A stretch of 64,000 nucleotides of DNA from an uncultured Prolixibacteraceae bacterium (GTDB lineage: Bacteria; Bacteroidota; Bacteroidia; Bacteroidales; FEN-979), in contig CAZTSX010000002.1 in the NCBI GenBank assembly GCA_964616825.1, forward strand, positions 149,054-213,053, given 5' to 3'. The notes under the pieces were generated by a model. The model did not search any database and had not been told where the DNA came from. It worked only from the letters and a program-made list of their open reading frames with translations. Shown here piece by piece: positions 1 through 64,000 of the stretch. Numbering within the stretch: the stretch's first letter is position 1; the number at the start of each line of letters is the position of its first letter. A program made the position numbers and the translations under genes.

Positions 1-1611
1 GATTATGAAATTTCTGCCTGGTATGATCTGACAGCTTATGGTTTCCCCGGTGAATATGATGAATCGATGAAAGAAGGTCCGATTACAGTTCAGGTAAACT
101 ATGGAAGGCCATTGCCCTTTTTCGAACCCTGGGATCAGGCTTCTTTCCTGTTTAACGACTGGCGGTTTGATCCTGTTCAGGGAAACTGGATGATGGATGT
201 CAATTCAGGTCTTCCTCCTCCTTCTGCCAGGTTCTCCTGGTCACCAATTCAATCCAATTATTCATATAGTCTGGAGAGTCCTGTGCTTGATGCCACACCG
301 TATGAATGCTCACAGATCTGGCTCGATTTTGATCTGCAATTAGAAGATAGAAATGCAACAGGAACGGAGAAGCTCTGCATAGAGATCTATTACAATAATA
401 GCTGGCACAGAATGACCGAGTATTTGAATACAGGTTCGTTTGATTGGGAACTCCGGCATATAGATATCTCCCCGGTTGGAGAGAAAGCTTTCCGCGTTCG
501 TTTTCGTGCTGAGGGATTGTACTCGGAAGATATCATGGCGTGGTTGCTAGACAACATCTCCATCTATCCTGTTTGTTATCCGGCTCAAAACCTGCAGGGT
601 GAAGCCGTGGGAGCTGATGTTTATCTCAGCTGGAGTCCTCCGCAGTGTGGAGGCACCGGCAGGCAGCTGAATGAGGGATTTGAAGGCGCCATGTTCCCGC
701 CGGAATGGTGGGATCAGATCATTACCAATAGCATGGCCACCTGGAGTCATACCTCTTTATCCTCTCCCCTTGGAGTTCATTCCGGAAACTTTTCGGCCGG
801 GTTGCTCTGGGATTATAACCATCAGGATGAGTGGTTGATTGCACGGAATATAAATGTGACCGGGAACCTGACTTTCTGGAGTCATGCATATCAGGGTTCC
901 ACATATGACGATCATTATTATGTGAAGGTTTCACCCGATGGAGGTTCAACTTGGGATATCCTTTTTGATTTGAGTTCACTGCCTGTTTATCCAAGCGTAA
1001 CCGGGTACAATCAATGGGAAACACCTTATGAAATTGATATGTCATCCTACATCGGACAAACAGTAGATATCGCCTGGCAGGGAATTGACAATAATGGTCA
1101 GGGATTATGGTACTCATGGGCGATCGACGACTGTTCCATCGGGACAGATGGATTTAACCCCATCACGTACGACATATACAGGAGAACCGGAGGAAGCGGT
1201 GATTTTAACCTGATCAGCACAGTTCCGCTAACCGATACAACATTCCTGGATGAGAACCTCCCCCCTCAGGAGTATCAATACTATGTGCTGGCATTGTGGT
1301 CTGGATGCATCCAATCAGAATCTTCAGATACCATTACAGTGGATGTAATCACATCCTTCGAACAGATCGGTGAATTGCTTGAAATTCGGGTCTATCCGAA
1401 TCCTGTTTCCGATCTTCTTTATGTTGAATCCCAGGCGCCTATCCTGGACATCGAGCTGATTAACCAGCAGGGAGAGGTTGTTCTCTCCAGAAAAATCCAA
1501 TCCCAAAAACGAATTCAAATTGTGACCAATCAGGTTGTCCCGGGATTGTATTTGATGGTTGTCCGCACAAATCATCAGATATCGTACTTTAAAGTTCTTA
1601 TATTCAACTAA
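1..1611 (+). CDS. T9SS-sorted surface protein; N-terminus lies off-window
   Basis: Frame 1 is open from base 1 (DYEISAWYDLTAYGFPGEYDES...), so the Met at 67 is internal. The first ~190 aa parallel a module near the C-terminus of the next gene (LPFxExWDQASFxxNDWxFxPxQGNW ... IWLDFD ... DRNATG ... DNI). The C-terminus (RVYPNPVSDLLYVES...GLYLMVVRT...) is a typical T9SS sorting domain. Confidence 0.85.
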   Translation, partial: DYEISAWYDLTAYGFPGEYDESMKEGPITVQVNYGRPLPFFEPWDQASFLFNDWRFDPVQGNWMMDVNSGLPPPSARFSWSPIQSNYSYSLESPVLDATPYECSQIWLDFDLQLEDRNATGTEKLCIEIYYNNSWHRMTEYLNTGSFDWELRHIDISPVGEKAFRVRFRAEGLYSEDIMAWLLDNISIYPVCYPAQNLQGEAVGADVYLSWSPPQCGGTGRQLNEGFEGAMFPPEWWDQIITNSMATWSHTSLSSPLGVHSGNFSAGLLWDYNHQDEWLIARNINVTGNLTFWSHAYQGSTYDDHYYVKVSPDGGSTWDILFDLSSLPVYPSVTGYNQWETPYEIDMSSYIGQTVDIAWQGIDNNGQGLWYSWAIDDCSIGTDGFNPITYDIYRRTGGSGDFNLISTVPLTDTTFLDENLPPQEYQYYVLALWSGCIQSESSDTITVDVITSFEQIGELLEIRVYPNPVSDLLYVESQAPILDIELINQQGEVVLSRKIQSQKRIQIVTNQVVPGLYLMVVRTNHQISYFKVLIFN

Positions 1612-1679
1612 ATAGGAATCTATTTATTTAATTAGCGTGTTTTTTATCTAAATTTCTTTGGATATTTGGAATTCTTATC

Positions 1680-1687
1680 TATTTTTG
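1680..1687 (+). promoter_or_regulatory. Candidate Bacteroidota -7 promoter box (TATTTTTG) for the giant gene
   Basis: Matches TAnnTTTG, 59 nt upstream of the ATG at 1746, in an A+T-rich intergenic region. Confidence 0.3.
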
Positions 1688-1745
1688 TAGCAGGACATGA
1701 TATATGTCTTATACAATTCATCTAATTTTAACCAAATAAATCATT

Positions 1746-4700
1746 ATGAAACAAATGCTTACAGGAAAATTACGCATGGGATGGCTAGTCGTAGCTATTT
1801 TCATGCTTGCAGGGATGATGACATTTGCACAGAGTGTACCTGAGTTGATCTATTACAAATTCGACGAATCAGGTGCTACTGTGACCAATGATGCATCAGC
1901 TCCTGTTGGAACAAATCCTGCTCCAATTCTGGGACTATCCCAGGGAGGTACCGGCCAGTTTGGCGGAGCTCTACTTGGAGTTGGAGGATCTTCTTCAACC
2001 AACTACGTGAACACAGGTTGGGGAGCAAACCTGCCGGGTAACCCGGGTTGGACAATCTCCATGTGGATGAACGGCATGACCACCACGTTCAGTTATCTTT
2101 TTGGGGATAACACAGCTGGCTCATTCCGGAGCTTTATTAACGGAGCTGCCGGTTCGGGTAACATCATCCTTCGTGGAGGTGGCCTGTCAGACTGCATCAT
2201 TCCAGGTATAACCGGTGGTCCAGTTGTAGTACACTTCGTCTATACTGGCACTCAGATTTTGGGTTACAAAAATGGTGTCCTTACTACTACAATTGCTGAC
2301 CCTGCCATCAACATCAACGGATCTGGTCCGTTCAAGATAGGAGGGTACTCTTCCAGTGCAGGAATGCCTGCCGGCTCAGCGATTGATGAGTTCCGGATTT
2401 ACAACCGGCCCCTGGATGCTGCTGAGATAGCTGCTACCTGGGATCAGGAGCTTCCGGTAGGCGGTCCCCCCGGTTCAGTCATAACGATCGGTACAGGTAC
2501 CGGCACCTATGGCATTCCGTATTATACCTTTTATCAAGACGCCAGGTCTCTGATGATCTATGATGCTGCTGATATTATTGCAGCGGGTGGTTCATATGGT
2601 GAGTTCAGCACGATTGCATTTGATGTGTCATCTGCTCAGTCTCAAACGATGAACGGGTTTAACATCTTAATGAAGAACACGAGTACTCTTCTTCCTTCAT
2701 CATTCGAAACCGGGATGACCACAGTCTATAGTGGCTCTTATTCTGTTCCCGGAACAGGCTGGCAAACGATTAACCTCCAGACACCGTTTTTATGGGATGG
2801 AGTCAGTAATCTGGCTGTAGAGGTCTGTTTCGACAATACATCGTATACGAGTAGCTCTTATGTGCGCTATACGTTTACCAACCCGAGGCAGGTTTACCAC
2901 CGTCACTACGACTATAGCACCGGTTGTTCAATAACCTCTGGTTTAAATTACTATTACCTTCCTAACGTGCAGTTTACCTTTACACCGATAGATCCGGTGG
3001 CATTTCTGGAAGGGCTTGTGTATAACTTTGACACAGGCGAACCGATTGTAGGCGCCAAAGTCGAAGCAGGCGGAGAGACCACATACTCCGTAGCCGGCGG
3101 TCTCTACTTACTGGAACTGCCAGCCGGGACACATGATGTTACGGTAACGAAAGCCGGTTTTGATGATTTCACCGCCGGACCCTTTGTATTTAATCTGTGG
3201 GAGACTGTCGTATTGGATGTTCCGTTGCTTCGTGGAACATATCCTCCATGGGGTGTTGTAGCTGCCCTGAATGCACCTGAGACAGCTGTGGATATCAGCT
3301 GGATGACTCCACAAGGTTGGATGGAGATTCGTTATGACGATGGCATTTGTGATAACTTCACTGTATGGGCCGCAGGCGGTAACGGGAATGCAGTAAAATT
3401 CACACCTGTTGGATACCCTGCTGATGTTTTTGGAGGTAGCGTTCATATTGGAACGGAAGCCGAATATCCTCCGGGCTCCGACCCGCTTCAACCGTTCGGG
3501 ATGGTTATTTATGATGACAGTGGCCCTGGTGGAACGCCCGGACAAGCGATTAGCGATACGATCGAAGTCACACCAACTGATTTTGGTTGGATTGAATTTT
3601 CTTTCTCGGGCATCACTATTCCTAGCGGCAATTTCTACATAGTGATGATCCAGGGCGGCAACGCGCCTGATGCAGCAGGTATCTGTATCGATGAGGATGA
3701 TCCACAACTGCGCAGTTACTCCCAACACATGGGCGGACCGTGGCTCCCGGCTTCGGGCAATTTCATGCTGCGTGCAATCGTATGGGGCCAGGGCGGACCG
3801 CTGATGCTGGATGCTCTTGGCGACAACACACCTATCACAGCTTCAGAAATTGATGGCGCTATTTACAGCCACCAACCGGAGACGGTAACAGGTGTTGAAG
3901 GCCAGGGATGGTTTGCGAATTTTGAGTGGTCCACATTCAATCCGAGCAATACCCCACAGCCTTATATCAGTGGCACCAATCCTAATCAGGAAGTTGTTGA
4001 TGAAGCTGATGGCGGTACCAGTGTCGACTTTGCCGGTTCATCGATTCCGTTGAGCACATCAGAAGCTGTATTGTATGACAATGGCCCGCTGGTAAACAGC
4101 CCGGGTACAGGTTCAGGCGGCGCTGATGAGAGTATCGTGGAGTCTCCATTGACCACTTATGGTTTTGGCTTCCAGAATGCATCCGATATCCACGTTGCCG
4201 ATGACTTTACCGTTACAGGCGCCGGCTGGAATATAACCTCCATGGAGTTCTTCGGATATCAGACCGGTTCTCCAACAACCTCTTCATTTACCGGGATCTT
4301 TGTCGCGATATGGGACGGTGAGCCTGGCCTTGCCGGTTCAAGCGTGGTCTGGGGAGACCAGACTACGAATCTGCTTGCCACTACAACGTGGTCGAACATC
4401 TATCGCAACAACAACGGTCCTGGCGGAAGTACCAACCGTCCGGTCATGCAGATTGTTGCTTCGACACCCGGACTGTCACTTACCCCTGGTTCTTACTGGG
4501 TAGAGTGGTCAGCCACCGGTTCACTGGGTTCAGGCCCCTGGGCTCCGCCGATTACTATCACCGGCCAGCCAACGACAGGGAATGCTGTACAGTTATATCT
4601 GGGCGCCTGGAGCCCGCTCATGAGTGGAACGACTTATGCTCAGGGAATGCCTTTCATCGTGAACGGTATTCAGATGAGCCCTCCCGGTGATATTGATTAC

Positions 4701-7700
4701 CAGGTATGGCGTCTGCTGCAAGGTGACGAAGGCAACCCAGGAACATGGACTTCGATTGGCACAACCAGCAATACATACATTACCGATAACAGCTGGCCGT
4801 CGCTTCCATGTAATCCTTATCGCTGGGCAGTGAAAGCTATCTATCCGGGTAACCGGGTTAGTACTGAAGCCTTCTCAAACGGTTTAGGCAAGTGCTGGAC
4901 AGCTGATGTAACAGTAAATGTATATCTCTCATGCGATTCCAGTCAGGTTGAAGGAACAGTGGTCGATTTATTAAATCTCGATTACGACTCTACCTATTCG
5001 GCTACACTTCCAGCTTCCGGAACTGTAGATTTCGCTGACGTTTATCTGGGGAATTATTTGCTGACGGTTTCACAAAATGGATACGAAACGCATACGTCCA
5101 ATCACCTTATCATGTCTGATATGGTGATCGATGTGAACTTACTGCAGCTTCGGATTCCTCCAACAGATATGTTTGTCGATGACAAAAGCCTGTTTTCCAC
5201 CTGGAGACCTCCAAGTCCGTTAGTAACGGTCTTTGATGAGAATTTCAGTGGAGGCTTTACACCAAATGGATGGACTGCTCAAGCAAACTGGTCCGTTAAT
5301 AGTTCCTTTGGGAATCCTGCTCCATCGGCACAATTCTCATGGTATCCCACACAAACTAATTATGAGTTAGCGTTGACAAGTAAAGTGTTCACAGGACCGG
5401 GAGCACCTGACTTCAACCTGAGTTACGACATTAACCTGAATAATTTCTCAGCGAGTGGAGCAGAACATATGACCATTCAAATCAACGGTGGTAGCGGTTG
5501 GGTTACCCTGGCAGACTGGGCTAACACTGCCAACATTCCATGGACTACCGATGTAGTCAATATCGGAGCTTATACCAACGCAACATTCCAGATTCGGTTT
5601 CTTGCCAATGGTGCGGATAGCTGGGACATCAATTACTGGTATATCGATAATGTACAACTCATTGCAGTAGTACCGGATCCAACAGATTGTGTCCTTGCCT
5701 ATAACGTATACCTCGACAATGTTCTCAGTGGGGTTACACAGGATACGTTCTATCTTATTCCGGGAACCCATGTAAATTATGGCCAGGACTATGAGGCATG
5801 TGTGAAAGCGGTTTACGGAAGCGGATATTCTGATGGATCTTGTTTTGACTTTACATCCGGATTCCTATGGCCGCCACTTAACCTGGAAGTTGAAGCTGTT
5901 GAGTGTGCCGCTTACCTTACATGGGAACAACCACAAATTGGAGTTCGCGTAGATGTTCCTAGATTTCAAGGTACAATTGAAAAGAGTAGTATTCTTCCAA
6001 GTGCAGGACCCGCACCGATTGACCCCTCAGATATCAAACTGACACAGAATAACAGTGATCCGAATTCCGATTCAAGAGGTTCTATTGTCTTTGGATTTGA
6101 AGCAATCAATGATATTTTTATTGATTTTGATGTGGATGACTTGCCAGCATTTACTACCATTGGACCAACCGCCACTCCGAACTTCGTTGGCGGATTAGCT
6201 TTCCCGATGAATGAAACAGCATTTGCCTATGGCGTTGTTTATGGCTCCACAAACCTCTACTCGTGTGAACGTGCAACGGGAATCTCAACCCTCGTTGGCA
6301 ACTATGGTGGGGCTGGCTTTAATGACTTCACCATAGATCCGACTACAGGTACCTATTATGGAACCGACGGATCGAATCTTTGGAGTGTTGATCCAAGTGG
6401 TCCGAGTTCAATTAATATCGGACCTCACGGCGGCGCTGCTAACTTGATGATTGGTCTTGCTTGTGATGCCAATGGAGACCTGTGGGCATATGATATCGGA
6501 AACGATCAATTCTATTCTATTGATAAAACAACAGGCTTAGCCACTACAATCGGATCCATTGGTTTCAATGCCAACTATGCTCAGAGTATGTTTTACGATC
6601 CGGCAACAAGCACCGTTACAATGGCTGCCTTTAACCTTAGTAATTTCGATGCAGAAATCAGAGCGGTTGATGTTACTACAGGTAATACTACGATCCTGAG
6701 TTCATTGTATTATCATGAGATTACCGCATCAGCACATCCTATTGTAGGTGGTGGTGGCGCTCCTCCGGGACTGCTTGGATACAATGTTTATCGTGATGGC
6801 AATTTCATAGCCCTGGTTACAGACGGGGATACAACATGGTATTACGACTTTGATGTTGATCCTGGCACACACCAGTATGGTGTAACCGCATACTATGATT
6901 TGACGCCTTATGGCTTCCCGGGAGAGTTCGATGAGTCACTTATCGAAGGCCCTGTTGAGCACGTAGTTATTTGTGGTCGCGACCTGCCATTCTGTGAGAC
7001 CTGGGATCAAGCCAGTTTTGCTTACAATGATTGGACGTTTGCACCTGATCAAGGCAACTGGGAAATAACTACAGCCGTAGGATTACCTGCTCCGGCTGCT
7101 GACTTTAACTGGGTACCGATTCTTATAGACTATGAGTACTCACTCGAGAGCCCGATTCTGAATGCAGGTCCGTGGAACTGTGCTTCTATTTGGTTAGACT
7201 TTGACTGGAAGCTGGTTGATCGGAATGCCACTGGCATCGAAATGCTGATAGTTGAAGTTTTATGGGGCGGTATGTGGCACGAAGTACTTGAAGTAGCCAA
7301 CAACGGTTCTGTTGACTGGACCTTTGAGCACATCGACATCACAGATGCCGGGGGCAAAGCCCTCAAGGTACGCTTTACTGCTCTTGGCGAAAACAGCGAA
7401 GACATCCTTCACTGGTATGTAGATAACATCTGCGTATATGGTATATGTAACCCTCCTGTTGATCTGACCTTAGTTGATCTGTATGCGTTCGACGTTTTCC
7501 TCGAGTGGACCGCTCCTACATGTACCAGTGGCGGTGGCGGAGTTGTCATGGACTTCATCTTTGACGATGGCACAGCTGAGAATGGCTGGGCGATCAATCC
7601 GGGCTTCCTCGCCTGGTTAGGAAATGAGTTCCCGATCGATCCCAGTTTCAGCGGAGTGATTACATCAGTCGACGTATGGTTTGGTTTTGGTTCTGGAGCT

Positions 7701-8639
7701 TCTCCGGGCCTTACCATGGATTTCTTCGATGGTAGCCAAACCTTGGTTGGTTCTTCACCTGTCTTTACTTCACCTCATGAAGATTGGCTAAATATCCCGA
7801 TCAATAATGTTCCTTTCTCCGGATTGTTCTACGCGATGGTGAAATGGGATATGGTAGGAGGAAGTAACTACCTTGGATACGACGAGAATGGTCCATTTGC
7901 ACCCCAAAACCTTGAGTGGTATACTGACGGTACTGTATGGGATAAACTTACCAATTTAGCTGGAGCGCCTCCGGGAGTATTCCTGATTCGTGCTACAGCT
8001 TTAGTAGGTGGAGACATGCAGGAAGTTCTTCTAATTCCTGGCTCAGAGCCGATTGCCATGAATAATACAATACCTGACGGTATTCTCACACAAAGTGGCC
8101 AATCTTTCGATACGAAGAACTACAGGACCATGGGTGTACATCGTGGCGAAGCTGATACTGCTCAGCTTATGGGCTACAATGTCTATCGTGCATTTGAAGC
8201 CGATCCTTTTGAGGTGATCGGCACAACTACCGACACCACATACCATGACGTACTGGATCCTACAACACCAATTGGCTCCGAATTTCACTACTATGTAACA
8301 ACTATTTACAACGATTCGGAAACAAGTGAGTTCTTGTGTGAATCACCCGGTTCGGATACGATTCCTGTCCTTTGGCCGGCTACTGGCATTGATGATCTTG
8401 GTGCCGGTTCGATCACTGTATTCCCGAGTCCGGCAACGGATATTGTTACTATTAAGAGTAGCTATACGATCAACGAGATCGAAATAATGAGCTTCCTTGG
8501 CCAGCAAGTATACACCCAGCGTGGTGTGGATGCACGGGCAACGAAGGTTAATGTTTCGAATCTGAGAGCAGGCGTGTACTTTGTGAAGGTAACTACCTCC
8601 CAGGGTATTCGTGCTGTGAAGATTACCGTTACTCACTAA
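1746..8639 (+). CDS. Giant (2297 aa) T9SS-sorted multidomain surface protein/adhesin
   Basis: Has an N-terminal signal peptide (MGWLVVAIFMLAGMMTFAQS). A LamG/concanavalin-like segment follows (IDEFRIYNRPLDAAEIAATW), then a CarboxypepD_reg-like fold (GLVYNFDTGEPIVGAKVEAGGETTYS...GTHDVTVTKAGFDDF). There are at least two MAM/choice-of-anchor-like modules and beta-propeller-like repeats (GDLWAYDIGNDQFYSIDKTTG). The C-terminal T9SS domain reads ITVFPSPATDIVTIKS...GVYFVKVTT. Confidence 0.9.
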   Translation: MKQMLTGKLRMGWLVVAIFMLAGMMTFAQSVPELIYYKFDESGATVTNDASAPVGTNPAPILGLSQGGTGQFGGALLGVGGSSSTNYVNTGWGANLPGNPGWTISMWMNGMTTTFSYLFGDNTAGSFRSFINGAAGSGNIILRGGGLSDCIIPGITGGPVVVHFVYTGTQILGYKNGVLTTTIADPAININGSGPFKIGGYSSSAGMPAGSAIDEFRIYNRPLDAAEIAATWDQELPVGGPPGSVITIGTGTGTYGIPYYTFYQDARSLMIYDAADIIAAGGSYGEFSTIAFDVSSAQSQTMNGFNILMKNTSTLLPSSFETGMTTVYSGSYSVPGTGWQTINLQTPFLWDGVSNLAVEVCFDNTSYTSSSYVRYTFTNPRQVYHRHYDYSTGCSITSGLNYYYLPNVQFTFTPIDPVAFLEGLVYNFDTGEPIVGAKVEAGGETTYSVAGGLYLLELPAGTHDVTVTKAGFDDFTAGPFVFNLWETVVLDVPLLRGTYPPWGVVAALNAPETAVDISWMTPQGWMEIRYDDGICDNFTVWAAGGNGNAVKFTPVGYPADVFGGSVHIGTEAEYPPGSDPLQPFGMVIYDDSGPGGTPGQAISDTIEVTPTDFGWIEFSFSGITIPSGNFYIVMIQGGNAPDAAGICIDEDDPQLRSYSQHMGGPWLPASGNFMLRAIVWGQGGPLMLDALGDNTPITASEIDGAIYSHQPETVTGVEGQGWFANFEWSTFNPSNTPQPYISGTNPNQEVVDEADGGTSVDFAGSSIPLSTSEAVLYDNGPLVNSPGTGSGGADESIVESPLTTYGFGFQNASDIHVADDFTVTGAGWNITSMEFFGYQTGSPTTSSFTGIFVAIWDGEPGLAGSSVVWGDQTTNLLATTTWSNIYRNNNGPGGSTNRPVMQIVASTPGLSLTPGSYWVEWSATGSLGSGPWAPPITITGQPTTGNAVQLYLGAWSPLMSGTTYAQGMPFIVNGIQMSPPGDIDYQVWRLLQGDEGNPGTWTSIGTTSNTYITDNSWPSLPCNPYRWAVKAIYPGNRVSTEAFSNGLGKCWTADVTVNVYLSCDSSQVEGTVVDLLNLDYDSTYSATLPASGTVDFADVYLGNYLLTVSQNGYETHTSNHLIMSDMVIDVNLLQLRIPPTDMFVDDKSLFSTWRPPSPLVTVFDENFSGGFTPNGWTAQANWSVNSSFGNPAPSAQFSWYPTQTNYELALTSKVFTGPGAPDFNLSYDINLNNFSASGAEHMTIQINGGSGWVTLADWANTANIPWTTDVVNIGAYTNATFQIRFLANGADSWDINYWYIDNVQLIAVVPDPTDCVLAYNVYLDNVLSGVTQDTFYLIPGTHVNYGQDYEACVKAVYGSGYSDGSCFDFTSGFLWPPLNLEVEAVECAAYLTWEQPQIGVRVDVPRFQGTIEKSSILPSAGPAPIDPSDIKLTQNNSDPNSDSRGSIVFGFEAINDIFIDFDVDDLPAFTTIGPTATPNFVGGLAFPMNETAFAYGVVYGSTNLYSCERATGISTLVGNYGGAGFNDFTIDPTTGTYYGTDGSNLWSVDPSGPSSINIGPHGGAANLMIGLACDANGDLWAYDIGNDQFYSIDKTTGLATTIGSIGFNANYAQSMFYDPATSTVTMAAFNLSNFDAEIRAVDVTTGNTTILSSLYYHEITASAHPIVGGGGAPPGLLGYNVYRDGNFIALVTDGDTTWYYDFDVDPGTHQYGVTAYYDLTPYGFPGEFDESLIEGPVEHVVICGRDLPFCETWDQASFAYNDWTFAPDQGNWEITTAVGLPAPAADFNWVPILIDYEYSLESPILNAGPWNCASIWLDFDWKLVDRNATGIEMLIVEVLWGGMWHEVLEVANNGSVDWTFEHIDITDAGGKALKVRFTALGENSEDILHWYVDNICVYGICNPPVDLTLVDLYAFDVFLEWTAPTCTSGGGGVVMDFIFDDGTAENGWAINPGFLAWLGNEFPIDPSFSGVITSVDVWFGFGSGASPGLTMDFFDGSQTLVGSSPVFTSPHEDWLNIPINNVPFSGLFYAMVKWDMVGGSNYLGYDENGPFAPQNLEWYTDGTVWDKLTNLAGAPPGVFLIRATALVGGDMQEVLLIPGSEPIAMNNTIPDGILTQSGQSFDTKNYRTMGVHRGEADTAQLMGYNVYRAFEADPFEVIGTTTDTTYHDVLDPTTPIGSEFHYYVTTIYNDSETSEFLCESPGSDTIPVLWPATGIDDLGAGSITVFPSPATDIVTIKSSYTINEIEIMSFLGQQVYTQRGVDARATKVNVSNLRAGVYFVKVTTSQGIRAVKITVTH

Positions 8640-8683
8640 CAACCGAACAGATGCGATTCATCGCATCTCATAAGGATACAAAA

Positions 8684-8714
8684 GGGGCCCGATTATCGGG
8701 CCTCTTTTTTTTTA
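8684..8714 (+). terminator. Rho-independent terminator of the giant gene
   Basis: GGCCCG-ATTAT-CGGGCC hairpin followed by TCTTTTTTTTTT. Confidence 0.75.
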
Positions 8715-8767
8715 TTTTTGCAATTTAATTGGATTGATATCGTTTTACGTCTAAAGAATAATAAGAT

Positions 8768-9298
8768 ATGAAGATACAACGACTAACCCAAGGACTTGTC
8801 TTTGCCTTGCTTCTTTCCTTAACAGCTTGTACACCTGCAAAATTCAACACCTATATCATTGGCAGGTGGCAACCGCAAAAGATTGGCAATCATGATATTT
8901 ATCCATCTACTCTGGCGGAAGACACTGAATTGAAGCCCATTTCCTCTCCTGATAATCAGGCGCTGGATTTGCTCAAACAATCAATCTATGACGCTGGAAA
9001 GAAGCAGAAAGGGACGACGATAACCGATATGAAAGCACAGTTTAAAAAGGCCAATAAAGAAAGTCTGACGACGTATATCTTTACTTCACCCGGAAAGGGA
9101 ATCCGGGTAATCCCCGGTGGCGAATCAATGGAAATAACCTGGCGGTTTAAAAATGGGGGAAAACTACTGGTAATAAAGGATCCTGGAATCTCTGATCGGG
9201 TGAAACTTGTCATCGAAACCCTTACCATGACAACAATGGTGATTAGGAACAAATCCAATCTTCTCAAAGGAATAACGGTGACCTATATTAAGCAGTAG
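8768..9298 (+). CDS. Hypothetical lipoprotein
   Basis: Signal peptide with lipobox LSLTAC. No recognisable catalytic motif. Confidence 0.7.
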   Translation: MKIQRLTQGLVFALLLSLTACTPAKFNTYIIGRWQPQKIGNHDIYPSTLAEDTELKPISSPDNQALDLLKQSIYDAGKKQKGTTITDMKAQFKKANKESLTTYIFTSPGKGIRVIPGGESMEITWRFKNGGKLLVIKDPGISDRVKLVIETLTMTTMVIRNKSNLLKGITVTYIKQ

Positions 9299-9336
9299 AT
9301 TTTTTCAGAATCCTTTTTACCCTCAGATTCATTGAA

Positions 9337-11286
9337 ATGATCTCCGTTCAAAATCTCTCTGTTCAATTTGGCGGCGAACCATTGTTCGACCATATCTCCT
9401 TTATCATCAATGCGAAGGATAGGATCGGTTTAGTCGGAAAAAATGGAACCGGGAAATCAACCCTGTTAAAGATTATTGACAAGCGACATCATCCCGACGA
9501 GGGAGAAGTGGTTATCCCAAATAGATGCATCATTGGATACCTCGAACAGGAGATGGAGATCCGCAGCGGGAGAACCGTTTACGAAGAGGCGAAGAGTGCT
9601 TTCACGGAGGTAGAGTCTCTGCTTACGAAGATTGGGCAGATGGAGGTGGACCTGGAAAAGAGGAAGGATTTCTCCTCGAAGGAATACCAGCAGCTATTGA
9701 AAAAGCATCATGACACGTATGAAAGATACCACCTGATCGGAGGTCAGTCTGTTGAAGCGGATATTGAGAAAGTCCTCTATGGACTGGGTTTTCTGAAAGC
9801 CGACCTTGGCAGACCTCTCTCTCAATTTAGCAGCGGATGGCAAATGCGTATTGAGATAGCCAAAATTTTGCTTCGGCAGCCAGACCTCATCATGCTCGAT
9901 GAACCTACCAACCATCTGGATATTGAATCCATTCAGTGGCTGGAAGAGTTTTTGATCAACTACCGGGGAGCAGTGATCATCGTTTCACACGACAGAGCTT
10001 TTTTGGATAACGTAACCAAACGAACGGTTGAGATCACCTTCGGAAAGATCTACGATTACCGGGCCAGCTACTCAGAATATATTGTACTGCGTGAGGAACG
10101 GATGGAGAGCCAGCAGGCTGCCTTCAACAATCAACAGCGACAAGTTCGGCAGATCGAGCGGTTCATCGAACGGTTCAGGTATAAGAACACCAAAGCGAAA
10201 CAGGTTCAGTCGCGCGTAAAGATGCTGGAGAAATTAGACGATGTGGAGATTGACCTGATTGATGAATCAACGATCCATTTTTCTTTTCCAACCGCACCAC
10301 ATAGCGGGAAAATTGTTATTGAAGCAATCGGTCTGAGCAAGAGCTATCCCGGTAAAAAGGTGCTGAAAGAGTTGAATTTCAAGTTAATTAAAGGAGACAG
10401 GATTGCATTTGTGGGTCGAAACGGTGAAGGGAAAACAACCCTTTCAAAGATCCTGGCCGGTGATCTGGACGCTACGGGAAAACTGAAATCAGGACACCAG
10501 GTAGTGACTGGCTATTATGCACAGGATCAGGCAGACTATTTGGATCCAAACAAGACTGTTTTCAAGACTATTGATGACATAGCTGTTGGCGATGTGCGAC
10601 CCCGGATCCGGACAATCCTGGGAAGCTTCCTTTTCTCAGGAGAAGATACGGAAAAGAAAGTAAAAGTGCTTTCAGGAGGTGAACGATCACGCCTCTCCCT
10701 GGCTAAACTTTTGCTAACACCCTGCAACCTGCTGATCCTTGATGAGCCGACGAACCACCTTGATATGCGGTCGAAAGATATCCTGAAGAATGCACTGTTA
10801 CAGTTTACCGGAACCCTGATCATCGTTTCGCATGACCGGGATTTTCTGCAGGGATTGACGAACAGGGTTTTTGAGTTCAAAGATCAGGGTATCAAAGAGT
10901 ATATCGGAGACATCTATAGTTTCCTCGGGCAAAGACGGTTGCGAACACTGGCTCAACTGGAGAAAAACGTGAAGACTGAACAGCCAGGACAACAGGCTGA
11001 GCCGGTTTCAACGGGTAAGCAGACATATGAAAAGAAAAAACGGCAGGAACGGGAGGAGAGAAAACTGAAGACTCAGGTCACCCGGTCTGAAACGAAGATC
11101 ACAGCGCTTGAGAAAAAAATAAGTCAGAAAGAGGAGATTCTTGGGGATCCGGAAAGGTTTTCAGAGATCCTGAATGACAGATCGCTATACCATGAATATG
11201 AAATTCTTAAAAAGGAGTTGCAGGAAGAAATGCAACGGTGGGAGATGTTGCATGAGCAGATGGATGCTAGCTTTCCCGATGAATAA
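9337..11286 (+). CDS. ABC-F family ATPase (two ABC cassettes, no membrane domain)
   Basis: Two Walker A motifs (GKNGTGKST, GRNGEGKTT), two signature motifs (FSSGWQMR, LSGGERSR), and a charged coiled-coil C-terminal tail. Confidence 0.9.
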   Translation: MISVQNLSVQFGGEPLFDHISFIINAKDRIGLVGKNGTGKSTLLKIIDKRHHPDEGEVVIPNRCIIGYLEQEMEIRSGRTVYEEAKSAFTEVESLLTKIGQMEVDLEKRKDFSSKEYQQLLKKHHDTYERYHLIGGQSVEADIEKVLYGLGFLKADLGRPLSQFSSGWQMRIEIAKILLRQPDLIMLDEPTNHLDIESIQWLEEFLINYRGAVIIVSHDRAFLDNVTKRTVEITFGKIYDYRASYSEYIVLREERMESQQAAFNNQQRQVRQIERFIERFRYKNTKAKQVQSRVKMLEKLDDVEIDLIDESTIHFSFPTAPHSGKIVIEAIGLSKSYPGKKVLKELNFKLIKGDRIAFVGRNGEGKTTLSKILAGDLDATGKLKSGHQVVTGYYAQDQADYLDPNKTVFKTIDDIAVGDVRPRIRTILGSFLFSGEDTEKKVKVLSGGERSRLSLAKLLLTPCNLLILDEPTNHLDMRSKDILKNALLQFTGTLIIVSHDRDFLQGLTNRVFEFKDQGIKEYIGDIYSFLGQRRLRTLAQLEKNVKTEQPGQQAEPVSTGKQTYEKKKRQEREERKLKTQVTRSETKITALEKKISQKEEILGDPERFSEILNDRSLYHEYEILKKELQEEMQRWEMLHEQMDASFPDE

Positions 11287-12241
11287 TCTCTTTCGACAGC
11301 TTTCGTAAACTACTCTTCCGAGACTCTTTTATTCTTACCTGATCAAGATAAAATATTGCTTCCTTCAGGTACTCTTCGATAATTTCACGAGTGTGGGTGT
11401 CGATCTTCAAAGATCGGTAAATCTCCTGAATCCTGGAGACTTTCTCATCTGAAGCTACTTCATTACCATGAATGAGTCTGTTTAGTTCATCCAGGGTGTC
11501 GGCTGTGGCCAGTTCAAAAGCTTTCAGGTGGAGAAATGTTTTCTTATTGGTGACAATATCCCCGCCGATCTCTTTACCGAACTTGGAAGTTTCACCGAAA
11601 GCATCCAACAGGTCATCCTGCAATTGAAAAGCCATTCCGAGATTCTCCCCGAATTTATAAATATGCTCGGCATCAACCGGATCAGCATAGGCCATGATAG
11701 CGCCTACTTTGACACAGCAGGCAATCAACACAGCTGTTTTTAGGCGTATCATCATGTAGTAATCTTCCAGGGTAACCACCGGCTTTGTTTCAAATTCCAT
11801 GTCGTATTGCTGTCCTTCACACACTTTGCGTGCAGTATCATTGAAGGTAGCCAGAACGTCCGGTAATTTCTCAGAAGATACACGGCAAACATATTCATAG
11901 GCCATCACAAACATCGTATCTCCGGAGAGAATGGCAACATTGGTATCCCACTTCTTATATACTGTTGGAAAACCACGGCGAAGCGGCGCTGCATCCATGA
12001 TATCATCATGCAGAAGGGTGAAATTGTGAAAGATCTCAACCCCCACGGCAGGGGGCATGGCTTCATCCGGGTTGCCGCCAAACATCTCACACGATAGCAG
12101 TACAAGTAAAGGACGGAGCCGCTTCCCCCCCTGCGACAGGGTGTATTCAATGGGATCATACAACTCCTGAGGGACACCAAGAAACTTCCCTTTCGGAAAC
12201 GCTTCCTGAATCTCATTCATCAGCTTTTCAACAGAGCGCAT
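11267..12241 (-). CDS. Polyprenyl diphosphate synthase (trans-isoprenyl diphosphate synthase family)
   Basis: Both Asp-rich motifs are present (LLHDDIMD and FQLQDDLLD). Its 3' end overlaps the ABC-F gene convergently by 20 nt. Confidence 0.9.
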   Translation of the reverse strand: MRSVEKLMNEIQEAFPKGKFLGVPQELYDPIEYTLSQGGKRLRPLLVLLSCEMFGGNPDEAMPPAVGVEIFHNFTLLHDDIMDAAPLRRGFPTVYKKWDTNVAILSGDTMFVMAYEYVCRVSSEKLPDVLATFNDTARKVCEGQQYDMEFETKPVVTLEDYYMMIRLKTAVLIACCVKVGAIMAYADPVDAEHIYKFGENLGMAFQLQDDLLDAFGETSKFGKEIGGDIVTNKKTFLHLKAFELATADTLDELNRLIHGNEVASDEKVSRIQEIYRSLKIDTHTREIIEEYLKEAIFYLDQVRIKESRKSSLRKLSKEIIHRES

Positions 12242-12250
12242 GGTGATTTA

Positions 12251-13120
12251 TTAAGGTAATGAACCGTTCAGCTTCATGAGATATTCTCCATATCCGCTTT
12301 TAACCAATGGTTGTGCGATCTCATGAAGCTGGTCGCGGGTAATGAAATTCATGCGGAAGGCGACCTCTTCAATACAACCGATCTTCAACCCCTGGCGGTT
12401 TTGAACTACCTCTACGAATTGTGCAGCCTGCAGGAGTGATTCAAACGTTCCGGTGTCGAGCCACGCAATGCCACGTCCCAACACACCCACTTTCAGGTTC
12501 CTCCGTTCGAGATAAGCCTGGTTGATATCCGTAATCTCATACTCTCCCCGGGCGCTTGGCGCTATATTTTTAGCGACATCAACTACCGTATTGTCGTAGA
12601 AATAGAGTCCTGGAACAGCATAGTTGGACTTGGGCTGTTTAGGTTTCTCTTCAATTGATAGGGCGTTGAAATTCTGATCAAACTCAACAACTCCATATCG
12701 TTCCGGATCGTGAACATGGTAAGCAAAAACGACCCCTCCATCCGGATCATTGTTAGATTGCATAAGCGGATACAAACCATTTCCGAAGAAGATGTTATCC
12801 CCAAGGATCAGAGCTACTTTCTCGTTTCCGATAAACTCTTCTCCAATCACAAATGCTTGTGCCAGCCCGTTGGGAATAGCTTGTTCAGCATAGGAAAAGC
12901 TACATCCCAGCTGTAGTCCGTTGCCAAGCAATCTCTTGAAATGAGGAAGATCGGATGGTGTTGAAATGATCAATATCTCCCTGATCCCTGCCATCATCAA
13001 TACCGACAATGGGTAGTATATCATTGGCTTGTCGTAAATGGGCATAAGTTGTTTGCTTACAGCAAGCGTAAGAGGATGAAGACGTGTTCCGGCTCCTCCT
13101 GCGAGAATGATACCTTTCAT
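12251..13120 (-). CDS. rfbA: Glucose-1-phosphate thymidylyltransferase
   Basis: N-terminus [18 protein letters not shown] and RmlA-type length and sequence throughout. Confidence 0.93.
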
Positions 13121-13150
13121 CTGGATTAATTTTGGATAAAGATAAATATT

Positions 13151-15556
13151 TTATTCGGGTTTGATCTCCTCTTCAAGAGTTATCTCCAGGTCATCGATCT
13201 TGGCATCCTCCCCCTCTTCATCGAGGATATGCAGCATCGGTTTTTCAAACGATTTAGTCGTACTCCATTTATCAAGCGTGAGGATTAGAGAAGGGAGAAC
13301 GAAGAGGTTAAGCAATCCGGCTATCAGTAAGGTGAATGAGATGAGGATTCCGAGTGCCTGGGTGCCTCCGAATTCAGAAAGTACAAAGATCCCGAAACCG
13401 AAGAAGAGAATGGTCGAAGAGTAGATCATGCTGTATCCGGTCTCCTGGAGTGCGGAGATAACCGAATAAGGAATGTTCCGGTTGGAGTGCTTCAACTGGA
13501 GTCGGTACCGCGAGAGGAACTGGATCGAGTTATCCACGGAGATTCCCAGAGCTATGCTGAAAATCAGAATGGTGGATGGCTTTATTGGGATCCCCAGAAA
13601 GCCCATCAAAGCGCCGGTCATCAACTGAGGTATCAGATTGGGAATCAAAGAGATAATGATCATCCTCCAGGAAGTGAAAAGAAAAGCAAGCAGGATAGCG
13701 ATCCCAATGATAGCGATGATAATACTTTCAAAGAGATTGCGGATCAGGAAATTGGTTCCCTTCATAAAGACAATACTGGTTCCGGTAATAGAGACATCGT
13801 ACCGGTTTGGATCAAAGATGGTGTCGATAGTGGATCGAACTTTTTCCTGAATAGTTTGGATCTCTTTAGTGCCCAGATTAGCCATCTGCACACTGATCCG
13901 GGTGACTTGAAAATTGGTGTCAATAAAATTGCTGATGATGGTTCGCTTTTTCGATTTCAACTCAGGGATATAACTTCCCATGAATGTGATCTCATTGGAA
14001 CTTGGAAGATCGTAGAAATTGGGATCTCCACCGTAGAAAGATTGTTTGGCCGACTTGATAACTTCCACGATAGATAACGGTTTTGCCAGTTCAGGATGAG
14101 CTTTGAGAGAGTCCTGCAACCGGTCGATCCGGTTAAGAGCAGATAGTGTCAGGACTCCTTTCTTGCGTTTTGTGTCGATGGTAATCTCCAGGGGCATGAT
14201 CCCTTTGAAGTTCTTCTCAAAGAACATCAGGTCGGTGTAGAGCTTGTTCCTGTGCGGAATGTCATCAACAATCCGGCCACTGGTGGTTAGCCGTGAAGCT
14301 CCGATGATTCCGACAATGATCATGACTCCCAGGATGATATAAATAACATTTCGATACCCTGTCACCCACACCACAGCTTTGTTGATGATCGCCCGGGCAA
14401 TACTCTCTTCCTGATGTTTGACATCTTTCAACCGGGGAGGAGGAAGGTAACTGTAGAAAATCGGCACCAATGTCAGGGAGAGCAGATATACCACCATGAT
14501 GTTAATAGCTGCAATGACGCCGAACTCCACAAGCAGATTATTTTGTGTAATGGTGAACGCAGCAAATCCGATAGCAGTCGATGCATTTGTAAGCAGGTTT
14601 GCATTCCCCACTCGCTGGATAACCCTCGATAACGCTTTTATTTTGTTCTGATGAAGACGGTATTCGTAGTGATACTTATTAAGAAGAAAGATGCAGTTTT
14701 CCACACCGATTACGATCAGAAGAGGAGGAATGATAGCAGTGAGCATCGTGATCTTATACCCAAACAGGCTCATCATCCCCAATGCCCAGATCACACTGAT
14801 CACCACGATGATCATCGGGTAAAGGACGGCTTTAAAGGACCGGAAAAAGATAAATAAAAAGAGTGCAGCTATTGAAAGAGATAACAGCACAAACAGCTTC
14901 ATCTCATCTTCCAGCATTTTGGAGGTCACTGTGCGGATGAATGGAAGCCCGGAGTAGTGAATCTCAGTATTGTATTTTTTCCCAAACGTATTGGTCACCT
15001 CCCTGATCTCGTTGATCAACCCGATACGTTTTTTGGTATTCAGCAACCTGTTATCCAGTGTGACTGCAATAAGGGTCACGCCGGTCTCTTTATTCAGGAC
15101 CAGCCCTTCATAAAACGGAAGGGAGTAGATCAGGTTCTTCAGGGAGTCTATCTGGGCCTGAGAAGAGGGTTTCCTGGGCATGAGCGGCACAAACTCAAAC
15201 TTTTTCAGGGAGTCGTTTTTCACCAGATTATAGAGGCGTGTGATGGATACAACCTCTTCCACGCCGGCGATTAGTTTGATCTTTTCCGAGAGGTCGTACC
15301 AGTCGGAAAACTCACGCATCTGAAACAGATTTGTGTCCTGAATACCGATAAACAGGACACTTCCATCCTCGCCGAACTGCTTTTTGAAATTCTCATAAAT
15401 GATATAGGTCGTGTCGCTGGCCGGCAGGATCCTGGTCATCTCATAAGAGAGCTTCACGTCCCTGCCCATGAATGACATAAAAGCCGTAATGGCAAAGATC
15501 ACGACCAGGATTTGAAGGCGGTTCCGGAGGATTAACCTAACTAGAAATGTCCACAC
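13151..15556 (-). CDS. MMPL/RND-superfamily exporter
   Basis: 801 aa with two blocks of about 6 TM helices separated by large loops. This is typical MMPL topology. Confidence 0.8.
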   Translation of the reverse strand: MWTFLVRLILRNRLQILVVIFAITAFMSFMGRDVKLSYEMTRILPASDTTYIIYENFKKQFGEDGSVLFIGIQDTNLFQMREFSDWYDLSEKIKLIAGVEEVVSITRLYNLVKNDSLKKFEFVPLMPRKPSSQAQIDSLKNLIYSLPFYEGLVLNKETGVTLIAVTLDNRLLNTKKRIGLINEIREVTNTFGKKYNTEIHYSGLPFIRTVTSKMLEDEMKLFVLLSLSIAALFLFIFFRSFKAVLYPMIIVVISVIWALGMMSLFGYKITMLTAIIPPLLIVIGVENCIFLLNKYHYEYRLHQNKIKALSRVIQRVGNANLLTNASTAIGFAAFTITQNNLLVEFGVIAAINIMVVYLLSLTLVPIFYSYLPPPRLKDVKHQEESIARAIINKAVVWVTGYRNVIYIILGVMIIVGIIGASRLTTSGRIVDDIPHRNKLYTDLMFFEKNFKGIMPLEITIDTKRKKGVLTLSALNRIDRLQDSLKAHPELAKPLSIVEVIKSAKQSFYGGDPNFYDLPSSNEITFMGSYIPELKSKKRTIISNFIDTNFQVTRISVQMANLGTKEIQTIQEKVRSTIDTIFDPNRYDVSITGTSIVFMKGTNFLIRNLFESIIIAIIGIAILLAFLFTSWRMIIISLIPNLIPQLMTGALMGFLGIPIKPSTILIFSIALGISVDNSIQFLSRYRLQLKHSNRNIPYSVISALQETGYSMIYSSTILFFGFGIFVLSEFGGTQALGILISFTLLIAGLLNLFVLPSLILTLDKWSTTKSFEKPMLHILDEEGEDAKIDDLEITLEEEIKPE

Positions 15557-15652
15557 AAAGCTTCCGTTTGAGGCGCCAAATTTAAGATTTTATCCGGGAA
15601 TATCGAAGAAAACCACTATTAATCATCCTGAAGTCTTAATTTTGTGATTGGG

Positions 15653-16603
15653 ATGGAAAAACCAGGAGATACGATCCTGCTTATTGATCAGGTGCATCCG
15701 TTGATTCAAAAGGAATTGACCAGTCATGGCTTTTCCTGTGAACAGTTTTCAGGAGAGAGCCGGGAGGATCTGAAGGCGGTTATCGGCAACTATTTCGGGG
15801 TGATCATCCGGAGCCGGTTCAGGCTCGATCGCGAGATCCTGGAGAAAGCGAAGAAGTTGAAATTCATTGGCCGGGTTGGATCAGGTCTGGAGAACATAGA
15901 TGTATCCTATGCATTGCAATCGGGGATCACCTGCCTCAACTCACCCGAAGGCAACCGGGTAGCGGTTGGTGAACATGCTTCAGGGATGTTGCTGTCGTTA
16001 TTCAATCAGCTGAACCGGGCCGACAGGGAGGTGCGTCAGGGAATCTGGAACCGGGAAGGGAACCGGGGTATTGAGATCCAGGGGAAAACGATCGGAATCA
16101 TTGGTTATGGCAATACCGGAAGCGCATTTGCCCGGTGTTTGAAGGGATTTGATGCCAATGTGATCTCTTATGATAAATACAAATCCAATTTCCGTGATGA
16201 CGTTACCGAAGAAGTCTCGATGGACGAGATCTTCTCAACTGCAGATGTCCTGAGCCTTCATGTTCCCCTCACGGATGAAACCCGGTATCTGGTTGATACT
16301 CCATACCTGAACCGATTCAATAAAAAGATTCTTCTGATCAATACCTCGCGGGGTAACGTAGTAAATACAGGGGATCTGGTTACTGCTTTGAAATCGGGGA
16401 AAGTGATGGGGGCGGCGCTGGATGTGTTGGAATATGAAGCGGATTCATTTGAGGCTCTCTCATCAGACCTGCCGGATGACCTTAACTACCTGATGGCATC
16501 AGACAAAGTGATCCTTTCGCCTCACATCGCCGGCTGGACCAACGAGTCGAACATTAAACTGGCAGAAGTGTTAGTAGAGAAGATCCTTGCGAAATTCAAA
16601 TAA
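15653..16603 (+). CDS. D-isomer-specific 2-hydroxyacid dehydrogenase (phosphoglycerate dehydrogenase-like)
   Basis: NAD-binding motif GIIGYGNTGSAFA and the catalytic-region pattern SRG...D / SPHIAGWT. An ATG at 15653 is preferred over the GTG at 15644. Confidence 0.85.
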   Translation: MEKPGDTILLIDQVHPLIQKELTSHGFSCEQFSGESREDLKAVIGNYFGVIIRSRFRLDREILEKAKKLKFIGRVGSGLENIDVSYALQSGITCLNSPEGNRVAVGEHASGMLLSLFNQLNRADREVRQGIWNREGNRGIEIQGKTIGIIGYGNTGSAFARCLKGFDANVISYDKYKSNFRDDVTEEVSMDEIFSTADVLSLHVPLTDETRYLVDTPYLNRFNKKILLINTSRGNVVNTGDLVTALKSGKVMGAALDVLEYEADSFEALSSDLPDDLNYLMASDKVILSPHIAGWTNESNIKLAEVLVEKILAKFK

Positions 16604-16607
16604 TGGA

Positions 16608-16688
16608 ACACGGATGACACGGATAAGACGAATTATCGCTGATTTGTAATCCGTGTAAATTCGCGATTTATCAGCGTAATCAGCGTGC
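16608..16688. repeat. Drifting tandem array with a period of about 9-10 bp, containing inverted words
   Basis: The sequence reads ACACGGATG ACACGGATA AGACGAATT ... TGTAATCCG TGTAAATTCG CGATTTATCAG CGTAATCAG CGTGC. CACGGAT pairs with ATCCGTG, and CGCTGAT pairs with ATCAGCG. Confidence 0.7.
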
Positions 16689-16746
16689 TATTTTTTGGTT
16701 GGATAAAAGATGAAAAAGCAATAAGTTTGTCAAAAAATTGATCCGG

Positions 16747-17985
16747 ATGAAACAGAAAACCAAGCTTTTCAAGGGAAAAACATTAGCAATACTATCCGGT
16801 GGTGGGGATACGCCGGCAGTCAACTCAAGCATCGAAGCGATTCGTAACAGGGCATCGTTATTGGGCTTCAACGTATATGGAATTCGGAAGGGATGGAAAG
16901 GGATGTTAGATGACGGGGATGTTATAGACTTATCCCATCAACCTTACGATGGCTGGTATGGCGGGACAGCCTTACGGTCGAGCCGTACGAACCCTTTTCC
17001 TTCGAAGAAAAATCCGGAAAGCAGGGTGCCCCAGGTGTTGCGGAATCTTGAACGATACAAGATTGATGTGCTTGTAACCATTGGAGGGGATGACACAAAC
17101 GGAGCTGCAAAAAGGTTATACGAAACGGAAGGCATTCCGGTAATTGGTTTTCCGAAGACCATCGACAACGATCTGCGCACCCGAACCATGCATCATTACA
17201 AGGGGAGGGAGATCGAAGCAGTGCTTTGTCCGGGTTTCCCTTCTGCTGCCAAGGCTGTCGCTGAATTTGCAGCTAAACTCAAAACAACTGCAGAGTCGCA
17301 CTCCCGTATCATCGTGATGGAGGTAATGGGCCGGGATGCAGGCTGGCTGACAGGTTCCGCTATCTTCGGAGGAGCTGGCCCGCTTGCGCTGATACCTGAA
17401 GTTGAAATAACCAAAGAGCGGAAAGAATCTTTCTTTGAATCTGTCAAAGAGAGTTACATGAGTTCACCGAAGAGGTGTCTCATCATCCCTGTTTCTGAAG
17501 GCGTCAGATGGTTTGACGACAAATCCGGGAAGGTAGATGTGGTTTATGCAAGCTCTGAGGTTGATGAATACGGCCATCCCCGGTTTGGCGGGATCAGCGG
17601 AGTCATCGCTTCCGAGATATCTAAACGGCTGGGGATCGAAGCACGGGCCCAGAGTACAGGCTACTATGCCCGGTCGGGACCGTGTCGCTTGTATGACAGA
17701 AGATTGACCCAAACCCTTGCCGATAAAGTGGCAGATCTGTTGATCCGTGAAGAGTTTGGTATGATGCCTGTGATGAAGACTCTCGTTCCTTTTGTGGAAC
17801 TTGAAGAATTCAACACATCGGCAATCGACATGGGGAAGGTAGGGAACAAACCACTCTCTGAAGATTATTTCGATGCCGGCGCCTTTTCATTTACCGGTGC
17901 ATACTGGAATTTTCTGGAGAGGGTGATGGAGAAACCTGAATTTGATGATTTTCTATACGAATTTCCAATAGTGGTTCCGGATTAA
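16747..17985 (+). CDS. pfp: 6-phosphofructokinase, probably pyrophosphate-dependent
   Basis: PFK-A family motifs are present. GGDDT (Asp where ATP-PFKs have GGDGS) and PKTIDND (Lys where ATP-PFKs have Gly) are the two classical PPi-specificity markers. Confidence 0.8.
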   Translation: MKQKTKLFKGKTLAILSGGGDTPAVNSSIEAIRNRASLLGFNVYGIRKGWKGMLDDGDVIDLSHQPYDGWYGGTALRSSRTNPFPSKKNPESRVPQVLRNLERYKIDVLVTIGGDDTNGAAKRLYETEGIPVIGFPKTIDNDLRTRTMHHYKGREIEAVLCPGFPSAAKAVAEFAAKLKTTAESHSRIIVMEVMGRDAGWLTGSAIFGGAGPLALIPEVEITKERKESFFESVKESYMSSPKRCLIIPVSEGVRWFDDKSGKVDVVYASSEVDEYGHPRFGGISGVIASEISKRLGIEARAQSTGYYARSGPCRLYDRRLTQTLADKVADLLIREEFGMMPVMKTLVPFVELEEFNTSAIDMGKVGNKPLSEDYFDAGAFSFTGAYWNFLERVMEKPEFDDFLYEFPIVVPD

Positions 17986-17987
17986 TA

Positions 17988-19283
17988 TCAACCTCTTTGG
18001 GGTGGGTCCTGAACCACGAATTGGATCGTGTTCCTTGATTTTTGCTCCAGAAGGATATTCCGGCCTGAAGTAATCCGCTGAACCGCCTCATCAGTATAAT
18101 GCCTGATGGTGTATAATTCAAGCCCATCGTTATATCGTACCTCAAACGTTTTCTGTAGCTCCCTGATCAATGGTGCGATCCTGACAGGATCATTATCAAC
18201 ACATATGGAGAAGCTGATTGCCGAATTTTGTGTAACATTTGCTTTTACATGCAGGCTGGCCAGGATCGTAAAAATATGACTCAGGTTCTCTTCCACGATA
18301 AATGAAAAGTCACGTGGCGAGATCGAGATCAAAACCTGATTCTCCTTCCGGATAAAAATGGGTGTGCTGATCTTCCACTCCTGCATATTTTTAACCAGTG
18401 TTCCCTCCTCCTCCGGATGGTGAAAACTCCTTACATCCAGCGTAATGTTAGCATTCTCAAGCGGCTTGATGGTTTTGGGGTGAAATATCTTGGCTCCGTA
18501 GTAAGCGAGTTCAATTGCTTCCAGAAACGAAAGTGTGTCCAGTTTTTCAGGATCATCGAACCATATCGGATCCGCATTCAGTACACCGGGAACATCTTTC
18601 CAAATAGTCACTTTTTTCACACGCATACAATATCCGATGACGGCAGCTGTAAAATCAGATCCCTCTCTCCCCAGGGTCGTAGGTTTCCCTTCCGGAGATC
18701 TGCCGATAAAACCTTGTGTCAGACCTATGCTCCCTCTCTTCTCCTGGAAAAAAGTAAAGAGCTGTTTTTGAATGGCCAACTGTGTCTTTTTCCAATCAAT
18801 ACTGGCATCGCGGAAGGAATTGTCGGTATGAAGGATGGAGGTGGCATCAAACACCCTGACCGCTAAACCTTCCAACGTGAGATAGTGATAGAGAATGGTT
18901 GTGGAGAAGATCTCTCCTAAGCTGACAACCCGATCATATGTCTCATCATAACCTGTTGCTCGATCCTGCCGGAGAATCCTTTGCAACGTTTCAAATTGGC
19001 TCTCTATTTCTGTAAAAACAGGATGTGTTTTATCCCCGAAAAGTTCGTTGACGATAGCCAGATGATACGCTTTCACCTGATTATACTCCTCAACCATCGA
19101 ATCAGCATCTTCCTCCATGTAATGATGAAGCATCCGTTCCATGGCGTTGGTTGTCTTTCCCAATGCGGAGAGGATCAGCATCATCGATTTTCCGGGAAAC
19201 CGATCAAGAACCCGTGCAACATTCCGAATCCCATCTGCCGAATTAACAGAGGCGCCTCCGAATTTAAAGACTTCTACGTTCAT
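17988..19283 (-). CDS. lysC: Aspartate kinase
   Basis: N-terminus VFKFGGASV, amino-acid kinase fold, and a C-terminal ACT-like region. Confidence 0.9.
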   Translation of the reverse strand: MNVEVFKFGGASVNSADGIRNVARVLDRFPGKSMMLILSALGKTTNAMERMLHHYMEEDADSMVEEYNQVKAYHLAIVNELFGDKTHPVFTEIESQFETLQRILRQDRATGYDETYDRVVSLGEIFSTTILYHYLTLEGLAVRVFDATSILHTDNSFRDASIDWKKTQLAIQKQLFTFFQEKRGSIGLTQGFIGRSPEGKPTTLGREGSDFTAAVIGYCMRVKKVTIWKDVPGVLNADPIWFDDPEKLDTLSFLEAIELAYYGAKIFHPKTIKPLENANITLDVRSFHHPEEEGTLVKNMQEWKISTPIFIRKENQVLISISPRDFSFIVEENLSHIFTILASLHVKANVTQNSAISFSICVDNDPVRIAPLIRELQKTFEVRYNDGLELYTIRHYTDEAVQRITSGRNILLEQKSRNTIQFVVQDPPQRG

Positions 19284-19339
19284 CGTGTTACAAACCTACG
19301 TGAAAAATATTATTTTCGCAACCCTCTCTTTTTGTACCT

Positions 19340-22300
19340 TTGCATTCCTTCCTTAGCACGATCGTGAAAGCCAGCGAAATAGCATCTCTTTTCCTCAAAG
19401 ACTCCCGAAATCAGAATCTTGCCGGGAGCCTGAAGGAAGGTCGTGTACAGCGGATTTCTTTGAGAGGACTGACAGGCTCATCGAAAGCGTTTGTGGCAGC
19501 TGTTCAATACCGGCTTGCTCCGGCTCTCCATGTTGTGGTTCTGCCTGATAAAGAGCGCGCTGCCTATTTTCTGAATGACCTGGAGCAGATCTTTGCCGAG
19601 CGGGATGCGAAACCGGCAGAAAAACGAATTCTCTTCTTTCCCTCATCTTATAAACGCGGTTATTCCTCAGGGATTGCAGATAACCAGGGATTGCTGTTGC
19701 GTACGGAAGTAATGAACCGGCTGCACCAGGGAGAGAAGGAGTTTATGGTGGTAACCTATCCGGAAGCCATCTCAGAGAAAGTTGTTGACAAACAGTTTTT
19801 TGATAAAAATACCCTGAGGCTCCGTGAGGGAGAAGCAGTCTCCCTTGATTTTATCCTGGACCTGTTGATCGAGTATGAATTTGTACGAACAGAGTTTGTC
19901 CTGGAACCAGGTCAGTTTTCCCTCCGCGGCGGGCTGATTGACGTCTACTCGTTTAGCGGCGATCATCCATACAGGATTGAGTTTATTGGTGATAAAGCGG
20001 CTTCAATCCGGTCATTTGATCCCGGCACACAACTATCAATAGATACACATAAGGAGATCTCCATTGTTCCCGATATCCGAATTGATCCTGAGAAGCAAGT
20101 TGGCTATACACCAATTACTTCTTTCTTCCCTGAGAAGACAATCATCTGGGCTGAAGATCTGGGATATCTGGTTGAAGTGATTAATCAGACTGCTATCAAC
20201 CACCTTTTTGTAGATACCAAGGATTTTTTGACCTGTATTGAGGTGTTCCCTGTTGTTGAGTTGGGCGCTTCCCCATTTTATACACCGGATCTGGAGCTTC
20301 ACTATCACACCTCTCCGCAACCCTCTTTCAACAAGAATTTCGATCTACTGATTGACCAGCTCCGGAAGCATTCGGAAAACGGTTACCGGAATGTGCTCCT
20401 CTCAGATAATCCCAAGCAGAGTGAACGGTTGCTGTCGATCCTGGAAGATGTACAGGACAAACTCCCTGATCAGACTCCGATAGAGTTCAGCTCACTCTGT
20501 TATTCAATCCATGAGGGCTTTGTTGATCACGACCTGAAAACAGCTTTTTATACGGATCATCAGATCTTTGAACGCTATCACCGGTTCCGGTTACGCGATG
20601 GCTATGCCGGTAAAGAGGCCATGACCCTGAAAGAGCTCTATGACCTTAAACCCGGCGATTTTGTAACCCATATCGATCATGGAATCGGACAGTTTGACGG
20701 ATTGGAGAAGATTGTCAACAATGGGAAAGAACAGGAAGCAATCCGGCTTTTTTATAAGAATAATGATATTCTTTATGTGAGTATTCACTCCCTTCACCGG
20801 ATATCAAAATATTCGGGGAAAGAGGGGGCTGTTCCCAAGTTAAACAAGCTGGGATCCGACACCTGGAATAAACTTAAAGCAAAGACAAAACGAAGGGTCA
20901 AAGATATTGCAAAGGACCTGATCCGGCTCTATGCGAAACGGAGAGCCACTCACGGTCATGCCTGTACACCAGACACATATCTCCAAACGGAGCTGGAGGC
21001 TTCCTTTATTTATGAAGATACCCCCGACCAAATCAAATCGACGCAGGATGTGAAAAAAGATATGGAAGCGGTTTTTCCGATGGACCGGTTGATTTGTGGT
21101 GACGTAGGTTTCGGTAAAACGGAAATTGCAATTCGGGCTGCATTCAAAATGGTTGCGGAGAGCCGGCAGGTTGCTATACTGGTTCCTACGACCATCCTCG
21201 CACTGCAACATTACAAAACCTTCTCCGACAGGTTGCAGGATTTTCCCTGCAGGGTCAATTATATCAACAGGTTTAAAACAGGGAAAGCTCAAAAAAAGAT
21301 TCTGGAGGAGTTGGAAAGCGGGAAATTGGATGTCCTGATCGGAACACATCGCATGTTGAGTAAAGATATCAGGTTTAAAGACCTGGGACTCCTGATCATT
21401 GACGAGGAACAGAAATTCGGAGTGGCATCCAAAGAGAAAGTCAAGCAATTTCGCGTGAATATAGATACCCTCACCCTGACAGCGACCCCGATTCCACGCA
21501 CCCTGCAGTTTTCTCTGATGGGCGCTCGTGATCTCTCAATCATCAATACGCCACCGGCAAATCGCTATCCGGTTCAAACGGAGATCCATCCCTTCAATGA
21601 AGAGATCATCAGGGATGCTATTCAGTATGAGATCTCACGTGGCGGACAGGTATTCTTTGTCAATACACGGGTGCAGAACATCCAGGAGATAGCCGGAATG
21701 ATCAGGCGGTTGGCCCCTAATGTTAGTGTTGCTGTAGCACATGGCCAGATGGAAGGAGTAAAGCTGGAGCGTGTGATGCTTGATTTTATTGAAGGGGATT
21801 ATGATGTGCTGGTAGCTACAACGATCATCGAATCGGGACTTGATATTCCCAACGTCAACACCATCATCATCAACGACGCTCATCATTACGGATTAAGCGA
21901 TCTTCACCAGTTGCGCGGACGGGTAGGGCGATCCAACAAAAAGGCTTTTTCCTATCTGCTGGCCCCACCCATGTCTGCACTCACTGATGAAGCCCGCAAA
22001 CGCCTGCGGGCAATTGAAGAATTTGCTGACCTGGGCAGTGGATTCAATATTGCCATGCGTGACCTGGATATCCGGGGAGCAGGAAATATTCTGGGAGCGG
22101 AGCAGAGTGGATTTATTACAGAGATCGGGTTTGACATGTATCACAAAATCCTCGATGAAGCGATTATGGAGTTGAAGGAACAGGAGTTTAAAGATGTTTT
22201 TCATGTTGAACAAACCCGGGCATTTATCACGGATTGTGTAATCGAAACCGACCTGGAGATCCTGATTCCTGATTCCTACATCACAAATATCACAGAACGG

Positions 22301-22678
22301 TTAAGCCTCTATAAAGAGTTGGATTCCATTGAAACCGAAGATGAGCTGTGTAAATACCGTGACAGAATGGCGGACCGGTTTGGCCAGCTACCCCCGCAAA
22401 CGGAAGATTTGATCCGGACGATCCGACTGAGATGGCTGGCAAAGAGCATCGGTTTCGCTAAACTTGTTCTTCGGAAAGAGCGACTGGTGGCTTACTTCCC
22501 TGGTGATCCCGAATCGGGATACTATCAGTCGGAGCAGTTCACCTCCATCATCGAGTTTATGAAGACCAATCCCACCTTTTGCAAAATGAAGCAGGAGAAA
22601 GAACGGCTTTCATTGATCATTCAGGATGTTCCTGGTATTGAAACAGCCAATGAGAAACTTTCTGTGTTTACATGTTAA
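19340..22678 (+). CDS. mfd: Transcription-repair coupling factor
   Basis: 1112 aa with a superfamily-2 helicase core (GDVGFGKTEIA, DEEQKFG, TATPIPRT, QLRGRVGR). The start codon is uncertain (TTG at 19340 or GTG at 19364). Confidence 0.93.
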   Translation: MHSFLSTIVKASEIASLFLKDSRNQNLAGSLKEGRVQRISLRGLTGSSKAFVAAVQYRLAPALHVVVLPDKERAAYFLNDLEQIFAERDAKPAEKRILFFPSSYKRGYSSGIADNQGLLLRTEVMNRLHQGEKEFMVVTYPEAISEKVVDKQFFDKNTLRLREGEAVSLDFILDLLIEYEFVRTEFVLEPGQFSLRGGLIDVYSFSGDHPYRIEFIGDKAASIRSFDPGTQLSIDTHKEISIVPDIRIDPEKQVGYTPITSFFPEKTIIWAEDLGYLVEVINQTAINHLFVDTKDFLTCIEVFPVVELGASPFYTPDLELHYHTSPQPSFNKNFDLLIDQLRKHSENGYRNVLLSDNPKQSERLLSILEDVQDKLPDQTPIEFSSLCYSIHEGFVDHDLKTAFYTDHQIFERYHRFRLRDGYAGKEAMTLKELYDLKPGDFVTHIDHGIGQFDGLEKIVNNGKEQEAIRLFYKNNDILYVSIHSLHRISKYSGKEGAVPKLNKLGSDTWNKLKAKTKRRVKDIAKDLIRLYAKRRATHGHACTPDTYLQTELEASFIYEDTPDQIKSTQDVKKDMEAVFPMDRLICGDVGFGKTEIAIRAAFKMVAESRQVAILVPTTILALQHYKTFSDRLQDFPCRVNYINRFKTGKAQKKILEELESGKLDVLIGTHRMLSKDIRFKDLGLLIIDEEQKFGVASKEKVKQFRVNIDTLTLTATPIPRTLQFSLMGARDLSIINTPPANRYPVQTEIHPFNEEIIRDAIQYEISRGGQVFFVNTRVQNIQEIAGMIRRLAPNVSVAVAHGQMEGVKLERVMLDFIEGDYDVLVATTIIESGLDIPNVNTIIINDAHHYGLSDLHQLRGRVGRSNKKAFSYLLAPPMSALTDEARKRLRAIEEFADLGSGFNIAMRDLDIRGAGNILGAEQSGFITEIGFDMYHKILDEAIMELKEQEFKDVFHVEQTRAFITDCVIETDLEILIPDSYITNITERLSLYKELDSIETEDELCKYRDRMADRFGQLPPQTEDLIRTIRLRWLAKSIGFAKLVLRKERLVAYFPGDPESGYYQSEQFTSIIEFMKTNPTFCKMKQEKERLSLIIQDVPGIETANEKLSVFTC

Positions 22679-22716
22679 TCGTATTTTTTTTACTTTTGAA
22701 TAATTGAAACTACCCC

Positions 22717-24021
22717 ATGGAGTTTTTTATACTTGGTCTCCTGATCTTTATAAGTGGAATTTTCTCCATGTATGAGATCGCACTGGTCTCTTCCCGTGAA
22801 TCACGGCTCCAGGAGAAAGCAGAGGATGGTAGCCGCGGTGCGAAAATAGCACTGAACCAGCTTCAAAACATTGAAGATTTTCTCTCTACCATGCAAATTG
22901 GGATCACCCTTGCCAGCATTCTGGCCGGGGCATATGGCGGAGTTGAGATCACTGCTAAAATATATCCCTATCTCGAAGGTATCCCGATTGAACCGGGCCT
23001 ACTGTATAGCTTGACAGTTGTGCTGGTTGTAGCCCTGGTCACCTATTTCACACTCGTTTTTGGAGAAACGGTTCCCAAGTCGATTGCTTTCAAACACTCG
23101 GAGCCTATTACCATCGCTTTTGCCCCATTCATGAAAGGAGTTGCCACCGTGCTGCATCCCCTGGTCTGGATCCTGAGTATGTCGACCAAAGGGATCATGA
23201 AAATTTTTGGCGTAAAATCTGGTTCTGAACCACATATCACCGAAGAAGAGCTAAAGCTGATGATCAGGCAGAGTTCCGAACGTGGCGTAATCGATAAGCA
23301 GGAGTCAGAGATCATCAAGGATGTTTTCCGGTTTGGGGCGAAGACAGCTTTCTCGATCATGACACCCCGCATCGATATCCGCTGGATCGATGTGACAATG
23401 TCTAAACATGAAATCCTCAGTGTGATCTATGAAATGGGCTATTCGAAGTATCCGGTCTGTGACGGATCGCTGGATAAAGTAAAAGGGATCCTGGTCGTAA
23501 AAGATCTGCTGCGGATTCTTGATGATGACGATACACTGGACCTGAATCCCATCCTCTCCGAGCCTCTCTATATTCCAGAAAACCTGCCTGCTTCTGACGT
23601 GCTTGAGAAGTTCCGGGAGAAGAAGAATCATATCGCCATCGTGGTAGACGAATACGGTTCGGTTGAAGGATTGATCACATTGCACGACCTGGTGGAACAC
23701 ATCCTGGGTGATCTGCCCGACCTCACAGACAAAGAGCCTCCTGATTACGAGCAGAAACCAGACGGATCCTACCTGGTTAACGGAAGCATGAATTTCTGGG
23801 AGTTTGCCGAGTTATTGGATATCCCTGACCTTGATGACGATGAGTTTGAGGAGGAGGCCAGAAACTTTTCTACGGTGGGGGGATTGGCCATGTATACCCT
23901 CAATAGCATTCCTCAGGTTAACGATCGGTTTGCTTTTGGCGGGTATGATTTCGCAATCCTTGAGATGGATGGAAACCGAGTAGCGGCGCTTTCTGTACGC
24001 CCTGCTAAAAGCCAGGAATAA
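22717..24021 (+). CDS. CNNM/hemolysin-family membrane protein (DUF21 + CBS pair + CorC_HlyC)
   Basis: N-terminal TM region, a CBS-pair region, and a C-terminal CorC/HlyC-like domain. Confidence 0.85.
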   Translation: MEFFILGLLIFISGIFSMYEIALVSSRESRLQEKAEDGSRGAKIALNQLQNIEDFLSTMQIGITLASILAGAYGGVEITAKIYPYLEGIPIEPGLLYSLTVVLVVALVTYFTLVFGETVPKSIAFKHSEPITIAFAPFMKGVATVLHPLVWILSMSTKGIMKIFGVKSGSEPHITEEELKLMIRQSSERGVIDKQESEIIKDVFRFGAKTAFSIMTPRIDIRWIDVTMSKHEILSVIYEMGYSKYPVCDGSLDKVKGILVVKDLLRILDDDDTLDLNPILSEPLYIPENLPASDVLEKFREKKNHIAIVVDEYGSVEGLITLHDLVEHILGDLPDLTDKEPPDYEQKPDGSYLVNGSMNFWEFAELLDIPDLDDDEFEEEARNFSTVGGLAMYTLNSIPQVNDRFAFGGYDFAILEMDGNRVAALSVRPAKSQE

Positions 24022-24090
24022 AAAGTTATAATTAACGATAAAAGAAATTTATTCAGGGCAATAGAGCGATTGCCGATACGTTAAAAAGAG

Positions 24091-24831
24091 ATGTCAGATA
24101 GTTTAGTCATCATTCCTACATTCAACGAAAAGGAGAATATCGAGCTGATCATCCGTAAGGTTTTTTCGTTGGAAAAGGAGTTTGATATATTGATCGTTGA
24201 GGATAACTCTCCCGATGGCACCGCTGCTATTGTCAAATCCCTGATTAAGGAATTTCCCGATAAACTTTATATCGAAGAGCGTAAAGGCAAACTGGGCCTC
24301 GGAACTGCCTATATACATGGGTTTAAATGGGCATTGAAACGAGGATACGATTATATCTTTGAGATGGATGCCGACTTTTCGCACAACCCGGATGATCTGT
24401 TGCGTCTTTATGACACGGCAAAAAATAAGGGCGGCGACCTGGTGATCGGATCCCGGTATATCACCGGTGTAAATGTGGTCAACTGGCCAATTGGTCGTGT
24501 GTTGATGTCCTATTATGCTTCCAGTTATGTGAGGCTGGTCACAGGTATGAAGGTACGCGACACCACCGCCGGCTTTAAATGCTACAGGAGTGAAGTCCTT
24601 CGGACAATAGACCTGGATAAGATCGAATTCACCGGTTATGCCTTCCAGATTGAGATGAAATTCACTTCCTGGAAGCTGGGTTTCAACATCATTGAGGAAC
24701 CAATCATCTTCACTGACCGTACTCTGGGTGAATCCAAGATGAGTGGTGGGATCTTTAAGGAAGCGATTCTTGGCGTGATCAAACTCAGAATAAAAAGCAT
24801 TTTCCATAAACACCAACGACAGGAAGGATAA
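24091..24831 (+). CDS. Polyprenol-phosphate mannosyltransferase (GT2 family)
   Basis: LVIIPTFNEKENI ... IVEDNSPDGT ... EMDADFSH, which is a Dpm1-like GT2 signature. Confidence 0.85.
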   Translation: MSDSLVIIPTFNEKENIELIIRKVFSLEKEFDILIVEDNSPDGTAAIVKSLIKEFPDKLYIEERKGKLGLGTAYIHGFKWALKRGYDYIFEMDADFSHNPDDLLRLYDTAKNKGGDLVIGSRYITGVNVVNWPIGRVLMSYYASSYVRLVTGMKVRDTTAGFKCYRSEVLRTIDLDKIEFTGYAFQIEMKFTSWKLGFNIIEEPIIFTDRTLGESKMSGGIFKEAILGVIKLRIKSIFHKHQRQEG

Positions 24832-24832
24832 C

Positions 24833-26230
24833 ATGAGCGGTTATCTCATCCGTAATGCAAACATCGTCAACGAAGGAAAAATCTTTGTGGGGGATGTATT
24901 GGTCGAAGGAGATCGAATTCTGAAAATAGCATCCAGCATCGAGCATCAATGTCATTGCGAGGAGCAGAGCGACGAAGCAACAGCACCGAGCACCGAGCAC
25001 CGAGCATCGAGCATCGAGACCATCGACGCCACCGGCAAATACCTTCTCCCCGGCATCATCGACGACCAGGTACATTTTCGCGATCCCGGATTGACTCACA
25101 AAGGGGATCTTTTTTCCGAGAGCCGGGCTGCTGTCGCAGGAGGTGTGACATCATTTATGGATATGCCAAATACCGATCCAAAAACAACAACCCTGGCGTT
25201 ACTGGAGGAGAAGAATAAGATTGCGGCTTCAAAAGCGCTGGCGAACTACGCCTTCTTTTTTGGAGCAACCAATGAGAACCTGGATGAGATTCGACGAATC
25301 GATCCGCATAAGATATGTGGTGTGAAAATCTTTCTGGGGGCATCAACCGGCAACATGCTGGTAGACAATCCAACTACCATCAAAGCAATTCTTGATGAAT
25401 CACCGGTCCTGGTTGCCATCCACGCTGAAGATGAAGAGATCATACAGGCAAACAGCCGAATGTTCAGGGAAAAATATGGAGAAGATGTTCCCATGGAAGC
25501 ACACCCGTTGATCCGATCTGCTGAGGTTTGCTACCGGTCATCGGAACAAGCAGTGAAACTGGCTCGCGAAAGGGATTCCAGGCTCCATATCCTTCACCTC
25601 TCAACGACTCGGGAACTGGAACTTCTTGACCGTGGAATGCCGTTGAAAGAGAAACGCATCACCGGAGAGGTATGTGTCCATCATCTCTGGTTTAACGACT
25701 CCGATTACAAACGGCTGGGCGCACGGATCAAATGGAATCCGGCAATCAAATCAGCTGCCGATCAGCAAGCTTTACTAACTGGTATCCTGGATGACACCAT
25801 TGATATTATCGCTACCGACCATGCGCCACATCTCCTGGAGGAGAAAGCCAACCCCTATTTTTCCTGCCCGTCAGGCGGCCCGCTGATACAGCACACCCTG
25901 GTGGCCATGCTTGAATTTTATCATCAGGGGAAAATCCCCCTTGAACAAGTGGTTCAGAAGATGGCTCATAATGTAGCTGAACTGTATCGAATCGAACAAA
26001 GAGGCTACATCCGCGAAGGTTATTATGCCGACCTCGTACTGGTTGACCTGAACGCTCCCTGGATGGTGGCGAGTGAAAACATCCTCTACAAATGCGGTTG
26101 GTCACCCTTTGAAGGGACTACCTTTCAGTCGGCCGTTGACTCCACCTGGGTGAACGGCCACCTGGCCTATCGCCAGGGGAAAGTTTATGAATCCCATCGG
26201 GGGAAACGATTATCTTTTTATCATGACTAA
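24833..26230 (+). CDS. pyrC: Dihydroorotase (amidohydrolase) carrying a 25-aa in-frame insert
   Basis: IIDDQVHFRDPG, the ATDHAPH motif, and overall dihydroorotase-type sequence. Confidence 0.85.
   Translation: MSGYLIRNANIVNEGKIFVGDVLVEGDRILKIASSIEHQCHCEEQSDEATAPSTEHRASSIETIDATGKYLLPGIIDDQVHFRDPGLTHKGDLFSESRAAVAGGVTSFMDMPNTDPKTTTLALLEEKNKIAASKALANYAFFFGATNENLDEIRRIDPHKICGVKIFLGASTGNMLVDNPTTIKAILDESPVLVAIHAEDEEIIQANSRMFREKYGEDVPMEAHPLIRSAEVCYRSSEQAVKLARERDSRLHILHLSTTRELELLDRGMPLKEKRITGEVCVHHLWFNDSDYKRLGARIKWNPAIKSAADQQALLTGILDDTIDIIATDHAPHLLEEKANPYFSCPSGGPLIQHTLVAMLEFYHQGKIPLEQVVQKMAHNVAELYRIEQRGYIREGYYADLVLVDLNAPWMVASENILYKCGWSPFEGTTFQSAVDSTWVNGHLAYRQGKVYESHRGKRLSFYHD
24944..25018 (+). repeat. 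75-bp in-frame repeat-element insertion: a 30-bp core plus a heptamer array
   Basis: Flanked by the direct repeat AGCATCGAG (24935-24943 and 25010-25018). The core TCATTGCGAGGAGCAGAGCGACGAAGCAAC lies at 24952-24981, followed by GCACCGA x3 and GCATCGA x2. Confidence 0.8.
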
Positions 26231-26243
26231 GATTCGCATTCAA

Positions 26244-26705
26244 ATGAAAGATTTCCCAATCAAAAGTATCTGTTCTCTGATCTCAATTACGCTATACTGC
26301 ATGCTGATCTCATGCTCTCAGAAGCAGACGGTGGTGGAAGAGACGTATAATGACGGCTCACCCAAACGGGAATGTGTTTACATAGGAGAGGGGAAGGATC
26401 GTGTGTTGGTGAAAGAGACCTTTTTCTACCCCAACCGACAGGTAGAGGTGAGGGGTGAATATAAGGATGGCGAGCGTCATGGATATTGGATCTATTACTT
26501 TGAGAATGGGAACGTTTGGAGCGAAGGGTTTTACAATATGGGCAAGAATGATGGGAAACGATTGACCTACTTTGAGAACGGGAAACTCAGGTACGAAGCC
26601 CATTATAAAGATGATAAACGGATTGGCGCCTGGAAATTCTACGATGAAGCCGGCAACCTGATCAAGGATGTGAACTATTCAAAAGAAACGCAGGAGAGGA
26701 ATTAA
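26244..26705 (+). CDS. MORN-repeat (YwqK-like) lipoprotein
   Basis: Lipobox MLISC. MORN-variant repeats are present (YKDGERHGYWIYYFENGN, GKNDGKRLTYFENGK, KDDKRIGAWKFYDEAGN). The start at 26244 avoids overlap with pyrC. Confidence 0.75.
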   Translation: MKDFPIKSICSLISITLYCMLISCSQKQTVVEETYNDGSPKRECVYIGEGKDRVLVKETFFYPNRQVEVRGEYKDGERHGYWIYYFENGNVWSEGFYNMGKNDGKRLTYFENGKLRYEAHYKDDKRIGAWKFYDEAGNLIKDVNYSKETQERN

Positions 26706-26799
26706 GAATAAATCCCAAAGTCGCCATAGTTGTTTTTATACAGCATTCAGGTCCCCCATAATGAGGATATTGGTTTTTGTGTCGATTGCAAATAGAGAG

Positions 26800-26955
26800 T
26801 CAATCACATGCCGTAACCGTGTGGCATTTTCCATCCGTTTCGGACGAGTCTTTTTCTCTCCGCCATATCGCGACTTCCAGTGGCTGTTTGAATTTCTGGC
26901 CATGAACAAAAGCAACGCTTATCACGAAAAGAAGAAGAGAAATAACTTTTTTCAT
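26800..26955 (-). CDS. Possible 51-aa secreted peptide (below the ORF-track cutoff)
   Basis: My own translation gives MKKVISLLLFVISVAFVHGQKFKQPLEVAIWRREKDSSETDGKCHTVTACD. It has a clear signal peptide and starts 20 nt downstream of the stop of the 26975-27841 gene on the same strand. Confidence 0.35.
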   Translation of the reverse strand: MKKVISLLLFVISVAFVHGQKFKQPLEVAIWRREKDSSETDGKCHTVTACD

Positions 26956-26974
26956 TCACGTAATCAGCGTGCAA

Positions 26975-27841
26975 TTAATCTGTGACGATCACCAGGTATT
27001 TTGTGACTGCCCAGAACGATTTCGGATCTGTGATCTGAAGTGCCTGTACCAGCTTTTTATCACCGGTAAACTTATATGACGACGAGGCATGCTTGGAGAG
27101 CACATCAGCTTTCTTACTCAGAATGGGAATCTCAGTGGTTTTACGGATGTCGATCAGGGTAAAATCATCCTTGTTGAAGTCATCCAGGATCACTTTACCT
27201 TTAAGGAAGTCGCCTTTGATTACTCTTTTTTTCTTGAGATCTTTGGCTGTACCAATGATATAGTAGGCAGTATTGAGCTTGGTTGTTTGCTCTTGAATCT
27301 GGTCGGACTGGTCGGTGATCTTGTCTGTCTGACTTTGGACAGTCTGTGAGAGGTCATCGATCATCAGGTTGGCTGCATCGATAGAGATATTCATTTTCAC
27401 CAGTTTTCCTCTAAGCTCTTCAATCTCAGCATTTTTCAGCGCGATCTCCGTATTGATACGGTCGACCAATTTTTGCAGCTCTGCTACCTGCAGGTTCGAG
27501 CCTTTCAATCTCTTCTGGAGATTCCTTAATGTTTGTTTGTTTTTTAACATCAGGGCATAGATGGTTTGGATATCACTTTTAATCTGCTTTTTAGCTGAAA
27601 CTTTCAGCTCGCCTCCCCGGTCAGTACTCAGGGCGATGATATTCTCTTTCATCTTGATTGTATCCAGGGTACTCTGGATATCGTTGATAGAAGCGATAAA
27701 TTCGCTGAGGGCTTCGTCTTTTTGAAGCGAGGTGGTCATGAGACTGTCGTTTCGTGACTTTAACGCTTCAGCCTCTTTTTTCGCCTGGCGTCCGCAGGCA
27801 AAGAAAACAGGAATCAACAGGAGAAGGAGATACTTTTTCAT
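26975..27841 (-). CDS. Coiled-coil lipoprotein of unknown function
   Basis: MKKYLLLLLIPVFFAC lipobox, followed by long heptad-rich helices. Confidence 0.7.
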   Translation of the reverse strand: MKKYLLLLLIPVFFACGRQAKKEAEALKSRNDSLMTTSLQKDEALSEFIASINDIQSTLDTIKMKENIIALSTDRGGELKVSAKKQIKSDIQTIYALMLKNKQTLRNLQKRLKGSNLQVAELQKLVDRINTEIALKNAEIEELRGKLVKMNISIDAANLMIDDLSQTVQSQTDKITDQSDQIQEQTTKLNTAYYIIGTAKDLKKKRVIKGDFLKGKVILDDFNKDDFTLIDIRKTTEIPILSKKADVLSKHASSSYKFTGDKKLVQALQITDPKSFWAVTKYLVIVTD

Positions 27842-27978
27842 AACGATGATGTTTTTGAATATATGCAAAGGTAGTAAGAATAACGGAAAATCTAAAAGGA
27901 AATTATGTTGATAATTCGTAGTAATTATTCAAGGGGATTATTCAATTCTGATCCTTTTTCATATTACCTTGCAATCAA

Positions 27979-28992
27979 ATGTGGAAATTCATGATTGCCA
28001 TGAAGTATGTGGTTCCCCTTTTTCGCTTGCTGATCCTTCTGCTTTTCTGTATCTCTGGGGCACAGTCCCTTAGCGCTGAGGAGATACCCAAAGGGCAGTT
28101 GCTCTTTATCGAAAACAAAGGTCAGATCATTGATCAGGTTGGGAATCTCAACCCGGCTGTGCGTTATTTATTCAACTCAATAGGGTTCAATGTGCAACTA
28201 CGAAAAGAGGGATTTAGTTATGATGTCTTTACGATAGAGAGACAAGGAGAAACCAATCACCAGTCACTAGTCACCAGTCCACAGTCCACAGTCCACTGTG
28301 CTCAATCAATGGATACGAATGACTCTCAGATACGTTTTCATCGAATTGACTTCAATTTTGAAGGGGCAAATCCTGATTGCAAAATCATCGCTGAAGATCC
28401 CTCTTCCAACTACCTGAATTACTATACCACCGGAACACCTGAAGAGGGCATTACCGAAGTTCGACATTATGGCAAAGTCACCTACAGGGATCTATATCCG
28501 GGAATTGACCTGGAATGCCTGTCAGGAGTTCAAACACGTTTCAAATATAATTTAATAGTCAAACCAGGCGCCGACATGGGTCAGATCCGGATGAGGATTG
28601 ATGGAGCTACAGAAATCAACGAGACAGATGGCAATCTGACCCTTCACAACTCAATCAACACCATTGAAGAGAAAATTCCTGCCAGTTTCTTCTCTGTAGA
28701 AAGCGAGACAACGGAAATTCAGGTAGAGTTTCACAACATTCATGACAACCTCTTTGGATTTTCAACTTCCACGGAAATACCTGCTGATGCCATTCTTATC
28801 ATAGATCCTGTCCCTGATATCGTGTGGGGGACCTATTATGGGGGTGCCAGCCTTGATTATATGTTTGATTGTGCTCTTGGTACCGACGGGAATCTGTACA
28901 CTGGAGGATACACATATTCACCCAATAATATTGCTTCTACAGGATCATTTCAGTTTACAATCGCAGGTATCATGAATCACTTGATAATCTGA
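27979..28992 (+). pseudogene. SBBP/beta-propeller-repeat secreted protein, 3'-truncated by a transposase remnant
   Basis: Signal peptide, an FIENKGQ N-terminal domain, and the first SBBP-like repeat (GNLYTGGYTYSPNNIASTGSFQ). The frame then runs into transposase-derived sequence and stops. No T9SS C-terminal domain is present. Confidence 0.6.
28258..28299 (+). repeat. 6 x 7-bp drifting array, in frame inside the SBBP gene
   Basis: CACCAGT CACTAGT CACCAGT CCACAGT CCACAGT CCACTGT. This is 42 bp (14 codons) and is translated as HQSLVTSPQSTVHC. Confidence 0.85.
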
Positions 28993-29114
28993 CACCAGCA
29001 GATGTTTACTTTGGAAGGTCTGAGGACATCCTGAAAACGCGCAGGGAAACGAAAAGGAAAACAATAGCTTTAAGAAGAAAAGATTATTTTTTTCAGAAAG
29101 CCCATGTGATATAA
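28956..29114 (+). mobile_element. C-terminal remnant of a DDE (rve integrase-core) transposase
   Basis: My own translation in another frame gives YNRRYHESLDNLTPADVYFGRSEDILKTRRETKRKTIALRRKDYFFQKAHVI*. The RYHESLxNLTPADVYFGR motif is a typical rve-family C-terminus. No catalytic part is present. Confidence 0.75.
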
Positions 29115-29253
29115 ATTTGGATTTAAAACGAAATGATGTATCTTTGAAAAAGAGAAAAGTACACTTTAGCATTTAACTAAAAAGTATCCGAATTTGTTTG
29201 AACCGAAACAGAGTGACCCATTGGAAAACTTCTACGATCAATTTATCGTATAC

Positions 29254-30072
29254 TTATGGTTTTATTGCTTCGATCATCGCTGAAACGACATAATCCTCAA
29301 TATGCGTCCCGGGCGACCACGCCTCGATAAATTCTTTGCTCTTCTCATTTGGCTTGATCTCGATATTGACAAAGCCGGCATTCTCAAGCATCTTTCTATT
29401 CTCTTCTGCGGTAGAAGCTCCGGATACACAACTGGCATAGAGAGCTACGTCGTTTTTGATTTTTTCGGGCAGTTCATCGATCGCAATTACATCTGATACG
29501 GCAATCCTGCCGCCCGGTTTAAGTACTCGGAAGGTGTCGTTGAACACCTGTTGCTTTTCAGGCGACAGGTTGATGACACAATTGGAGATCATTACATCCA
29601 CACTCTTATCTGCCAATGGGAGGTGTTCAATCTCTCCCAGCCTGAATTCCACATTGGTGTAGTTGCCTTTCTCAGCATTGGCTCTTGCTTTTGAGATCAT
29701 GGTTGGCGTCATATCCACGCCGATCACCTTACCGGTCTCTCCAACCTGGTTGGCGGCCAGGAATACATCAAATCCGGCTCCACTGCCAAGATCCAACACG
29801 GTTTCGCCATTTTTCAAGGCGGCAATAGCCTGCGGATTTCCGCAACCAAGACCCATATTTGATCCTTCCGGTACATTCTTTAGCTCTTCAGCTGAGTATC
29901 CCAATGCTGAAGATACGTTATCATATTCCCGGGATGTGGTGTCACCGGGTGCGCAACATGCTGCCTCAAATTCCGGCCCACAGCCACATCCGGCCCATGG
30001 TGTTCCCTCTTCGGCTATCTTGCTGTAATTATCCCGTACAGCATCTCTGATCTTACTTGATTTTGTATTCAT
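29254..30072 (-). CDS. arsM: Arsenite S-adenosylmethionine methyltransferase
   Basis: Cys-rich N-terminus (GCGCGPEFEAACCAPG), SAM motif VLDLGSGAGFD, and conserved ISNCVINL and ASCVSGA cysteines. Confidence 0.88.
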   Translation of the reverse strand: MNTKSSKIRDAVRDNYSKIAEEGTPWAGCGCGPEFEAACCAPGDTTSREYDNVSSALGYSAEELKNVPEGSNMGLGCGNPQAIAALKNGETVLDLGSGAGFDVFLAANQVGETGKVIGVDMTPTMISKARANAEKGNYTNVEFRLGEIEHLPLADKSVDVMISNCVINLSPEKQQVFNDTFRVLKPGGRIAVSDVIAIDELPEKIKNDVALYASCVSGASTAEENRKMLENAGFVNIEIKPNEKSKEFIEAWSPGTHIEDYVVSAMIEAIKP

Positions 30073-30140
30073 TAGTTAAAGAATTAGGTGGTTTATACGC
30101 CCTATTGACGGACTCAACCGGGTTTGGGTACAACATTTTT

Positions 30141-30695
30141 TCAACATGCGGAACGACTGTTCGGATTAGTCTTATAATCCAGCACTTTACCGTATTTATC
30201 CACATTGAAAATACAACATCTTTCCAGCGATTCTTTTAACAACTGCCTGCCCCGGTGTACCCGGATCTTTGCATTATTATAGGTCAATCCCTCTTGTTCA
30301 GCAAATTCCTTGATCGACAATCCCTCAATTTCTGTTAACTGGATGGCATCCTGGTATTTTTCAGGCAGGCAAAAGATAAACTCTCCCAACCAACCTTGAG
30401 CACTTTCCAATGCTTCATTGTCTTCCGGTTCCTCTAAACTCTCAGGAGGATTTTCGGGCAATGCACCCACTGGTTTGGATTTACGGTAATGTTCGGCTAT
30501 CGTATTCCGGGCAATCTGATAAACCCAGCTTTCAATCTTTGACGTATCCTTTACCCTGGTCAAATTCAGCTGGATTTTAATGAATACCTCCTGGAGAATG
30601 TCATCGGCAAGGTCGGCACTCTTCACTTTGCTTTTGATAAATCCCAGCAAACGGTCGTTCAGCTGATTCCATATTTCCGTGGTTTTGTCTTTCAT
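30141..30695 (-). CDS. ECF sigma-70 factor (SigZ-like) with a Cys-containing C-terminal tail
   Basis: Region 2 (DILQEVFIKI...WVYQIARNTIAEHYR), region 4 (LSIKEFAEQEGLTYNNAKIRVHRGR), and a 27-aa tail RCCIFNVDKYGKVLDYKTNPNSRSAC. Confidence 0.85.
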   Translation of the reverse strand: MKDKTTEIWNQLNDRLLGFIKSKVKSADLADDILQEVFIKIQLNLTRVKDTSKIESWVYQIARNTIAEHYRKSKPVGALPENPPESLEEPEDNEALESAQGWLGEFIFCLPEKYQDAIQLTEIEGLSIKEFAEQEGLTYNNAKIRVHRGRQLLKESLERCCIFNVDKYGKVLDYKTNPNSRSAC

Positions 30696-30872
30696 CCTGA
30701 TAGTTGAATTTCTTTGTGAAGGTAACTTTTCAATGTCTCTTTATTCATGGCGGTATTTTTTTTCCGAAGTTACGGGTTTTCGATTAATCTGATTTACTTA
30801 TCTTCGAAGTATGAATCACAAGGATTATGTTCCCCGCTCCTTGGAGCGATTAATTTTATTGATAATTAAACT

Positions 30873-31814
30873 ATGAAAAGACAAATCCAAACAATCAGAT
30901 GCAGTCACAAAGTTATTCTGGCAGCAACCCTCCTGATCGCATGCATTATTTGCATCTCTTGTGCTAAAAAGTTTATGGTCATAACTGAACCGGCAACCCT
31001 GCCTCCTCCCCGTGTGCTTGAGAAGCCGCCCAGGGTCGCGTTAGTTCTTGGGGGCGGCGCGTTTCATGGCATGACTCATGTAGGAGTGGTCAAGGTTCTG
31101 GAAGACGAGGGTATTCCTATAGATTTAATTGTTGGAACCAGTGCCGGGAGTATGGCAGGCGCTTTGTATGCCGACTACCCGCACATAGATTCACTGATCC
31201 CATTGGTTTTAAATACGACTACGAAGGATGTATTCGACTTCTCTCTTTTCAGGTCCAGAATGGGTTTTGTGTCCGGCAAACGACTTCAGGCATATTTATC
31301 CGAGCACCTGCATCACGTTAATATTGAAGAGATGGAAATTCCTTTCGTCGCGGTTACAACCGACCTCTTACATGCCAAAACCGTCGCGCTTGCTGCTGGT
31401 CCGATTGCTGCCTCTGTCAATTCTTCCTGTGCAATTCCTTACATTTTCGAGCCGGTAAAGATGTATGGGACAATCTTTGTCGACGGGGGAACACTGGATA
31501 ATGTAGCAACAGATATCGCTAAAGCATATAATCCGCAGGTGATTATTGCGGTTGACATCATGGCTGATTTCAATACGGTCCCGAAACTGAATAACAAAGA
31601 AGATGTACGAACCTTAGCCGGATTTGCTGCCAGCCGTGTATTGAAAGAGATGAGAAAACCATTGGCAGATATATGGATCGCGCCCGACCTTGCGGGAATG
31701 TCCTTAATGAGCAGCAAGGATAATGAAAAGTTGTTTAAGGCGGGCATTGAAGCAGCGAAGAAAGCCATGCCGGAAATCAGGGAACTGTTGATACGTAAAG
31801 GAATCCTGAAATAA
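30873..31814 (+). CDS. Patatin-like phospholipase lipoprotein
   Basis: Oxyanion motif GGGAFHG, nucleophile elbow GTSAG, catalytic DGG, and an N-terminal lipobox (ICISC). Confidence 0.9.
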   Translation: MKRQIQTIRCSHKVILAATLLIACIICISCAKKFMVITEPATLPPPRVLEKPPRVALVLGGGAFHGMTHVGVVKVLEDEGIPIDLIVGTSAGSMAGALYADYPHIDSLIPLVLNTTTKDVFDFSLFRSRMGFVSGKRLQAYLSEHLHHVNIEEMEIPFVAVTTDLLHAKTVALAAGPIAASVNSSCAIPYIFEPVKMYGTIFVDGGTLDNVATDIAKAYNPQVIIAVDIMADFNTVPKLNNKEDVRTLAGFAASRVLKEMRKPLADIWIAPDLAGMSLMSSKDNEKLFKAGIEAAKKAMPEIRELLIRKGILK

Positions 31815-31868
31815 AGGCAGTAATTTGGCAAATCACAACATACCCAACTGATAAGCAACAAAAAAAGA

Positions 31869-31891
31869 CCTCAGATTTCTGAGGATCTTTT
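31869..31891 (+). terminator. Weak hairpin terminator after the patatin gene
   Basis: CCTCAG-ATTT-CTGAGG followed by ATCTTTTC. It is preceded by an A-run, so it may act in both directions. Confidence 0.45.
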
Positions 31892-31895
31892 CAAA

Positions 31896-31914
31896 TTGTA
31901 GCGGGGGCTGGATT
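31896..31914. repeat. 19-bp duplicate of the tRNA-fMet 3' end (att-like)
   Basis: TTGTAGCGGGGGCTGGATT is identical to 33093-33111, which runs from the T-loop to the 3' end of the tRNA. The flanking bases differ. Confidence 0.85.
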
Positions 31915-31954
31915 ACTGGCGTGATCCATGATTGGAGGGCTTAGCAACAAAGCC
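31910..31954. repeat. 45-bp direct repeat R1 (partner at 32935-32979)
   Basis: GGATTACTGGCGTGATCCATGATTGGAGGGCTTAGCAACAAAGCC matches R2 at 43 of 45 positions. Weaker similarity continues for about 40 bp. Confidence 0.85.
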
Positions 31955-31998
31955 TTTGTTCACCCTGCCCTTTTTCTTACTCTATTCCTTACTACGTT

Positions 31999-32223
31999 TT
32001 ACTGCTTCACAAACTTCCCCGCCAGCACCCTATTCTCCCCAACAACTTTTACCACATATACCCCTCTTGGCAGAGTGCTGACATCTATGGTGGTGGTTTG
32101 TTCGGTGATTTCTTGGTGTAGGAGTTCCTGACCACTGAGGTTCAGTATAGATATGTGACCTGTTTTTGGTGTTTCTAAAGTTATTTTATCACTCAAATAT
32201 TTCAAAACATGAAATATGTAATG
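31999..32223 (-). pseudogene. Orphan T9SS C-terminal sorting-domain fragment
   Basis: ...ISILNLSGQELLHQEI...LPRGVYVVKVVGENRVLAGKFVKQ* is the last ~65 aa of a T9SS sorting domain. No upstream body is present, and the frame closes at 32224. Confidence 0.6.
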
Positions 32224-32249
32224 TCACCAATTCAGATAACCTAAAAAAG

Positions 32250-32264
32250 TGTAACTTTGTTACA
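32250..32264 (+). promoter_or_regulatory. Palindrome TGTAAC-TTT-GTTACA overlapping a TAACTTTG -7 box and the mntA start codon
   Basis: Perfect 6-bp arms. TAnnTTTG lies at 32252-32259, only 5 nt before the ATG at 32264. Confidence 0.4.
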
Positions 32265-32551
32265 TGCGTAAAAAGATCAATGAAATAAAAGAATCAATTA
32301 AACCAATTCTGTCCAAATATGGTATTCGTAATGCCTTTATTGTAGGTTCGGTTGCTAGAGGTGAAGATACTATTCAGAGTGATATTGATATTGTTGTTGA
32401 GATTAATCAACCTCTTAGTTTATTGACATTTGCCAGGATTAAAATTGAACTTGAAGAAATTTTAAATAAGAAAGTCGATCTCATAGAAAGGTCCGCAATC
32501 AAACCGAGGTTAAAAAAGTATTTATTGGAAAATGAAATATTAATAAACTGA
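32264..32551 (+). CDS. mntA: Nucleotidyltransferase (MNT) antitoxin
   Basis: GSVARGEDTIQSDIDIVV matches the minimal nucleotidyltransferase motif. The protein is 95 aa and lies 5 nt upstream of the HEPN gene. Confidence 0.85.
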   Translation: MRKKINEIKESIKPILSKYGIRNAFIVGSVARGEDTIQSDIDIVVEINQPLSLLTFARIKIELEEILNKKVDLIERSAIKPRLKKYLLENEILIN

Positions 32552-32556
32552 TTTTA

Positions 32557-32901
32557 ATGAAACGGGACTTTATTATTTACCTTGCGGACATCCTTGAATC
32601 GGCTGAATTGATTGAGGGATATACAAAAGACGTTTCTGAAGATGAATTTTATAAATCATCAGAAAAACAAGATGCTGTTCTTCGTCGTATCCAAATCATA
32701 GGAGAAGCTGCTAAGAAAATTCCAGAGGAATATAGAAAGATATGGTCTGATATACCGTGGAAAGAAATAGCAGGCATGCGGGATATTATTGTTCATGAAT
32801 ATTTTGGCATCACTATGATAATGGTTTGGAAAGTGGCAGTCGAAGATATTCCTTCTATAAAACTTCAAATAAGAAATATTCTGGATTCTCTTAATACCTG
32901 A
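32557..32901 (+). CDS. hepT: HEPN/DUF86 toxin
   Basis: Rx4HxY motif (RDIIVHEY), 114 aa, paired with the MNT gene. Confidence 0.85.
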   Translation: MKRDFIIYLADILESAELIEGYTKDVSEDEFYKSSEKQDAVLRRIQIIGEAAKKIPEEYRKIWSDIPWKEIAGMRDIIVHEYFGITMIMVWKVAVEDIPSIKLQIRNILDSLNT

Positions 32902-32934
32902 ATACCCACCCGCCCCGCTCACCCAAGCTAGGCA

Positions 32935-32979
32935 GGATTACTGGCGTGATCCATGATTGGAGGGCTTACCAACAAATCC
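32935..32979. repeat. 45-bp direct repeat R2
   Basis: Matches R1 at 43 of 45 positions. It is preceded by a degenerate att-like string, AGCTAGGCAGGATT. Confidence 0.85.
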
Positions 32980-33053
32980 CTGGGCTCACTTCGTTCGCTC
33001 GGTCTTTTTCTTTCTCAACCTTAGCTATGCAAACAAGTTTGCAGCTTCGGCTG

Positions 33054-33089
33054 AAAAAGAAAAATCCCTGACGCTTTTGCTCCAGGGAT
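33054..33089 (-). terminator. Terminator downstream of tRNA-fMet
   Basis: On the minus strand, ATCCCTG...CAGGGAT forms a 7-bp stem followed by TTTTCTTTTTC. Confidence 0.6.
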
Positions 33090-33095
33090 TCGTTG

Positions 33096-33167
<72 letters not shown>

Positions 33168-33180
33168 ATATATTTTTAAG

Positions 33181-33188
33181 TACTTTTG
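33181..33188 (+). promoter_or_regulatory. Candidate -7 box TACTTTTG for era
   Basis: TAnnTTTG match, 63 nt upstream of the era ATG. Confidence 0.3.
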
Positions 33189-33205
33189 ATGTCTAAAAAG
33201 GGCTG

Positions 33206-33213
33206 CAAATATA
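33206..33213 (-). promoter_or_regulatory. Candidate -7 box TATATTTG for tRNA-fMet
   Basis: TAnnTTTG on the minus strand, about 40 nt upstream of the tRNA 5' end. Confidence 0.3.
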
Positions 33214-33250
33214 CGAAATATTACCAAATCCTGCAAATTACCTGCCATAT

Positions 33251-34171
33251 ATGACCCACAAAGCTGGCTTCGTTTCGATTATCGGATACCCCAATGTAGG
33301 GAAATCAACTCTGATGAATGCACTGGTCGGCGAACGTCTGTCGATCATCACTCCCAAAGCACAAACCACCCGTCACCGGATCATGGGAATCCTCAGCGGT
33401 GATGATTTTCAGATAGTCTATTCAGATACCCCCGGCATCATCAAACCTCATTACCTGCTGCACCGCTCCATGATGGCCGCCGTGCTCTCCTCCCTCTCCG
33501 ATGCTGATGCGATTCTACTGGTCACTGAGATTGATACACCGTTTGACAACGAGCAGATCCTCAGAAAACTCAAGGAACACGAAACGCCAATAATCGTAGT
33601 CATTAATAAAGTCGATCTTTCGTCGGAGATGGTGGTGAAACAGGCCATGGAGAAGTGGCAGGCCCGGTTCCCCGATAGTGATGTCATCCCGGTCTCTGCA
33701 CTTCATAAATTCAACCTGGGAAGACTCCTGGATCTGATCATTGACAAACTGCCCGATAATCCGGAATACTATCCAAAAGATGAACTCTCCGACCGTTCCG
33801 AACGCTTCTTCGTCTCAGAGATCATCCGTGAGAAGATCTTTTTACTTTTCGGCGAGGAGATCCCATACTCCTGTGAAGTCATTATTGATGCCTTCAAAGA
33901 AGATGAGAATATCACCCGGATTGAAGCCACCATCTACGTCTCCCGTGAATCTCAGAAAGCGATCATCCTGGGCAAGCAGGGCAAAGCGATCAAAAAACTG
34001 GGCATGGCAGCACGGAAAGAGATCGAAGCTTTCCTTGACCAGCATATTTTTCTGGGGTTGACCGTGAAAGTAGAGAAAAACTGGCGCGAAAATGAACGCC
34101 TTTTGAAGCGATTCGGATACATGACTGATAAAGAAGACCAGAGAGAAGATACGGATTCGAACTTTAACTAA
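33251..34171 (+). CDS. era: GTPase Era
   Basis: G1 GYPNVGKST, G3 DTPG, G4 NKVD, and a C-terminal KH domain. There is a short acidic C-terminal extension. Confidence 0.95.
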   Translation: MTHKAGFVSIIGYPNVGKSTLMNALVGERLSIITPKAQTTRHRIMGILSGDDFQIVYSDTPGIIKPHYLLHRSMMAAVLSSLSDADAILLVTEIDTPFDNEQILRKLKEHETPIIVVINKVDLSSEMVVKQAMEKWQARFPDSDVIPVSALHKFNLGRLLDLIIDKLPDNPEYYPKDELSDRSERFFVSEIIREKIFLLFGEEIPYSCEVIIDAFKEDENITRIEATIYVSRESQKAIILGKQGKAIKKLGMAARKEIEAFLDQHIFLGLTVKVEKNWRENERLLKRFGYMTDKEDQREDTDSNFN

Positions 34172-34398
34172 AAATATAATTTCTTATTTCCTGCAAAAAA
34201 GCCTGGATTTCCCAGTCTGATTTTGCAATTTTTACTAATTCTCTCTCCTCCCGTACCGGGATTTTGGATTTTTTGCAAATAATTTTCAGTGTGTCGTGAA
34301 AACCAATTTTGATTCCCCTAGTTCTGGAAGTAATATTGTGTTGAAAATAAATGACATCACAACACAAATGACTATTAACACAAAAAAAGGAGGTTTCT

Positions 34399-35178
34399 AT
34401 GAAAAATTTACTTTGTTTCTTCGTAGCTTTTTTAAGCTGCATATCAGTTGCCATAGGACAACGGTATCAGGAAAAAACCGGTATCCGACCCGAAAAAAGC
34501 AGGGATCATCTTACAAATCCTATGCATGCGAATTTTACCAATAAGGATAATCTACCTGGGCATCCTGAAAGAATGAATCTGTTTAATCCCAAATCATTAA
34601 CATGGAACTGGGATACCATTATCACATACGACACACTGGGATTATACCGAAGGCTTATACGAATATTTGATATCAATGGCAATGTGTTGATTGAATTAAC
34701 TGAAACCTGGCAAAACAATGCCTGGGTCAATGGTGTGCGATCTACTTATACTTACGATGCAAACGGTAACTCTATCACCGGGAAATATGAGGTGTGGCAA
34801 TCCGGAAACTGGGAACCTGGATCGGGGACCCTGTCTATTTATTCTCAACAGCAACACATAGATGAGGTTTACGCGCATCGATACGAAGCAAGTTTTACCT
34901 CTTTCATCAGCGGTATCACCCATATTAGCCCCACTACCGGAACCCTTTCTGTTTTTCCAAATCCGGCCAATGAAAAGATCACCATTGAACTATCCGAACC
35001 ATCAATGAATACGATCAGTTCTGTTTGTATTTATGGAATGGATGGACGGGAACTGATCCGGCAGCAGATGAAAGGCTCCGGATTGGAAATCAACGTCAGC
35101 TCTCTTCCGGTTGGAATATACTGTATCAGGGTGAGCAATAGCAATGCGAACTGGTTCGGGAGATTTATAAAGAATTAA
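34399..35178 (+). CDS. Small T9SS-sorted secreted protein
   Basis: Signal peptide and a C-terminal sorting domain (LSVFPNPANEKITIEL...GIYCIRVSN). An AGGAGG sits 5 nt upstream of the ATG, which is unusual here. Confidence 0.8.
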   Translation: MKNLLCFFVAFLSCISVAIGQRYQEKTGIRPEKSRDHLTNPMHANFTNKDNLPGHPERMNLFNPKSLTWNWDTIITYDTLGLYRRLIRIFDINGNVLIELTETWQNNAWVNGVRSTYTYDANGNSITGKYEVWQSGNWEPGSGTLSIYSQQQHIDEVYAHRYEASFTSFISGITHISPTTGTLSVFPNPANEKITIELSEPSMNTISSVCIYGMDGRELIRQQMKGSGLEINVSSLPVGIYCIRVSNSNANWFGRFIKN

Positions 35179-35201
35179 GGACAAGAATATATATAATAAA
35201 T

Positions 35202-36068
35202 TTGATTGAAACCATGGAAAAACCAAGAATCATGAAAACGTTAAATTTTTTTTCAAGGAAGAACCTCCTGGTAATCTTTATATTTTTAATTTTTTGTCCG
35301 GGGAATTTGTTATCCCAGCAAATTATCAAATTTAAAAGTGGGAATGAATACAAGGTGAACATTGTAAGCCAAACACCGGACACGATTAAATACCATATGA
35401 GCTCTGAGCCATTGGTTATAAGAATAGCATTGATGGAACAGGTAGACAGTATAACCACAGATCCATTTTGGCTACCATCCAACAAAATAAGAAAGCCTTC
35501 GTCAATACCTCAGGCCCTTTCCAGGCTTAAAATTGCCCAGAGAGTAAACACTTCAGGAATTGTGCTTGGGTGTATCAACCAAGTCACCCTTATTGCAAAT
35601 GGAGGCCACTTGAAATATGACAAAGTTGACAAGCCAGGCAAAATCATGCTTGCGGTCACTGGAATTACTACTGAAATGGCCAGATTGGTGATGTCACCTG
35701 TGCCACCGATTCTATTACATAAAGCTGAACAGTCTGTAATGTATTTACAGCAGATTCCGGGAAATGAGGAAAAATTTCAACAGTCCCTGAAAAATATCCG
35801 AACGGCCAAATACCTTACTGCGGCTGTACCTGTATTGGGAATTACTGCCACGGTGCTCATGTTTGTTGGATATGGGCACTACACTCCTGAGAAGAAGAAC
35901 GGTTGCTTTACTGCAGCTTGGGTGTTAATGGGAGCAAGTCTGACTACCTCAATCGTTGCAACATTCTATATATCAAAAGCAAAAAAGATTCTGTTGGATG
36001 AATCAGGTTCCATTAGCCTTGGGATGAACCAGGATGGTGTAGGGATAAGATTTAAGATTAACCAATAA
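35202..36068 (+). CDS. Hypothetical membrane protein
   Basis: N-terminal signal or TM segment and C-terminal TM helices. It is A+T-rich. The start is ambiguous (35202, 35214 or 35232). Confidence 0.55.
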   Translation: MIETMEKPRIMKTLNFFSRKNLLVIFIFLIFCPGNLLSQQIIKFKSGNEYKVNIVSQTPDTIKYHMSSEPLVIRIALMEQVDSITTDPFWLPSNKIRKPSSIPQALSRLKIAQRVNTSGIVLGCINQVTLIANGGHLKYDKVDKPGKIMLAVTGITTEMARLVMSPVPPILLHKAEQSVMYLQQIPGNEEKFQQSLKNIRTAKYLTAAVPVLGITATVLMFVGYGHYTPEKKNGCFTAAWVLMGASLTTSIVATFYISKAKKILLDESGSISLGMNQDGVGIRFKINQ

Positions 36069-36116
36069 CATTTATACAATTAACATGAGTTTTGTGTTTA
36101 GATAAAACCAGGAATC

Positions 36117-36467
36117 ATGAAAAAGCTCTACATCTTATTGATTGCACTGATTGCATTCGGTTGTTCAAAAAAAGAAAATCCAGAAGTTCCAGAAAATCCA
36201 GAATTTATAATTTCAGGATGGACAAGATTAAATTCGGGGACAACCGAGAGGTTAAATTCCATTTACTTTACCGATGCAAATACAGGTTATGCCGCTGGCG
36301 GACTTACTGGAGGTTATCCAACAATTTTGTCGAGTAGAATATTACTTAAAACTTCAAATGGCGGGGAAAGCTGGAATCAACTTCTTTTAGATGGAAATAA
36401 CCAATTTTATTCAATTTTCTTTACAAGTACAGATACAGGTTATGCGATTGGCGGTTTTTCATCGTGA
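36117..36467 (+). CDS. Ycf48/BNR-like beta-propeller lipoprotein, apparently 3'-truncated (116 aa)
   Basis: Lipobox LIAFGC and two propeller-blade-like repeats (NSIYFTDANTGYAAGG and YSIFFTSTDTGYAIGG). It stops after the second blade, whereas family members normally have about 6-7 blades. Confidence 0.55.
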   Translation: MKKLYILLIALIAFGCSKKENPEVPENPEFIISGWTRLNSGTTERLNSIYFTDANTGYAAGGLTGGYPTILSSRILLKTSNGGESWNQLLLDGNNQFYSIFFTSTDTGYAIGGFSS

Positions 36468-36639
36468 AACTTCTGAAGATTCATCGGAGTCCTTCTTTGC
36501 CAACCACTCAATATCCTCCACCCCTACTGCCTTTTTTTGTACTTTCGTAATCGCAATTCGTCACCCGAAATGCGAAGCATTCATGAACACCAATTAATAA
36601 ATGAATGATTTCGTGAATAGTTATTCGTAATTTTTGCTA

Positions 36640-37971
36640 ATGGCAATAATCGCAATCGTCGGTCGCCCAAACGTGGGAAAATCCACCCTTTTTAACCGTC
36701 TCGTCGGCAGGAGGGATGCTATCGTAGATCCTTCCAGCGGGGTTACCCGCGATCGTCACTACGGCAAATCTGACTGGAACGGAGTGGAGTTTTCGGTGAT
36801 AGATACCGGAGGCTACGTGGATGACTCGGGTGATGTATTCGAGGAGGAGATCAAGAAACAGGTGCGGCTGGCTATTGAGGAAGCCGACTGCATCCTTTTT
36901 ATGGTAGATGCCCGGGAAGGCCTTTCCGGCATGGATGAAGATGTTGCAGCTGTACTGAGACGATCCGAAAAACCTGTGTTCCTGGTCGTGAATAAAGTGG
37001 ATACCCATAAACAGCTCCATGAAGTGTCGGAATTCTACAAACTGGGCCTGGGCGACCTCTACAGCATCTCCGCGATCACAGGCAGCGGCACCGGCGAACT
37101 GCTGGATGCCATGGTAGCAGCCATTTCCCCGGAAGTACGGACGGGGCATGCCCCGTCCCCACAGCATGCCTCGTCCCTACAGGAAATGCCCCGTATCGCC
37201 ATCGTCGGCCGGCCCAATGCAGGCAAATCGTCGCTGGTGAATCTGCTGCTGGGAGATGACCGGACGATCGTCACACCCGTACCGGGAACCACACGCGATT
37301 CGATCCATTCACATTATAAAAACTTCGGGCTCGATTTTTTATTGATCGATACCGCCGGAATCCGCAAGAAGGCAAAAGTAAAGGAGGATGTTGAGTTTTA
37401 TTCAGTGATGAGGGCTGTGCGTTCGATCGAACACAGCGATGTCTGTATCCTGATGGTGGATGCTGAACGGGGCTTTGAGGTCCAGGACATCAACATATTC
37501 TCCCTGATTACCCAAAACCATAAAGGAGTAGTGATCCTGGTCAATAAATGGGATTTGATCGAAAAGAAGACCAATACACACAAGGAATTTGAAGAATATA
37601 TCCGCGAACGCATTGCCCCTTTCAGGGATGTTCCCATCATATTTACCTCCGTAACCCAGAAACAAAGGGTCTTCAAGGCAGTGGAGACAGCCATAGAGGT
37701 TTACAGACGCAGAACTGAAAAAATCCCGACACGAAAACTGAATGACGTCATGTTGCCGATCATTCAGCAAAAACCGCCACCAAAGGTCAAAGATAAGATT
37801 GTCAAAATCAAATACATCACCCAGTTGCCTAAGTCCTATCCGATATTTATCTTTTTTTGTAACCATCCTCAATACGTAAAAGAGTCTTATCAACGTTTTC
37901 TAGAAAACCGCCTCCGGGAATACTTCAATCTTACAGGAGTTTCCCTGGAGATCTTCTTCAGACAAAAGTGA
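36640..37971 (+). CDS. der: GTPase Der (EngA) with an expanded inter-domain linker
   Basis: Two GTPase domains ([12 protein letters not shown] and [12 protein letters not shown]) and a C-terminal KH-like domain. Confidence 0.95.
37139..37182 (+). repeat. Perfect 20-bp palindrome overlapping two 18-bp tandem units, inside the der linker
   Basis: GGACGGGGCATGCCCCGTCC lies at 37139-37158. CATGCCCCGTCCCCACAG (37147-37164) and CATGCCTCGTCCCTACAG (37165-37182) match at 16 of 18 positions. Confidence 0.85.
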
Positions 37972-37974
37972 TCC

Positions 37975-38367
37975 ATGGAAGAGATCAAACGGATTGATAA
38001 ATGGTTATGGGAGGTGCGAATCTTCAAAACCCGCAACCAGGCTGCAATGGCGTGCCGGGCAGGAAAAGTACAAATTGCCGGCCAGGTTGTCAAACCTTCA
38101 CGGGAACTTCAGCCCGGAGATGAGATTACATTTTACCGGAATCCGATCAAAAGAACCTTCCGGGTCATCGGTTTTCCAAGGAGCAGGGTAGGAGCCAGAC
38201 TGGTTCCCGGGTACATGGAGGAGATTACACCTCCGGAGGAGTTCCGGAAACTGAAGATGATCAAGGAGATGAACTATGAGTCCAGAGACCGGGGAGAAGG
38301 ACGGCCAACAAAAAGGCAGCGTCGTGATATTGAAGAGTTGAAGAGATTGTGGAAGAATAGGAGATGA
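37975..38367 (+). CDS. S4-domain RNA-binding protein (Hsp15/HslR-like)
   Basis: RIDKWLWEVRIFKTRNQAAMACRAGKVQI is an S4-type motif. Confidence 0.8.
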   Translation: MEEIKRIDKWLWEVRIFKTRNQAAMACRAGKVQIAGQVVKPSRELQPGDEITFYRNPIKRTFRVIGFPRSRVGARLVPGYMEEITPPEEFRKLKMIKEMNYESRDRGEGRPTKRQRRDIEELKRLWKNRR

Positions 38368-39158
38368 GATCTGATAGAATATATACCAACTCACTGCTCG
38401 AGCTTGTATTCCAGTACAGGAATAAGGACTATGGATCATACCAGCTCCAAAAAAGATATCCCAAAACACTACTGATCTCTGGTATCATTGGCATCACGGT
38501 TATCCTCCTGGTTGTAATCATCCCTTTCTTTATCTATATGGTACATAACCTGAACTCCGATTTTAATGAAGAGTTTATCTACGAGGTTGAATATATTCCG
38601 TTTGCTCCTCCCGAGAACCTTGAACTGGTTGAACTGGCTAAAGCTCACGCCGAGATGCCGGATGAGCCACAGGTAGCACCTATTGTCTCCGATACCATTA
38701 CCCCGGAGGAGGAGAAGAAACCGTTAGTACCCGGTACAGAAGAAAAGGATAATAACCCGGAAGATGCAGATACTGCATCATACGGCACAGGTGGAGATGA
38801 AATTGGCCGTCAGCCCGGAACCGATACGGCTGTGTCCACCACAATCGATGTCTATCCCCAATATCCGGGAGGTGTGGAAGCCAGATTGTATTACCTCCGC
38901 AGGCACGTTGCCTACCCGAAAGAAGCCGTTGATAAAGGCATCTCCGGAGTGGTGATGGTGATCTTTGTGATCGAAGCAGATGGGAGCATCACCAACGTAG
39001 ATATCGTTCAAGGCATAGGCGGGGGATGTGATAAAGAAGCCATCCGAGTGACCAGGGGGATGCCCAAATGGGCTCCGGGAAAACGAAGCGGAAGGCCGGT
39101 ACGGGTAATGGTGAAGATGCCGATCGTATTCCGGTTACCCAACCGTCCGGCATCTTAG
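38364..39158 (+). CDS. TonB-family energy transducer
   Basis: N-terminal TM segment, Pro/Glu-rich spacer, and a C-terminal TonB domain (YPQYPGG...GISGVVMVIFVIEADGSITNVDIV). ATGA start/stop overlap with the upstream gene. Confidence 0.85.
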   Translation: MRSDRIYTNSLLELVFQYRNKDYGSYQLQKRYPKTLLISGIIGITVILLVVIIPFFIYMVHNLNSDFNEEFIYEVEYIPFAPPENLELVELAKAHAEMPDEPQVAPIVSDTITPEEEKKPLVPGTEEKDNNPEDADTASYGTGGDEIGRQPGTDTAVSTTIDVYPQYPGGVEARLYYLRRHVAYPKEAVDKGISGVVMVIFVIEADGSITNVDIVQGIGGGCDKEAIRVTRGMPKWAPGKRSGRPVRVMVKMPIVFRLPNRPAS

Positions 39159-39161
39159 GGC

Positions 39162-39187
39162 AAAAAAAAGCAGCCTGTGAAGGCTGC
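39162..39187 (-). terminator. Rho-independent terminator of the small 39211-39444 gene
   Basis: On the minus strand, GCAGCCT-TCAC-AGGCTGC is followed by T8. Confidence 0.75.
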
Positions 39188-39210
39188 TCTGAAATGTATG
39201 GTTGATAATT

Positions 39211-39444
39211 TTATTTATCATCCGGATCGCTCTTGGCATGTTTCTTTGCCTTCTTACCGTGTGCGCAACAACTACTCTTCTTTGCAGAGGAGCATTTCTT
39301 TACATGGGCACATTCTTTGGATGCTTTTTTTGTCTGCTCAGTTTTGGCGGGATGTCCTTTTTTGACAGGCTTTTGAGGTTCCTGGGCGAAAGTTAATCCT
39401 GCAAATAAAAACAATGCGGACAGTAAAATAGCTGCTCTTTTCAT
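39211..39444 (-). CDS. Small secreted Lys/Cys/His-rich protein
   Basis: Signal peptide MKRAAILLSALFLFAGLTFA. The mature ~57 aa contain 5 Cys and 4 His among many Lys (ECAHVKKC, SSCCAHGKK). The gene has its own terminator. Confidence 0.6.
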   Translation of the reverse strand: MKRAAILLSALFLFAGLTFAQEPQKPVKKGHPAKTEQTKKASKECAHVKKCSSAKKSSCCAHGKKAKKHAKSDPDDK

Positions 39445-39542
39445 ATTAATAATGGTTTTAATGTTAAACGTAGATTTCTTTTAGATAACGCAAAAATATG
39501 AAAATAATTATATATATGAGTTGATAATTGAAAAAAACAATC

Positions 39543-41095
39543 CTATTTGCCTTTTCCAAAAACTGCATCCCTGACGATGGCTTGAAGGGTAGCCTTTTCA
39601 AATGGCTTACCGATGTAATGCGTACATCCTTGTGCAATTAATTTCTCCCGGTCACCAATCATCGTATAACCCGTCACAGCAATGATTGGTGTATTTTCAT
39701 ATCCCGGAATACGCTTGATCATCCTGGTCGCCTGGATTCCATCCATCCCGGCTCCCAGATTGATATCCATCAAGATACCGTCATACCTTTTCTTTTTCGC
39801 CATTCGCAAGGCTGAGTCCCCATCGAAAGCATGATCCATCTTGTAATGTGGTTTCAGGAAAAGTTCAATCAGGTTCTTATTGACCAGGTTGTCTTCTACC
39901 AGCAGAATTACCGGACTTTTAGTTGATTTCTTGATGGGGGTTGGAGTCAGAACCGTATCAATCTCTTCAGGTTTGATCTTATGGGTTTTTGCTTTTTTTG
40001 AAGTGGGAAGCCAGATCGTGAAAGCAGATCCCTTGCCAATTTCACTCTCCAGGGTGATCTTTCCTTTCAACAGGTCACATGTTTTTTTACTGATTGTAAG
40101 TCCAAGTCCGCTTCCCTGAAATTTTCGGTTATATCCTTCACTCACCTGGCGAAACTCATGATAGATCAATTCAAAGAAATCCTTATCAATCCCAATGCCT
40201 GTATCTTTAATCCGTATGGTTTGCCATTTGACATCATTTTCCATAATCATCCTGGAGGTGATGATGACCTTCCCTTTCTCCGTAAACTTTATTGCGTTGT
40301 CAAGGATCCTTTGGAGAAGTTGCTTGAACAGCATCTGGTCTGTATAAGCAGTCACATCCTCAGGTAAATCCATAGACAGGGTAATCGTTTTCTCATCCGC
40401 CTTATCCTTGAATGCTTGATATACATTTTTTATTGCTGAATTCAGATTGGTGTTTTTAAGAAGGATAGTCACTTTACCAGCCTGAAGTTGTGAGAGGGTG
40501 ATGATGGAATCCAGGGTGGACATGAGCCGTTGCCCCGAAAAATGAATGTTCTCCACCATCGGAAGGTATTCGGTGTCTCTCAGGTCATCCTGCAGAAGTT
40601 CCGAGAATCCGAGGATCCCATTCAGCGGAGTACGTAACTCGTGACTGATATTCGTATCATGAGAATTGCCTCAAACGCCGTTTCAAATACAGCATGGTAT
40701 TTGATTTCACTTCGCCGGATCATCTCGTGTGTTTTGTTTATTCGTTTAGTGATCCGTGAGATGAGCTCATCAAAATCGATGGGTTTGGTGATATAATCAT
40801 CCACACCCATCTTCATGGCCAGAAGGATATCTTCCCGCTCCGTTTTCGCTGTCATAAAGATAAACGGGATCAACGAGGCGGATATCTCACTTTTTAGCTT
40901 TTTAAGAACGTCATACCCACTCATGACAGGCATTAGGATATCGCACAAGATCAAATCGGGGAGGTGCTTAAGAGCCATCTCAATGCCCGCTTTACCATTA
41001 TTGGCCAGAATAACATTAAATCCTTCTTCTTTCAAAAAGTCACTGACACTCTCCAGGAGGATCATATCATCTTCAATAACTAGAATTGTGTTCAT
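39543..41095 (-). pseudogene. REC-HisKA-HATPase-REC hybrid sensor kinase split by a frameshift
   Basis: The REC ORF (40622-41095) ends in ...AVFETAFEAILMIRISVTSYVLR*. A second frame, open from 40670, encodes HDTNISHELRTPLNGILGF (H-box), then an HATPase domain and a second REC domain (VILLVEDN...DINLGAGMDG...K). The two frames overlap at 40622-40670. Confidence 0.65.
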
Positions 41096-42227
41096 CTCTG
41101 TTGATTATGGTTGATTTGACTGGAAGTTTTACTTCAACATTAGTACCGGCGTTTTCTGTACTCCTGATTTGAATGGAACCCTCTAACAGGTCGACACATC
41201 GCTTTACGATAGCCAAACCCAGGCCACTGCCAGGATAATCTCCACTGTTTTGCCCACGGATAAAAGGTTCCCAGATATGCTCCAGATCGCGTTGTGGGAT
41301 ACCAATCCCCTGATCGGAAATCACGATCTCAATGTAGTTGTTATCACGTGTAATTTTCACATTGACCGGGTTTTTCTCCGGATTGAATTTCCAGGCATTG
41401 ATAATCAGATGTGACAGAATCTGACGGAGGAGTTCCTTATCGGATGTGATATGAGGTGTTTCCTCATTAACATTGATTTCTAAATTCAGTGGCAGTTCTG
41501 AATTTTTTTTCAACTCATCAATGAGATCCACGATGAAATGTTTGAGCTGAAACTCTTCCGGGTAAACAAATAACCGGCCGCTTTGATCTTTGGAGAGTAA
41601 TGTGATCTCTTCCAGCAGGTTGATCATGATTTGGATTCCCTCCTGTATTCGCTTGAGAACCACGGTCTTCTTCTTATGTGGCCATTTATCCTCATAGCGG
41701 TGAAGGAGCTGAATATTGCTTGAGATTGCAGCCAGTGGCGTCCGGAATTCATGGGAAACGAGGGAGATAAATTGTGACTTGATCCGGTTAGCCTCCTGCT
41801 GTTTGTTCAGAGATTGGGTGATCTCTATCTTGGATTCCTTCAGGTGAGCTTCGGATTGGGCCACCTCTTCCAGCGCCTTGCTCTTATCTGAAATCACTGT
41901 AGTCAGCTCCCTGGTTTGTTCAAAGAACTGCTGCAGTAACACACCAATACGGCCGATCTCATCCCGGCGGCGGGTAATGTCATTCACCAGATCCGGATTG
42001 TTCAGGGAGAGACTCTTCGCGATCAGATTTAGCGGTTTGATGATCCATAAATGGACGGCTACAACAAACAGACCAAGCAGCACAATGAACCGCAGGATTG
42101 ACAGCGCAGTCCAAAATGGAAAAGGCAACCATGCAAGCACGTCACCGCGAATGATAAACAGGTTCGGAATGATCGTTATCGCAAACGCCACCAAAAAGAC
42201 GATCAGGAACTTGTTCTTGATCTTCAT
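41073..42227 (-). CDS. Membrane sensor histidine kinase (2 TM + HAMP-like + HisKA + HATPase)
   Basis: H-box SHEFRTPLAAI, N-box HLIINAWKF, G-boxes DQGIGI and GSGLGLAIV. Confidence 0.9.
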   Translation of the reverse strand: MKIKNKFLIVFLVAFAITIIPNLFIIRGDVLAWLPFPFWTALSILRFIVLLGLFVVAVHLWIIKPLNLIAKSLSLNNPDLVNDITRRRDEIGRIGVLLQQFFEQTRELTTVISDKSKALEEVAQSEAHLKESKIEITQSLNKQQEANRIKSQFISLVSHEFRTPLAAISSNIQLLHRYEDKWPHKKKTVVLKRIQEGIQIMINLLEEITLLSKDQSGRLFVYPEEFQLKHFIVDLIDELKKNSELPLNLEINVNEETPHITSDKELLRQILSHLIINAWKFNPEKNPVNVKITRDNNYIEIVISDQGIGIPQRDLEHIWEPFIRGQNSGDYPGSGLGLAIVKRCVDLLEGSIQIRSTENAGTNVEVKLPVKSTIINRDEHNSSY

Positions 42228-42245
42228 ACACCATATTTATACCCT

Positions 42246-42253
42246 CAAATATA
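42246..42253 (-). promoter_or_regulatory. Candidate -7 box TATATTTG for the kinase operon
   Basis: TAnnTTTG on the minus strand, 19 nt upstream of the ATG at 42227. Confidence 0.35.
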
Positions 42254-42254
42254 T

Positions 42255-42288
42255 TGATAATCAGGCCGTTTTCCTACTGATAATCAGG
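42255..42288. promoter_or_regulatory. Direct repeat TGATAATCAGG x2 (23-bp spacing) upstream of the kinase operon
   Basis: Perfect 11-mers at 42255-42265 and 42278-42288, abutting the -7 box. Confidence 0.45.
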
Positions 42289-42392
42289 TTGTTTAGCATA
42301 TGTAGGCATATCCTGGGCGACCGTGCACATTTTGACAGTATCTGTGTGAAGAATTGGGGAGAAAAGTAGAAGATTCTTGTGCTGGTGTCCGG

Positions 42393-42845
42393 TTATTCCC
42401 GGTTTTTTGTGTCGATAAAGATGGTAACCGGTCCGTCATTCACCAGGGAGACCTCCATCATGGCGCCAAAATCACCAGTCTGAATCCGTTTTCCGGTTTG
42501 GGATTCCAGGCTTGCAACAAACTGGTTGTATAACGGGATAGCTACTTCAGGCCGGGCAGCCCGGATGTAAGAAGGGCGGTTCCCTTTTTTAGTACTGGCG
42601 TGAAGGGTAAACTGACTGACAACAAGGATATCACCTCCCGCCTCCTCAATAGAGCAATTCATGATCCCTTCAGCATCAGGGAATATACGCAGCCTTATGA
42701 TCTTCCCGGCCAACCATTCTATATCTTCTGTATCATCAGCCTCTTCGATACCCAATAATATCAACAATCCGTTGTTGATGGAAGCTACGATCTCCCCGCC
42801 AATGTTTACAGAAGAGCGATTGACACGTTGAATGACTGCACGCAT
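42393..42845 (-). CDS. dtd: D-aminoacyl-tRNA deacylase
   Basis: MRAVIQRV...LLILLGI...SQFTL...NDGPVT, matching Dtd in sequence and length. Confidence 0.95.
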   Translation of the reverse strand: MRAVIQRVNRSSVNIGGEIVASINNGLLILLGIEEADDTEDIEWLAGKIIRLRIFPDAEGIMNCSIEEAGGDILVVSQFTLHASTKKGNRPSYIRAARPEVAIPLYNQFVASLESQTGKRIQTGDFGAMMEVSLVNDGPVTIFIDTKNRE

Positions 42846-42861
42846 GTTATTTGGGGTATAT

Positions 42862-42909
42862 TTATCCAGTTATCCAGTTATCAAGTTATCCAGATATCCA
42901 GTTATCCAG
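42862..42909. repeat. 6 x 8-bp tandem array (TTATCCAG) in the dtd/pdxJ divergent promoter
   Basis: TTATCCAG TTATCCAG TTATCAAG TTATCCAG ATATCCAG TTATCCAG. Confidence 0.9.
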
Positions 42910-42921
42910 CAACAAATTTAG

Positions 42922-42929
42922 TAGTTTTG
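42922..42929 (+). promoter_or_regulatory. Candidate -7 box TAGTTTTG for pdxJ
   Basis: TAnnTTTG match, 17 nt upstream of the ATG at 42946. Confidence 0.35.
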
Positions 42930-42945
42930 CAGAAAATTGTCCCGA

Positions 42946-43662
42946 ATGACGAAATTAAGTGTCAACATCAATAAGATCGCTACGTTGCGGAATGCCAGAG
43001 GGGGAAATCAGCCTGATGTGATGAAAGCAGCTGTTGATTGCGAAAGGTTTGGTGCACAGGGTATCACGGTGCATCCAAGACCTGATGAACGTCATATCCG
43101 ATATCAGGATGTGATTGACCTGAAACCGATTGTGACAACAGAATTCAATATCGAAGGGTACCCGAACCGGACGTTCATGGACCTTGTAATCGGTGTGAAG
43201 CCTGCACAGGTCACCCTTGTACCGGACCCGCCTGAAGTACTTACTTCCAATGCCGGATGGGATACCATTGCGAATCAAGCGATGTTGAAGGAGATTATTG
43301 CTGAGTTTCATACTCATGGAATCCGTACATCAATCTTTATCGAAACTGATCTGCAGATGATCGAGCAGGCAAAAGAGACAGGTACCGACAGGGTGGAACT
43401 CTATACAGAGGAGTATGCAAAGCAGTATCCGGTGAACCGCAAGGAGGCGATCAACCCGTTTGTTGAAACAGCCAGGCTTGCCAATGAACTGGGCCTGGGA
43501 TTGAATGCCGGTCACGATCTGAACCTGGAGAACCTTGGATTCTTTCACCAGCAGATACCCGGGTTGCTGGAGGTATCTATTGGCCATGCGTTAATCTGTG
43601 ATGCCATATATCTGGGATTGGAAAACACAATCCAGCTCTATTTACGTCAACTTAAAGATTGA
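42946..43662 (+). CDS. pdxJ: Pyridoxine 5'-phosphate synthase
   Basis: [17 protein letters not shown] ... HPRPDERHI ... GHDLN, which are PdxJ signatures. Confidence 0.95.
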
Positions 43663-43666
43663 TCTG

Positions 43667-43701
43667 CTTCTCGCTATTCGCCATACGCATTTCGCTTATT
43701 A
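43667..43701. repeat. 5 x 7-bp drifting array between pdxJ and the dipeptidase gene
   Basis: CTTCTCG CTATTCG CCATACG CATTTCG CTTATTA (consensus CNNTNCG). Confidence 0.7.
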
Positions 43702-43712
43702 ACCCAGATAGT

Positions 43713-44948
43713 ATGAAAAAAATAATTCTTTTTATCTTCCTTATACTCCTTAATACCATTGTATTTTCTGGGGATCGGGATTCGAAAAAAAATAATCGGA
43801 AAGCGAAAAGAATCCACGAACGGGTGCTGACGATCGACTCTCATAATGATACGCCATTACGCATGATCAGGCCAGGATTTGACTGGGGTGAACGACATGA
43901 TGCGAAAAAGGATCGGTCCCGGGTCGACCTGGTTCGAATGGAGGAAGGGGGACTGGATGGCTCATTCTTTGCGGTATTTGTCGGACAGGGCCCCCGAACG
44001 CCTGAAGGGTATGCAAAGGCCAAAAAGCGTACCATGATGATCTTCGATACCTTATTGAGTTCGATCAACAGATACCCCGATAAAGTCGGCCTTGCCCTGA
44101 CACCGGAGGATGCCTATAAGCTTGAAAAAGAGGGAAAACGGATTGCTTTCATTGGAATTGAAAATGGCTACCCTGTCGGGAAGGATCTTGCCTTGATTCA
44201 AACATATTATGATAAAGGAGCTCGCTATATTACAATAGTGCATACAAGAAACAACGATATATGTGATTCCTCAACAGATACGATCGGTTATAATGGATTG
44301 AGTGAATTCGGAACAGATGTTGTGATAGAGATGAACCGGCTGGGCATGATGATCGATGTATCGCATGCTTCCGATGCCTCTTATTACGACATTCTGAACG
44401 TAACGAAAGCGCCTGTCATCGCATCGCATTCCTGTGCACGGAAGTTGTGTGACAGCCCCCGGAACCTTGATGACGATATGCTGCGGGCTCTTGCAACAAA
44501 CGGAGGGGTCATTCAGATGTGTATATTGAGTAGTTACATCAAGATCCCTGCCCCCAATCCGCCTCGTGATTCGGCCCGTGCTGCGGTCAGGAAGAAATTT
44601 CATGATTTTGAGAACCTAACTGATGAGGAGATGACGCAGGCGCGGAAAGAGTGGTATGCTATCGAAGATAAATTTCCCCGTGAACTGGCGACCGTTAGTG
44701 ATGTCGTGGATCACATCGACCACATCGTAGCAGTAGCAGGAATCGATCATATTGGTATCGGAACCGATTTTGATGGTGGAGGCGGTGTATCAGGTTGTTA
44801 TGACGTATCTGAAATGGGGAACATCACACTGGAACTTGTTAACCGGGATTATTCTGAAGCGGATATCCGGAAGATCTGGGGCGAAAACCTGATGCGGGTG
44901 ATGAGTGATAACATACGTCTCTCTCAACAACCGCCAGAAACAAACTAA
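43713..44948 (+). CDS. Membrane dipeptidase (peptidase M19)
   Basis: Signal peptide, TIDSHNDTP, VSHASD, GIGTDFDG. The start is set at the MKKIILF signal peptide. Confidence 0.9.
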   Translation: MKKIILFIFLILLNTIVFSGDRDSKKNNRKAKRIHERVLTIDSHNDTPLRMIRPGFDWGERHDAKKDRSRVDLVRMEEGGLDGSFFAVFVGQGPRTPEGYAKAKKRTMMIFDTLLSSINRYPDKVGLALTPEDAYKLEKEGKRIAFIGIENGYPVGKDLALIQTYYDKGARYITIVHTRNNDICDSSTDTIGYNGLSEFGTDVVIEMNRLGMMIDVSHASDASYYDILNVTKAPVIASHSCARKLCDSPRNLDDDMLRALATNGGVIQMCILSSYIKIPAPNPPRDSARAAVRKKFHDFENLTDEEMTQARKEWYAIEDKFPRELATVSDVVDHIDHIVAVAGIDHIGIGTDFDGGGGVSGCYDVSEMGNITLELVNRDYSEADIRKIWGENLMRVMSDNIRLSQQPPETN

Positions 44949-44951
44949 CAG

Positions 44952-45956
44952 ATGAAAATCGCTGTCAGCCTGATTCCCATTCTGCTCTTCCTGGCGATGT
45001 TTTTGTCGCTCGACAGCTTCCGGCTGATCAGGTGGGGGATCCTGATCGTTTGTCTCTTATGGGGAGGCGTTGCCGCCACCCTGAGCCTGGTTGGAAACAC
45101 ACTGATCACAAACCTGTTTCACATCGATTTTGATATCCTCTCACGTTATATAGCGCCACTCACTGAGGAGATTTTAAAGATGCTTCTGTTATTGTGGTTG
45201 ATTACGAAACACCGGATCGGATTTGCAATTGATGCTGCGATCTATGGGTTTACTATTGGTACCGGTTTTGCGTTTGCCGAAAACATGATCTACATCTTTC
45301 AACTCGGACCCGATCAAACCAATCTTTGGATCTGGGTTACACGGGGTTTCGGGACAGCTATCATGCATGGAGGTGTCACTGCAATTGCCGGGATCATTCT
45401 TGTGAATCGTCTTACCGACACAAGGAAGTTACTCCAGCCCTTCATCCTGGCCGTCGTTGTAGCCTATCTGTTGCACGCACTCTACAACGCCTTTTTCATT
45501 TCTCCGCTGATCTCTGCATTGATTATGATGATTCTGATCCCGGCGACATTGATCGTTGTATTCAGGCTGAGCACCGGTAATTTGAAACGATGGCTCGATA
45601 TGGGGATGGATGCCGAAGTTGAATTGTTGTTGATGATCAATAAGGGGAAGTTCAGCAAGACACGCGCCGGCAAATACCTCCTTTCTATCAAGGACCACTT
45701 CCCCCGGGAGGTGGTTGTTGACATGTATTGCTATTCAGCGCTATACCTGGAGTTATCAGTCAAAGCCAAATGCTTGCTGTTACTTAAAGAGAGCGACCTC
45801 CCCCTGCCAATGGATCCTCAAATATTGGAAAAGTTAGAGGAACTTGAACTGCTGCAAAAAAACATTGGGAAGTCGGGAATCCTGGCATTAAAACCAATCC
45901 TGCGAACAAGCCGCAGTGACCTCTGGGCCCTGACCACCCTGAAACCAAATAAATGA
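44952..45956 (+). CDS. PrsW-family intramembrane protease
   Basis: Polytopic protein with EEILK, FAFAEN and GTAIMHG motifs characteristic of PrsW. Confidence 0.75.
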   Translation: MKIAVSLIPILLFLAMFLSLDSFRLIRWGILIVCLLWGGVAATLSLVGNTLITNLFHIDFDILSRYIAPLTEEILKMLLLLWLITKHRIGFAIDAAIYGFTIGTGFAFAENMIYIFQLGPDQTNLWIWVTRGFGTAIMHGGVTAIAGIILVNRLTDTRKLLQPFILAVVVAYLLHALYNAFFISPLISALIMMILIPATLIVVFRLSTGNLKRWLDMGMDAEVELLLMINKGKFSKTRAGKYLLSIKDHFPREVVVDMYCYSALYLELSVKAKCLLLLKESDLPLPMDPQILEKLEELELLQKNIGKSGILALKPILRTSRSDLWALTTLKPNK

Positions 45957-46002
45957 AAAATTGTTGTACCTTTAATTCCTAATTACCAAAACAACCTTAA
46001 AG

Positions 46003-46569
46003 ATGGAACAATCAGAAAAGAGTTCACCTTCATTTTATGATCAGAAACCTTCCTTCTTTCAAAAATCATGGGTGAGATATAGTTTCTTTTTTCTTATCGG
46101 AGCCTGCTTTGGAATCATCCTGACATTGCTGGCAGATACCCGGCAGGAGCATCAGTTTACATCTGACGAAGATGTCAGGGGAACGGTATACAGTTCAAGT
46201 TCATTTGAGAAGATGAAACCGGCTGATGCGATCTTCTTTGATAATCCGGCCTTGAAAGCAGCCATTGATGTTCGCTATTCAACCCAGCTGGTTGAAGCTC
46301 GTCTCGATCTCTCCTCCTTATATCCGGTGAAACTGGTAGTCGAATTCGGATACAGCGATTTTCGGGTACTTAATGTGCAGAATATTACAGTCAACGATAA
46401 ATCCACTACACGTTCAGCATCCAACTACATTCAGATAGATAATGTGGGAGATAATAAATACATCATACAACTGCTGAATCGCAATAGGCTCCCGCATCAG
46501 ATTACATTCAAATTTTACCAGAACGATATGGCGGTTTATTCCAATTCAGTGGTTGTGAATAAAGAATAA
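46003..46569 (+). CDS. Hypothetical single-pass membrane protein
   Basis: One TM segment (FFFLIGACFGIILTLL) after a ~25-aa cytoplasmic tail, then a beta-rich ectodomain. No known motif. Confidence 0.6.
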   Translation: MEQSEKSSPSFYDQKPSFFQKSWVRYSFFFLIGACFGIILTLLADTRQEHQFTSDEDVRGTVYSSSSFEKMKPADAIFFDNPALKAAIDVRYSTQLVEARLDLSSLYPVKLVVEFGYSDFRVLNVQNITVNDKSTTRSASNYIQIDNVGDNKYIIQLLNRNRLPHQITFKFYQNDMAVYSNSVVVNKE

Positions 46570-46578
46570 TAAAGAAGG

Positions 46579-46616
46579 ATTGCCATATTATTGCCATTAA
46601 TTGCCATAGATTGTAC
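46579..46616. repeat. ATTGCCAT x3 (+1 degenerate copy) phased at 10-11 bp, upstream of the adenosine deaminase gene
   Basis: Copies start at 46579, 46590 and 46600, with a degenerate ATTGTAC at 46610. Confidence 0.8.
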
Positions 46617-46630
46617 AAGGACTTCGTTAG

Positions 46631-47569
46631 ATGAATGTATTTTATTCCGGTTTAACGGAGGGGAATATCCCCTTAGTTCGTTCAGTTCCCAAGGCCGACT
46701 TGCATAATCACTGTTTACTGGGTGTCAGATTGGAGAGGATGCGGACAATCTCCGGGCTGGATATTCAACCCTTTCACTACAAAGGAAACGGGATCAAGGA
46801 TATCAATCACTGGATCAGGGATCAATATGTTCCTGTGATGCACATTCCGGGAATTTTTCAGAAGCTTATTGAAGCAAGCTTTCAGCAAGCTCTCGATGAT
46901 GGGGTCACCCTGTTGGAGATGAGTATGGATGTTGCCTTCGGGCTCCTTTATAAACTTACTCCCCGGCAAATTGCAGATATCCTGAAGGAAACTCATATGC
47001 AGACAGCTCCCTCAATCACTTTCCGTCCTTGTCTGGGTTTTGTCCGCAGCGCACCTGTGAGGCAGCTTTTGAGGCTCTTTGAGCCTTACCTGGATTTGAA
47101 CTATTTCACCGCGATTGATCTGTATGACGATGAATTGAGTCAGCCGGTTCAAAACTTTCGGGAGATCTACCGTTTTGCCCGCCAGCAGGGATTCCGATGT
47201 ACTGCTCATGTCGGAGAATTTGGCTCTGCCGAAGATGTCAGGGAAGCCGTAGAAATACTCAATCTGGATGCAGTACAACATGGGATTGCTGCCGCTGCAT
47301 CACCGGAAGTCATGCATTGGCTGGCTGACCGGGAGGTTCCTCTGAATATCTGCCCTACCAGCAATCTGGTTTTACAGCGGGTGCAATCGTATGCTTCCCA
47401 TCCCATTCGGACCCTGTTTGATCACGGCGTAAAGGTAACAGTCAACACCGATGATGTAACCCTATTTAACCAGGGAGTCTCAGAAGAGTATCTGAACCTC
47501 TACCGTGCCGGTCTTTTCTCAGCCGAAGAGTTGGATGGGATCAGGGAATATTCATTGCAAGGAGCTTAG
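46631..47569 (+). CDS. Adenosine/adenine deaminase family protein
   Basis: KADLHNHC, HVGE and VNTDD metal/catalytic motifs. Confidence 0.85.
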   Translation: MNVFYSGLTEGNIPLVRSVPKADLHNHCLLGVRLERMRTISGLDIQPFHYKGNGIKDINHWIRDQYVPVMHIPGIFQKLIEASFQQALDDGVTLLEMSMDVAFGLLYKLTPRQIADILKETHMQTAPSITFRPCLGFVRSAPVRQLLRLFEPYLDLNYFTAIDLYDDELSQPVQNFREIYRFARQQGFRCTAHVGEFGSAEDVREAVEILNLDAVQHGIAAAASPEVMHWLADREVPLNICPTSNLVLQRVQSYASHPIRTLFDHGVKVTVNTDDVTLFNQGVSEEYLNLYRAGLFSAEELDGIREYSLQGA

Positions 47570-47581
47570 CGACGAAGCAAC
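47552..47581. repeat. Second copy of the 30-bp core element
   Basis: TCATTGCAAGGAGCTTAGCGACGAAGCAAC matches 24952-24981 at 27 of 30 positions. Confidence 0.85.
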
Positions 47582-50500
47582 CTCCTGAACTTAACCCTCT
47601 CTATTCCCTCTACGATCTTCCGCAGCGTGTCATGCCACAGCGTGAAATAAAGGACTATTGTCATCAGCCAGATCACGCCGAAGTTAAACCAGAAGGTGTC
47701 GATGTGCAGGCCGAACAGATTTTTGTATGGAGCGTAAAACTGAGCCCGGCCTATCCTGGATTCCGGGTCCATGAAGATCGGATCTTTCTTGCGGATCAGC
47801 TTGCCTTTTGCTTCGATTATTTTTGTAGTAGAGTTTTTATTAAGAGCGAAATCAGCCAGACTCTGATTGTAATAATTCTGCCGCATGGCATACAGCTGAT
47901 CCTGCCCCATCTCATTTACCAGCCGTTCATAAAGGCCATCACGACGTGAGGTTACCGACGAGAGACGCGAGGAGAAGTAACGACTCAGGGAGTCGAGGTA
48001 GGACACCGTTTGAACCTTAACCTCATTGGTGAACCGTTCCGGAGTAAGATCTGCCAGCCCGGGATATACTCCGAAACCTGCTGCCCGGGTTAACTTTGGG
48101 ATCTCATTGTTCAGGATCGCAAAATAATTCTTTGTTTGCTTCGGTTCCCGGTCGAGCTTCAGATTTCGCTCACAAACATCCAGCTCGGCCAGCAGAGTAG
48201 GGATTTCGAATGCTGAGAGATAGGCGTAATGGCTCATCTCTTTATCGTAAGGGTAGAAGATCTTTTCGTACCTGTTGTTTTTAAATTGCTGAACCGCTAA
48301 CGCTTCATACGACCAGCGGGAGGCCATCAGATCACCTACGACAGGAACGTTAGTCCTGGATGAGATTGCAGGATTGAGGTTATCGAACGGGACAATGGTA
48401 CCACTCAGAAGTAATTGTGGAACCAGGATAAAAGGAATAAGGATATAGATGGCTACCACCGACTTCATCCCGGAAGAGATGTTGAGCCCTACCATATTTG
48501 CAAAACAGGAGGTAGCGAAGAGAATGAGGAAGTAACTCAGCATCATTCCTTTTATCTCCAGGATCAAATTTCCAGCCAGCACAAACGACAAAGCCTGGAT
48601 AGCGGAAAGGGCAAACAACAGGGTGATCTTGGCATTGAGGTAGCTCCACCGGCTGAGGTGTAGGAAAGCTTCACGCTTCAGGATTCTTCTGTCGCGAATG
48701 ATCTCTTCCGCGCTCACCATCATCCCAAAGAAGAGAGAGACTACCACACTCATAAAGAGGTAAGCAATCAGGTTGCTGTTCATGCCGAATATATAGGTGT
48801 CGCCAGGATAGTATCGGGTAAGGATAGCAAGGATAGCTGCCAGGACAGGCGCTTCCAGGAGGTTGATCAGCAGGTATTGCTTGTTTGTGATCTTCGAGAG
48901 GAAATTCCGGGTGCCGAATAGTTGAAACTGATTGAACAGGTTAGGCACCTTGAAGTGGTGTGTTGGAAGCATCCGTTTTGCGGAAGTGATTTTCAGCTTG
49001 GGTTGAATGTTTTTCTGGAAGTGTTCATACCACTCATGAGGATTGGTTTTCCGGTTAGCGCTCAGCTTCCCATATTCGTTGATCACCTTCGCTTCAGTGA
49101 TTTGCAGAATCTGTTCGGGATTGACATATCCGCAGTTTGCACACTCACTCTCAGTTGGGTTGACGTGGCTGCTAATGGTTTTAAAGTAAGCCAGTGCATC
49201 GATCGGGTTGCCGAAGTATATGGGATAACCCCCTTTGTCAAGGATTAACAGCTTATCAAAGAGCTTGAAAATATCGGATGAGGGTTGATGGATATTGACT
49301 ACAACCAGTCTCCCCTTCAGCGTCTGCTCTTTCAGCAGTAGCATCACCATCTCAGAATCCATGGAGGAGAGGCCCGATGTGGGTTCATCGACAAAGAGGA
49401 CCGATGGCTCCCTGATCAGTTCCAACGCAATGTTAAGCCTCTTTCGTTGTCCGCCCGAAATGAACTTATTCAGCGGATCGCCTACCTTCAGGTTTTTAAT
49501 CCCTGCCAATCCGATATCGGAGAGGATCTTCATCACCGATCTTAGGATCTGACTCTTTGTGAACTCACTGAAGCAGAGTTTGGCGTTGTAATATAAGTTC
49601 TGGAATACTGTTAGCTCCTCAATCAGCAGGTCATCCTGTGGGACAAACCCGATGATCCCCTGCAACTGCTCTTTATCGTGGTGGAGGTCGTAACCGTTAA
49701 TCATGATCTTTCCACGGGTGAGGGGGAGGTTTCCGTTCATCAGGTTCAACAGGGTAGATTTTCCCACCCCACTTCCTCCCATCACTCCGATCAGTTCGCC
49801 TGAACCGGCAGTGAAGCTGAAAGGATAGATGCCGTTCGTGCTGTTTTTGAAACGGAACTCAATCTCTTCAGCGGTATATTCAATAGGAATGATCTCTTTG
49901 GTATGCAGAAATCTGGCTGCCAGGTCGGTATAATAAACGGGGCTAAGTTTTAAACTTGTTAGGATCGATCCATGGTTGAGAATGACTGAGCGGTAAGGAA
50001 CCATTTGATTCCCGTTCAGGTTGATGTCATCCTGCCCCAGGTACCTGCAGATAAAAGAGTGGATCAAAGGGAGGTAGAGGACCAGGATCTGCCCGTCGAG
50101 GTTTTCCCTGTACATCTGCTTCTGCTCCTGCGGATGCTCCTGCGAATCGATGATCAGCAGGTTATTACGGTCGAAACCGGAACGTTGCGGATCCAGGATA
50201 AAAGCCTGGCAGTTGACGGAAAGTGGTTGAGACAGGTTGAATGTTTCAGCAATGATCTGCAGGTAACCTTCTTCCTCGTTTGTGATGGGGATTGCCTCAT
50301 CCGTAGCTCTTCCATGTTCCTCCTCCAGATACTCCAGAAATTTCAGGAATACGATCACTTTATCACGTAATTGAAGCCCTTTGTTGACTTTTTGACAGAT
50401 CTCACGGACCTTTCCGGCTGTATCAGGCGCTTCCTGTGTATCATCAACAGGTTGATGGAAGAAGAGTAGTTCATCAAACAACTTTAGATACTCTTCCATC

Positions 50501-50631
50501 TCCTGGCTGCTGAGATGAGCTTTCAGAAAGGAAGCGATAATGGTACGTGTGCTTTCCGGATTGGCTTTTCTGCCAGAAGCAGCTACAAGTGCAAAGAGCT
50601 GCACCAGGGCCATTAAGATCGGTTCAGACAT
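47566..50631 (-). CDS. ABC transporter, fused ATPase + ABC-2 permease, with a ~270-aa N-terminal extension
   Basis: Walker A GGSGVGKST, signature ISGGQRKR, Walker B LFVDEPTSGL, and a C-terminal 6-TM ABC-2-type region. Confidence 0.88.
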   Translation of the reverse strand: MSEPILMALVQLFALVAASGRKANPESTRTIIASFLKAHLSSQEMEEYLKLFDELLFFHQPVDDTQEAPDTAGKVREICQKVNKGLQLRDKVIVFLKFLEYLEEEHGRATDEAIPITNEEEGYLQIIAETFNLSQPLSVNCQAFILDPQRSGFDRNNLLIIDSQEHPQEQKQMYRENLDGQILVLYLPLIHSFICRYLGQDDINLNGNQMVPYRSVILNHGSILTSLKLSPVYYTDLAARFLHTKEIIPIEYTAEEIEFRFKNSTNGIYPFSFTAGSGELIGVMGGSGVGKSTLLNLMNGNLPLTRGKIMINGYDLHHDKEQLQGIIGFVPQDDLLIEELTVFQNLYYNAKLCFSEFTKSQILRSVMKILSDIGLAGIKNLKVGDPLNKFISGGQRKRLNIALELIREPSVLFVDEPTSGLSSMDSEMVMLLLKEQTLKGRLVVVNIHQPSSDIFKLFDKLLILDKGGYPIYFGNPIDALAYFKTISSHVNPTESECANCGYVNPEQILQITEAKVINEYGKLSANRKTNPHEWYEHFQKNIQPKLKITSAKRMLPTHHFKVPNLFNQFQLFGTRNFLSKITNKQYLLINLLEAPVLAAILAILTRYYPGDTYIFGMNSNLIAYLFMSVVVSLFFGMMVSAEEIIRDRRILKREAFLHLSRWSYLNAKITLLFALSAIQALSFVLAGNLILEIKGMMLSYFLILFATSCFANMVGLNISSGMKSVVAIYILIPFILVPQLLLSGTIVPFDNLNPAISSRTNVPVVGDLMASRWSYEALAVQQFKNNRYEKIFYPYDKEMSHYAYLSAFEIPTLLAELDVCERNLKLDREPKQTKNYFAILNNEIPKLTRAAGFGVYPGLADLTPERFTNEVKVQTVSYLDSLSRYFSSRLSSVTSRRDGLYERLVNEMGQDQLYAMRQNYYNQSLADFALNKNSTTKIIEAKGKLIRKKDPIFMDPESRIGRAQFYAPYKNLFGLHIDTFWFNFGVIWLMTIVLYFTLWHDTLRKIVEGIERVKFRRLLRR

Positions 50632-50672
50632 GGTTGATGGTTTATCCCGATCAAAGATAAGGATTCTCTGAT

Positions 50673-50698
50673 AAAAAAAACGGGGCTCGAGGCCCCGT
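50673..50698 (-). terminator. Rho-independent terminator
   Basis: On the minus strand, ACGGGGCC-TCGA-GCCCCGT is followed by T8. Confidence 0.8.
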
Positions 50699-50717
50699 CA
50701 AATTCAGTCAGTTATCG

Positions 50718-51566
50718 TTATTGAATAAAGTAATTCCGGACATTTTCGATCAGATCATTGATCTCAAATGCTTTCTCTTTAGTCAGTGGTTTACCAGGCT
50801 CCTGTACAAAATCTGTGAAGACGCTTTTAAGGTTGAACATTTCGTCGTAAACAGATTTCATCACTTCGTCATTCTGATAGAGCTCCAGGATCATCATCAT
50901 CTTGCTGTAGTTGTCGGCTTGTTTGAAAATCACTTCCGAGATATGGGTATTATCTTTCGCTACGATATTTAACGAACTGGCCAGGTAAAGTCCTTCTACA
51001 AATGCACCGGAAGCGATGTAAACAGTTACCTGGTTACGGTTGTTCTTCGAGAGAAAGTCGTTTGTAGAGATGAAGATGTTGGAGACAAGGGCTACCAACG
51101 AATCCTTGTTGTTGTTGAACTCTTTCACCTTTTCAACCAGGTTGGGTTGATATACACCGGCAATGCCAAGCTCGTCAGAGAGGATACTGGTACAGACCAG
51201 GAACTTATTGGTGTTGTCAATTTGCCTGTAGGTTGCAGAATAAGCCAGATCAGCGCTATAAACTCCCAGGTTCATTGCTCTGCTTTTTTCGGTCATGTAT
51301 TTATCAACATTCTCCGGGGAGTTCGTGATGTCGAAAATATATCCTGCCTGAGCCTGTTTCAGCATTTCGGTAACTTCGAAAGGAGTAGGTAGTTCATACA
51401 GGAGGTTCCTGGCTTCAGGAGTCAGGGTCAGCTCCTGTTTGATAGAGTCTGTAGCCTCTTCATTTGCTTCCTTGTCTGTAGCTCCACCACCACAGCTAGC
51501 CAGAAAGATGATAGATACTGCCATCAGTGTGGCCAAACTAAAGAAAAAATTCCGTTTCATATTCAT
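50718..51566 (-). CDS. Helical lipoprotein of unknown function
   Basis: Lipobox FLASC. No recognisable motif. Confidence 0.7.
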   Translation of the reverse strand: MNMKRNFFFSLATLMAVSIIFLASCGGGATDKEANEEATDSIKQELTLTPEARNLLYELPTPFEVTEMLKQAQAGYIFDITNSPENVDKYMTEKSRAMNLGVYSADLAYSATYRQIDNTNKFLVCTSILSDELGIAGVYQPNLVEKVKEFNNNKDSLVALVSNIFISTNDFLSKNNRNQVTVYIASGAFVEGLYLASSLNIVAKDNTHISEVIFKQADNYSKMMMILELYQNDEVMKSVYDEMFNLKSVFTDFVQEPGKPLTKEKAFEINDLIENVRNYFIQ

Positions 51567-51636
51567 GTGTTTATGTTTTTCTGTCAGGCGAAATTAGGTG
51601 TTTTTTTCGAACTGATAAAATTTTTGTTACGATGAT

Positions 51637-52584
51637 TTAATGTCTGATCAACACTTTAATGGTATCGGGTTGAGCTGCAAACTTGAATGCTTCGACAAGT
51701 TCATCAAACGGGAAGACCTTTGTGATCATCGGCTCCACATCGATCAGTTTCTGGCTGAGCAGGCTGAGGGCCGGTTCAAACACACCACAACGACTACCGA
51801 TGATATTAAATTCATTCATCACGATCTGGTTGAGATTTAGTTTTGCCGGATTGGCTACGGTGGTTTTCAGGATCAGTTTTCCGCAAGGATAGAGGTGAGA
51901 GAGGGCTGTTTCTATCCCTTCCGGATTACCGGTGCAGTCAACACAAATCTCTGCTCTCTGATCGGCTCCTATCGCCTCTGGTAACGCGGCAGATAATCCA
52001 AGCCCCTTTGCAAATTCCACCTTCCATGGGTTAATATCATACAATGTATATTCACATCCCGATAACCGGAAGACCTGGGTGATCAACAGCCCTAATTTTC
52101 CGGCGCCAAAGATAAATACGTTATCAGTCGGTTTAATCTTGGTTTGTTCGAAGATCTCCAGCGACGCTGCAAGCGGTTCTGCAAGCACCGCAGTAGGCAT
52201 GTCCACGTTCGCCGGAATGACATGAAGGTTGGCCTCTGGTAACACAATGTAATCGGCAAAACACCCGGGATGTTCAAAAATGCCCATGACCGTCCGGTTG
52301 ATGCAATGGGTTTTTCGGCCTGTCTTGCACATATAACACTTTCCGCAAGCTATGTTGATCTCACCTACCACATCTTTCTCGAAATACTTACTCTCCTTCG
52401 AAACTACTTCTCCTGCGAATTCATGTCCGAGGATACCTTTATATCCCATGTATCCCCGGAGGATCTCCAGATCGGTATTACAGATTGAGGAATAACGAAC
52501 GCGGATCAGCGCTTCACCTTTTTTTGGAACCGGATCCGATACTTGCTGAAGGGTTAGCTGACCATCAAAAATCAGAGCTTTCAT
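51637..52584 (-). CDS. Zn-dependent alcohol/polyol dehydrogenase (MDR family)
   Basis: GHEFAGEV, structural-zinc CGKCYMCKTGRKTHC, and NAD motif GAGKLG. Confidence 0.9.
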   Translation of the reverse strand: MKALIFDGQLTLQQVSDPVPKKGEALIRVRYSSICNTDLEILRGYMGYKGILGHEFAGEVVSKESKYFEKDVVGEINIACGKCYMCKTGRKTHCINRTVMGIFEHPGCFADYIVLPEANLHVIPANVDMPTAVLAEPLAASLEIFEQTKIKPTDNVFIFGAGKLGLLITQVFRLSGCEYTLYDINPWKVEFAKGLGLSAALPEAIGADQRAEICVDCTGNPEGIETALSHLYPCGKLILKTTVANPAKLNLNQIVMNEFNIIGSRCGVFEPALSLLSQKLIDVEPMITKVFPFDELVEAFKFAAQPDTIKVLIRH

Positions 52585-52679
52585 AAAGAGTTGTTTTTCA
52601 CAAAAAAACGATTTTTTTTCAGGTTATCATAAAATTTCGGAATAAATTTACAATCTTGCTTCACATAAGCAAAAAAAAC

Positions 52680-53756
52680 ATGAAACAACCTTTCAGGGTT
52701 TTTTCAACTTTCCTGCTGGTATTGAGCTTCTTGTTACTCATTCTTAGCTGTCAGACTCCCCTTTCTCAAGAGGAAAAAGTAGACCGTCAGGATGACAGCC
52801 TCCCCGGAGATCAGTTCGATAGGTTGCAGAAAGTGATTCTCCTTCCATACTGGGTAACGACAGCACAGTTTGCGGGTTATTATGTGGGCATTGAGAAAGG
52901 AATCTTTCAGCGATATGGGATCGACCTGGAGATCATCCCATTTCAACCAACCATGTTAACTGAACAGCTTATCCGGGATCAGGAGGCCGATTTTTTTCTT
53001 CTTTGGCTGGTAAATGCCATCGAACTGAAAGCATCCGGCCTCGATATTGTCAACATCGCCCAGCTCTCTTCAAAGTCATCCCTGATGTTACTTACTAAAA
53101 AAAGCTCCGGGATTGAAACAATAGCTGATATGGATGGAAAGCGGGTTGGCATCTGGAGTGGTTATGAGTTACAACCACGAGCGCTCTTCCGGAAGCACAA
53201 CATAGATGTGAAGATTGTCCCGATAGGGAGCAGCAACAATCTTTTTCTGACTGATGGAGTAGAGATCGTCAATGCAAGCTGGTTTGATGAATACCATACG
53301 ATCATAAATAGCGGCTATAATGAAGACGAACTTGAAACCTTCTTCTTTTTTGATCATGATCTGAACTTCCTTGAAGATGGGATCTATTGCCTCCGATCCA
53401 CCCTCGAACAGGATCCGCAATTGTGTAAGCGATTTGTTGAAGCAACACTCGAAAGCTGGAAATATGTTTTTAATCACCCAAAAGAAGCGATCATGATTGT
53501 GTTGCGTGAGCAGAGGGAATTAAACATGCCGGCCAACTTCGTACATCAGCGCTGGATGCTGGACAGATACCGGGATTTATACTATATGGATCCTGAGAGC
53601 GGTATCAATACGGTTCTCCCGGAATCTGCGTACCATAATAGTGCAAAGATCCTCCAGGAAGCAGGATTGATTGGAGATATTCCTTCCTTCAGAGAATTTT
53701 ATATTTCAATTCAGTCACTGGAGCAGAAATCACCAGATACGCTAAACAGACCCTGA
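52680..53756 (+). CDS. NMT1/THI5-like periplasmic substrate-binding lipoprotein
   Basis: Lipobox ILSC and an SBP type-2 fold pattern (LLPYWVTTAQFAGYYV). Its stop overlaps the kinase start (TGATG). Confidence 0.75.
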   Translation: MKQPFRVFSTFLLVLSFLLLILSCQTPLSQEEKVDRQDDSLPGDQFDRLQKVILLPYWVTTAQFAGYYVGIEKGIFQRYGIDLEIIPFQPTMLTEQLIRDQEADFFLLWLVNAIELKASGLDIVNIAQLSSKSSLMLLTKKSSGIETIADMDGKRVGIWSGYELQPRALFRKHNIDVKIVPIGSSNNLFLTDGVEIVNASWFDEYHTIINSGYNEDELETFFFFDHDLNFLEDGIYCLRSTLEQDPQLCKRFVEATLESWKYVFNHPKEAIMIVLREQRELNMPANFVHQRWMLDRYRDLYYMDPESGINTVLPESAYHNSAKILQEAGLIGDIPSFREFYISIQSLEQKSPDTLNRP

Positions 53757-55888
53757 TGAAAGATGCCCTGAAAATCAAAAGAGGTTTAGCATTTAAACTG
53801 ATTCTGTCAGTTTTTTCTGCCATCGCCGTAATCTTCATCGTCATTTTTCTATATAACTATTCAGTCACTCGAAACACGTTGATCAAAGACCTGGATGCCA
53901 TTGCTTCTAACCTCACTGAAAGTATCGTTAACAAAGTTGACCGGACCCTTTTTGCTATGGCGAAAATTCCGGATAACCTCGCTGCGGTGATTGAACATTC
54001 TGATCTCACCGAGGAAGAACTGAAGCAGCTGTTGAAGCTGGCTGTGGAAGTCAACCCCGAAATCTATGGTTCAGCCATCGCTTTTGAACCACACTTCGAA
54101 GGGAGGAAAGATAAATTTTATTCATGGTATGCTTACCGTGAGAACGATAGTGTGGTGATGACAACCCTGGGAAGCGACCTGTATGATTATTACCTGATGG
54201 ACTGGTACCAGATCCCACGTGAAAAGAGAGAACCATACTGGACGGAACCCTATTTTGATGAAGGAGGGGCCAACATCATTATGTCGACCTATTCAGTCCC
54301 GCTTTATTTCACCAGGGGAGGGAAGAGAGAATTTGTCGGGATCGTGACTGCAGATATCTCACTTACCTGGTTACGGGAGTTGGTAGACTCGATCCGTGTG
54401 TTTGAAACCGGGTTTGGATTTCTGATTTCGCAGAACGGAACCTTTGTTACCCATCCGGTCGAAGAACTGATCATGAATGCTTCCATCTTCAGGCTGGCAG
54501 AGGAGTTTAATATGCCTATGTTCCGGGAACTGGGGAGAAAGATGATCCACCGTGAAAGCGGATTCAGCACAACGACCTATGAGAACTTTTACAACCATAA
54601 GAACAGCTGGGTTGCTTATGATCCTGTACCTAGCAATGGCTGGTCTCTGGCAGTTGTTTTCCCGGTTGATGAGTTAATGGCAGACGCACGTTATCTCAAC
54701 ATGATGATTATCCTTTTAGGCAGTGCTGGCCTGGTGGTTATCTTCCTGGTTATCCTGCTGATCTCCCGTTCGATCACTCGCCCGTTGCGCAAGCTCGCCC
54801 AGGCTGCTGAAAGCTTTGCTGAGGGAGATTTTGATGTCACCCTGCCAGAGGTAACATCCGGGGATGAGATTGGCCGGCTGACGATCAGCTTCAGGTATAT
54901 GCAAAAGACCCTGGCAGAGACAATCGGAAACCTGAAAGAAATCTCCGAACAACTTCGAATATCCAACGAGAAGCTGGAAGATTACAGCAAAACCCTGGAG
55001 TTGAGGGTGGAGGAACGCACAGCTGAGCTTGTCGCCAAGAACACCGAACTGGATAAAGCTCTCCAAACCCTGAAGGCTGCTCAGGCGCAACTGGTACAAT
55101 CTGAAAAGTTGGCTTCACTGGGTAAGGTGACAGCCGGGATTGCGCATGAGATCAAAAATCCACTAAATTTTGTGAACAACTTTGCTGAGCTTTCAACCGA
55201 CCTGGCTAGCGAACTTAAAGAGGAACTGGAAAAGGTTAAAGACCGTCTGGATGATAAGGATGTGGAGTACCTGATTGAGATCGCCGGGGATCTGGAAGGG
55301 AATGCCCGGAAGATCCATGATCATGGGAAACGGGCCGATAGTATCATCCGTGGAATGCTGCTTCACTCCCGCGGGAAATCGGGAGAGCGGCTACCTGCTG
55401 ATATCAATGCCTTGCTCGAAGAGTATGTCAACCTGGGATATCATGGCATGCGGGCTACCGATCCTTCTTTCAATATTAAAATCGAATCCTCGTACGATCC
55501 TGCTGTCGGAGTGGTTGATGTGATCCCTCAGAACCTGAGCCGGGTCTTTCTCAACATCATCAACAATGCCTGTCAGGCCACAGCACAGAAGAAAAAAGAG
55601 ATGAAGGAATCCTATTTCCCAGTGCTAACGATATCAACAAAACGGTTGAAAAAATGGATCGAGATCCGGATCAGGGATAATGGAAAAGGGATTCCAAAAG
55701 ATGTCCGGGAGAAGGTATTCAACCCTTTCTTTACGACGAAGCCTGCCGGATCAGGTACCGGCCTGGGGCTTTCGATCAGTTACGACATCGTTGTTCAGGA
55801 GCACAAGGGTGAGATCAACGTTGAATCCAGGGAAGGAGAGTATACCGAATTTATCATCCGAATCCCTGCAGGATCTTCTGCAGCTTAA
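53756..55888 (+). CDS. Sensor histidine kinase with an extracytoplasmic Cache-like domain, HAMP and a coiled coil
   Basis: TM - ~280-aa periplasmic domain (DWYQIP...WTEPYFD, dCache-like) - TM - HAMP. H-box GIAHEIKNPLNFV, with HATPase N and G boxes (NACQA, DNGKGI, GSGTGLGLSI). Confidence 0.9.
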   Translation: MKDALKIKRGLAFKLILSVFSAIAVIFIVIFLYNYSVTRNTLIKDLDAIASNLTESIVNKVDRTLFAMAKIPDNLAAVIEHSDLTEEELKQLLKLAVEVNPEIYGSAIAFEPHFEGRKDKFYSWYAYRENDSVVMTTLGSDLYDYYLMDWYQIPREKREPYWTEPYFDEGGANIIMSTYSVPLYFTRGGKREFVGIVTADISLTWLRELVDSIRVFETGFGFLISQNGTFVTHPVEELIMNASIFRLAEEFNMPMFRELGRKMIHRESGFSTTTYENFYNHKNSWVAYDPVPSNGWSLAVVFPVDELMADARYLNMMIILLGSAGLVVIFLVILLISRSITRPLRKLAQAAESFAEGDFDVTLPEVTSGDEIGRLTISFRYMQKTLAETIGNLKEISEQLRISNEKLEDYSKTLELRVEERTAELVAKNTELDKALQTLKAAQAQLVQSEKLASLGKVTAGIAHEIKNPLNFVNNFAELSTDLASELKEELEKVKDRLDDKDVEYLIEIAGDLEGNARKIHDHGKRADSIIRGMLLHSRGKSGERLPADINALLEEYVNLGYHGMRATDPSFNIKIESSYDPAVGVVDVIPQNLSRVFLNIINNACQATAQKKKEMKESYFPVLTISTKRLKKWIEIRIRDNGKGIPKDVREKVFNPFFTTKPAGSGTGLGLSISYDIVVQEHKGEINVESREGEYTEFIIRIPAGSSAA

Positions 55889-55904
55889 CTAAAATGAAGT
55901 GATT

Positions 55905-57095
55905 ATGACTGACTATCCGATGAAAAATATCGAAATTCTTGTCGTAGACGATGAAGTAGATCTGGAACCACTGGTCAGACAACGTTTTCGCCGGCAGATC
56001 CGGGAAAGGGTTTATCATTTCCTCTTTGCTCACAATGGCCTGGAAGCTCTTTCCATGTTGATCGAGCATCCTGAGATCGGGATCATCCTTTCCGATATCA
56101 ACATGCCGGAGATGGATGGACTCACCCTGTTGATGAAACTGAAAGAGTTGAAAAATCCGTCCCTGAAAACAGTTATCGTATCTGCATACGGCGATATGGA
56201 GAATATCCGCACTGCCATGAACCGCGGAGCATTTGACTTCCTCACCAAACCGATCAACTTCGAAGACCTGGAGATCACGATTAACAAAACACTGGACGAG
56301 ATCAAGCTGATCCGTAAGTCAATGGAAGAGCATCATGAGTTGTTATCGATCCAGCATGACCTCCAGACAGCCAGGGAAATCCAGCAGGCAATTTTACCCA
56401 TGGACTTTCCGGTGTTCCCTCACCGGAAGGATTTTGATATCTATGCTTCAATGACTGCAGCCAAGGAAGTAGGCGGTGATTTCTATGATTTCTTCATGAT
56501 CGATAACAATAAACTGGGATTTGTTATTGGAGACGTATCCGGAAAAGGAATCCCGGCAGCGATCTTCATGGCTGTGAGCCGCACCCTCATCCGTGCGACC
56601 GGTCTGAGAGGAATATCGGCCGAAGAGTGCATCGATTATACCAATCAGCTGCTCTGCAGTGAAAGCGCCTCCTGTATGTTCGTCACCGTCTTTTATGGGA
56701 TTCTTCATACAGATACCGGGGAGATCGAATATGTGAATGGAGGTCATAATCCTCCCTATCTAATCCGGTCTGATGGCTCGATCGAAAAGACAAAACTGAC
56801 AGGTGGGATGATCCTGGGATTCATGGAGGATGAGAGGTTCAAATCAAAGAAGATTCAGGTTCAGCCAGGAGATAAGCTTTTTCTGTATACAGATGGCGTT
56901 ACCGAAGCCTTCAATAAAGATGAAGAGGAGTTTGGTGATCAACGCCTCGAGACGTTATTGAAAAAACAGGGGACAGCTTCGGTAAAAGAGTTGATCGGCC
57001 AGACAAATAAAGAGGTTCATGCATTCTCCAAAGGCGTTCCCCAATCAGATGATATCACGCTGCTAACAATCCAGTTCAACGGTGGAGTAAAGTAA
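55905..57095 (+). CDS. Response regulator fused to a PP2C/SpoIIE phosphatase (RsbU-like)
   Basis: REC domain (ILVVDDE...LSDINMPEMDG...K) plus a PP2C domain (GGDFYDF, GDVSGKG, DGVTEA, DDITLL). An alternative GTG start lies at 55899. Confidence 0.9.
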   Translation: MTDYPMKNIEILVVDDEVDLEPLVRQRFRRQIRERVYHFLFAHNGLEALSMLIEHPEIGIILSDINMPEMDGLTLLMKLKELKNPSLKTVIVSAYGDMENIRTAMNRGAFDFLTKPINFEDLEITINKTLDEIKLIRKSMEEHHELLSIQHDLQTAREIQQAILPMDFPVFPHRKDFDIYASMTAAKEVGGDFYDFFMIDNNKLGFVIGDVSGKGIPAAIFMAVSRTLIRATGLRGISAEECIDYTNQLLCSESASCMFVTVFYGILHTDTGEIEYVNGGHNPPYLIRSDGSIEKTKLTGGMILGFMEDERFKSKKIQVQPGDKLFLYTDGVTEAFNKDEEEFGDQRLETLLKKQGTASVKELIGQTNKEVHAFSKGVPQSDDITLLTIQFNGGVK

Positions 57096-57105
57096 AGAAA
57101 GTGGA

Positions 57106-58056
57106 TCAGTAACGAACCACTTTCAGGCTGGAGACGGCAGATTCGATGTCAATGATGATCTTATTGGTACCTTCCGGATAGTTTTCTGTCTGGTACACCC
57201 CATCTCCAAGTTTATTGAAACCGTGGAATTCGCGGCTGACGAGGATCGATTCCGAGTGGATCTTACAAGCCGACTCTTTCGGGATCCTGATCTTCAACGA
57301 AGCGGCTCTGGAACTGTAGTGGATGTAAGTCAACGGATTCAGACTGCCAAGTTTGAGTTCGAGAGAAGCAGCTCCTGCATCAATCCGGGCCGTATCTATT
57401 TTGTAGTCGCTGAGATCCATTTCCACAGCAGCAGCACCCACATCAAAGTCAAGATCCCAGGCAACATGTTGGTTCAGGCGAATGTTTATTTTATTCTTCC
57501 TGACACGTCGGATTTTTTTGTTTTTCTTCAGGCGGATGTTGATGATGGTCTTCCCATCACTCTCCTCCGTAGTCATTGAGTAATCTCCGATATCTCCTTT
57601 TTTCTGAAAGGAGAGGAGTTCACCTGTCTCTCCCCTGACAAAAAAGTTCCCGGCTGCGGCATCCATCTTCAGGATGGCTTTGGGTGTTGCAGAGTCGAAT
57701 GGGACTGTTAATTCCTGTGTAGAGTATGTATATGTCCTGCTCTCACTGCCTTCATCATCCCACTCAATATCCCAATTATCACTCCAGGTCCAGGAGTGGT
57801 CGTTGAATGAGAAACACCATCGTGGCTCTGTTATTTGATTGAAGAAGATGAATGTCAAAGCAATGAAGGCAATCACCAGACTAAATTTTATAATATCTTT
57901 AATCGGAAGGATCGAGATTCCCCAGAAGATCAGTATCAAGGGCCAGAGACGCCAGATACTAACCCAATGGAAGTCAAGCCATCCGAAATTGCTGAATAGA
58001 AAAATGAGCCCGATCGCAATGAGGACCAGTGCCCAGAAAAGATGACGGAATTTCAT
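57106..58056 (-). CDS. LiaF-like membrane protein (LiaI/LiaF TM region + beta-rich C-domain)
   Basis: N-terminal TM hairpins (ALVLIAIGLIFLFSNFGW, WPLILIFWGISIL) and a C-terminal repeated beta-rich region. Confidence 0.65.
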   Translation of the reverse strand: MKFRHLFWALVLIAIGLIFLFSNFGWLDFHWVSIWRLWPLILIFWGISILPIKDIIKFSLVIAFIALTFIFFNQITEPRWCFSFNDHSWTWSDNWDIEWDDEGSESRTYTYSTQELTVPFDSATPKAILKMDAAAGNFFVRGETGELLSFQKKGDIGDYSMTTEESDGKTIINIRLKKNKKIRRVRKNKINIRLNQHVAWDLDFDVGAAAVEMDLSDYKIDTARIDAGAASLELKLGSLNPLTYIHYSSRAASLKIRIPKESACKIHSESILVSREFHGFNKLGDGVYQTENYPEGTNKIIIDIESAVSSLKVVRY

Positions 58057-58068
58057 AATGTTGCGTGT

Positions 58069-58506
58069 TTATTCGTTACTCTTTTTTTGTTTTCCATATG
58101 CATTGACCAGGAGGGCGACACCGATCACAATTAAAATGATTGGCCAGAGGTCACCAAAATCAATTCGCGGGACGAACTGGTCGACCAGAAAGATTGCACC
58201 AAGTGTAATCAATACTAGTCCGCCGATGAGATTTCCTTTGAATTTTGATTCCTGATTAGGCTTTTGAGGATTTTCTTGTGGTTCCATATCCATTTGTTTT
58301 TGGGTTTGATGTTCATTAAGAGGAGCATCCGGAGTTACGATCCATAAAATGATGTAAATAATCAGGGCTCCACCACCGAAGAGGGTGAAAATTACAAAGA
58401 GTAACCTGACCAACAGTGGATCCAGATTGAAATAATTGCCAAGTCCGGCCGCTACACCTCCAATCACTCGATCGTTAATACTTCTGTAAAGACGTTTTGT
58501 TTCCAT
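58069..58506 (-). CDS. PspC-domain membrane protein
   Basis: RLYRSINDRVIGGVAAGLGNYFNLDPLLVRLLFVI is the PspC signature. Confidence 0.85.
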   Translation of the reverse strand: METKRLYRSINDRVIGGVAAGLGNYFNLDPLLVRLLFVIFTLFGGGALIIYIILWIVTPDAPLNEHQTQKQMDMEPQENPQKPNQESKFKGNLIGGLVLITLGAIFLVDQFVPRIDFGDLWPIILIVIGVALLVNAYGKQKKSNE

Positions 58507-58615
58507 TTGCGGGAGATTTTGTTGTTAATTTTGATGGCTCGAAAGTAGATAAAGATATTTTCGGCGACAATAATTATCCGTTCAGTCTCGTGATTTCTCC
58601 GTTTAGCTCACGGAA

Positions 58616-59440
58616 TTACCCGGCCAATTCCTGTTGCTTCCTGGTATGTATCTTTGTGGAGATAGCGACGCTCACCTCAAACAGTCCGTAGAGAGGGATA
58701 GCTACGATTAATTGGCTGAAGATATCTGGACTCGGTGTGATGATGCCGGAGATAATCAGGATAGCTATAAGGGTGTGTTTTCTGTATTTTTTCAGGAAGC
58801 CAGGGGTAATTACTCCAGCTTTTGTCAGAAAAACTACGATGATGGGAAGTTCAAAGAGAAGGCCCATCAAAAGTGTCATCATGGTGACAGATCCGGTATA
58901 GGAAGAGAGTGCGATCTGGTTGCTTACCATCTCGCTTACCTGGTATCCTCCCAGGAAATTTACCATCAAAGGGACTACGATAAAATAGGAAAAGAGGACG
59001 CCGACCAGAAAAAGGAGGGAGATAGTAAATACAGCTCCACGTGAATGCTTCACCTCATCTTTGGTTAACCCGGGTTTGATGAAACGCCAGAATTGCCATA
59101 CAACAAATGGCATTGCCAGAATGATCCCGGCAACCAGGGAGATGACCATGTGCGACATGAATTGTCCGGCCAGGTTGATGTTGATAATATTAAAATAGGA
59201 GGGATCGATACAGAGGGTGGGGATAGATATCCAATCGGCTAACCGGCAAAGCAACCGGTAGGTGATGAATGTTTTTTCTTTAGGGGCCAGGAGGATGTGG
59301 TCGAAGAGAATATCCTTGAAGATGAATGCTGCAATCCCACATACAACAATGCCCACCATGCTCCAGATCAGCGTACTCCTGAGTTCATCCAGGTGCTCCC
59401 AGAAGCTCATCTCTCGTTCCGATTCGGGCGGATCTAACAT
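58616..59440 (-). CDS. tatC: Twin-arginine translocase subunit TatC
   Basis: FWEHLDELRSTLIWS and a 6-TM TatC pattern. Confidence 0.93.
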   Translation of the reverse strand: MLDPPESEREMSFWEHLDELRSTLIWSMVGIVVCGIAAFIFKDILFDHILLAPKEKTFITYRLLCRLADWISIPTLCIDPSYFNIININLAGQFMSHMVISLVAGIILAMPFVVWQFWRFIKPGLTKDEVKHSRGAVFTISLLFLVGVLFSYFIVVPLMVNFLGGYQVSEMVSNQIALSSYTGSVTMMTLLMGLLFELPIIVVFLTKAGVITPGFLKKYRKHTLIAILIISGIITPSPDIFSQLIVAIPLYGLFEVSVAISTKIHTRKQQELAG

Positions 59441-59514
59441 TTCTTTAATTCAAAATGTAAAAATATAAAATTCCACTAATAAATCTCTACTTTTACAGGT
59501 GCAAACCCACCTGC

Positions 59515-59991
59515 ATGCAAACACTCATCGTCTATATGTCTTCACACGGTTGTGCCGGGAAGGCTGCTTTGATGATCCGGGATCTGCTGCCTGATGAGGT
59601 GACTGTGATCAACCTTGAATCGGATGAATTGCCTTCGCTGGATTCGTTCCACACACTCATTATTGGGGGTTCCATCCGTATCGGCACCCTCCAGAAACGT
59701 CTCAAAAAATTCTGTGAAAAAAACCTGGACCAGTTGTTAAAAAAGAGGATCGGATTGTACATCTGCTGCATGTATGAAGGCAACAAAGCCCGGGAACAAC
59801 TTATGGAAAATTATCCTGAACCGCTTGTCAATCATGCAGTTGGAATAGGAATTTTTGGCGGGGAACTCGACTTCGACAAGATGAATGTCTTTGAACGAAT
59901 GATCATCAAGGATGTCATCGGGATCACGGTTAACGTCTCGCTCTTCAACGAAGCAGCGGTAAGGGCGTTTGTGAAGAAGATAATTGGATGA
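59515..59991 (+). CDS. Flavodoxin-domain protein (HemG-like)
   Basis: LIVYMSSHGCAGKAA and IIGGSIRIG, a short flavodoxin fold. Confidence 0.75.
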   Translation: MQTLIVYMSSHGCAGKAALMIRDLLPDEVTVINLESDELPSLDSFHTLIIGGSIRIGTLQKRLKKFCEKNLDQLLKKRIGLYICCMYEGNKAREQLMENYPEPLVNHAVGIGIFGGELDFDKMNVFERMIIKDVIGITVNVSLFNEAAVRAFVKKIIG

Positions 59992-60053
59992 CTGGATGCT
60001 CGGTGCTCGATGCTCGATGCTTGATCCCGGATCCATGAACCTTGAATCTTGAA
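59991..60053. repeat. Drifting array of about 9 x 7-bp units between convergent genes
   Basis: ACTGGAT GCTCGGT GCTCGAT GCTCGAT GCTTGAT CCCGGAT CCATGAA CCTTGAA TCTTGAA. Confidence 0.85.
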
Positions 60054-60060
60054 CGTTATT

Positions 60061-60654
60061 TTATTGCGAAGTTTCAAGCAATAGATTCATTGCCTCCCAC
60101 GATATCGCCTGCGTGATCTCTTCCACCGCTCCGGTCAGATCTGCATCATGACTTAAAAGTCCGTTTTTAAACATAAATACCTCGTAGCCCCTGTCGATAC
60201 CTCCATAATAGGTAGCCAGGGCACATCCTGTAGCGCTTAGCCCGCAGATAAAAAGCGTGTTGCATCCCTTCACCTGGAGAATACTGTCGAGGTTCGTTTT
60301 GGTAAAAGCGCTGGGATAGTTCTTGATCACCTGTGGATCACTCTCCTCAGTGTTGATAGTCTCAGGGAAAGCAAAATCCTCGCTGCCGGGTTCAGGTCCC
60401 CATTTTGGATCAGTATGATGAACCCGGATCACTGGCAGGTTATATTGCCGAAATAGCCAGATGGCTCCGTTGATATATTTTGGAGCGATTTTTTGATCTG
60501 CCTCCGACATCATCGGGATATATACGTTCTGGACATCGATCACAAGCAGAGTGGGTTTCAATGCTTTTTTCTCTGGCTTCACAAGATCCTGTGCCTGAGC
60601 TGCCCCGGATATGATAAGGAAAGAGGCAAATAGTATGGTCAGTTTCATGGTCAT
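60061..60654 (-). CDS. Secreted isochorismatase/cysteine-hydrolase family protein
   Basis: Signal peptide, TLLVIDVQN, and nucleophile region LFICGLSATGCA. Confidence 0.85.
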   Translation of the reverse strand: MTMKLTILFASFLIISGAAQAQDLVKPEKKALKPTLLVIDVQNVYIPMMSEADQKIAPKYINGAIWLFRQYNLPVIRVHHTDPKWGPEPGSEDFAFPETINTEESDPQVIKNYPSAFTKTNLDSILQVKGCNTLFICGLSATGCALATYYGGIDRGYEVFMFKNGLLSHDADLTGAVEEITQAISWEAMNLLLETSQ

Positions 60655-60843
60655 GATTATTGATTTACTATTATATGAAATGCAAATATACATCCAGATT
60701 CTCTTATGGGTTAACTGAATCTCCAAACGGACAGATTCTCTCTGCCAACGATATAAACTTTTCTTTGAACAGATATGCAACCTATTCAATATCGTTGTAT
60801 CTTTGTGAAGAAAGAAACAGATTCAATCACGAAAACAAAACCG

Positions 60844-62862
60844 ATGAAAAAAATTTACATGTTACTCATTTTTGCCTCATTGTCATGTATGACATTTGGC
60901 CAGACCTTCGTTTGGGAGGCTTTTGATGCAGGTCAGATGCCTCCGACAGACTGGACGATTGATGGTTTGGAATCGCAATGGTCAATCAGTAACACGGCAA
61001 ATGCCGGAGGAGCTGCCCCGGAAGCGATGTTTTCATGGACCTCCGCAACGAGTGTTACGAGGTTTATCTCACCCTCGCTTGACCTGACAGGACTCACCTC
61101 TGTTCAACTCTCCTTCAAGCATATGTATGACTGGTACTCCAATCCTGCTCCACTAGTAGGTGTGGCCACACGGTCTGCTGGCGGTCCCTGGACCTCAGTA
61201 TGGGAGATCGCTCCGACCGGTAACGTAGGGCCAGAACAGGTCGACATGACCATTTCTAATAGTGATGTAGGAGCTGCTGACTTCCAGTTTTGCTTTTACC
61301 TGGATGGAAATTTTTACAACCTTGACTACTATTACCTGGATAATATTCTTCTGTTCAATCCACTGAACCTGGATGGAGCCATGACCGCCCTCACCACTCC
61401 TACCTACATTGAGGGACCCACAGGGGTTACAGGCACCGTTATGAACATGGGGATCACTACTATCACGAGCCTGGATATTGACTGGCAGCTGGATGGTGGT
61501 ACTGTTCATTCTACATCATTCACAGGATTATCTCTGGCCACTCAGGATACATATGACTTTCTGTGCGCTGACCTGGTTAATGCCCCGGTGGGTGAGCACA
61601 CCCTAACTGCCTGGATAGATAAAGTAAATGGTGCAACCGATGACGATCAGAGCAACGATACACTAAGCAAACCATTAATTAAACCCAGTCATGTGGTTCC
61701 AAGGAAACCCTGCTTTGAAGAGTTTACGAGCTCAACATGCCCTCCCTGCGCTACATTTAACCTTGGTGGATTTGTAGCCTGGTGCGAGACAATGGCAGAC
61801 GATATAACCCTGGTGAAATACCAGATGGACTGGCCTGGTGCCGGTGATCCCTATTACACAGCAGAAGGCGGAGAAAGAAGAATGTATTATGGTGTTGGTT
61901 GGGTGCCATGGCTGGTTACTAATGGCGCGTTTGTGGAAACCAATATGGGGGCTGTTCAGGCTGCCTATGATCAGGCGATCCTGCAACCCGGATTGGCGGG
62001 TATTGCTGCAGCTCATGAGCTGGATAACCATGTGATCACCGTGAATGCAACCGTTCTCCCTTTTGCTGATTTTACAAATACCGTACTCCATATCGTTGTT
62101 TTTGAGTATATGACAACTGGAAATGTTGGCACAAACGGGGAAACAGAATTCCACCATGTGATGATGAAGATGATGCCTGACGCAAGCGGGACTACGCAGG
62201 ACATGTTTGACCGGAATCCTTTTGCAGTATCTGAAACGGTAGACCTGACTGGAACAAATGTTGAAGAGTGGGATGACCTTGGCGTATTGGTCCTGGTTCA
62301 GGATTATGTGACCCGGGAAGTGTTACAATCATTTTATTCAGTAGAAAATGGAACCTTTGCCGATGAAGCTCGTCTCGATAATATCCTGGTTGATGGAATT
62401 TCACTTCCGGGATTTGATCCGGATGTGTTTGATTATGATGTTGAAGTGCCGGGAGGTGTGTTAATTCCAGAGATTGAAGGAATTCCCATGGATCCGAACG
62501 CTATCGTGATTGTGGAACCTGCGTTGGAAATTCCGGGAACAACGATCATTGATGTCTTTGCGGAGGACTTGTCTACGCAAAATACCTATTCAGTGAACTT
62601 TATCTTTTCAGTTGGACAGGATGAAAACAAAGCAAATGCTGTTCGGGTGTATCCAAATCCATCAGCCGGCAACATTTATATCCACGGCGCAGACCATGCG
62701 AATGTTTCTGTTTATTCATCTACCGGCTTGAGAGTGAAGAGCATTGAGAACTTTTCAAATACAGTATTAAACCTGATGGATCTTTCAGATGGGGTATACA
62801 TGTTACGTATTCAGAAAGAGAATGGAACGATGATCCAGAAAAAGATCGTCATCGTCAAATAG
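60844..62862 (+). CDS. T9SS-sorted multidomain protein (MAM-like + CxxC thioredoxin-like/Omp28-like + cadherin-like + sorting domain)
   Basis: Signal peptide MKKIYMLLIFASLSCMTFGQ, then EEFTSSTCPPCATFN and LDNILVDGISLPGFDPDVFDYDVEV. The sorting domain reads VRVYPNPSAGNIYIHG...GVYMLRIQ. Confidence 0.85.
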   Translation: MKKIYMLLIFASLSCMTFGQTFVWEAFDAGQMPPTDWTIDGLESQWSISNTANAGGAAPEAMFSWTSATSVTRFISPSLDLTGLTSVQLSFKHMYDWYSNPAPLVGVATRSAGGPWTSVWEIAPTGNVGPEQVDMTISNSDVGAADFQFCFYLDGNFYNLDYYYLDNILLFNPLNLDGAMTALTTPTYIEGPTGVTGTVMNMGITTITSLDIDWQLDGGTVHSTSFTGLSLATQDTYDFLCADLVNAPVGEHTLTAWIDKVNGATDDDQSNDTLSKPLIKPSHVVPRKPCFEEFTSSTCPPCATFNLGGFVAWCETMADDITLVKYQMDWPGAGDPYYTAEGGERRMYYGVGWVPWLVTNGAFVETNMGAVQAAYDQAILQPGLAGIAAAHELDNHVITVNATVLPFADFTNTVLHIVVFEYMTTGNVGTNGETEFHHVMMKMMPDASGTTQDMFDRNPFAVSETVDLTGTNVEEWDDLGVLVLVQDYVTREVLQSFYSVENGTFADEARLDNILVDGISLPGFDPDVFDYDVEVPGGVLIPEIEGIPMDPNAIVIVEPALEIPGTTIIDVFAEDLSTQNTYSVNFIFSVGQDENKANAVRVYPNPSAGNIYIHGADHANVSVYSSTGLRVKSIENFSNTVLNLMDLSDGVYMLRIQKENGTMIQKKIVIVK

Positions 62863-62867
62863 ATCTC

Positions 62868-62922
62868 TGTAAGGGTGACCGGAACGGTCGCCCTTACAAA
62901 AATTTGTCCGGTCGCCCTTACA
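62868..62922. repeat. Palindromic element with one left arm and two copies of the right arm
   Basis: TGTAAGGGTGACC (62868-62880) pairs with GGTCGCCCTTACA at 62886-62898, with one G-T position. GGTCGCCCTTACA recurs at 62910-62922. Confidence 0.8.
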
Positions 62923-62928
62923 GATGTT

Positions 62929-63429
62929 TTAGGTAAAGATAATCTGCGTCTGCTGGCCACCACACCGTTCGTAAAATTCACCGATGGTGAGTACGCCTTT
63001 CACGCCATCATAGAGGTCACTCTCTTTCAACTTGAACATATCCATAGCCAGTTTGCAGGCATAGATCTCACCGCCACCAGCTTCTATCATCTCCAGAAAT
63101 TCGGGGACCGGAGGGATATCCAGCTTCTCCATCTGACTTTTCATCATGGCAGATACACCTGCTTCTACTCCAGGTAAGGTGCCGAGAAGGGTAGGAAAGG
63201 GGAGTCCGCCAGGCATGCGCATGGCAGGGTTTCCGACAGTACCGGTCTTTAGTTTATTCATGTATTTCTTCGTAATGGCATCCAGGCCGAAGAAAGTGAA
63301 AAAGATCTTGGTCTCGATCCCCTCCATCACGGCGCCGTTGGCCATGACCAGGGAAGCATATACATCTTCAATGGTGCCCTTGGCACAGATGATGCATACT
63401 TTTTTCAGGGGGTGTTCTTCTTTTGTCAT
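62929..63429 (-). CDS. DsrE/DsrF-like family protein
   Basis: KKVCIICAKGTIEDVYASLVMANGA...FFTFFGL, a DsrE-like fold signature. Confidence 0.8.
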   Translation of the reverse strand: MTKEEHPLKKVCIICAKGTIEDVYASLVMANGAVMEGIETKIFFTFFGLDAITKKYMNKLKTGTVGNPAMRMPGGLPFPTLLGTLPGVEAGVSAMMKSQMEKLDIPPVPEFLEMIEAGGGEIYACKLAMDMFKLKESDLYDGVKGVLTIGEFYERCGGQQTQIIFT

Positions 63430-63471
63430 TGGTTTGTTTTTGTATGGATGGAGAATGCTCCGTCCTTGCTG

Positions 63472-63783
63472 CTATACACACGAGGCTGGCTTTGGAATTC
63501 CGGCAATCTTAGCCGCTTTTTTCATCGGAGCACCCGGGAAAAGCTTATAGAAGCCCTTGATGTCCGTGATGCCGGAGTTTCCGACAGACCGGATCGTAAT
63601 GTTCTCATCTAGTTCCTGCTTGTCGCGGAGAAACTCACAGACCGCCAGGTGCATATCCGTAAGCTCAATGTTCTCTTCTTTAGCGATTTCCATCGCAATC
63701 TCTTTGGTCCACTGAGAAGGGTCTGTCATGTACCCTTCTTCGTTTACATCTACAGTGATACCTGCAATAACTTTTTGTGACAT
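63472..63783 (-). CDS. TusE/DsrC-family sulfur-relay protein
   Basis: 103 aa. Has ...WTKEIAMEIAKEENIELTDMHLAVCEFLR... and the C-terminal arm GIPKPASCV with a penultimate Cys. Confidence 0.88.
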   Translation of the reverse strand: MSQKVIAGITVDVNEEGYMTDPSQWTKEIAMEIAKEENIELTDMHLAVCEFLRDKQELDENITIRSVGNSGITDIKGFYKLFPGAPMKKAAKIAGIPKPASCV

Positions 63784-63812
63784 ACCTGTTGTATTTATGA
63801 TTTACGATTTGA

Positions 63813-63830
63813 TTGTGAAACGAATCACAA
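63813..63830. promoter_or_regulatory. Perfect palindrome TTGTGA-N6-TCACAA (CRP/FNR-type) overlapping a -7 box
   Basis: TGTGA AACGAA TCACA lies 31-47 nt upstream of the dsrC-like ATG. The minus-strand TATATTTG (63828-63835) overlaps the distal half-site. Confidence 0.5.
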
Positions 63831-63871
63831 ATATAAAAGTAAAAAATTTAACATCTATATAATTACGTATA

Positions 63872-64000
63872 TTATTTTTTATTTATTTCCTCCAGAAACC
63901 TCATCGAATAGCTGAGAGATTTTCGAACTTCCGGTGATCTCAGCTGTTTGAAAAGTTGCCAGAATGATTTATTGTCTAGCTTGTCATCCATCTTCACATC
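63872..64000 (-). CDS. 3' end of an unidentified gene running off-window
   Basis: My own translation gives ...DVKMDDKLDNKSFWQLFKQLRSPEVRKSLSYSMRFLEEINKK*, an open frame to the window edge. No motif recognised. Confidence 0.35.
   Translation of the reverse strand, partial: DVKMDDKLDNKSFWQLFKQLRSPEVRKSLSYSMRFLEEINKK

Follow-up and report, generated by a model that had tools for sequence, protein, structure and literature searches.

What are the short-period tandem tracts that lie in promoters, at gene ends and in frame inside coding sequences of this stretch of DNA (the window, 64,000 nt), and do they require a repeat system of a new kind? A sequence-only reading had listed eight of them as one window-wide family of 'drifting' arrays, in which each unit differs slightly from its neighbour, and held that no known feature class explained them. 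The DNA comes from an uncultivated marine member of the Bacteroidia that has T9SS genes.

Tandem arrays in the window and their abundance

Six of the eight tracts were recovered by Tandem Repeats Finder (TRF) as tandem arrays (Table 1), and two were not. At 43667-43701 (plus strand) a period-7 array of CNNTNCG had been claimed; TRF gives no match there, and the stretch is ordinary pdxJ-M19 spacer, conserved base for base and with no length change in eight sister-species contigs. Nor is there a nine-unit drifting array at 16608-16688, a region composed of two duplications (ACACGGAT twice, TCAGCGT twice) and an inverted repeat, the latter formed by ATCCGTGT, an inverted copy of ACACGGAT. It folds only marginally better than shuffles (z = -1.67), matches no Rfam family, and is possibly a 3'-end hairpin region.

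Table 1. Coordinates of the repeat features in the window, with TRF matches.
Positions	Strand	Feature	Units and setting	TRF match
16608-16688	+	Two 9-nt-spaced duplications and an inverted copy, then a T-run	Not a drifting array	
24928-24951	+	5' part of the in-frame pyrC heptamer array	AGCATCC AGCATCG AGCATC...	24928-24947, period 7, 2.9 copies
24952-24981	+	Small dispersed repeat of 30 nt, TCATTGCGAGGAGCAGAGCGACGAAGCAAC	In-frame insert in the pyrC array, not an array member	
24982-25018	+	3' part of the pyrC heptamer array	GCACCGA x3, GCATCGA x2	Period 7, 5.3 copies, score 60
28252-28299	+	In-frame heptamer array of 6-7 units (DUF7948 gene)	CACCAGT/CACTAGT, then CCACAGT/CCACTGT	28252-28297, period 7/14, ~6 copies, score 54
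37139-37182	+	20-nt palindrome overlapping an 18-nt in-frame tandem duplication	Inter-domain linker of der	37146-37182, period 18, 2.1 copies, score 60
42862-42909	.	Octamer array, TTATCCAG x6	dtd-pdxJ divergent spacer	Period 8, 6 copies, score 82
46579-46616	+	ATTGCCAT core x3 and one degenerate copy, 10-11-nt spacing	Separate repeat class	46578-46613, period 10, score 46
59990-60025	-	Heptamer array with pyrC words	ATCAAGC ATCGAGC ATCGAGC ACCGAGC ATCCAGT; convergent flavodoxin/isochorismatase-family junction	59995-60025, period 7, 4.4 copies, score 48
60026-60054	+	Adjacent CCTTGAA-type heptamer tract, ~3 units	Common to the sister species	60036-60054, period 7, score 31

At a score of at least 30 the window held 25 merged arrays against a mean of 8.8 in 200 dinucleotide shuffles, with 9 against 1.1 at a score of at least 40, 4 against 0.16 at 50 or above and 1 against 0 at 80 or above. 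This excess of 3-25 times means that array density does exceed the shuffled expectation and that these arrays, like the published heptamer class, are commoner than base composition predicts. Control DNA from other Bacteroidota genomes (1.22 Mb, 79 loci) carried 28.9, 8.9 and 3.8 arrays per 64 kb, the same density as the window. Arrays with period 7-8 and at least four copies numbered four here against about 1.2 expected, an excess that is only borderline, and period 7 was the commonest period in the controls (18 of 39 arrays with at least four copies); the heptamer preference is general in Bacteroidota. That all the tracts are chance similarities chosen by a pattern-seeking reader is most improbable. 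Chance does explain 43667-43701 and largely 16608-16688, weak period 7-8 matches (TRF score 30-40) arise in shuffles too (the 8.8 per window), and other genomes have as high an overall density; however, the 200 shuffles seldom or never reach scores of 54-82, orthologous copy number changes between species, and for the six TRF-confirmed arrays chance is refuted.

The arrays are real and fixed within the population. Seven of them were tested, and all were identical across 5-10 independent metagenome assemblies from different samples (99.88-99.98% identity), which disposes of an assembly artefact; no array-length polymorphism was found among these assemblies, which are consensus sequences that minority length variants would escape. 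This bears on phase variation, whereby unit number would switch genes or alter promoter spacing. Every gain or loss of a unit whose length is not a multiple of three would shift the frame; of the arrays, one is in a promoter/5' UTR region and another in a probable surface protein. Against this, degenerate units suppress slippage, length does not vary among the assemblies, and dihydroorotase is a housekeeping enzyme for which an off-switch would be harmful and whose frame is preserved in every lineage examined, making contingency loci highly unlikely. The sequence-only reading was thus correct that these are not homogeneous phase-variation microsatellites, the units being degenerate, and also that they are not CRISPR arrays, which need repeats of about 25-40 nt with unique spacers of similar length, whereas the units here are 7-8 nt long and abut directly.

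Arrays in genes and spacers compared between species

The three ORFs said to stay open across their repeats, pyrC, der and the DUF7948 gene, all do. In dihydroorotase, the 3' part of the pyrC array is translated as APSTEHRASSIE, within a hypervariable loop. In the sister-species contig L097, whose pyrC protein is 91% identical to that of the window, the 5' and 3' parts align as one contiguous array of about 10-11 units (10.3), against 5.3 (+2.7) here with the 30-nt element between them. This element is missing from the L097 pyrC and has a second copy at 47552-47581 (90%). It is unrelated to the arrays and may be a MITE/REP-type element. The footprint of a small non-autonomous element, which had been offered as one origin of the arrays, does not fit the arrays themselves. 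They have no stable fold (z = -0.06, the flavodoxin junction array included) and no full-length dispersed copies in the window, and a small mobile element of this type was rejected for them. Homologues of pyrC at 69-70% identity carry other heptamer arrays in the same place (GCACAGG, CAGCAAC x11.4 and CCAGGAT in L221; an ATCCCCG-type array x10.9 in L222), peptides of 7-residue period in this loop being restricted to a clade with at least 69% identity. In the solved structure 2GWN, 12 residues are missing at the point of the array, the AlphaFold model is poor (mean pLDDT 54.9), and judging by alignment the site would be an exposed surface loop of the N-terminal domain. The second coding array encodes HQSLVTSPQSTVHC, within a hypervariable loop of the DUF7948 protein, a probable surface protein, and homologues at 40% identity have CAGCAGT, AGCATCG and CAGTCAG arrays in the matching loop. 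Alignment therefore places both coding arrays in hypervariable loops in which homologues have heptamer arrays too. The repeat in der is of another sort: a perfect 20-nt palindrome, GGACGGGGCATGCCCCGTCC (37139-37158), together with an 18-nt duplication encoding a 12-residue stretch, and it was rejected as a member of the heptamer class, being separate and unrelated.

In the dtd-pdxJ spacer the TTATCCAG array lies upstream of a TAnnTTTG box of pdxJ (42922-42929) and between a dtd box, TAAATTTG (minus strand, 42913-42920), and the start codon of dtd, which probably places it in the dtd 5' UTR; both boxes are what we take to be promoter elements by their likeness to the Bacteroidetes -7 consensus. 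There are six units here, two in the sister-species contig L227 and none in seven other sister-species contigs, nor any in the relatives L017, L018 and L450. At the flavodoxin 3' end the (GCTCGAT)n array is absent from the sister species, which has the same flanking genes, and the CCTTGAA-type tract beside it, which the two have in common, makes the array seem to 'drift' into its flank. Conversely, an array of ATCCAGTC at L097 3136-3211 is missing from the orthologous site of the window. Presence or copy number varies between close relatives at four loci (pyrC, TTATCCAG, flavodoxin 3' and the L097 array), as it does in the heptamer class, and by the refutation test that the sequence-only reading had set, this favours real arrays at these loci.

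The ATTGCCAT repeat behaves differently. It is identical in the sister species and has counterparts in L017 (ATTGCCATAG x4) and L018 (ATTGCACAGT x5), and retention of this type of array at one position in four lineages could mean selection, not neutrality. It is here that the proposal of functional tandem binding sites has most to offer: a repeat-reading protein, either a transcription factor acting on DNA or an OB-fold/cold-shock-type protein acting on transcribed spacer RNA, would tune the neighbouring genes. The cores, spaced at 10-11 nt, stand immediately upstream of the adenosine deaminase start, an array with an ATTGC core occupies the same position in the sister species and in L017 and L018, transcription of the regions that hold the spacer arrays is probable, and S1, Csp or Csr binding has been proposed for published TAACTGA arrays, CspB binding one heptamer per protein (PMC4679880). 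However, species differ in the 3' half of the ATTGC unit (CCATAG vs ACAGT), with the units changing in concert as homogenisation would have it, and L450, more closely related than L017 or L018, has no such array. The sister species, with the same genes on either side, is without the TTATCCAG and flavodoxin arrays, the loci differ in words, two arrays are in coding sequence and no candidate binding protein emerged. As a general account binding sites are unlikely, and of the earlier suggestion what remains plausible is the ATTGCCAT locus, as a set of candidate sites, and not the other loci.

Shared words and the origin of the arrays

The earlier observation that the pyrC array and 59992-60021 use the same words on opposite strands is real: no other inverted repeat in the window is as long as the one these two arrays form (30 nt, 90%), and they have GCATCCA, GCATCGA and GCACCGA in common. 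It does not extend to a single window-wide family, since words are common only to the pyrC, flavodoxin 3' and TTATCCAG arrays and to one sister-species array, the last two through related ATCCAG octamers (at 42862 and at L097 3136). Compared by their units, three or four arrays belong to one AYCSAGY word family, with the ATTGCCAT array and the der duplication separate. Three words common to two unlinked loci, with ATCCAG octamers at two more, are more than independent slippage alone can explain; the probability of such sharing across loci by chance was estimated at roughly 1%.

The word-sharing arrays might be a dispersing family seeded from locus to locus by template switching, templated repair insertion or a tiny mobile element, which we regard as quite unlikely. 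Besides the inverted repeat and the octamers, the flavodoxin array was gained recently, as judged against the sister species, the same genome holds a truly dispersed 30-nt repeat, and such arrays occur in 0 of the 79 control loci, a count that is partly circular because these arrays had themselves supplied the search pattern. Unit order, however, differs between the pyrC and flavodoxin arrays, so that neither is a simple copy of the other, and neither termini nor target-site duplications were seen, nor any linked mobility genes. Moreover, (GCAYCSA)n arrays abound in organisms unrelated to this one (GC 38-71%), and in viral contigs their 59 stretches are no commoner than those of composition-matched control heptamers (3, 19, 46 and 85). 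A diversity-generating retroelement was also rejected: the differences between the pyrC and flavodoxin arrays fall at C/T and G/C, not at adenines, and the neighbouring gene lists contain no reverse-transcriptase domain.

We think it likely that the genuine arrays are long simple-sequence repeats (SSRs) of the heptamer class, made by slippage and filtered by selection. A two-unit proto-repeat would be expanded, contracted and homogenised by slipped-strand mispairing in replication or repair; point mutations would pile up between slippage events and so cause the 'drift' of the units, and juxtaposition with native proto-repeats would make the arrays blend into their flanks. Such near-neutral arrays would persist only where extra sequence is harmless, in transcribed spacers (here probably the dtd 5' UTR, and the convergent flavodoxin 3' junction) and in protein surface loops (the dihydroorotase N-terminal domain loop and the DUF7948 loop). 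Within genes only stop-free heptamers with a net length that is a multiple of three would survive, giving peptides of 7-residue period. Among the origins first proposed was a process prone to slippage, with a preferred register near 7 nt. This fits the data; it is also the published explanation for heptamers, and period 7 is dominant in the controls too.

It seems rather doubtful that the heptamer arrays are instead long-lived, self-renewing residents of their sites, with the word family re-seeded by templated copying and no transposase. The dihydroorotase-loop array would then have persisted through the clade of at least 69% identity and the DUF7948-loop array to 40% identity, both doubtful to the same degree, and it is equally doubtful that the flavodoxin 3' end and the dtd 5' UTR are newly re-seeded loci.

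Relation to known repeat systems

Heptamer repeats ascribed to slippage have precedents, and the claim that no known feature class explains the arrays does not stand, since long SSRs with heptamer units have been described (PMC4692102 and PMC4679880, both citing Mrazek, 2007; the STRR, PMC2670836). As Mrazek (2007) is relayed in PMC4692102 and PMC4679880, most prokaryotic genomes have more heptamers than any other long SSR. In these two accounts and in PMC2670836, a polymerase-footprint slippage hypothesis is proposed for heptamer repeats, genus-specific words vary in length and sequence between close species, and Bacteroidetes heptamer arrays are on record with relatives that are without them. 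Long SSRs (5-11-nt units), as summarised there, resemble the window arrays in their head-to-tail units of 7-8 nt, mostly in intergenic spacers and in about 3-11 copies, in the predominance of period 7, in variation of length and sequence between close relatives and in the slippage proposed for them; head-to-tail units of 5-11 nt in at least about 3-4 copies are present at 24982-25018, 28252-28297, 42862-42909 and 59995-60025. They differ in that two arrays here are in-frame coding sequence though the unit is not a multiple of three, which the surveys, so far as they are relayed, give as uncommon.

The genus-specific families, GGGAATC in Xanthomonas and GGGGA(T/C)T in Nostoc (PMC4692102) and the STRR (PMC2670836), likewise re-use a single word family, which recurs on both strands at several loci close to the starts or ends of genes, with same-position arrays that differ in length between species, whereas the AYCSAGY words here are not G-rich, form no G-quadruplex and occupy three or four loci in 64 kb. 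Membership of the cyanobacterial STRR was rejected on the units (GCAYCSA, CACCAGT/CCACAGT and TTATCCAG) and on the host, a Bacteroidia bacterium and not a heterocystous cyanobacterium. CACCAGT and CCACAGT presumably resemble STRR words. TAACTGA direct repeats, found in Beggiatoaceae, cyanobacteria and five Bacteroidetes, likewise place heptamer arrays in spacers of Bacteroidetes, frequently right before a start codon, with other heptamer arrays in those spacers, close relatives without arrays and no evident mechanism of spread (PMC4679880). The word itself differs: TAACTGA is excluded from genes because it contains stop codons. The words in the window have no stop on either strand and lie in frame.

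Rickettsia palindromic elements are selfish palindromic elements inserted in frame in genes. There too, repeat DNA encodes extra peptide segments in permissive loops of conserved proteins, and relatives of the window have G/C-rich hairpin modules in the pyrC loop and the dtd-pdxJ spacer (L099, L017, L018); the window arrays, in contrast, are tandem direct repeats with no palindromic structure and no dispersed full-length copies. The arrays probably belong to the known heptamer repeat class and are no new kind of system, and in the published heptamer-repeat accounts no mechanism is evident for word specificity or spread.

For annotation, such tracts should be kept apart from mobile elements, CRISPR arrays and errors of assembly; where a protein has a low-complexity loop insert of 7-residue period, it can be recognised as a translated heptamer array. 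The window adds a documented heptamer case from an uncultivated marine Bacteroidia bacterium, with gain, loss and expansion between sister species, in which heptamer arrays can occupy in-frame permissive loops of conserved proteins and last across a clade.

Tandem arrays in the window and their abundance

Tandem Repeats Finder (TRF), run on the whole window, confirmed as arrays six of the eight 'drifting' short-period tracts listed by the sequence-only reading and added three further arrays. The remaining two tracts are not arrays: that at 43667-43701, the pdxJ-M19 spacer, gave no TRF match in this run and is conserved position for position across eight sister-species contigs, and that at 16608-16688 is composed of ACACGGAT twice, its inverted copy ATCCGTGT and TCAGCGT twice, then a T-run, and folds only marginally better than its shuffles (z = -1.67). 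A ninth, unlisted locus is probably 62869-62922, just after a 695-aa ORF, where a hairpin GTAAGGGTGACC...GGTCGCCCTTAC precedes another direct copy of GGTCGCCCTTACA; it resembles a partly duplicated terminator hairpin. All three array-bearing ORFs are open as claimed, namely those for dihydroorotase (465 aa), a DUF7948 protein (337 aa) and Der. Rfam gave no family at any array locus, the whole window yielding one tRNA alone.

Repeat features in the window (window positions) and hairpin modules in relatives (contig positions), with TRF scores
Feature	Position	Repeat	Score
pyrC heptamer tract	24982-25018	period 7, 5.3 copies	60
DUF7948-gene heptamer tract	28252-28297	period 7/14	54
dtd-pdxJ spacer octamer tract	42862-42909	TTATCCAG x6	82
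der tract	37146-37182	period 18, 2.1 copies	60
Flavodoxin 3' tracts	59995-60025 and 60036-60054	period 7	48 and 31
Tract upstream of adenosine deaminase gene	46578-46613	period 10	46
Array absent from earlier list	36173-36203	AGAAAATCC x3.4	48
Array absent from earlier list	32269-32302	17-nt unit x2	47
Array absent from earlier list	54021-54050	13-nt unit x2.4	39
Hairpin module, L017	about 5725-5775		
Hairpin module, L018	dtd-pdxJ spacer		
Hairpin module, L099	about 10110-10175		

Compared with 200 dinucleotide-preserving shuffles of the window, array density was well above expectation at every TRF threshold (25 arrays against a shuffle mean of 8.8 at scores of at least 30, 9 against 1.1 at 40, 4 against 0.16 at 50 and 1 against 0 at 80), and pure chance is a true account of only two of the loci. 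Since shuffled sequence is a weak standard of comparison for natural DNA, a second control was drawn from the pdxJ neighbourhoods of other Bacteroidota (79 loci, 1.22 Mb); these gave 28.9, 8.9 and 3.8 arrays per 64 kb at thresholds of 30, 40 and 50, essentially equal to the window, ruling out an unusually high density there. Of the 39 control arrays that reach four copies or more, 18 have period 7, by far the commonest, and five have period 8, the next commonest, so the proposed preferred register of about 7 nt is real, but general rather than a property of the window, where four period 7-8 arrays with at least four copies against about 1.2 expected are borderline only.

At 99.88-99.98% identity to the window, sixteen contigs assembled from separate JGI, ENA and Logan samples showed zero differences across the seven arrays tested (the 59990 array lay outside this set); the arrays are therefore not assembly artefacts and are not hypervariable among the consensus assemblies of the population. 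Phase variation is contradicted by this invariance, by the degeneracy of the units and by the location of one array inside a housekeeping enzyme, and like CRISPR, DGR and MITE it was ruled out on its defining features. T9SS Por_Secre_tail genes are present in the window neighbourhood; exact protein matches assign the window to an uncultivated marine Bacteroidia population, and Bacteroidales MAGs are its nearest GTDB genomes.

Turnover between relatives and repeats of other kinds

Orthologous loci were compared in a sister species (approximately 93-94% nucleotide identity; contigs L097/L098 and L223-L237) and in the more distant L017, L018, L099 and L450. Presence/absence or length change, the test set by the sequence-only reading, was found for the pyrC, dtd-pdxJ and flavodoxin 3' arrays and for an array of L097, and not at 43667; such turnover is typical of microsatellites. 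The pyrC array has 10.3 contiguous units in L097 and, in the window, 2.7 units, a 30-nt insert and 5.3 units, the reading frame being intact in both (461 vs 465 aa). L097 has, between its Exo_endo_phos and 288-aa genes, a ATCCAGTC/ATCCAGC array with some nine units, which has no counterpart at the orthologous window site. The 14-mer CGTAATCAGCGTGC is found in the window at two gene-end spacers, 16675-16688 and 26959-26972, the latter being the site of this sister-species array, and the Exo_endo_phos_3 gene (about 26700-26975) is a 55-aa remnant in the window population and 336 aa long in L097 and L099. In L017, the closest GTDB relative, ACGAAGG x5 and then a 14-nt unit x2 (8735-8809) directly follow the adenosine deaminase stop codon, where the gene ends overlap in the window.

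The dtd-pdxJ spacer holds six TTATCCAG units in the window, two in L227, with window-like flanks, and zero in seven other sister-species contigs, L017, L018 and L450; at the same position L017 and L018 have G/C-rich hairpin modules and L036 has CATTTTG x3. Such modules of relatives occupy exactly the array sites of the window (e.g. CCCCCTAAAGGGGGCTTAGGGGTA, GTAGGGGCAACCGG/CCGGTTGCCCCTAC). In L227 most genes match the other sister-species contigs at 99-100% identity, but dtd (2004-2510) reaches only about 92% against sister species and window alike, which points to recombination with a third lineage as the source of the segment carrying the two-unit allele. The TTATCCAG array would lie within the dtd 5' UTR, given TAnnTTTG boxes at 42913-42920 (minus strand) and 42922-42929 (plus strand), both conserved across all relatives; a sigma-70 promoter scan around 42862 is uninformative for Bacteroidota.

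At the flavodoxin 3' end the (GCTCGAT)n block is not in the sister species, and the neighbouring CCTTGAA units are common to both, hence the apparent 'drift' of the array into the sequence beside it. A hairpin or terminator role for this array was ruled out (fold z = -0.06). All seven flavodoxin-bearing sister-species contigs (L231-L237) terminate 28-217 nt downstream of the gene, suggesting an assembly-breaking repeat or polymorphism there.

The proposal of a single window-wide family did not hold, two tracts being of other kinds. The ATTGCCAT repeat (46579-46616) directly precedes the adenosine deaminase gene, its copies recurring every 10-11 nt. The sister species has it unchanged, it occurs as ATTGCCATAG x4 in L017 and ATTGCACAGT x5 in L018, and L450 lacks it. 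Its units have changed in concert, the ATTGC core being kept, and a binding function is possible; the suggestion that arrays are binding sites for a protein is plausible only for this repeat. In der, a perfect 20-nt in-frame palindrome GGACGGGGCATGCCCCGTCC (37139-37158) overlaps an 18-nt in-frame duplication at the variable inter-domain linker of Der, and related GGGGCATGCCCC-type remnants occur in the der linkers of the sister species and L450. Elsewhere, 49-nt direct repeats (94%; 31906-31954 and 32931-32979) lie on either side of an MNT/HepT toxin-antitoxin pair (about 32264-32901), which in the sister species lies between era and der in the opposite orientation (L223 2611-3248); this suggests a mobile cassette.

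In-frame arrays and a shared word family

Translated, the pyrC array reads APSTEHRASSIE and separates two conserved blocks in the N-terminal domain of dihydroorotase, at a site where homologues have about 13 to 72 residues and the solved Porphyromonas enzyme 2GWN lacks 12. Two homologues of 69-70% identity carry other arrays here (GCACAGG x4.3, CAGCAAC x11.4 and CCAGGAT x4.6 in L221; an ATCCCCG-type array x10.9 in L222), and L099 has in its place an in-frame hairpin module encoding SPTPNPSPTREGSKSPLGDLG. Since peptides of 7-residue period are limited at this site to the clade of at least 69% identity, the pattern fits a single old array that persisted there while drifting. An AlphaFold model (19-sequence alignment; mean pLDDT 54.9) was too poor to judge loop exposure. 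The DUF7948 array lies in a hypervariable stretch between the conserved GFSYD and HRID motifs. Its 90% cluster comprises this population only; no sister-species orthologue was found, and homologues at only about 40% identity, the best available, carry in the same loop CAGCAGT x3.6 and AGCATCG x2.9 (L451) or CAGTCAG x4.7 (L452). None of the in-frame heptamers at these two sites contains a stop codon, a necessity given that a run of three units is translated once in each frame.

A 30-nt dispersed repeat, TCATTGCRAGGAGCnnAGCGACGAAGCAAC, has two copies of 90% identity. One (24952-24981) is in frame within the pyrC array, encodes HCEEQSDEAT and is not in sister-species pyrC; the other (47552-47581) falls where the adenosine deaminase and ABC-transporter genes overlap at their ends, a position at which a different and longer insert is found in the sister species.

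As the sequence-only reading had noticed, the pyrC array and that at 59998-60018 have words in common, read from opposite strands, and the two form the longest inverted repeat of the window (30 nt, 90%). The family pattern (A[TC]C[CG]AG[CT][CT]?)n matched three arrays in the window, two in a 6-kb sister-species contig, and none in the 1.22-Mb controls or in L099 (dihydroorotase 81% identical), a test that is partly circular because the pattern was derived after the arrays had been seen. A fairer estimate puts the likelihood that another, independent heptamer array falls within this four-word family at about 0.3% per array, or roughly 1-2% over all arrays present, and on this low chance the lineage re-uses one word family, similar to Xanthomonas GGGAATC, Nostoc and Beggiatoa TAACTGA (PMC4692102, PMC4679880). 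The shared words and the flavodoxin array, a recent gain, suggest templated copying between loci, but the order of units differs between arrays and hallmarks of an element are lacking.

Globally the word is not special: viral contigs held 59 stretches of the GCAYCSA family vs 3, 19, 46 and 85 for four composition-matched, stop-free control heptamer families, and (GCAYCSA)x3 occurs, among the metagenome matches listed, in organisms of 38-71% GC. Many metagenome heptamer arrays (L101-L180; e.g. L170, L169, L102, L167, L174, L125) are compound, with differing heptamers adjoining. A reverse-complement array (at least 18 of 21 matches) lay within 250 nt at 5 of 70 loci among the matches listed; such pairs could form long hairpins, and some differences between arms look like transitions.

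Origin of the arrays

The arrays are real, fixed in the population, turned over between species and located at permissive sites, and a bias toward heptamers is seen in Bacteroidota generally. All this agrees with what has been published on long simple-sequence repeats, where the preference for 7-nt units is attributed to the footprint of the polymerase (Mrazek 2007, as cited in PMC4692102 and PMC4679880). Arrays would arise by slippage on short proto-repeats, biased toward 7-nt units, the units would be degraded by point mutation and harmful arrays would be removed by selection; we infer both slippage itself as their origin and their neutrality. Thus, of the original interpretation, slippage with a 7-nt register stands, whereas the claim of an unexplained feature class gives way to the known heptamer-repeat class, which covers the arrays. 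They are a new example of that class in a marine Bacteroidia lineage, in which the only mildly novel points are that in-frame arrays persist in protein loops and that a single word family is re-used without explanation.
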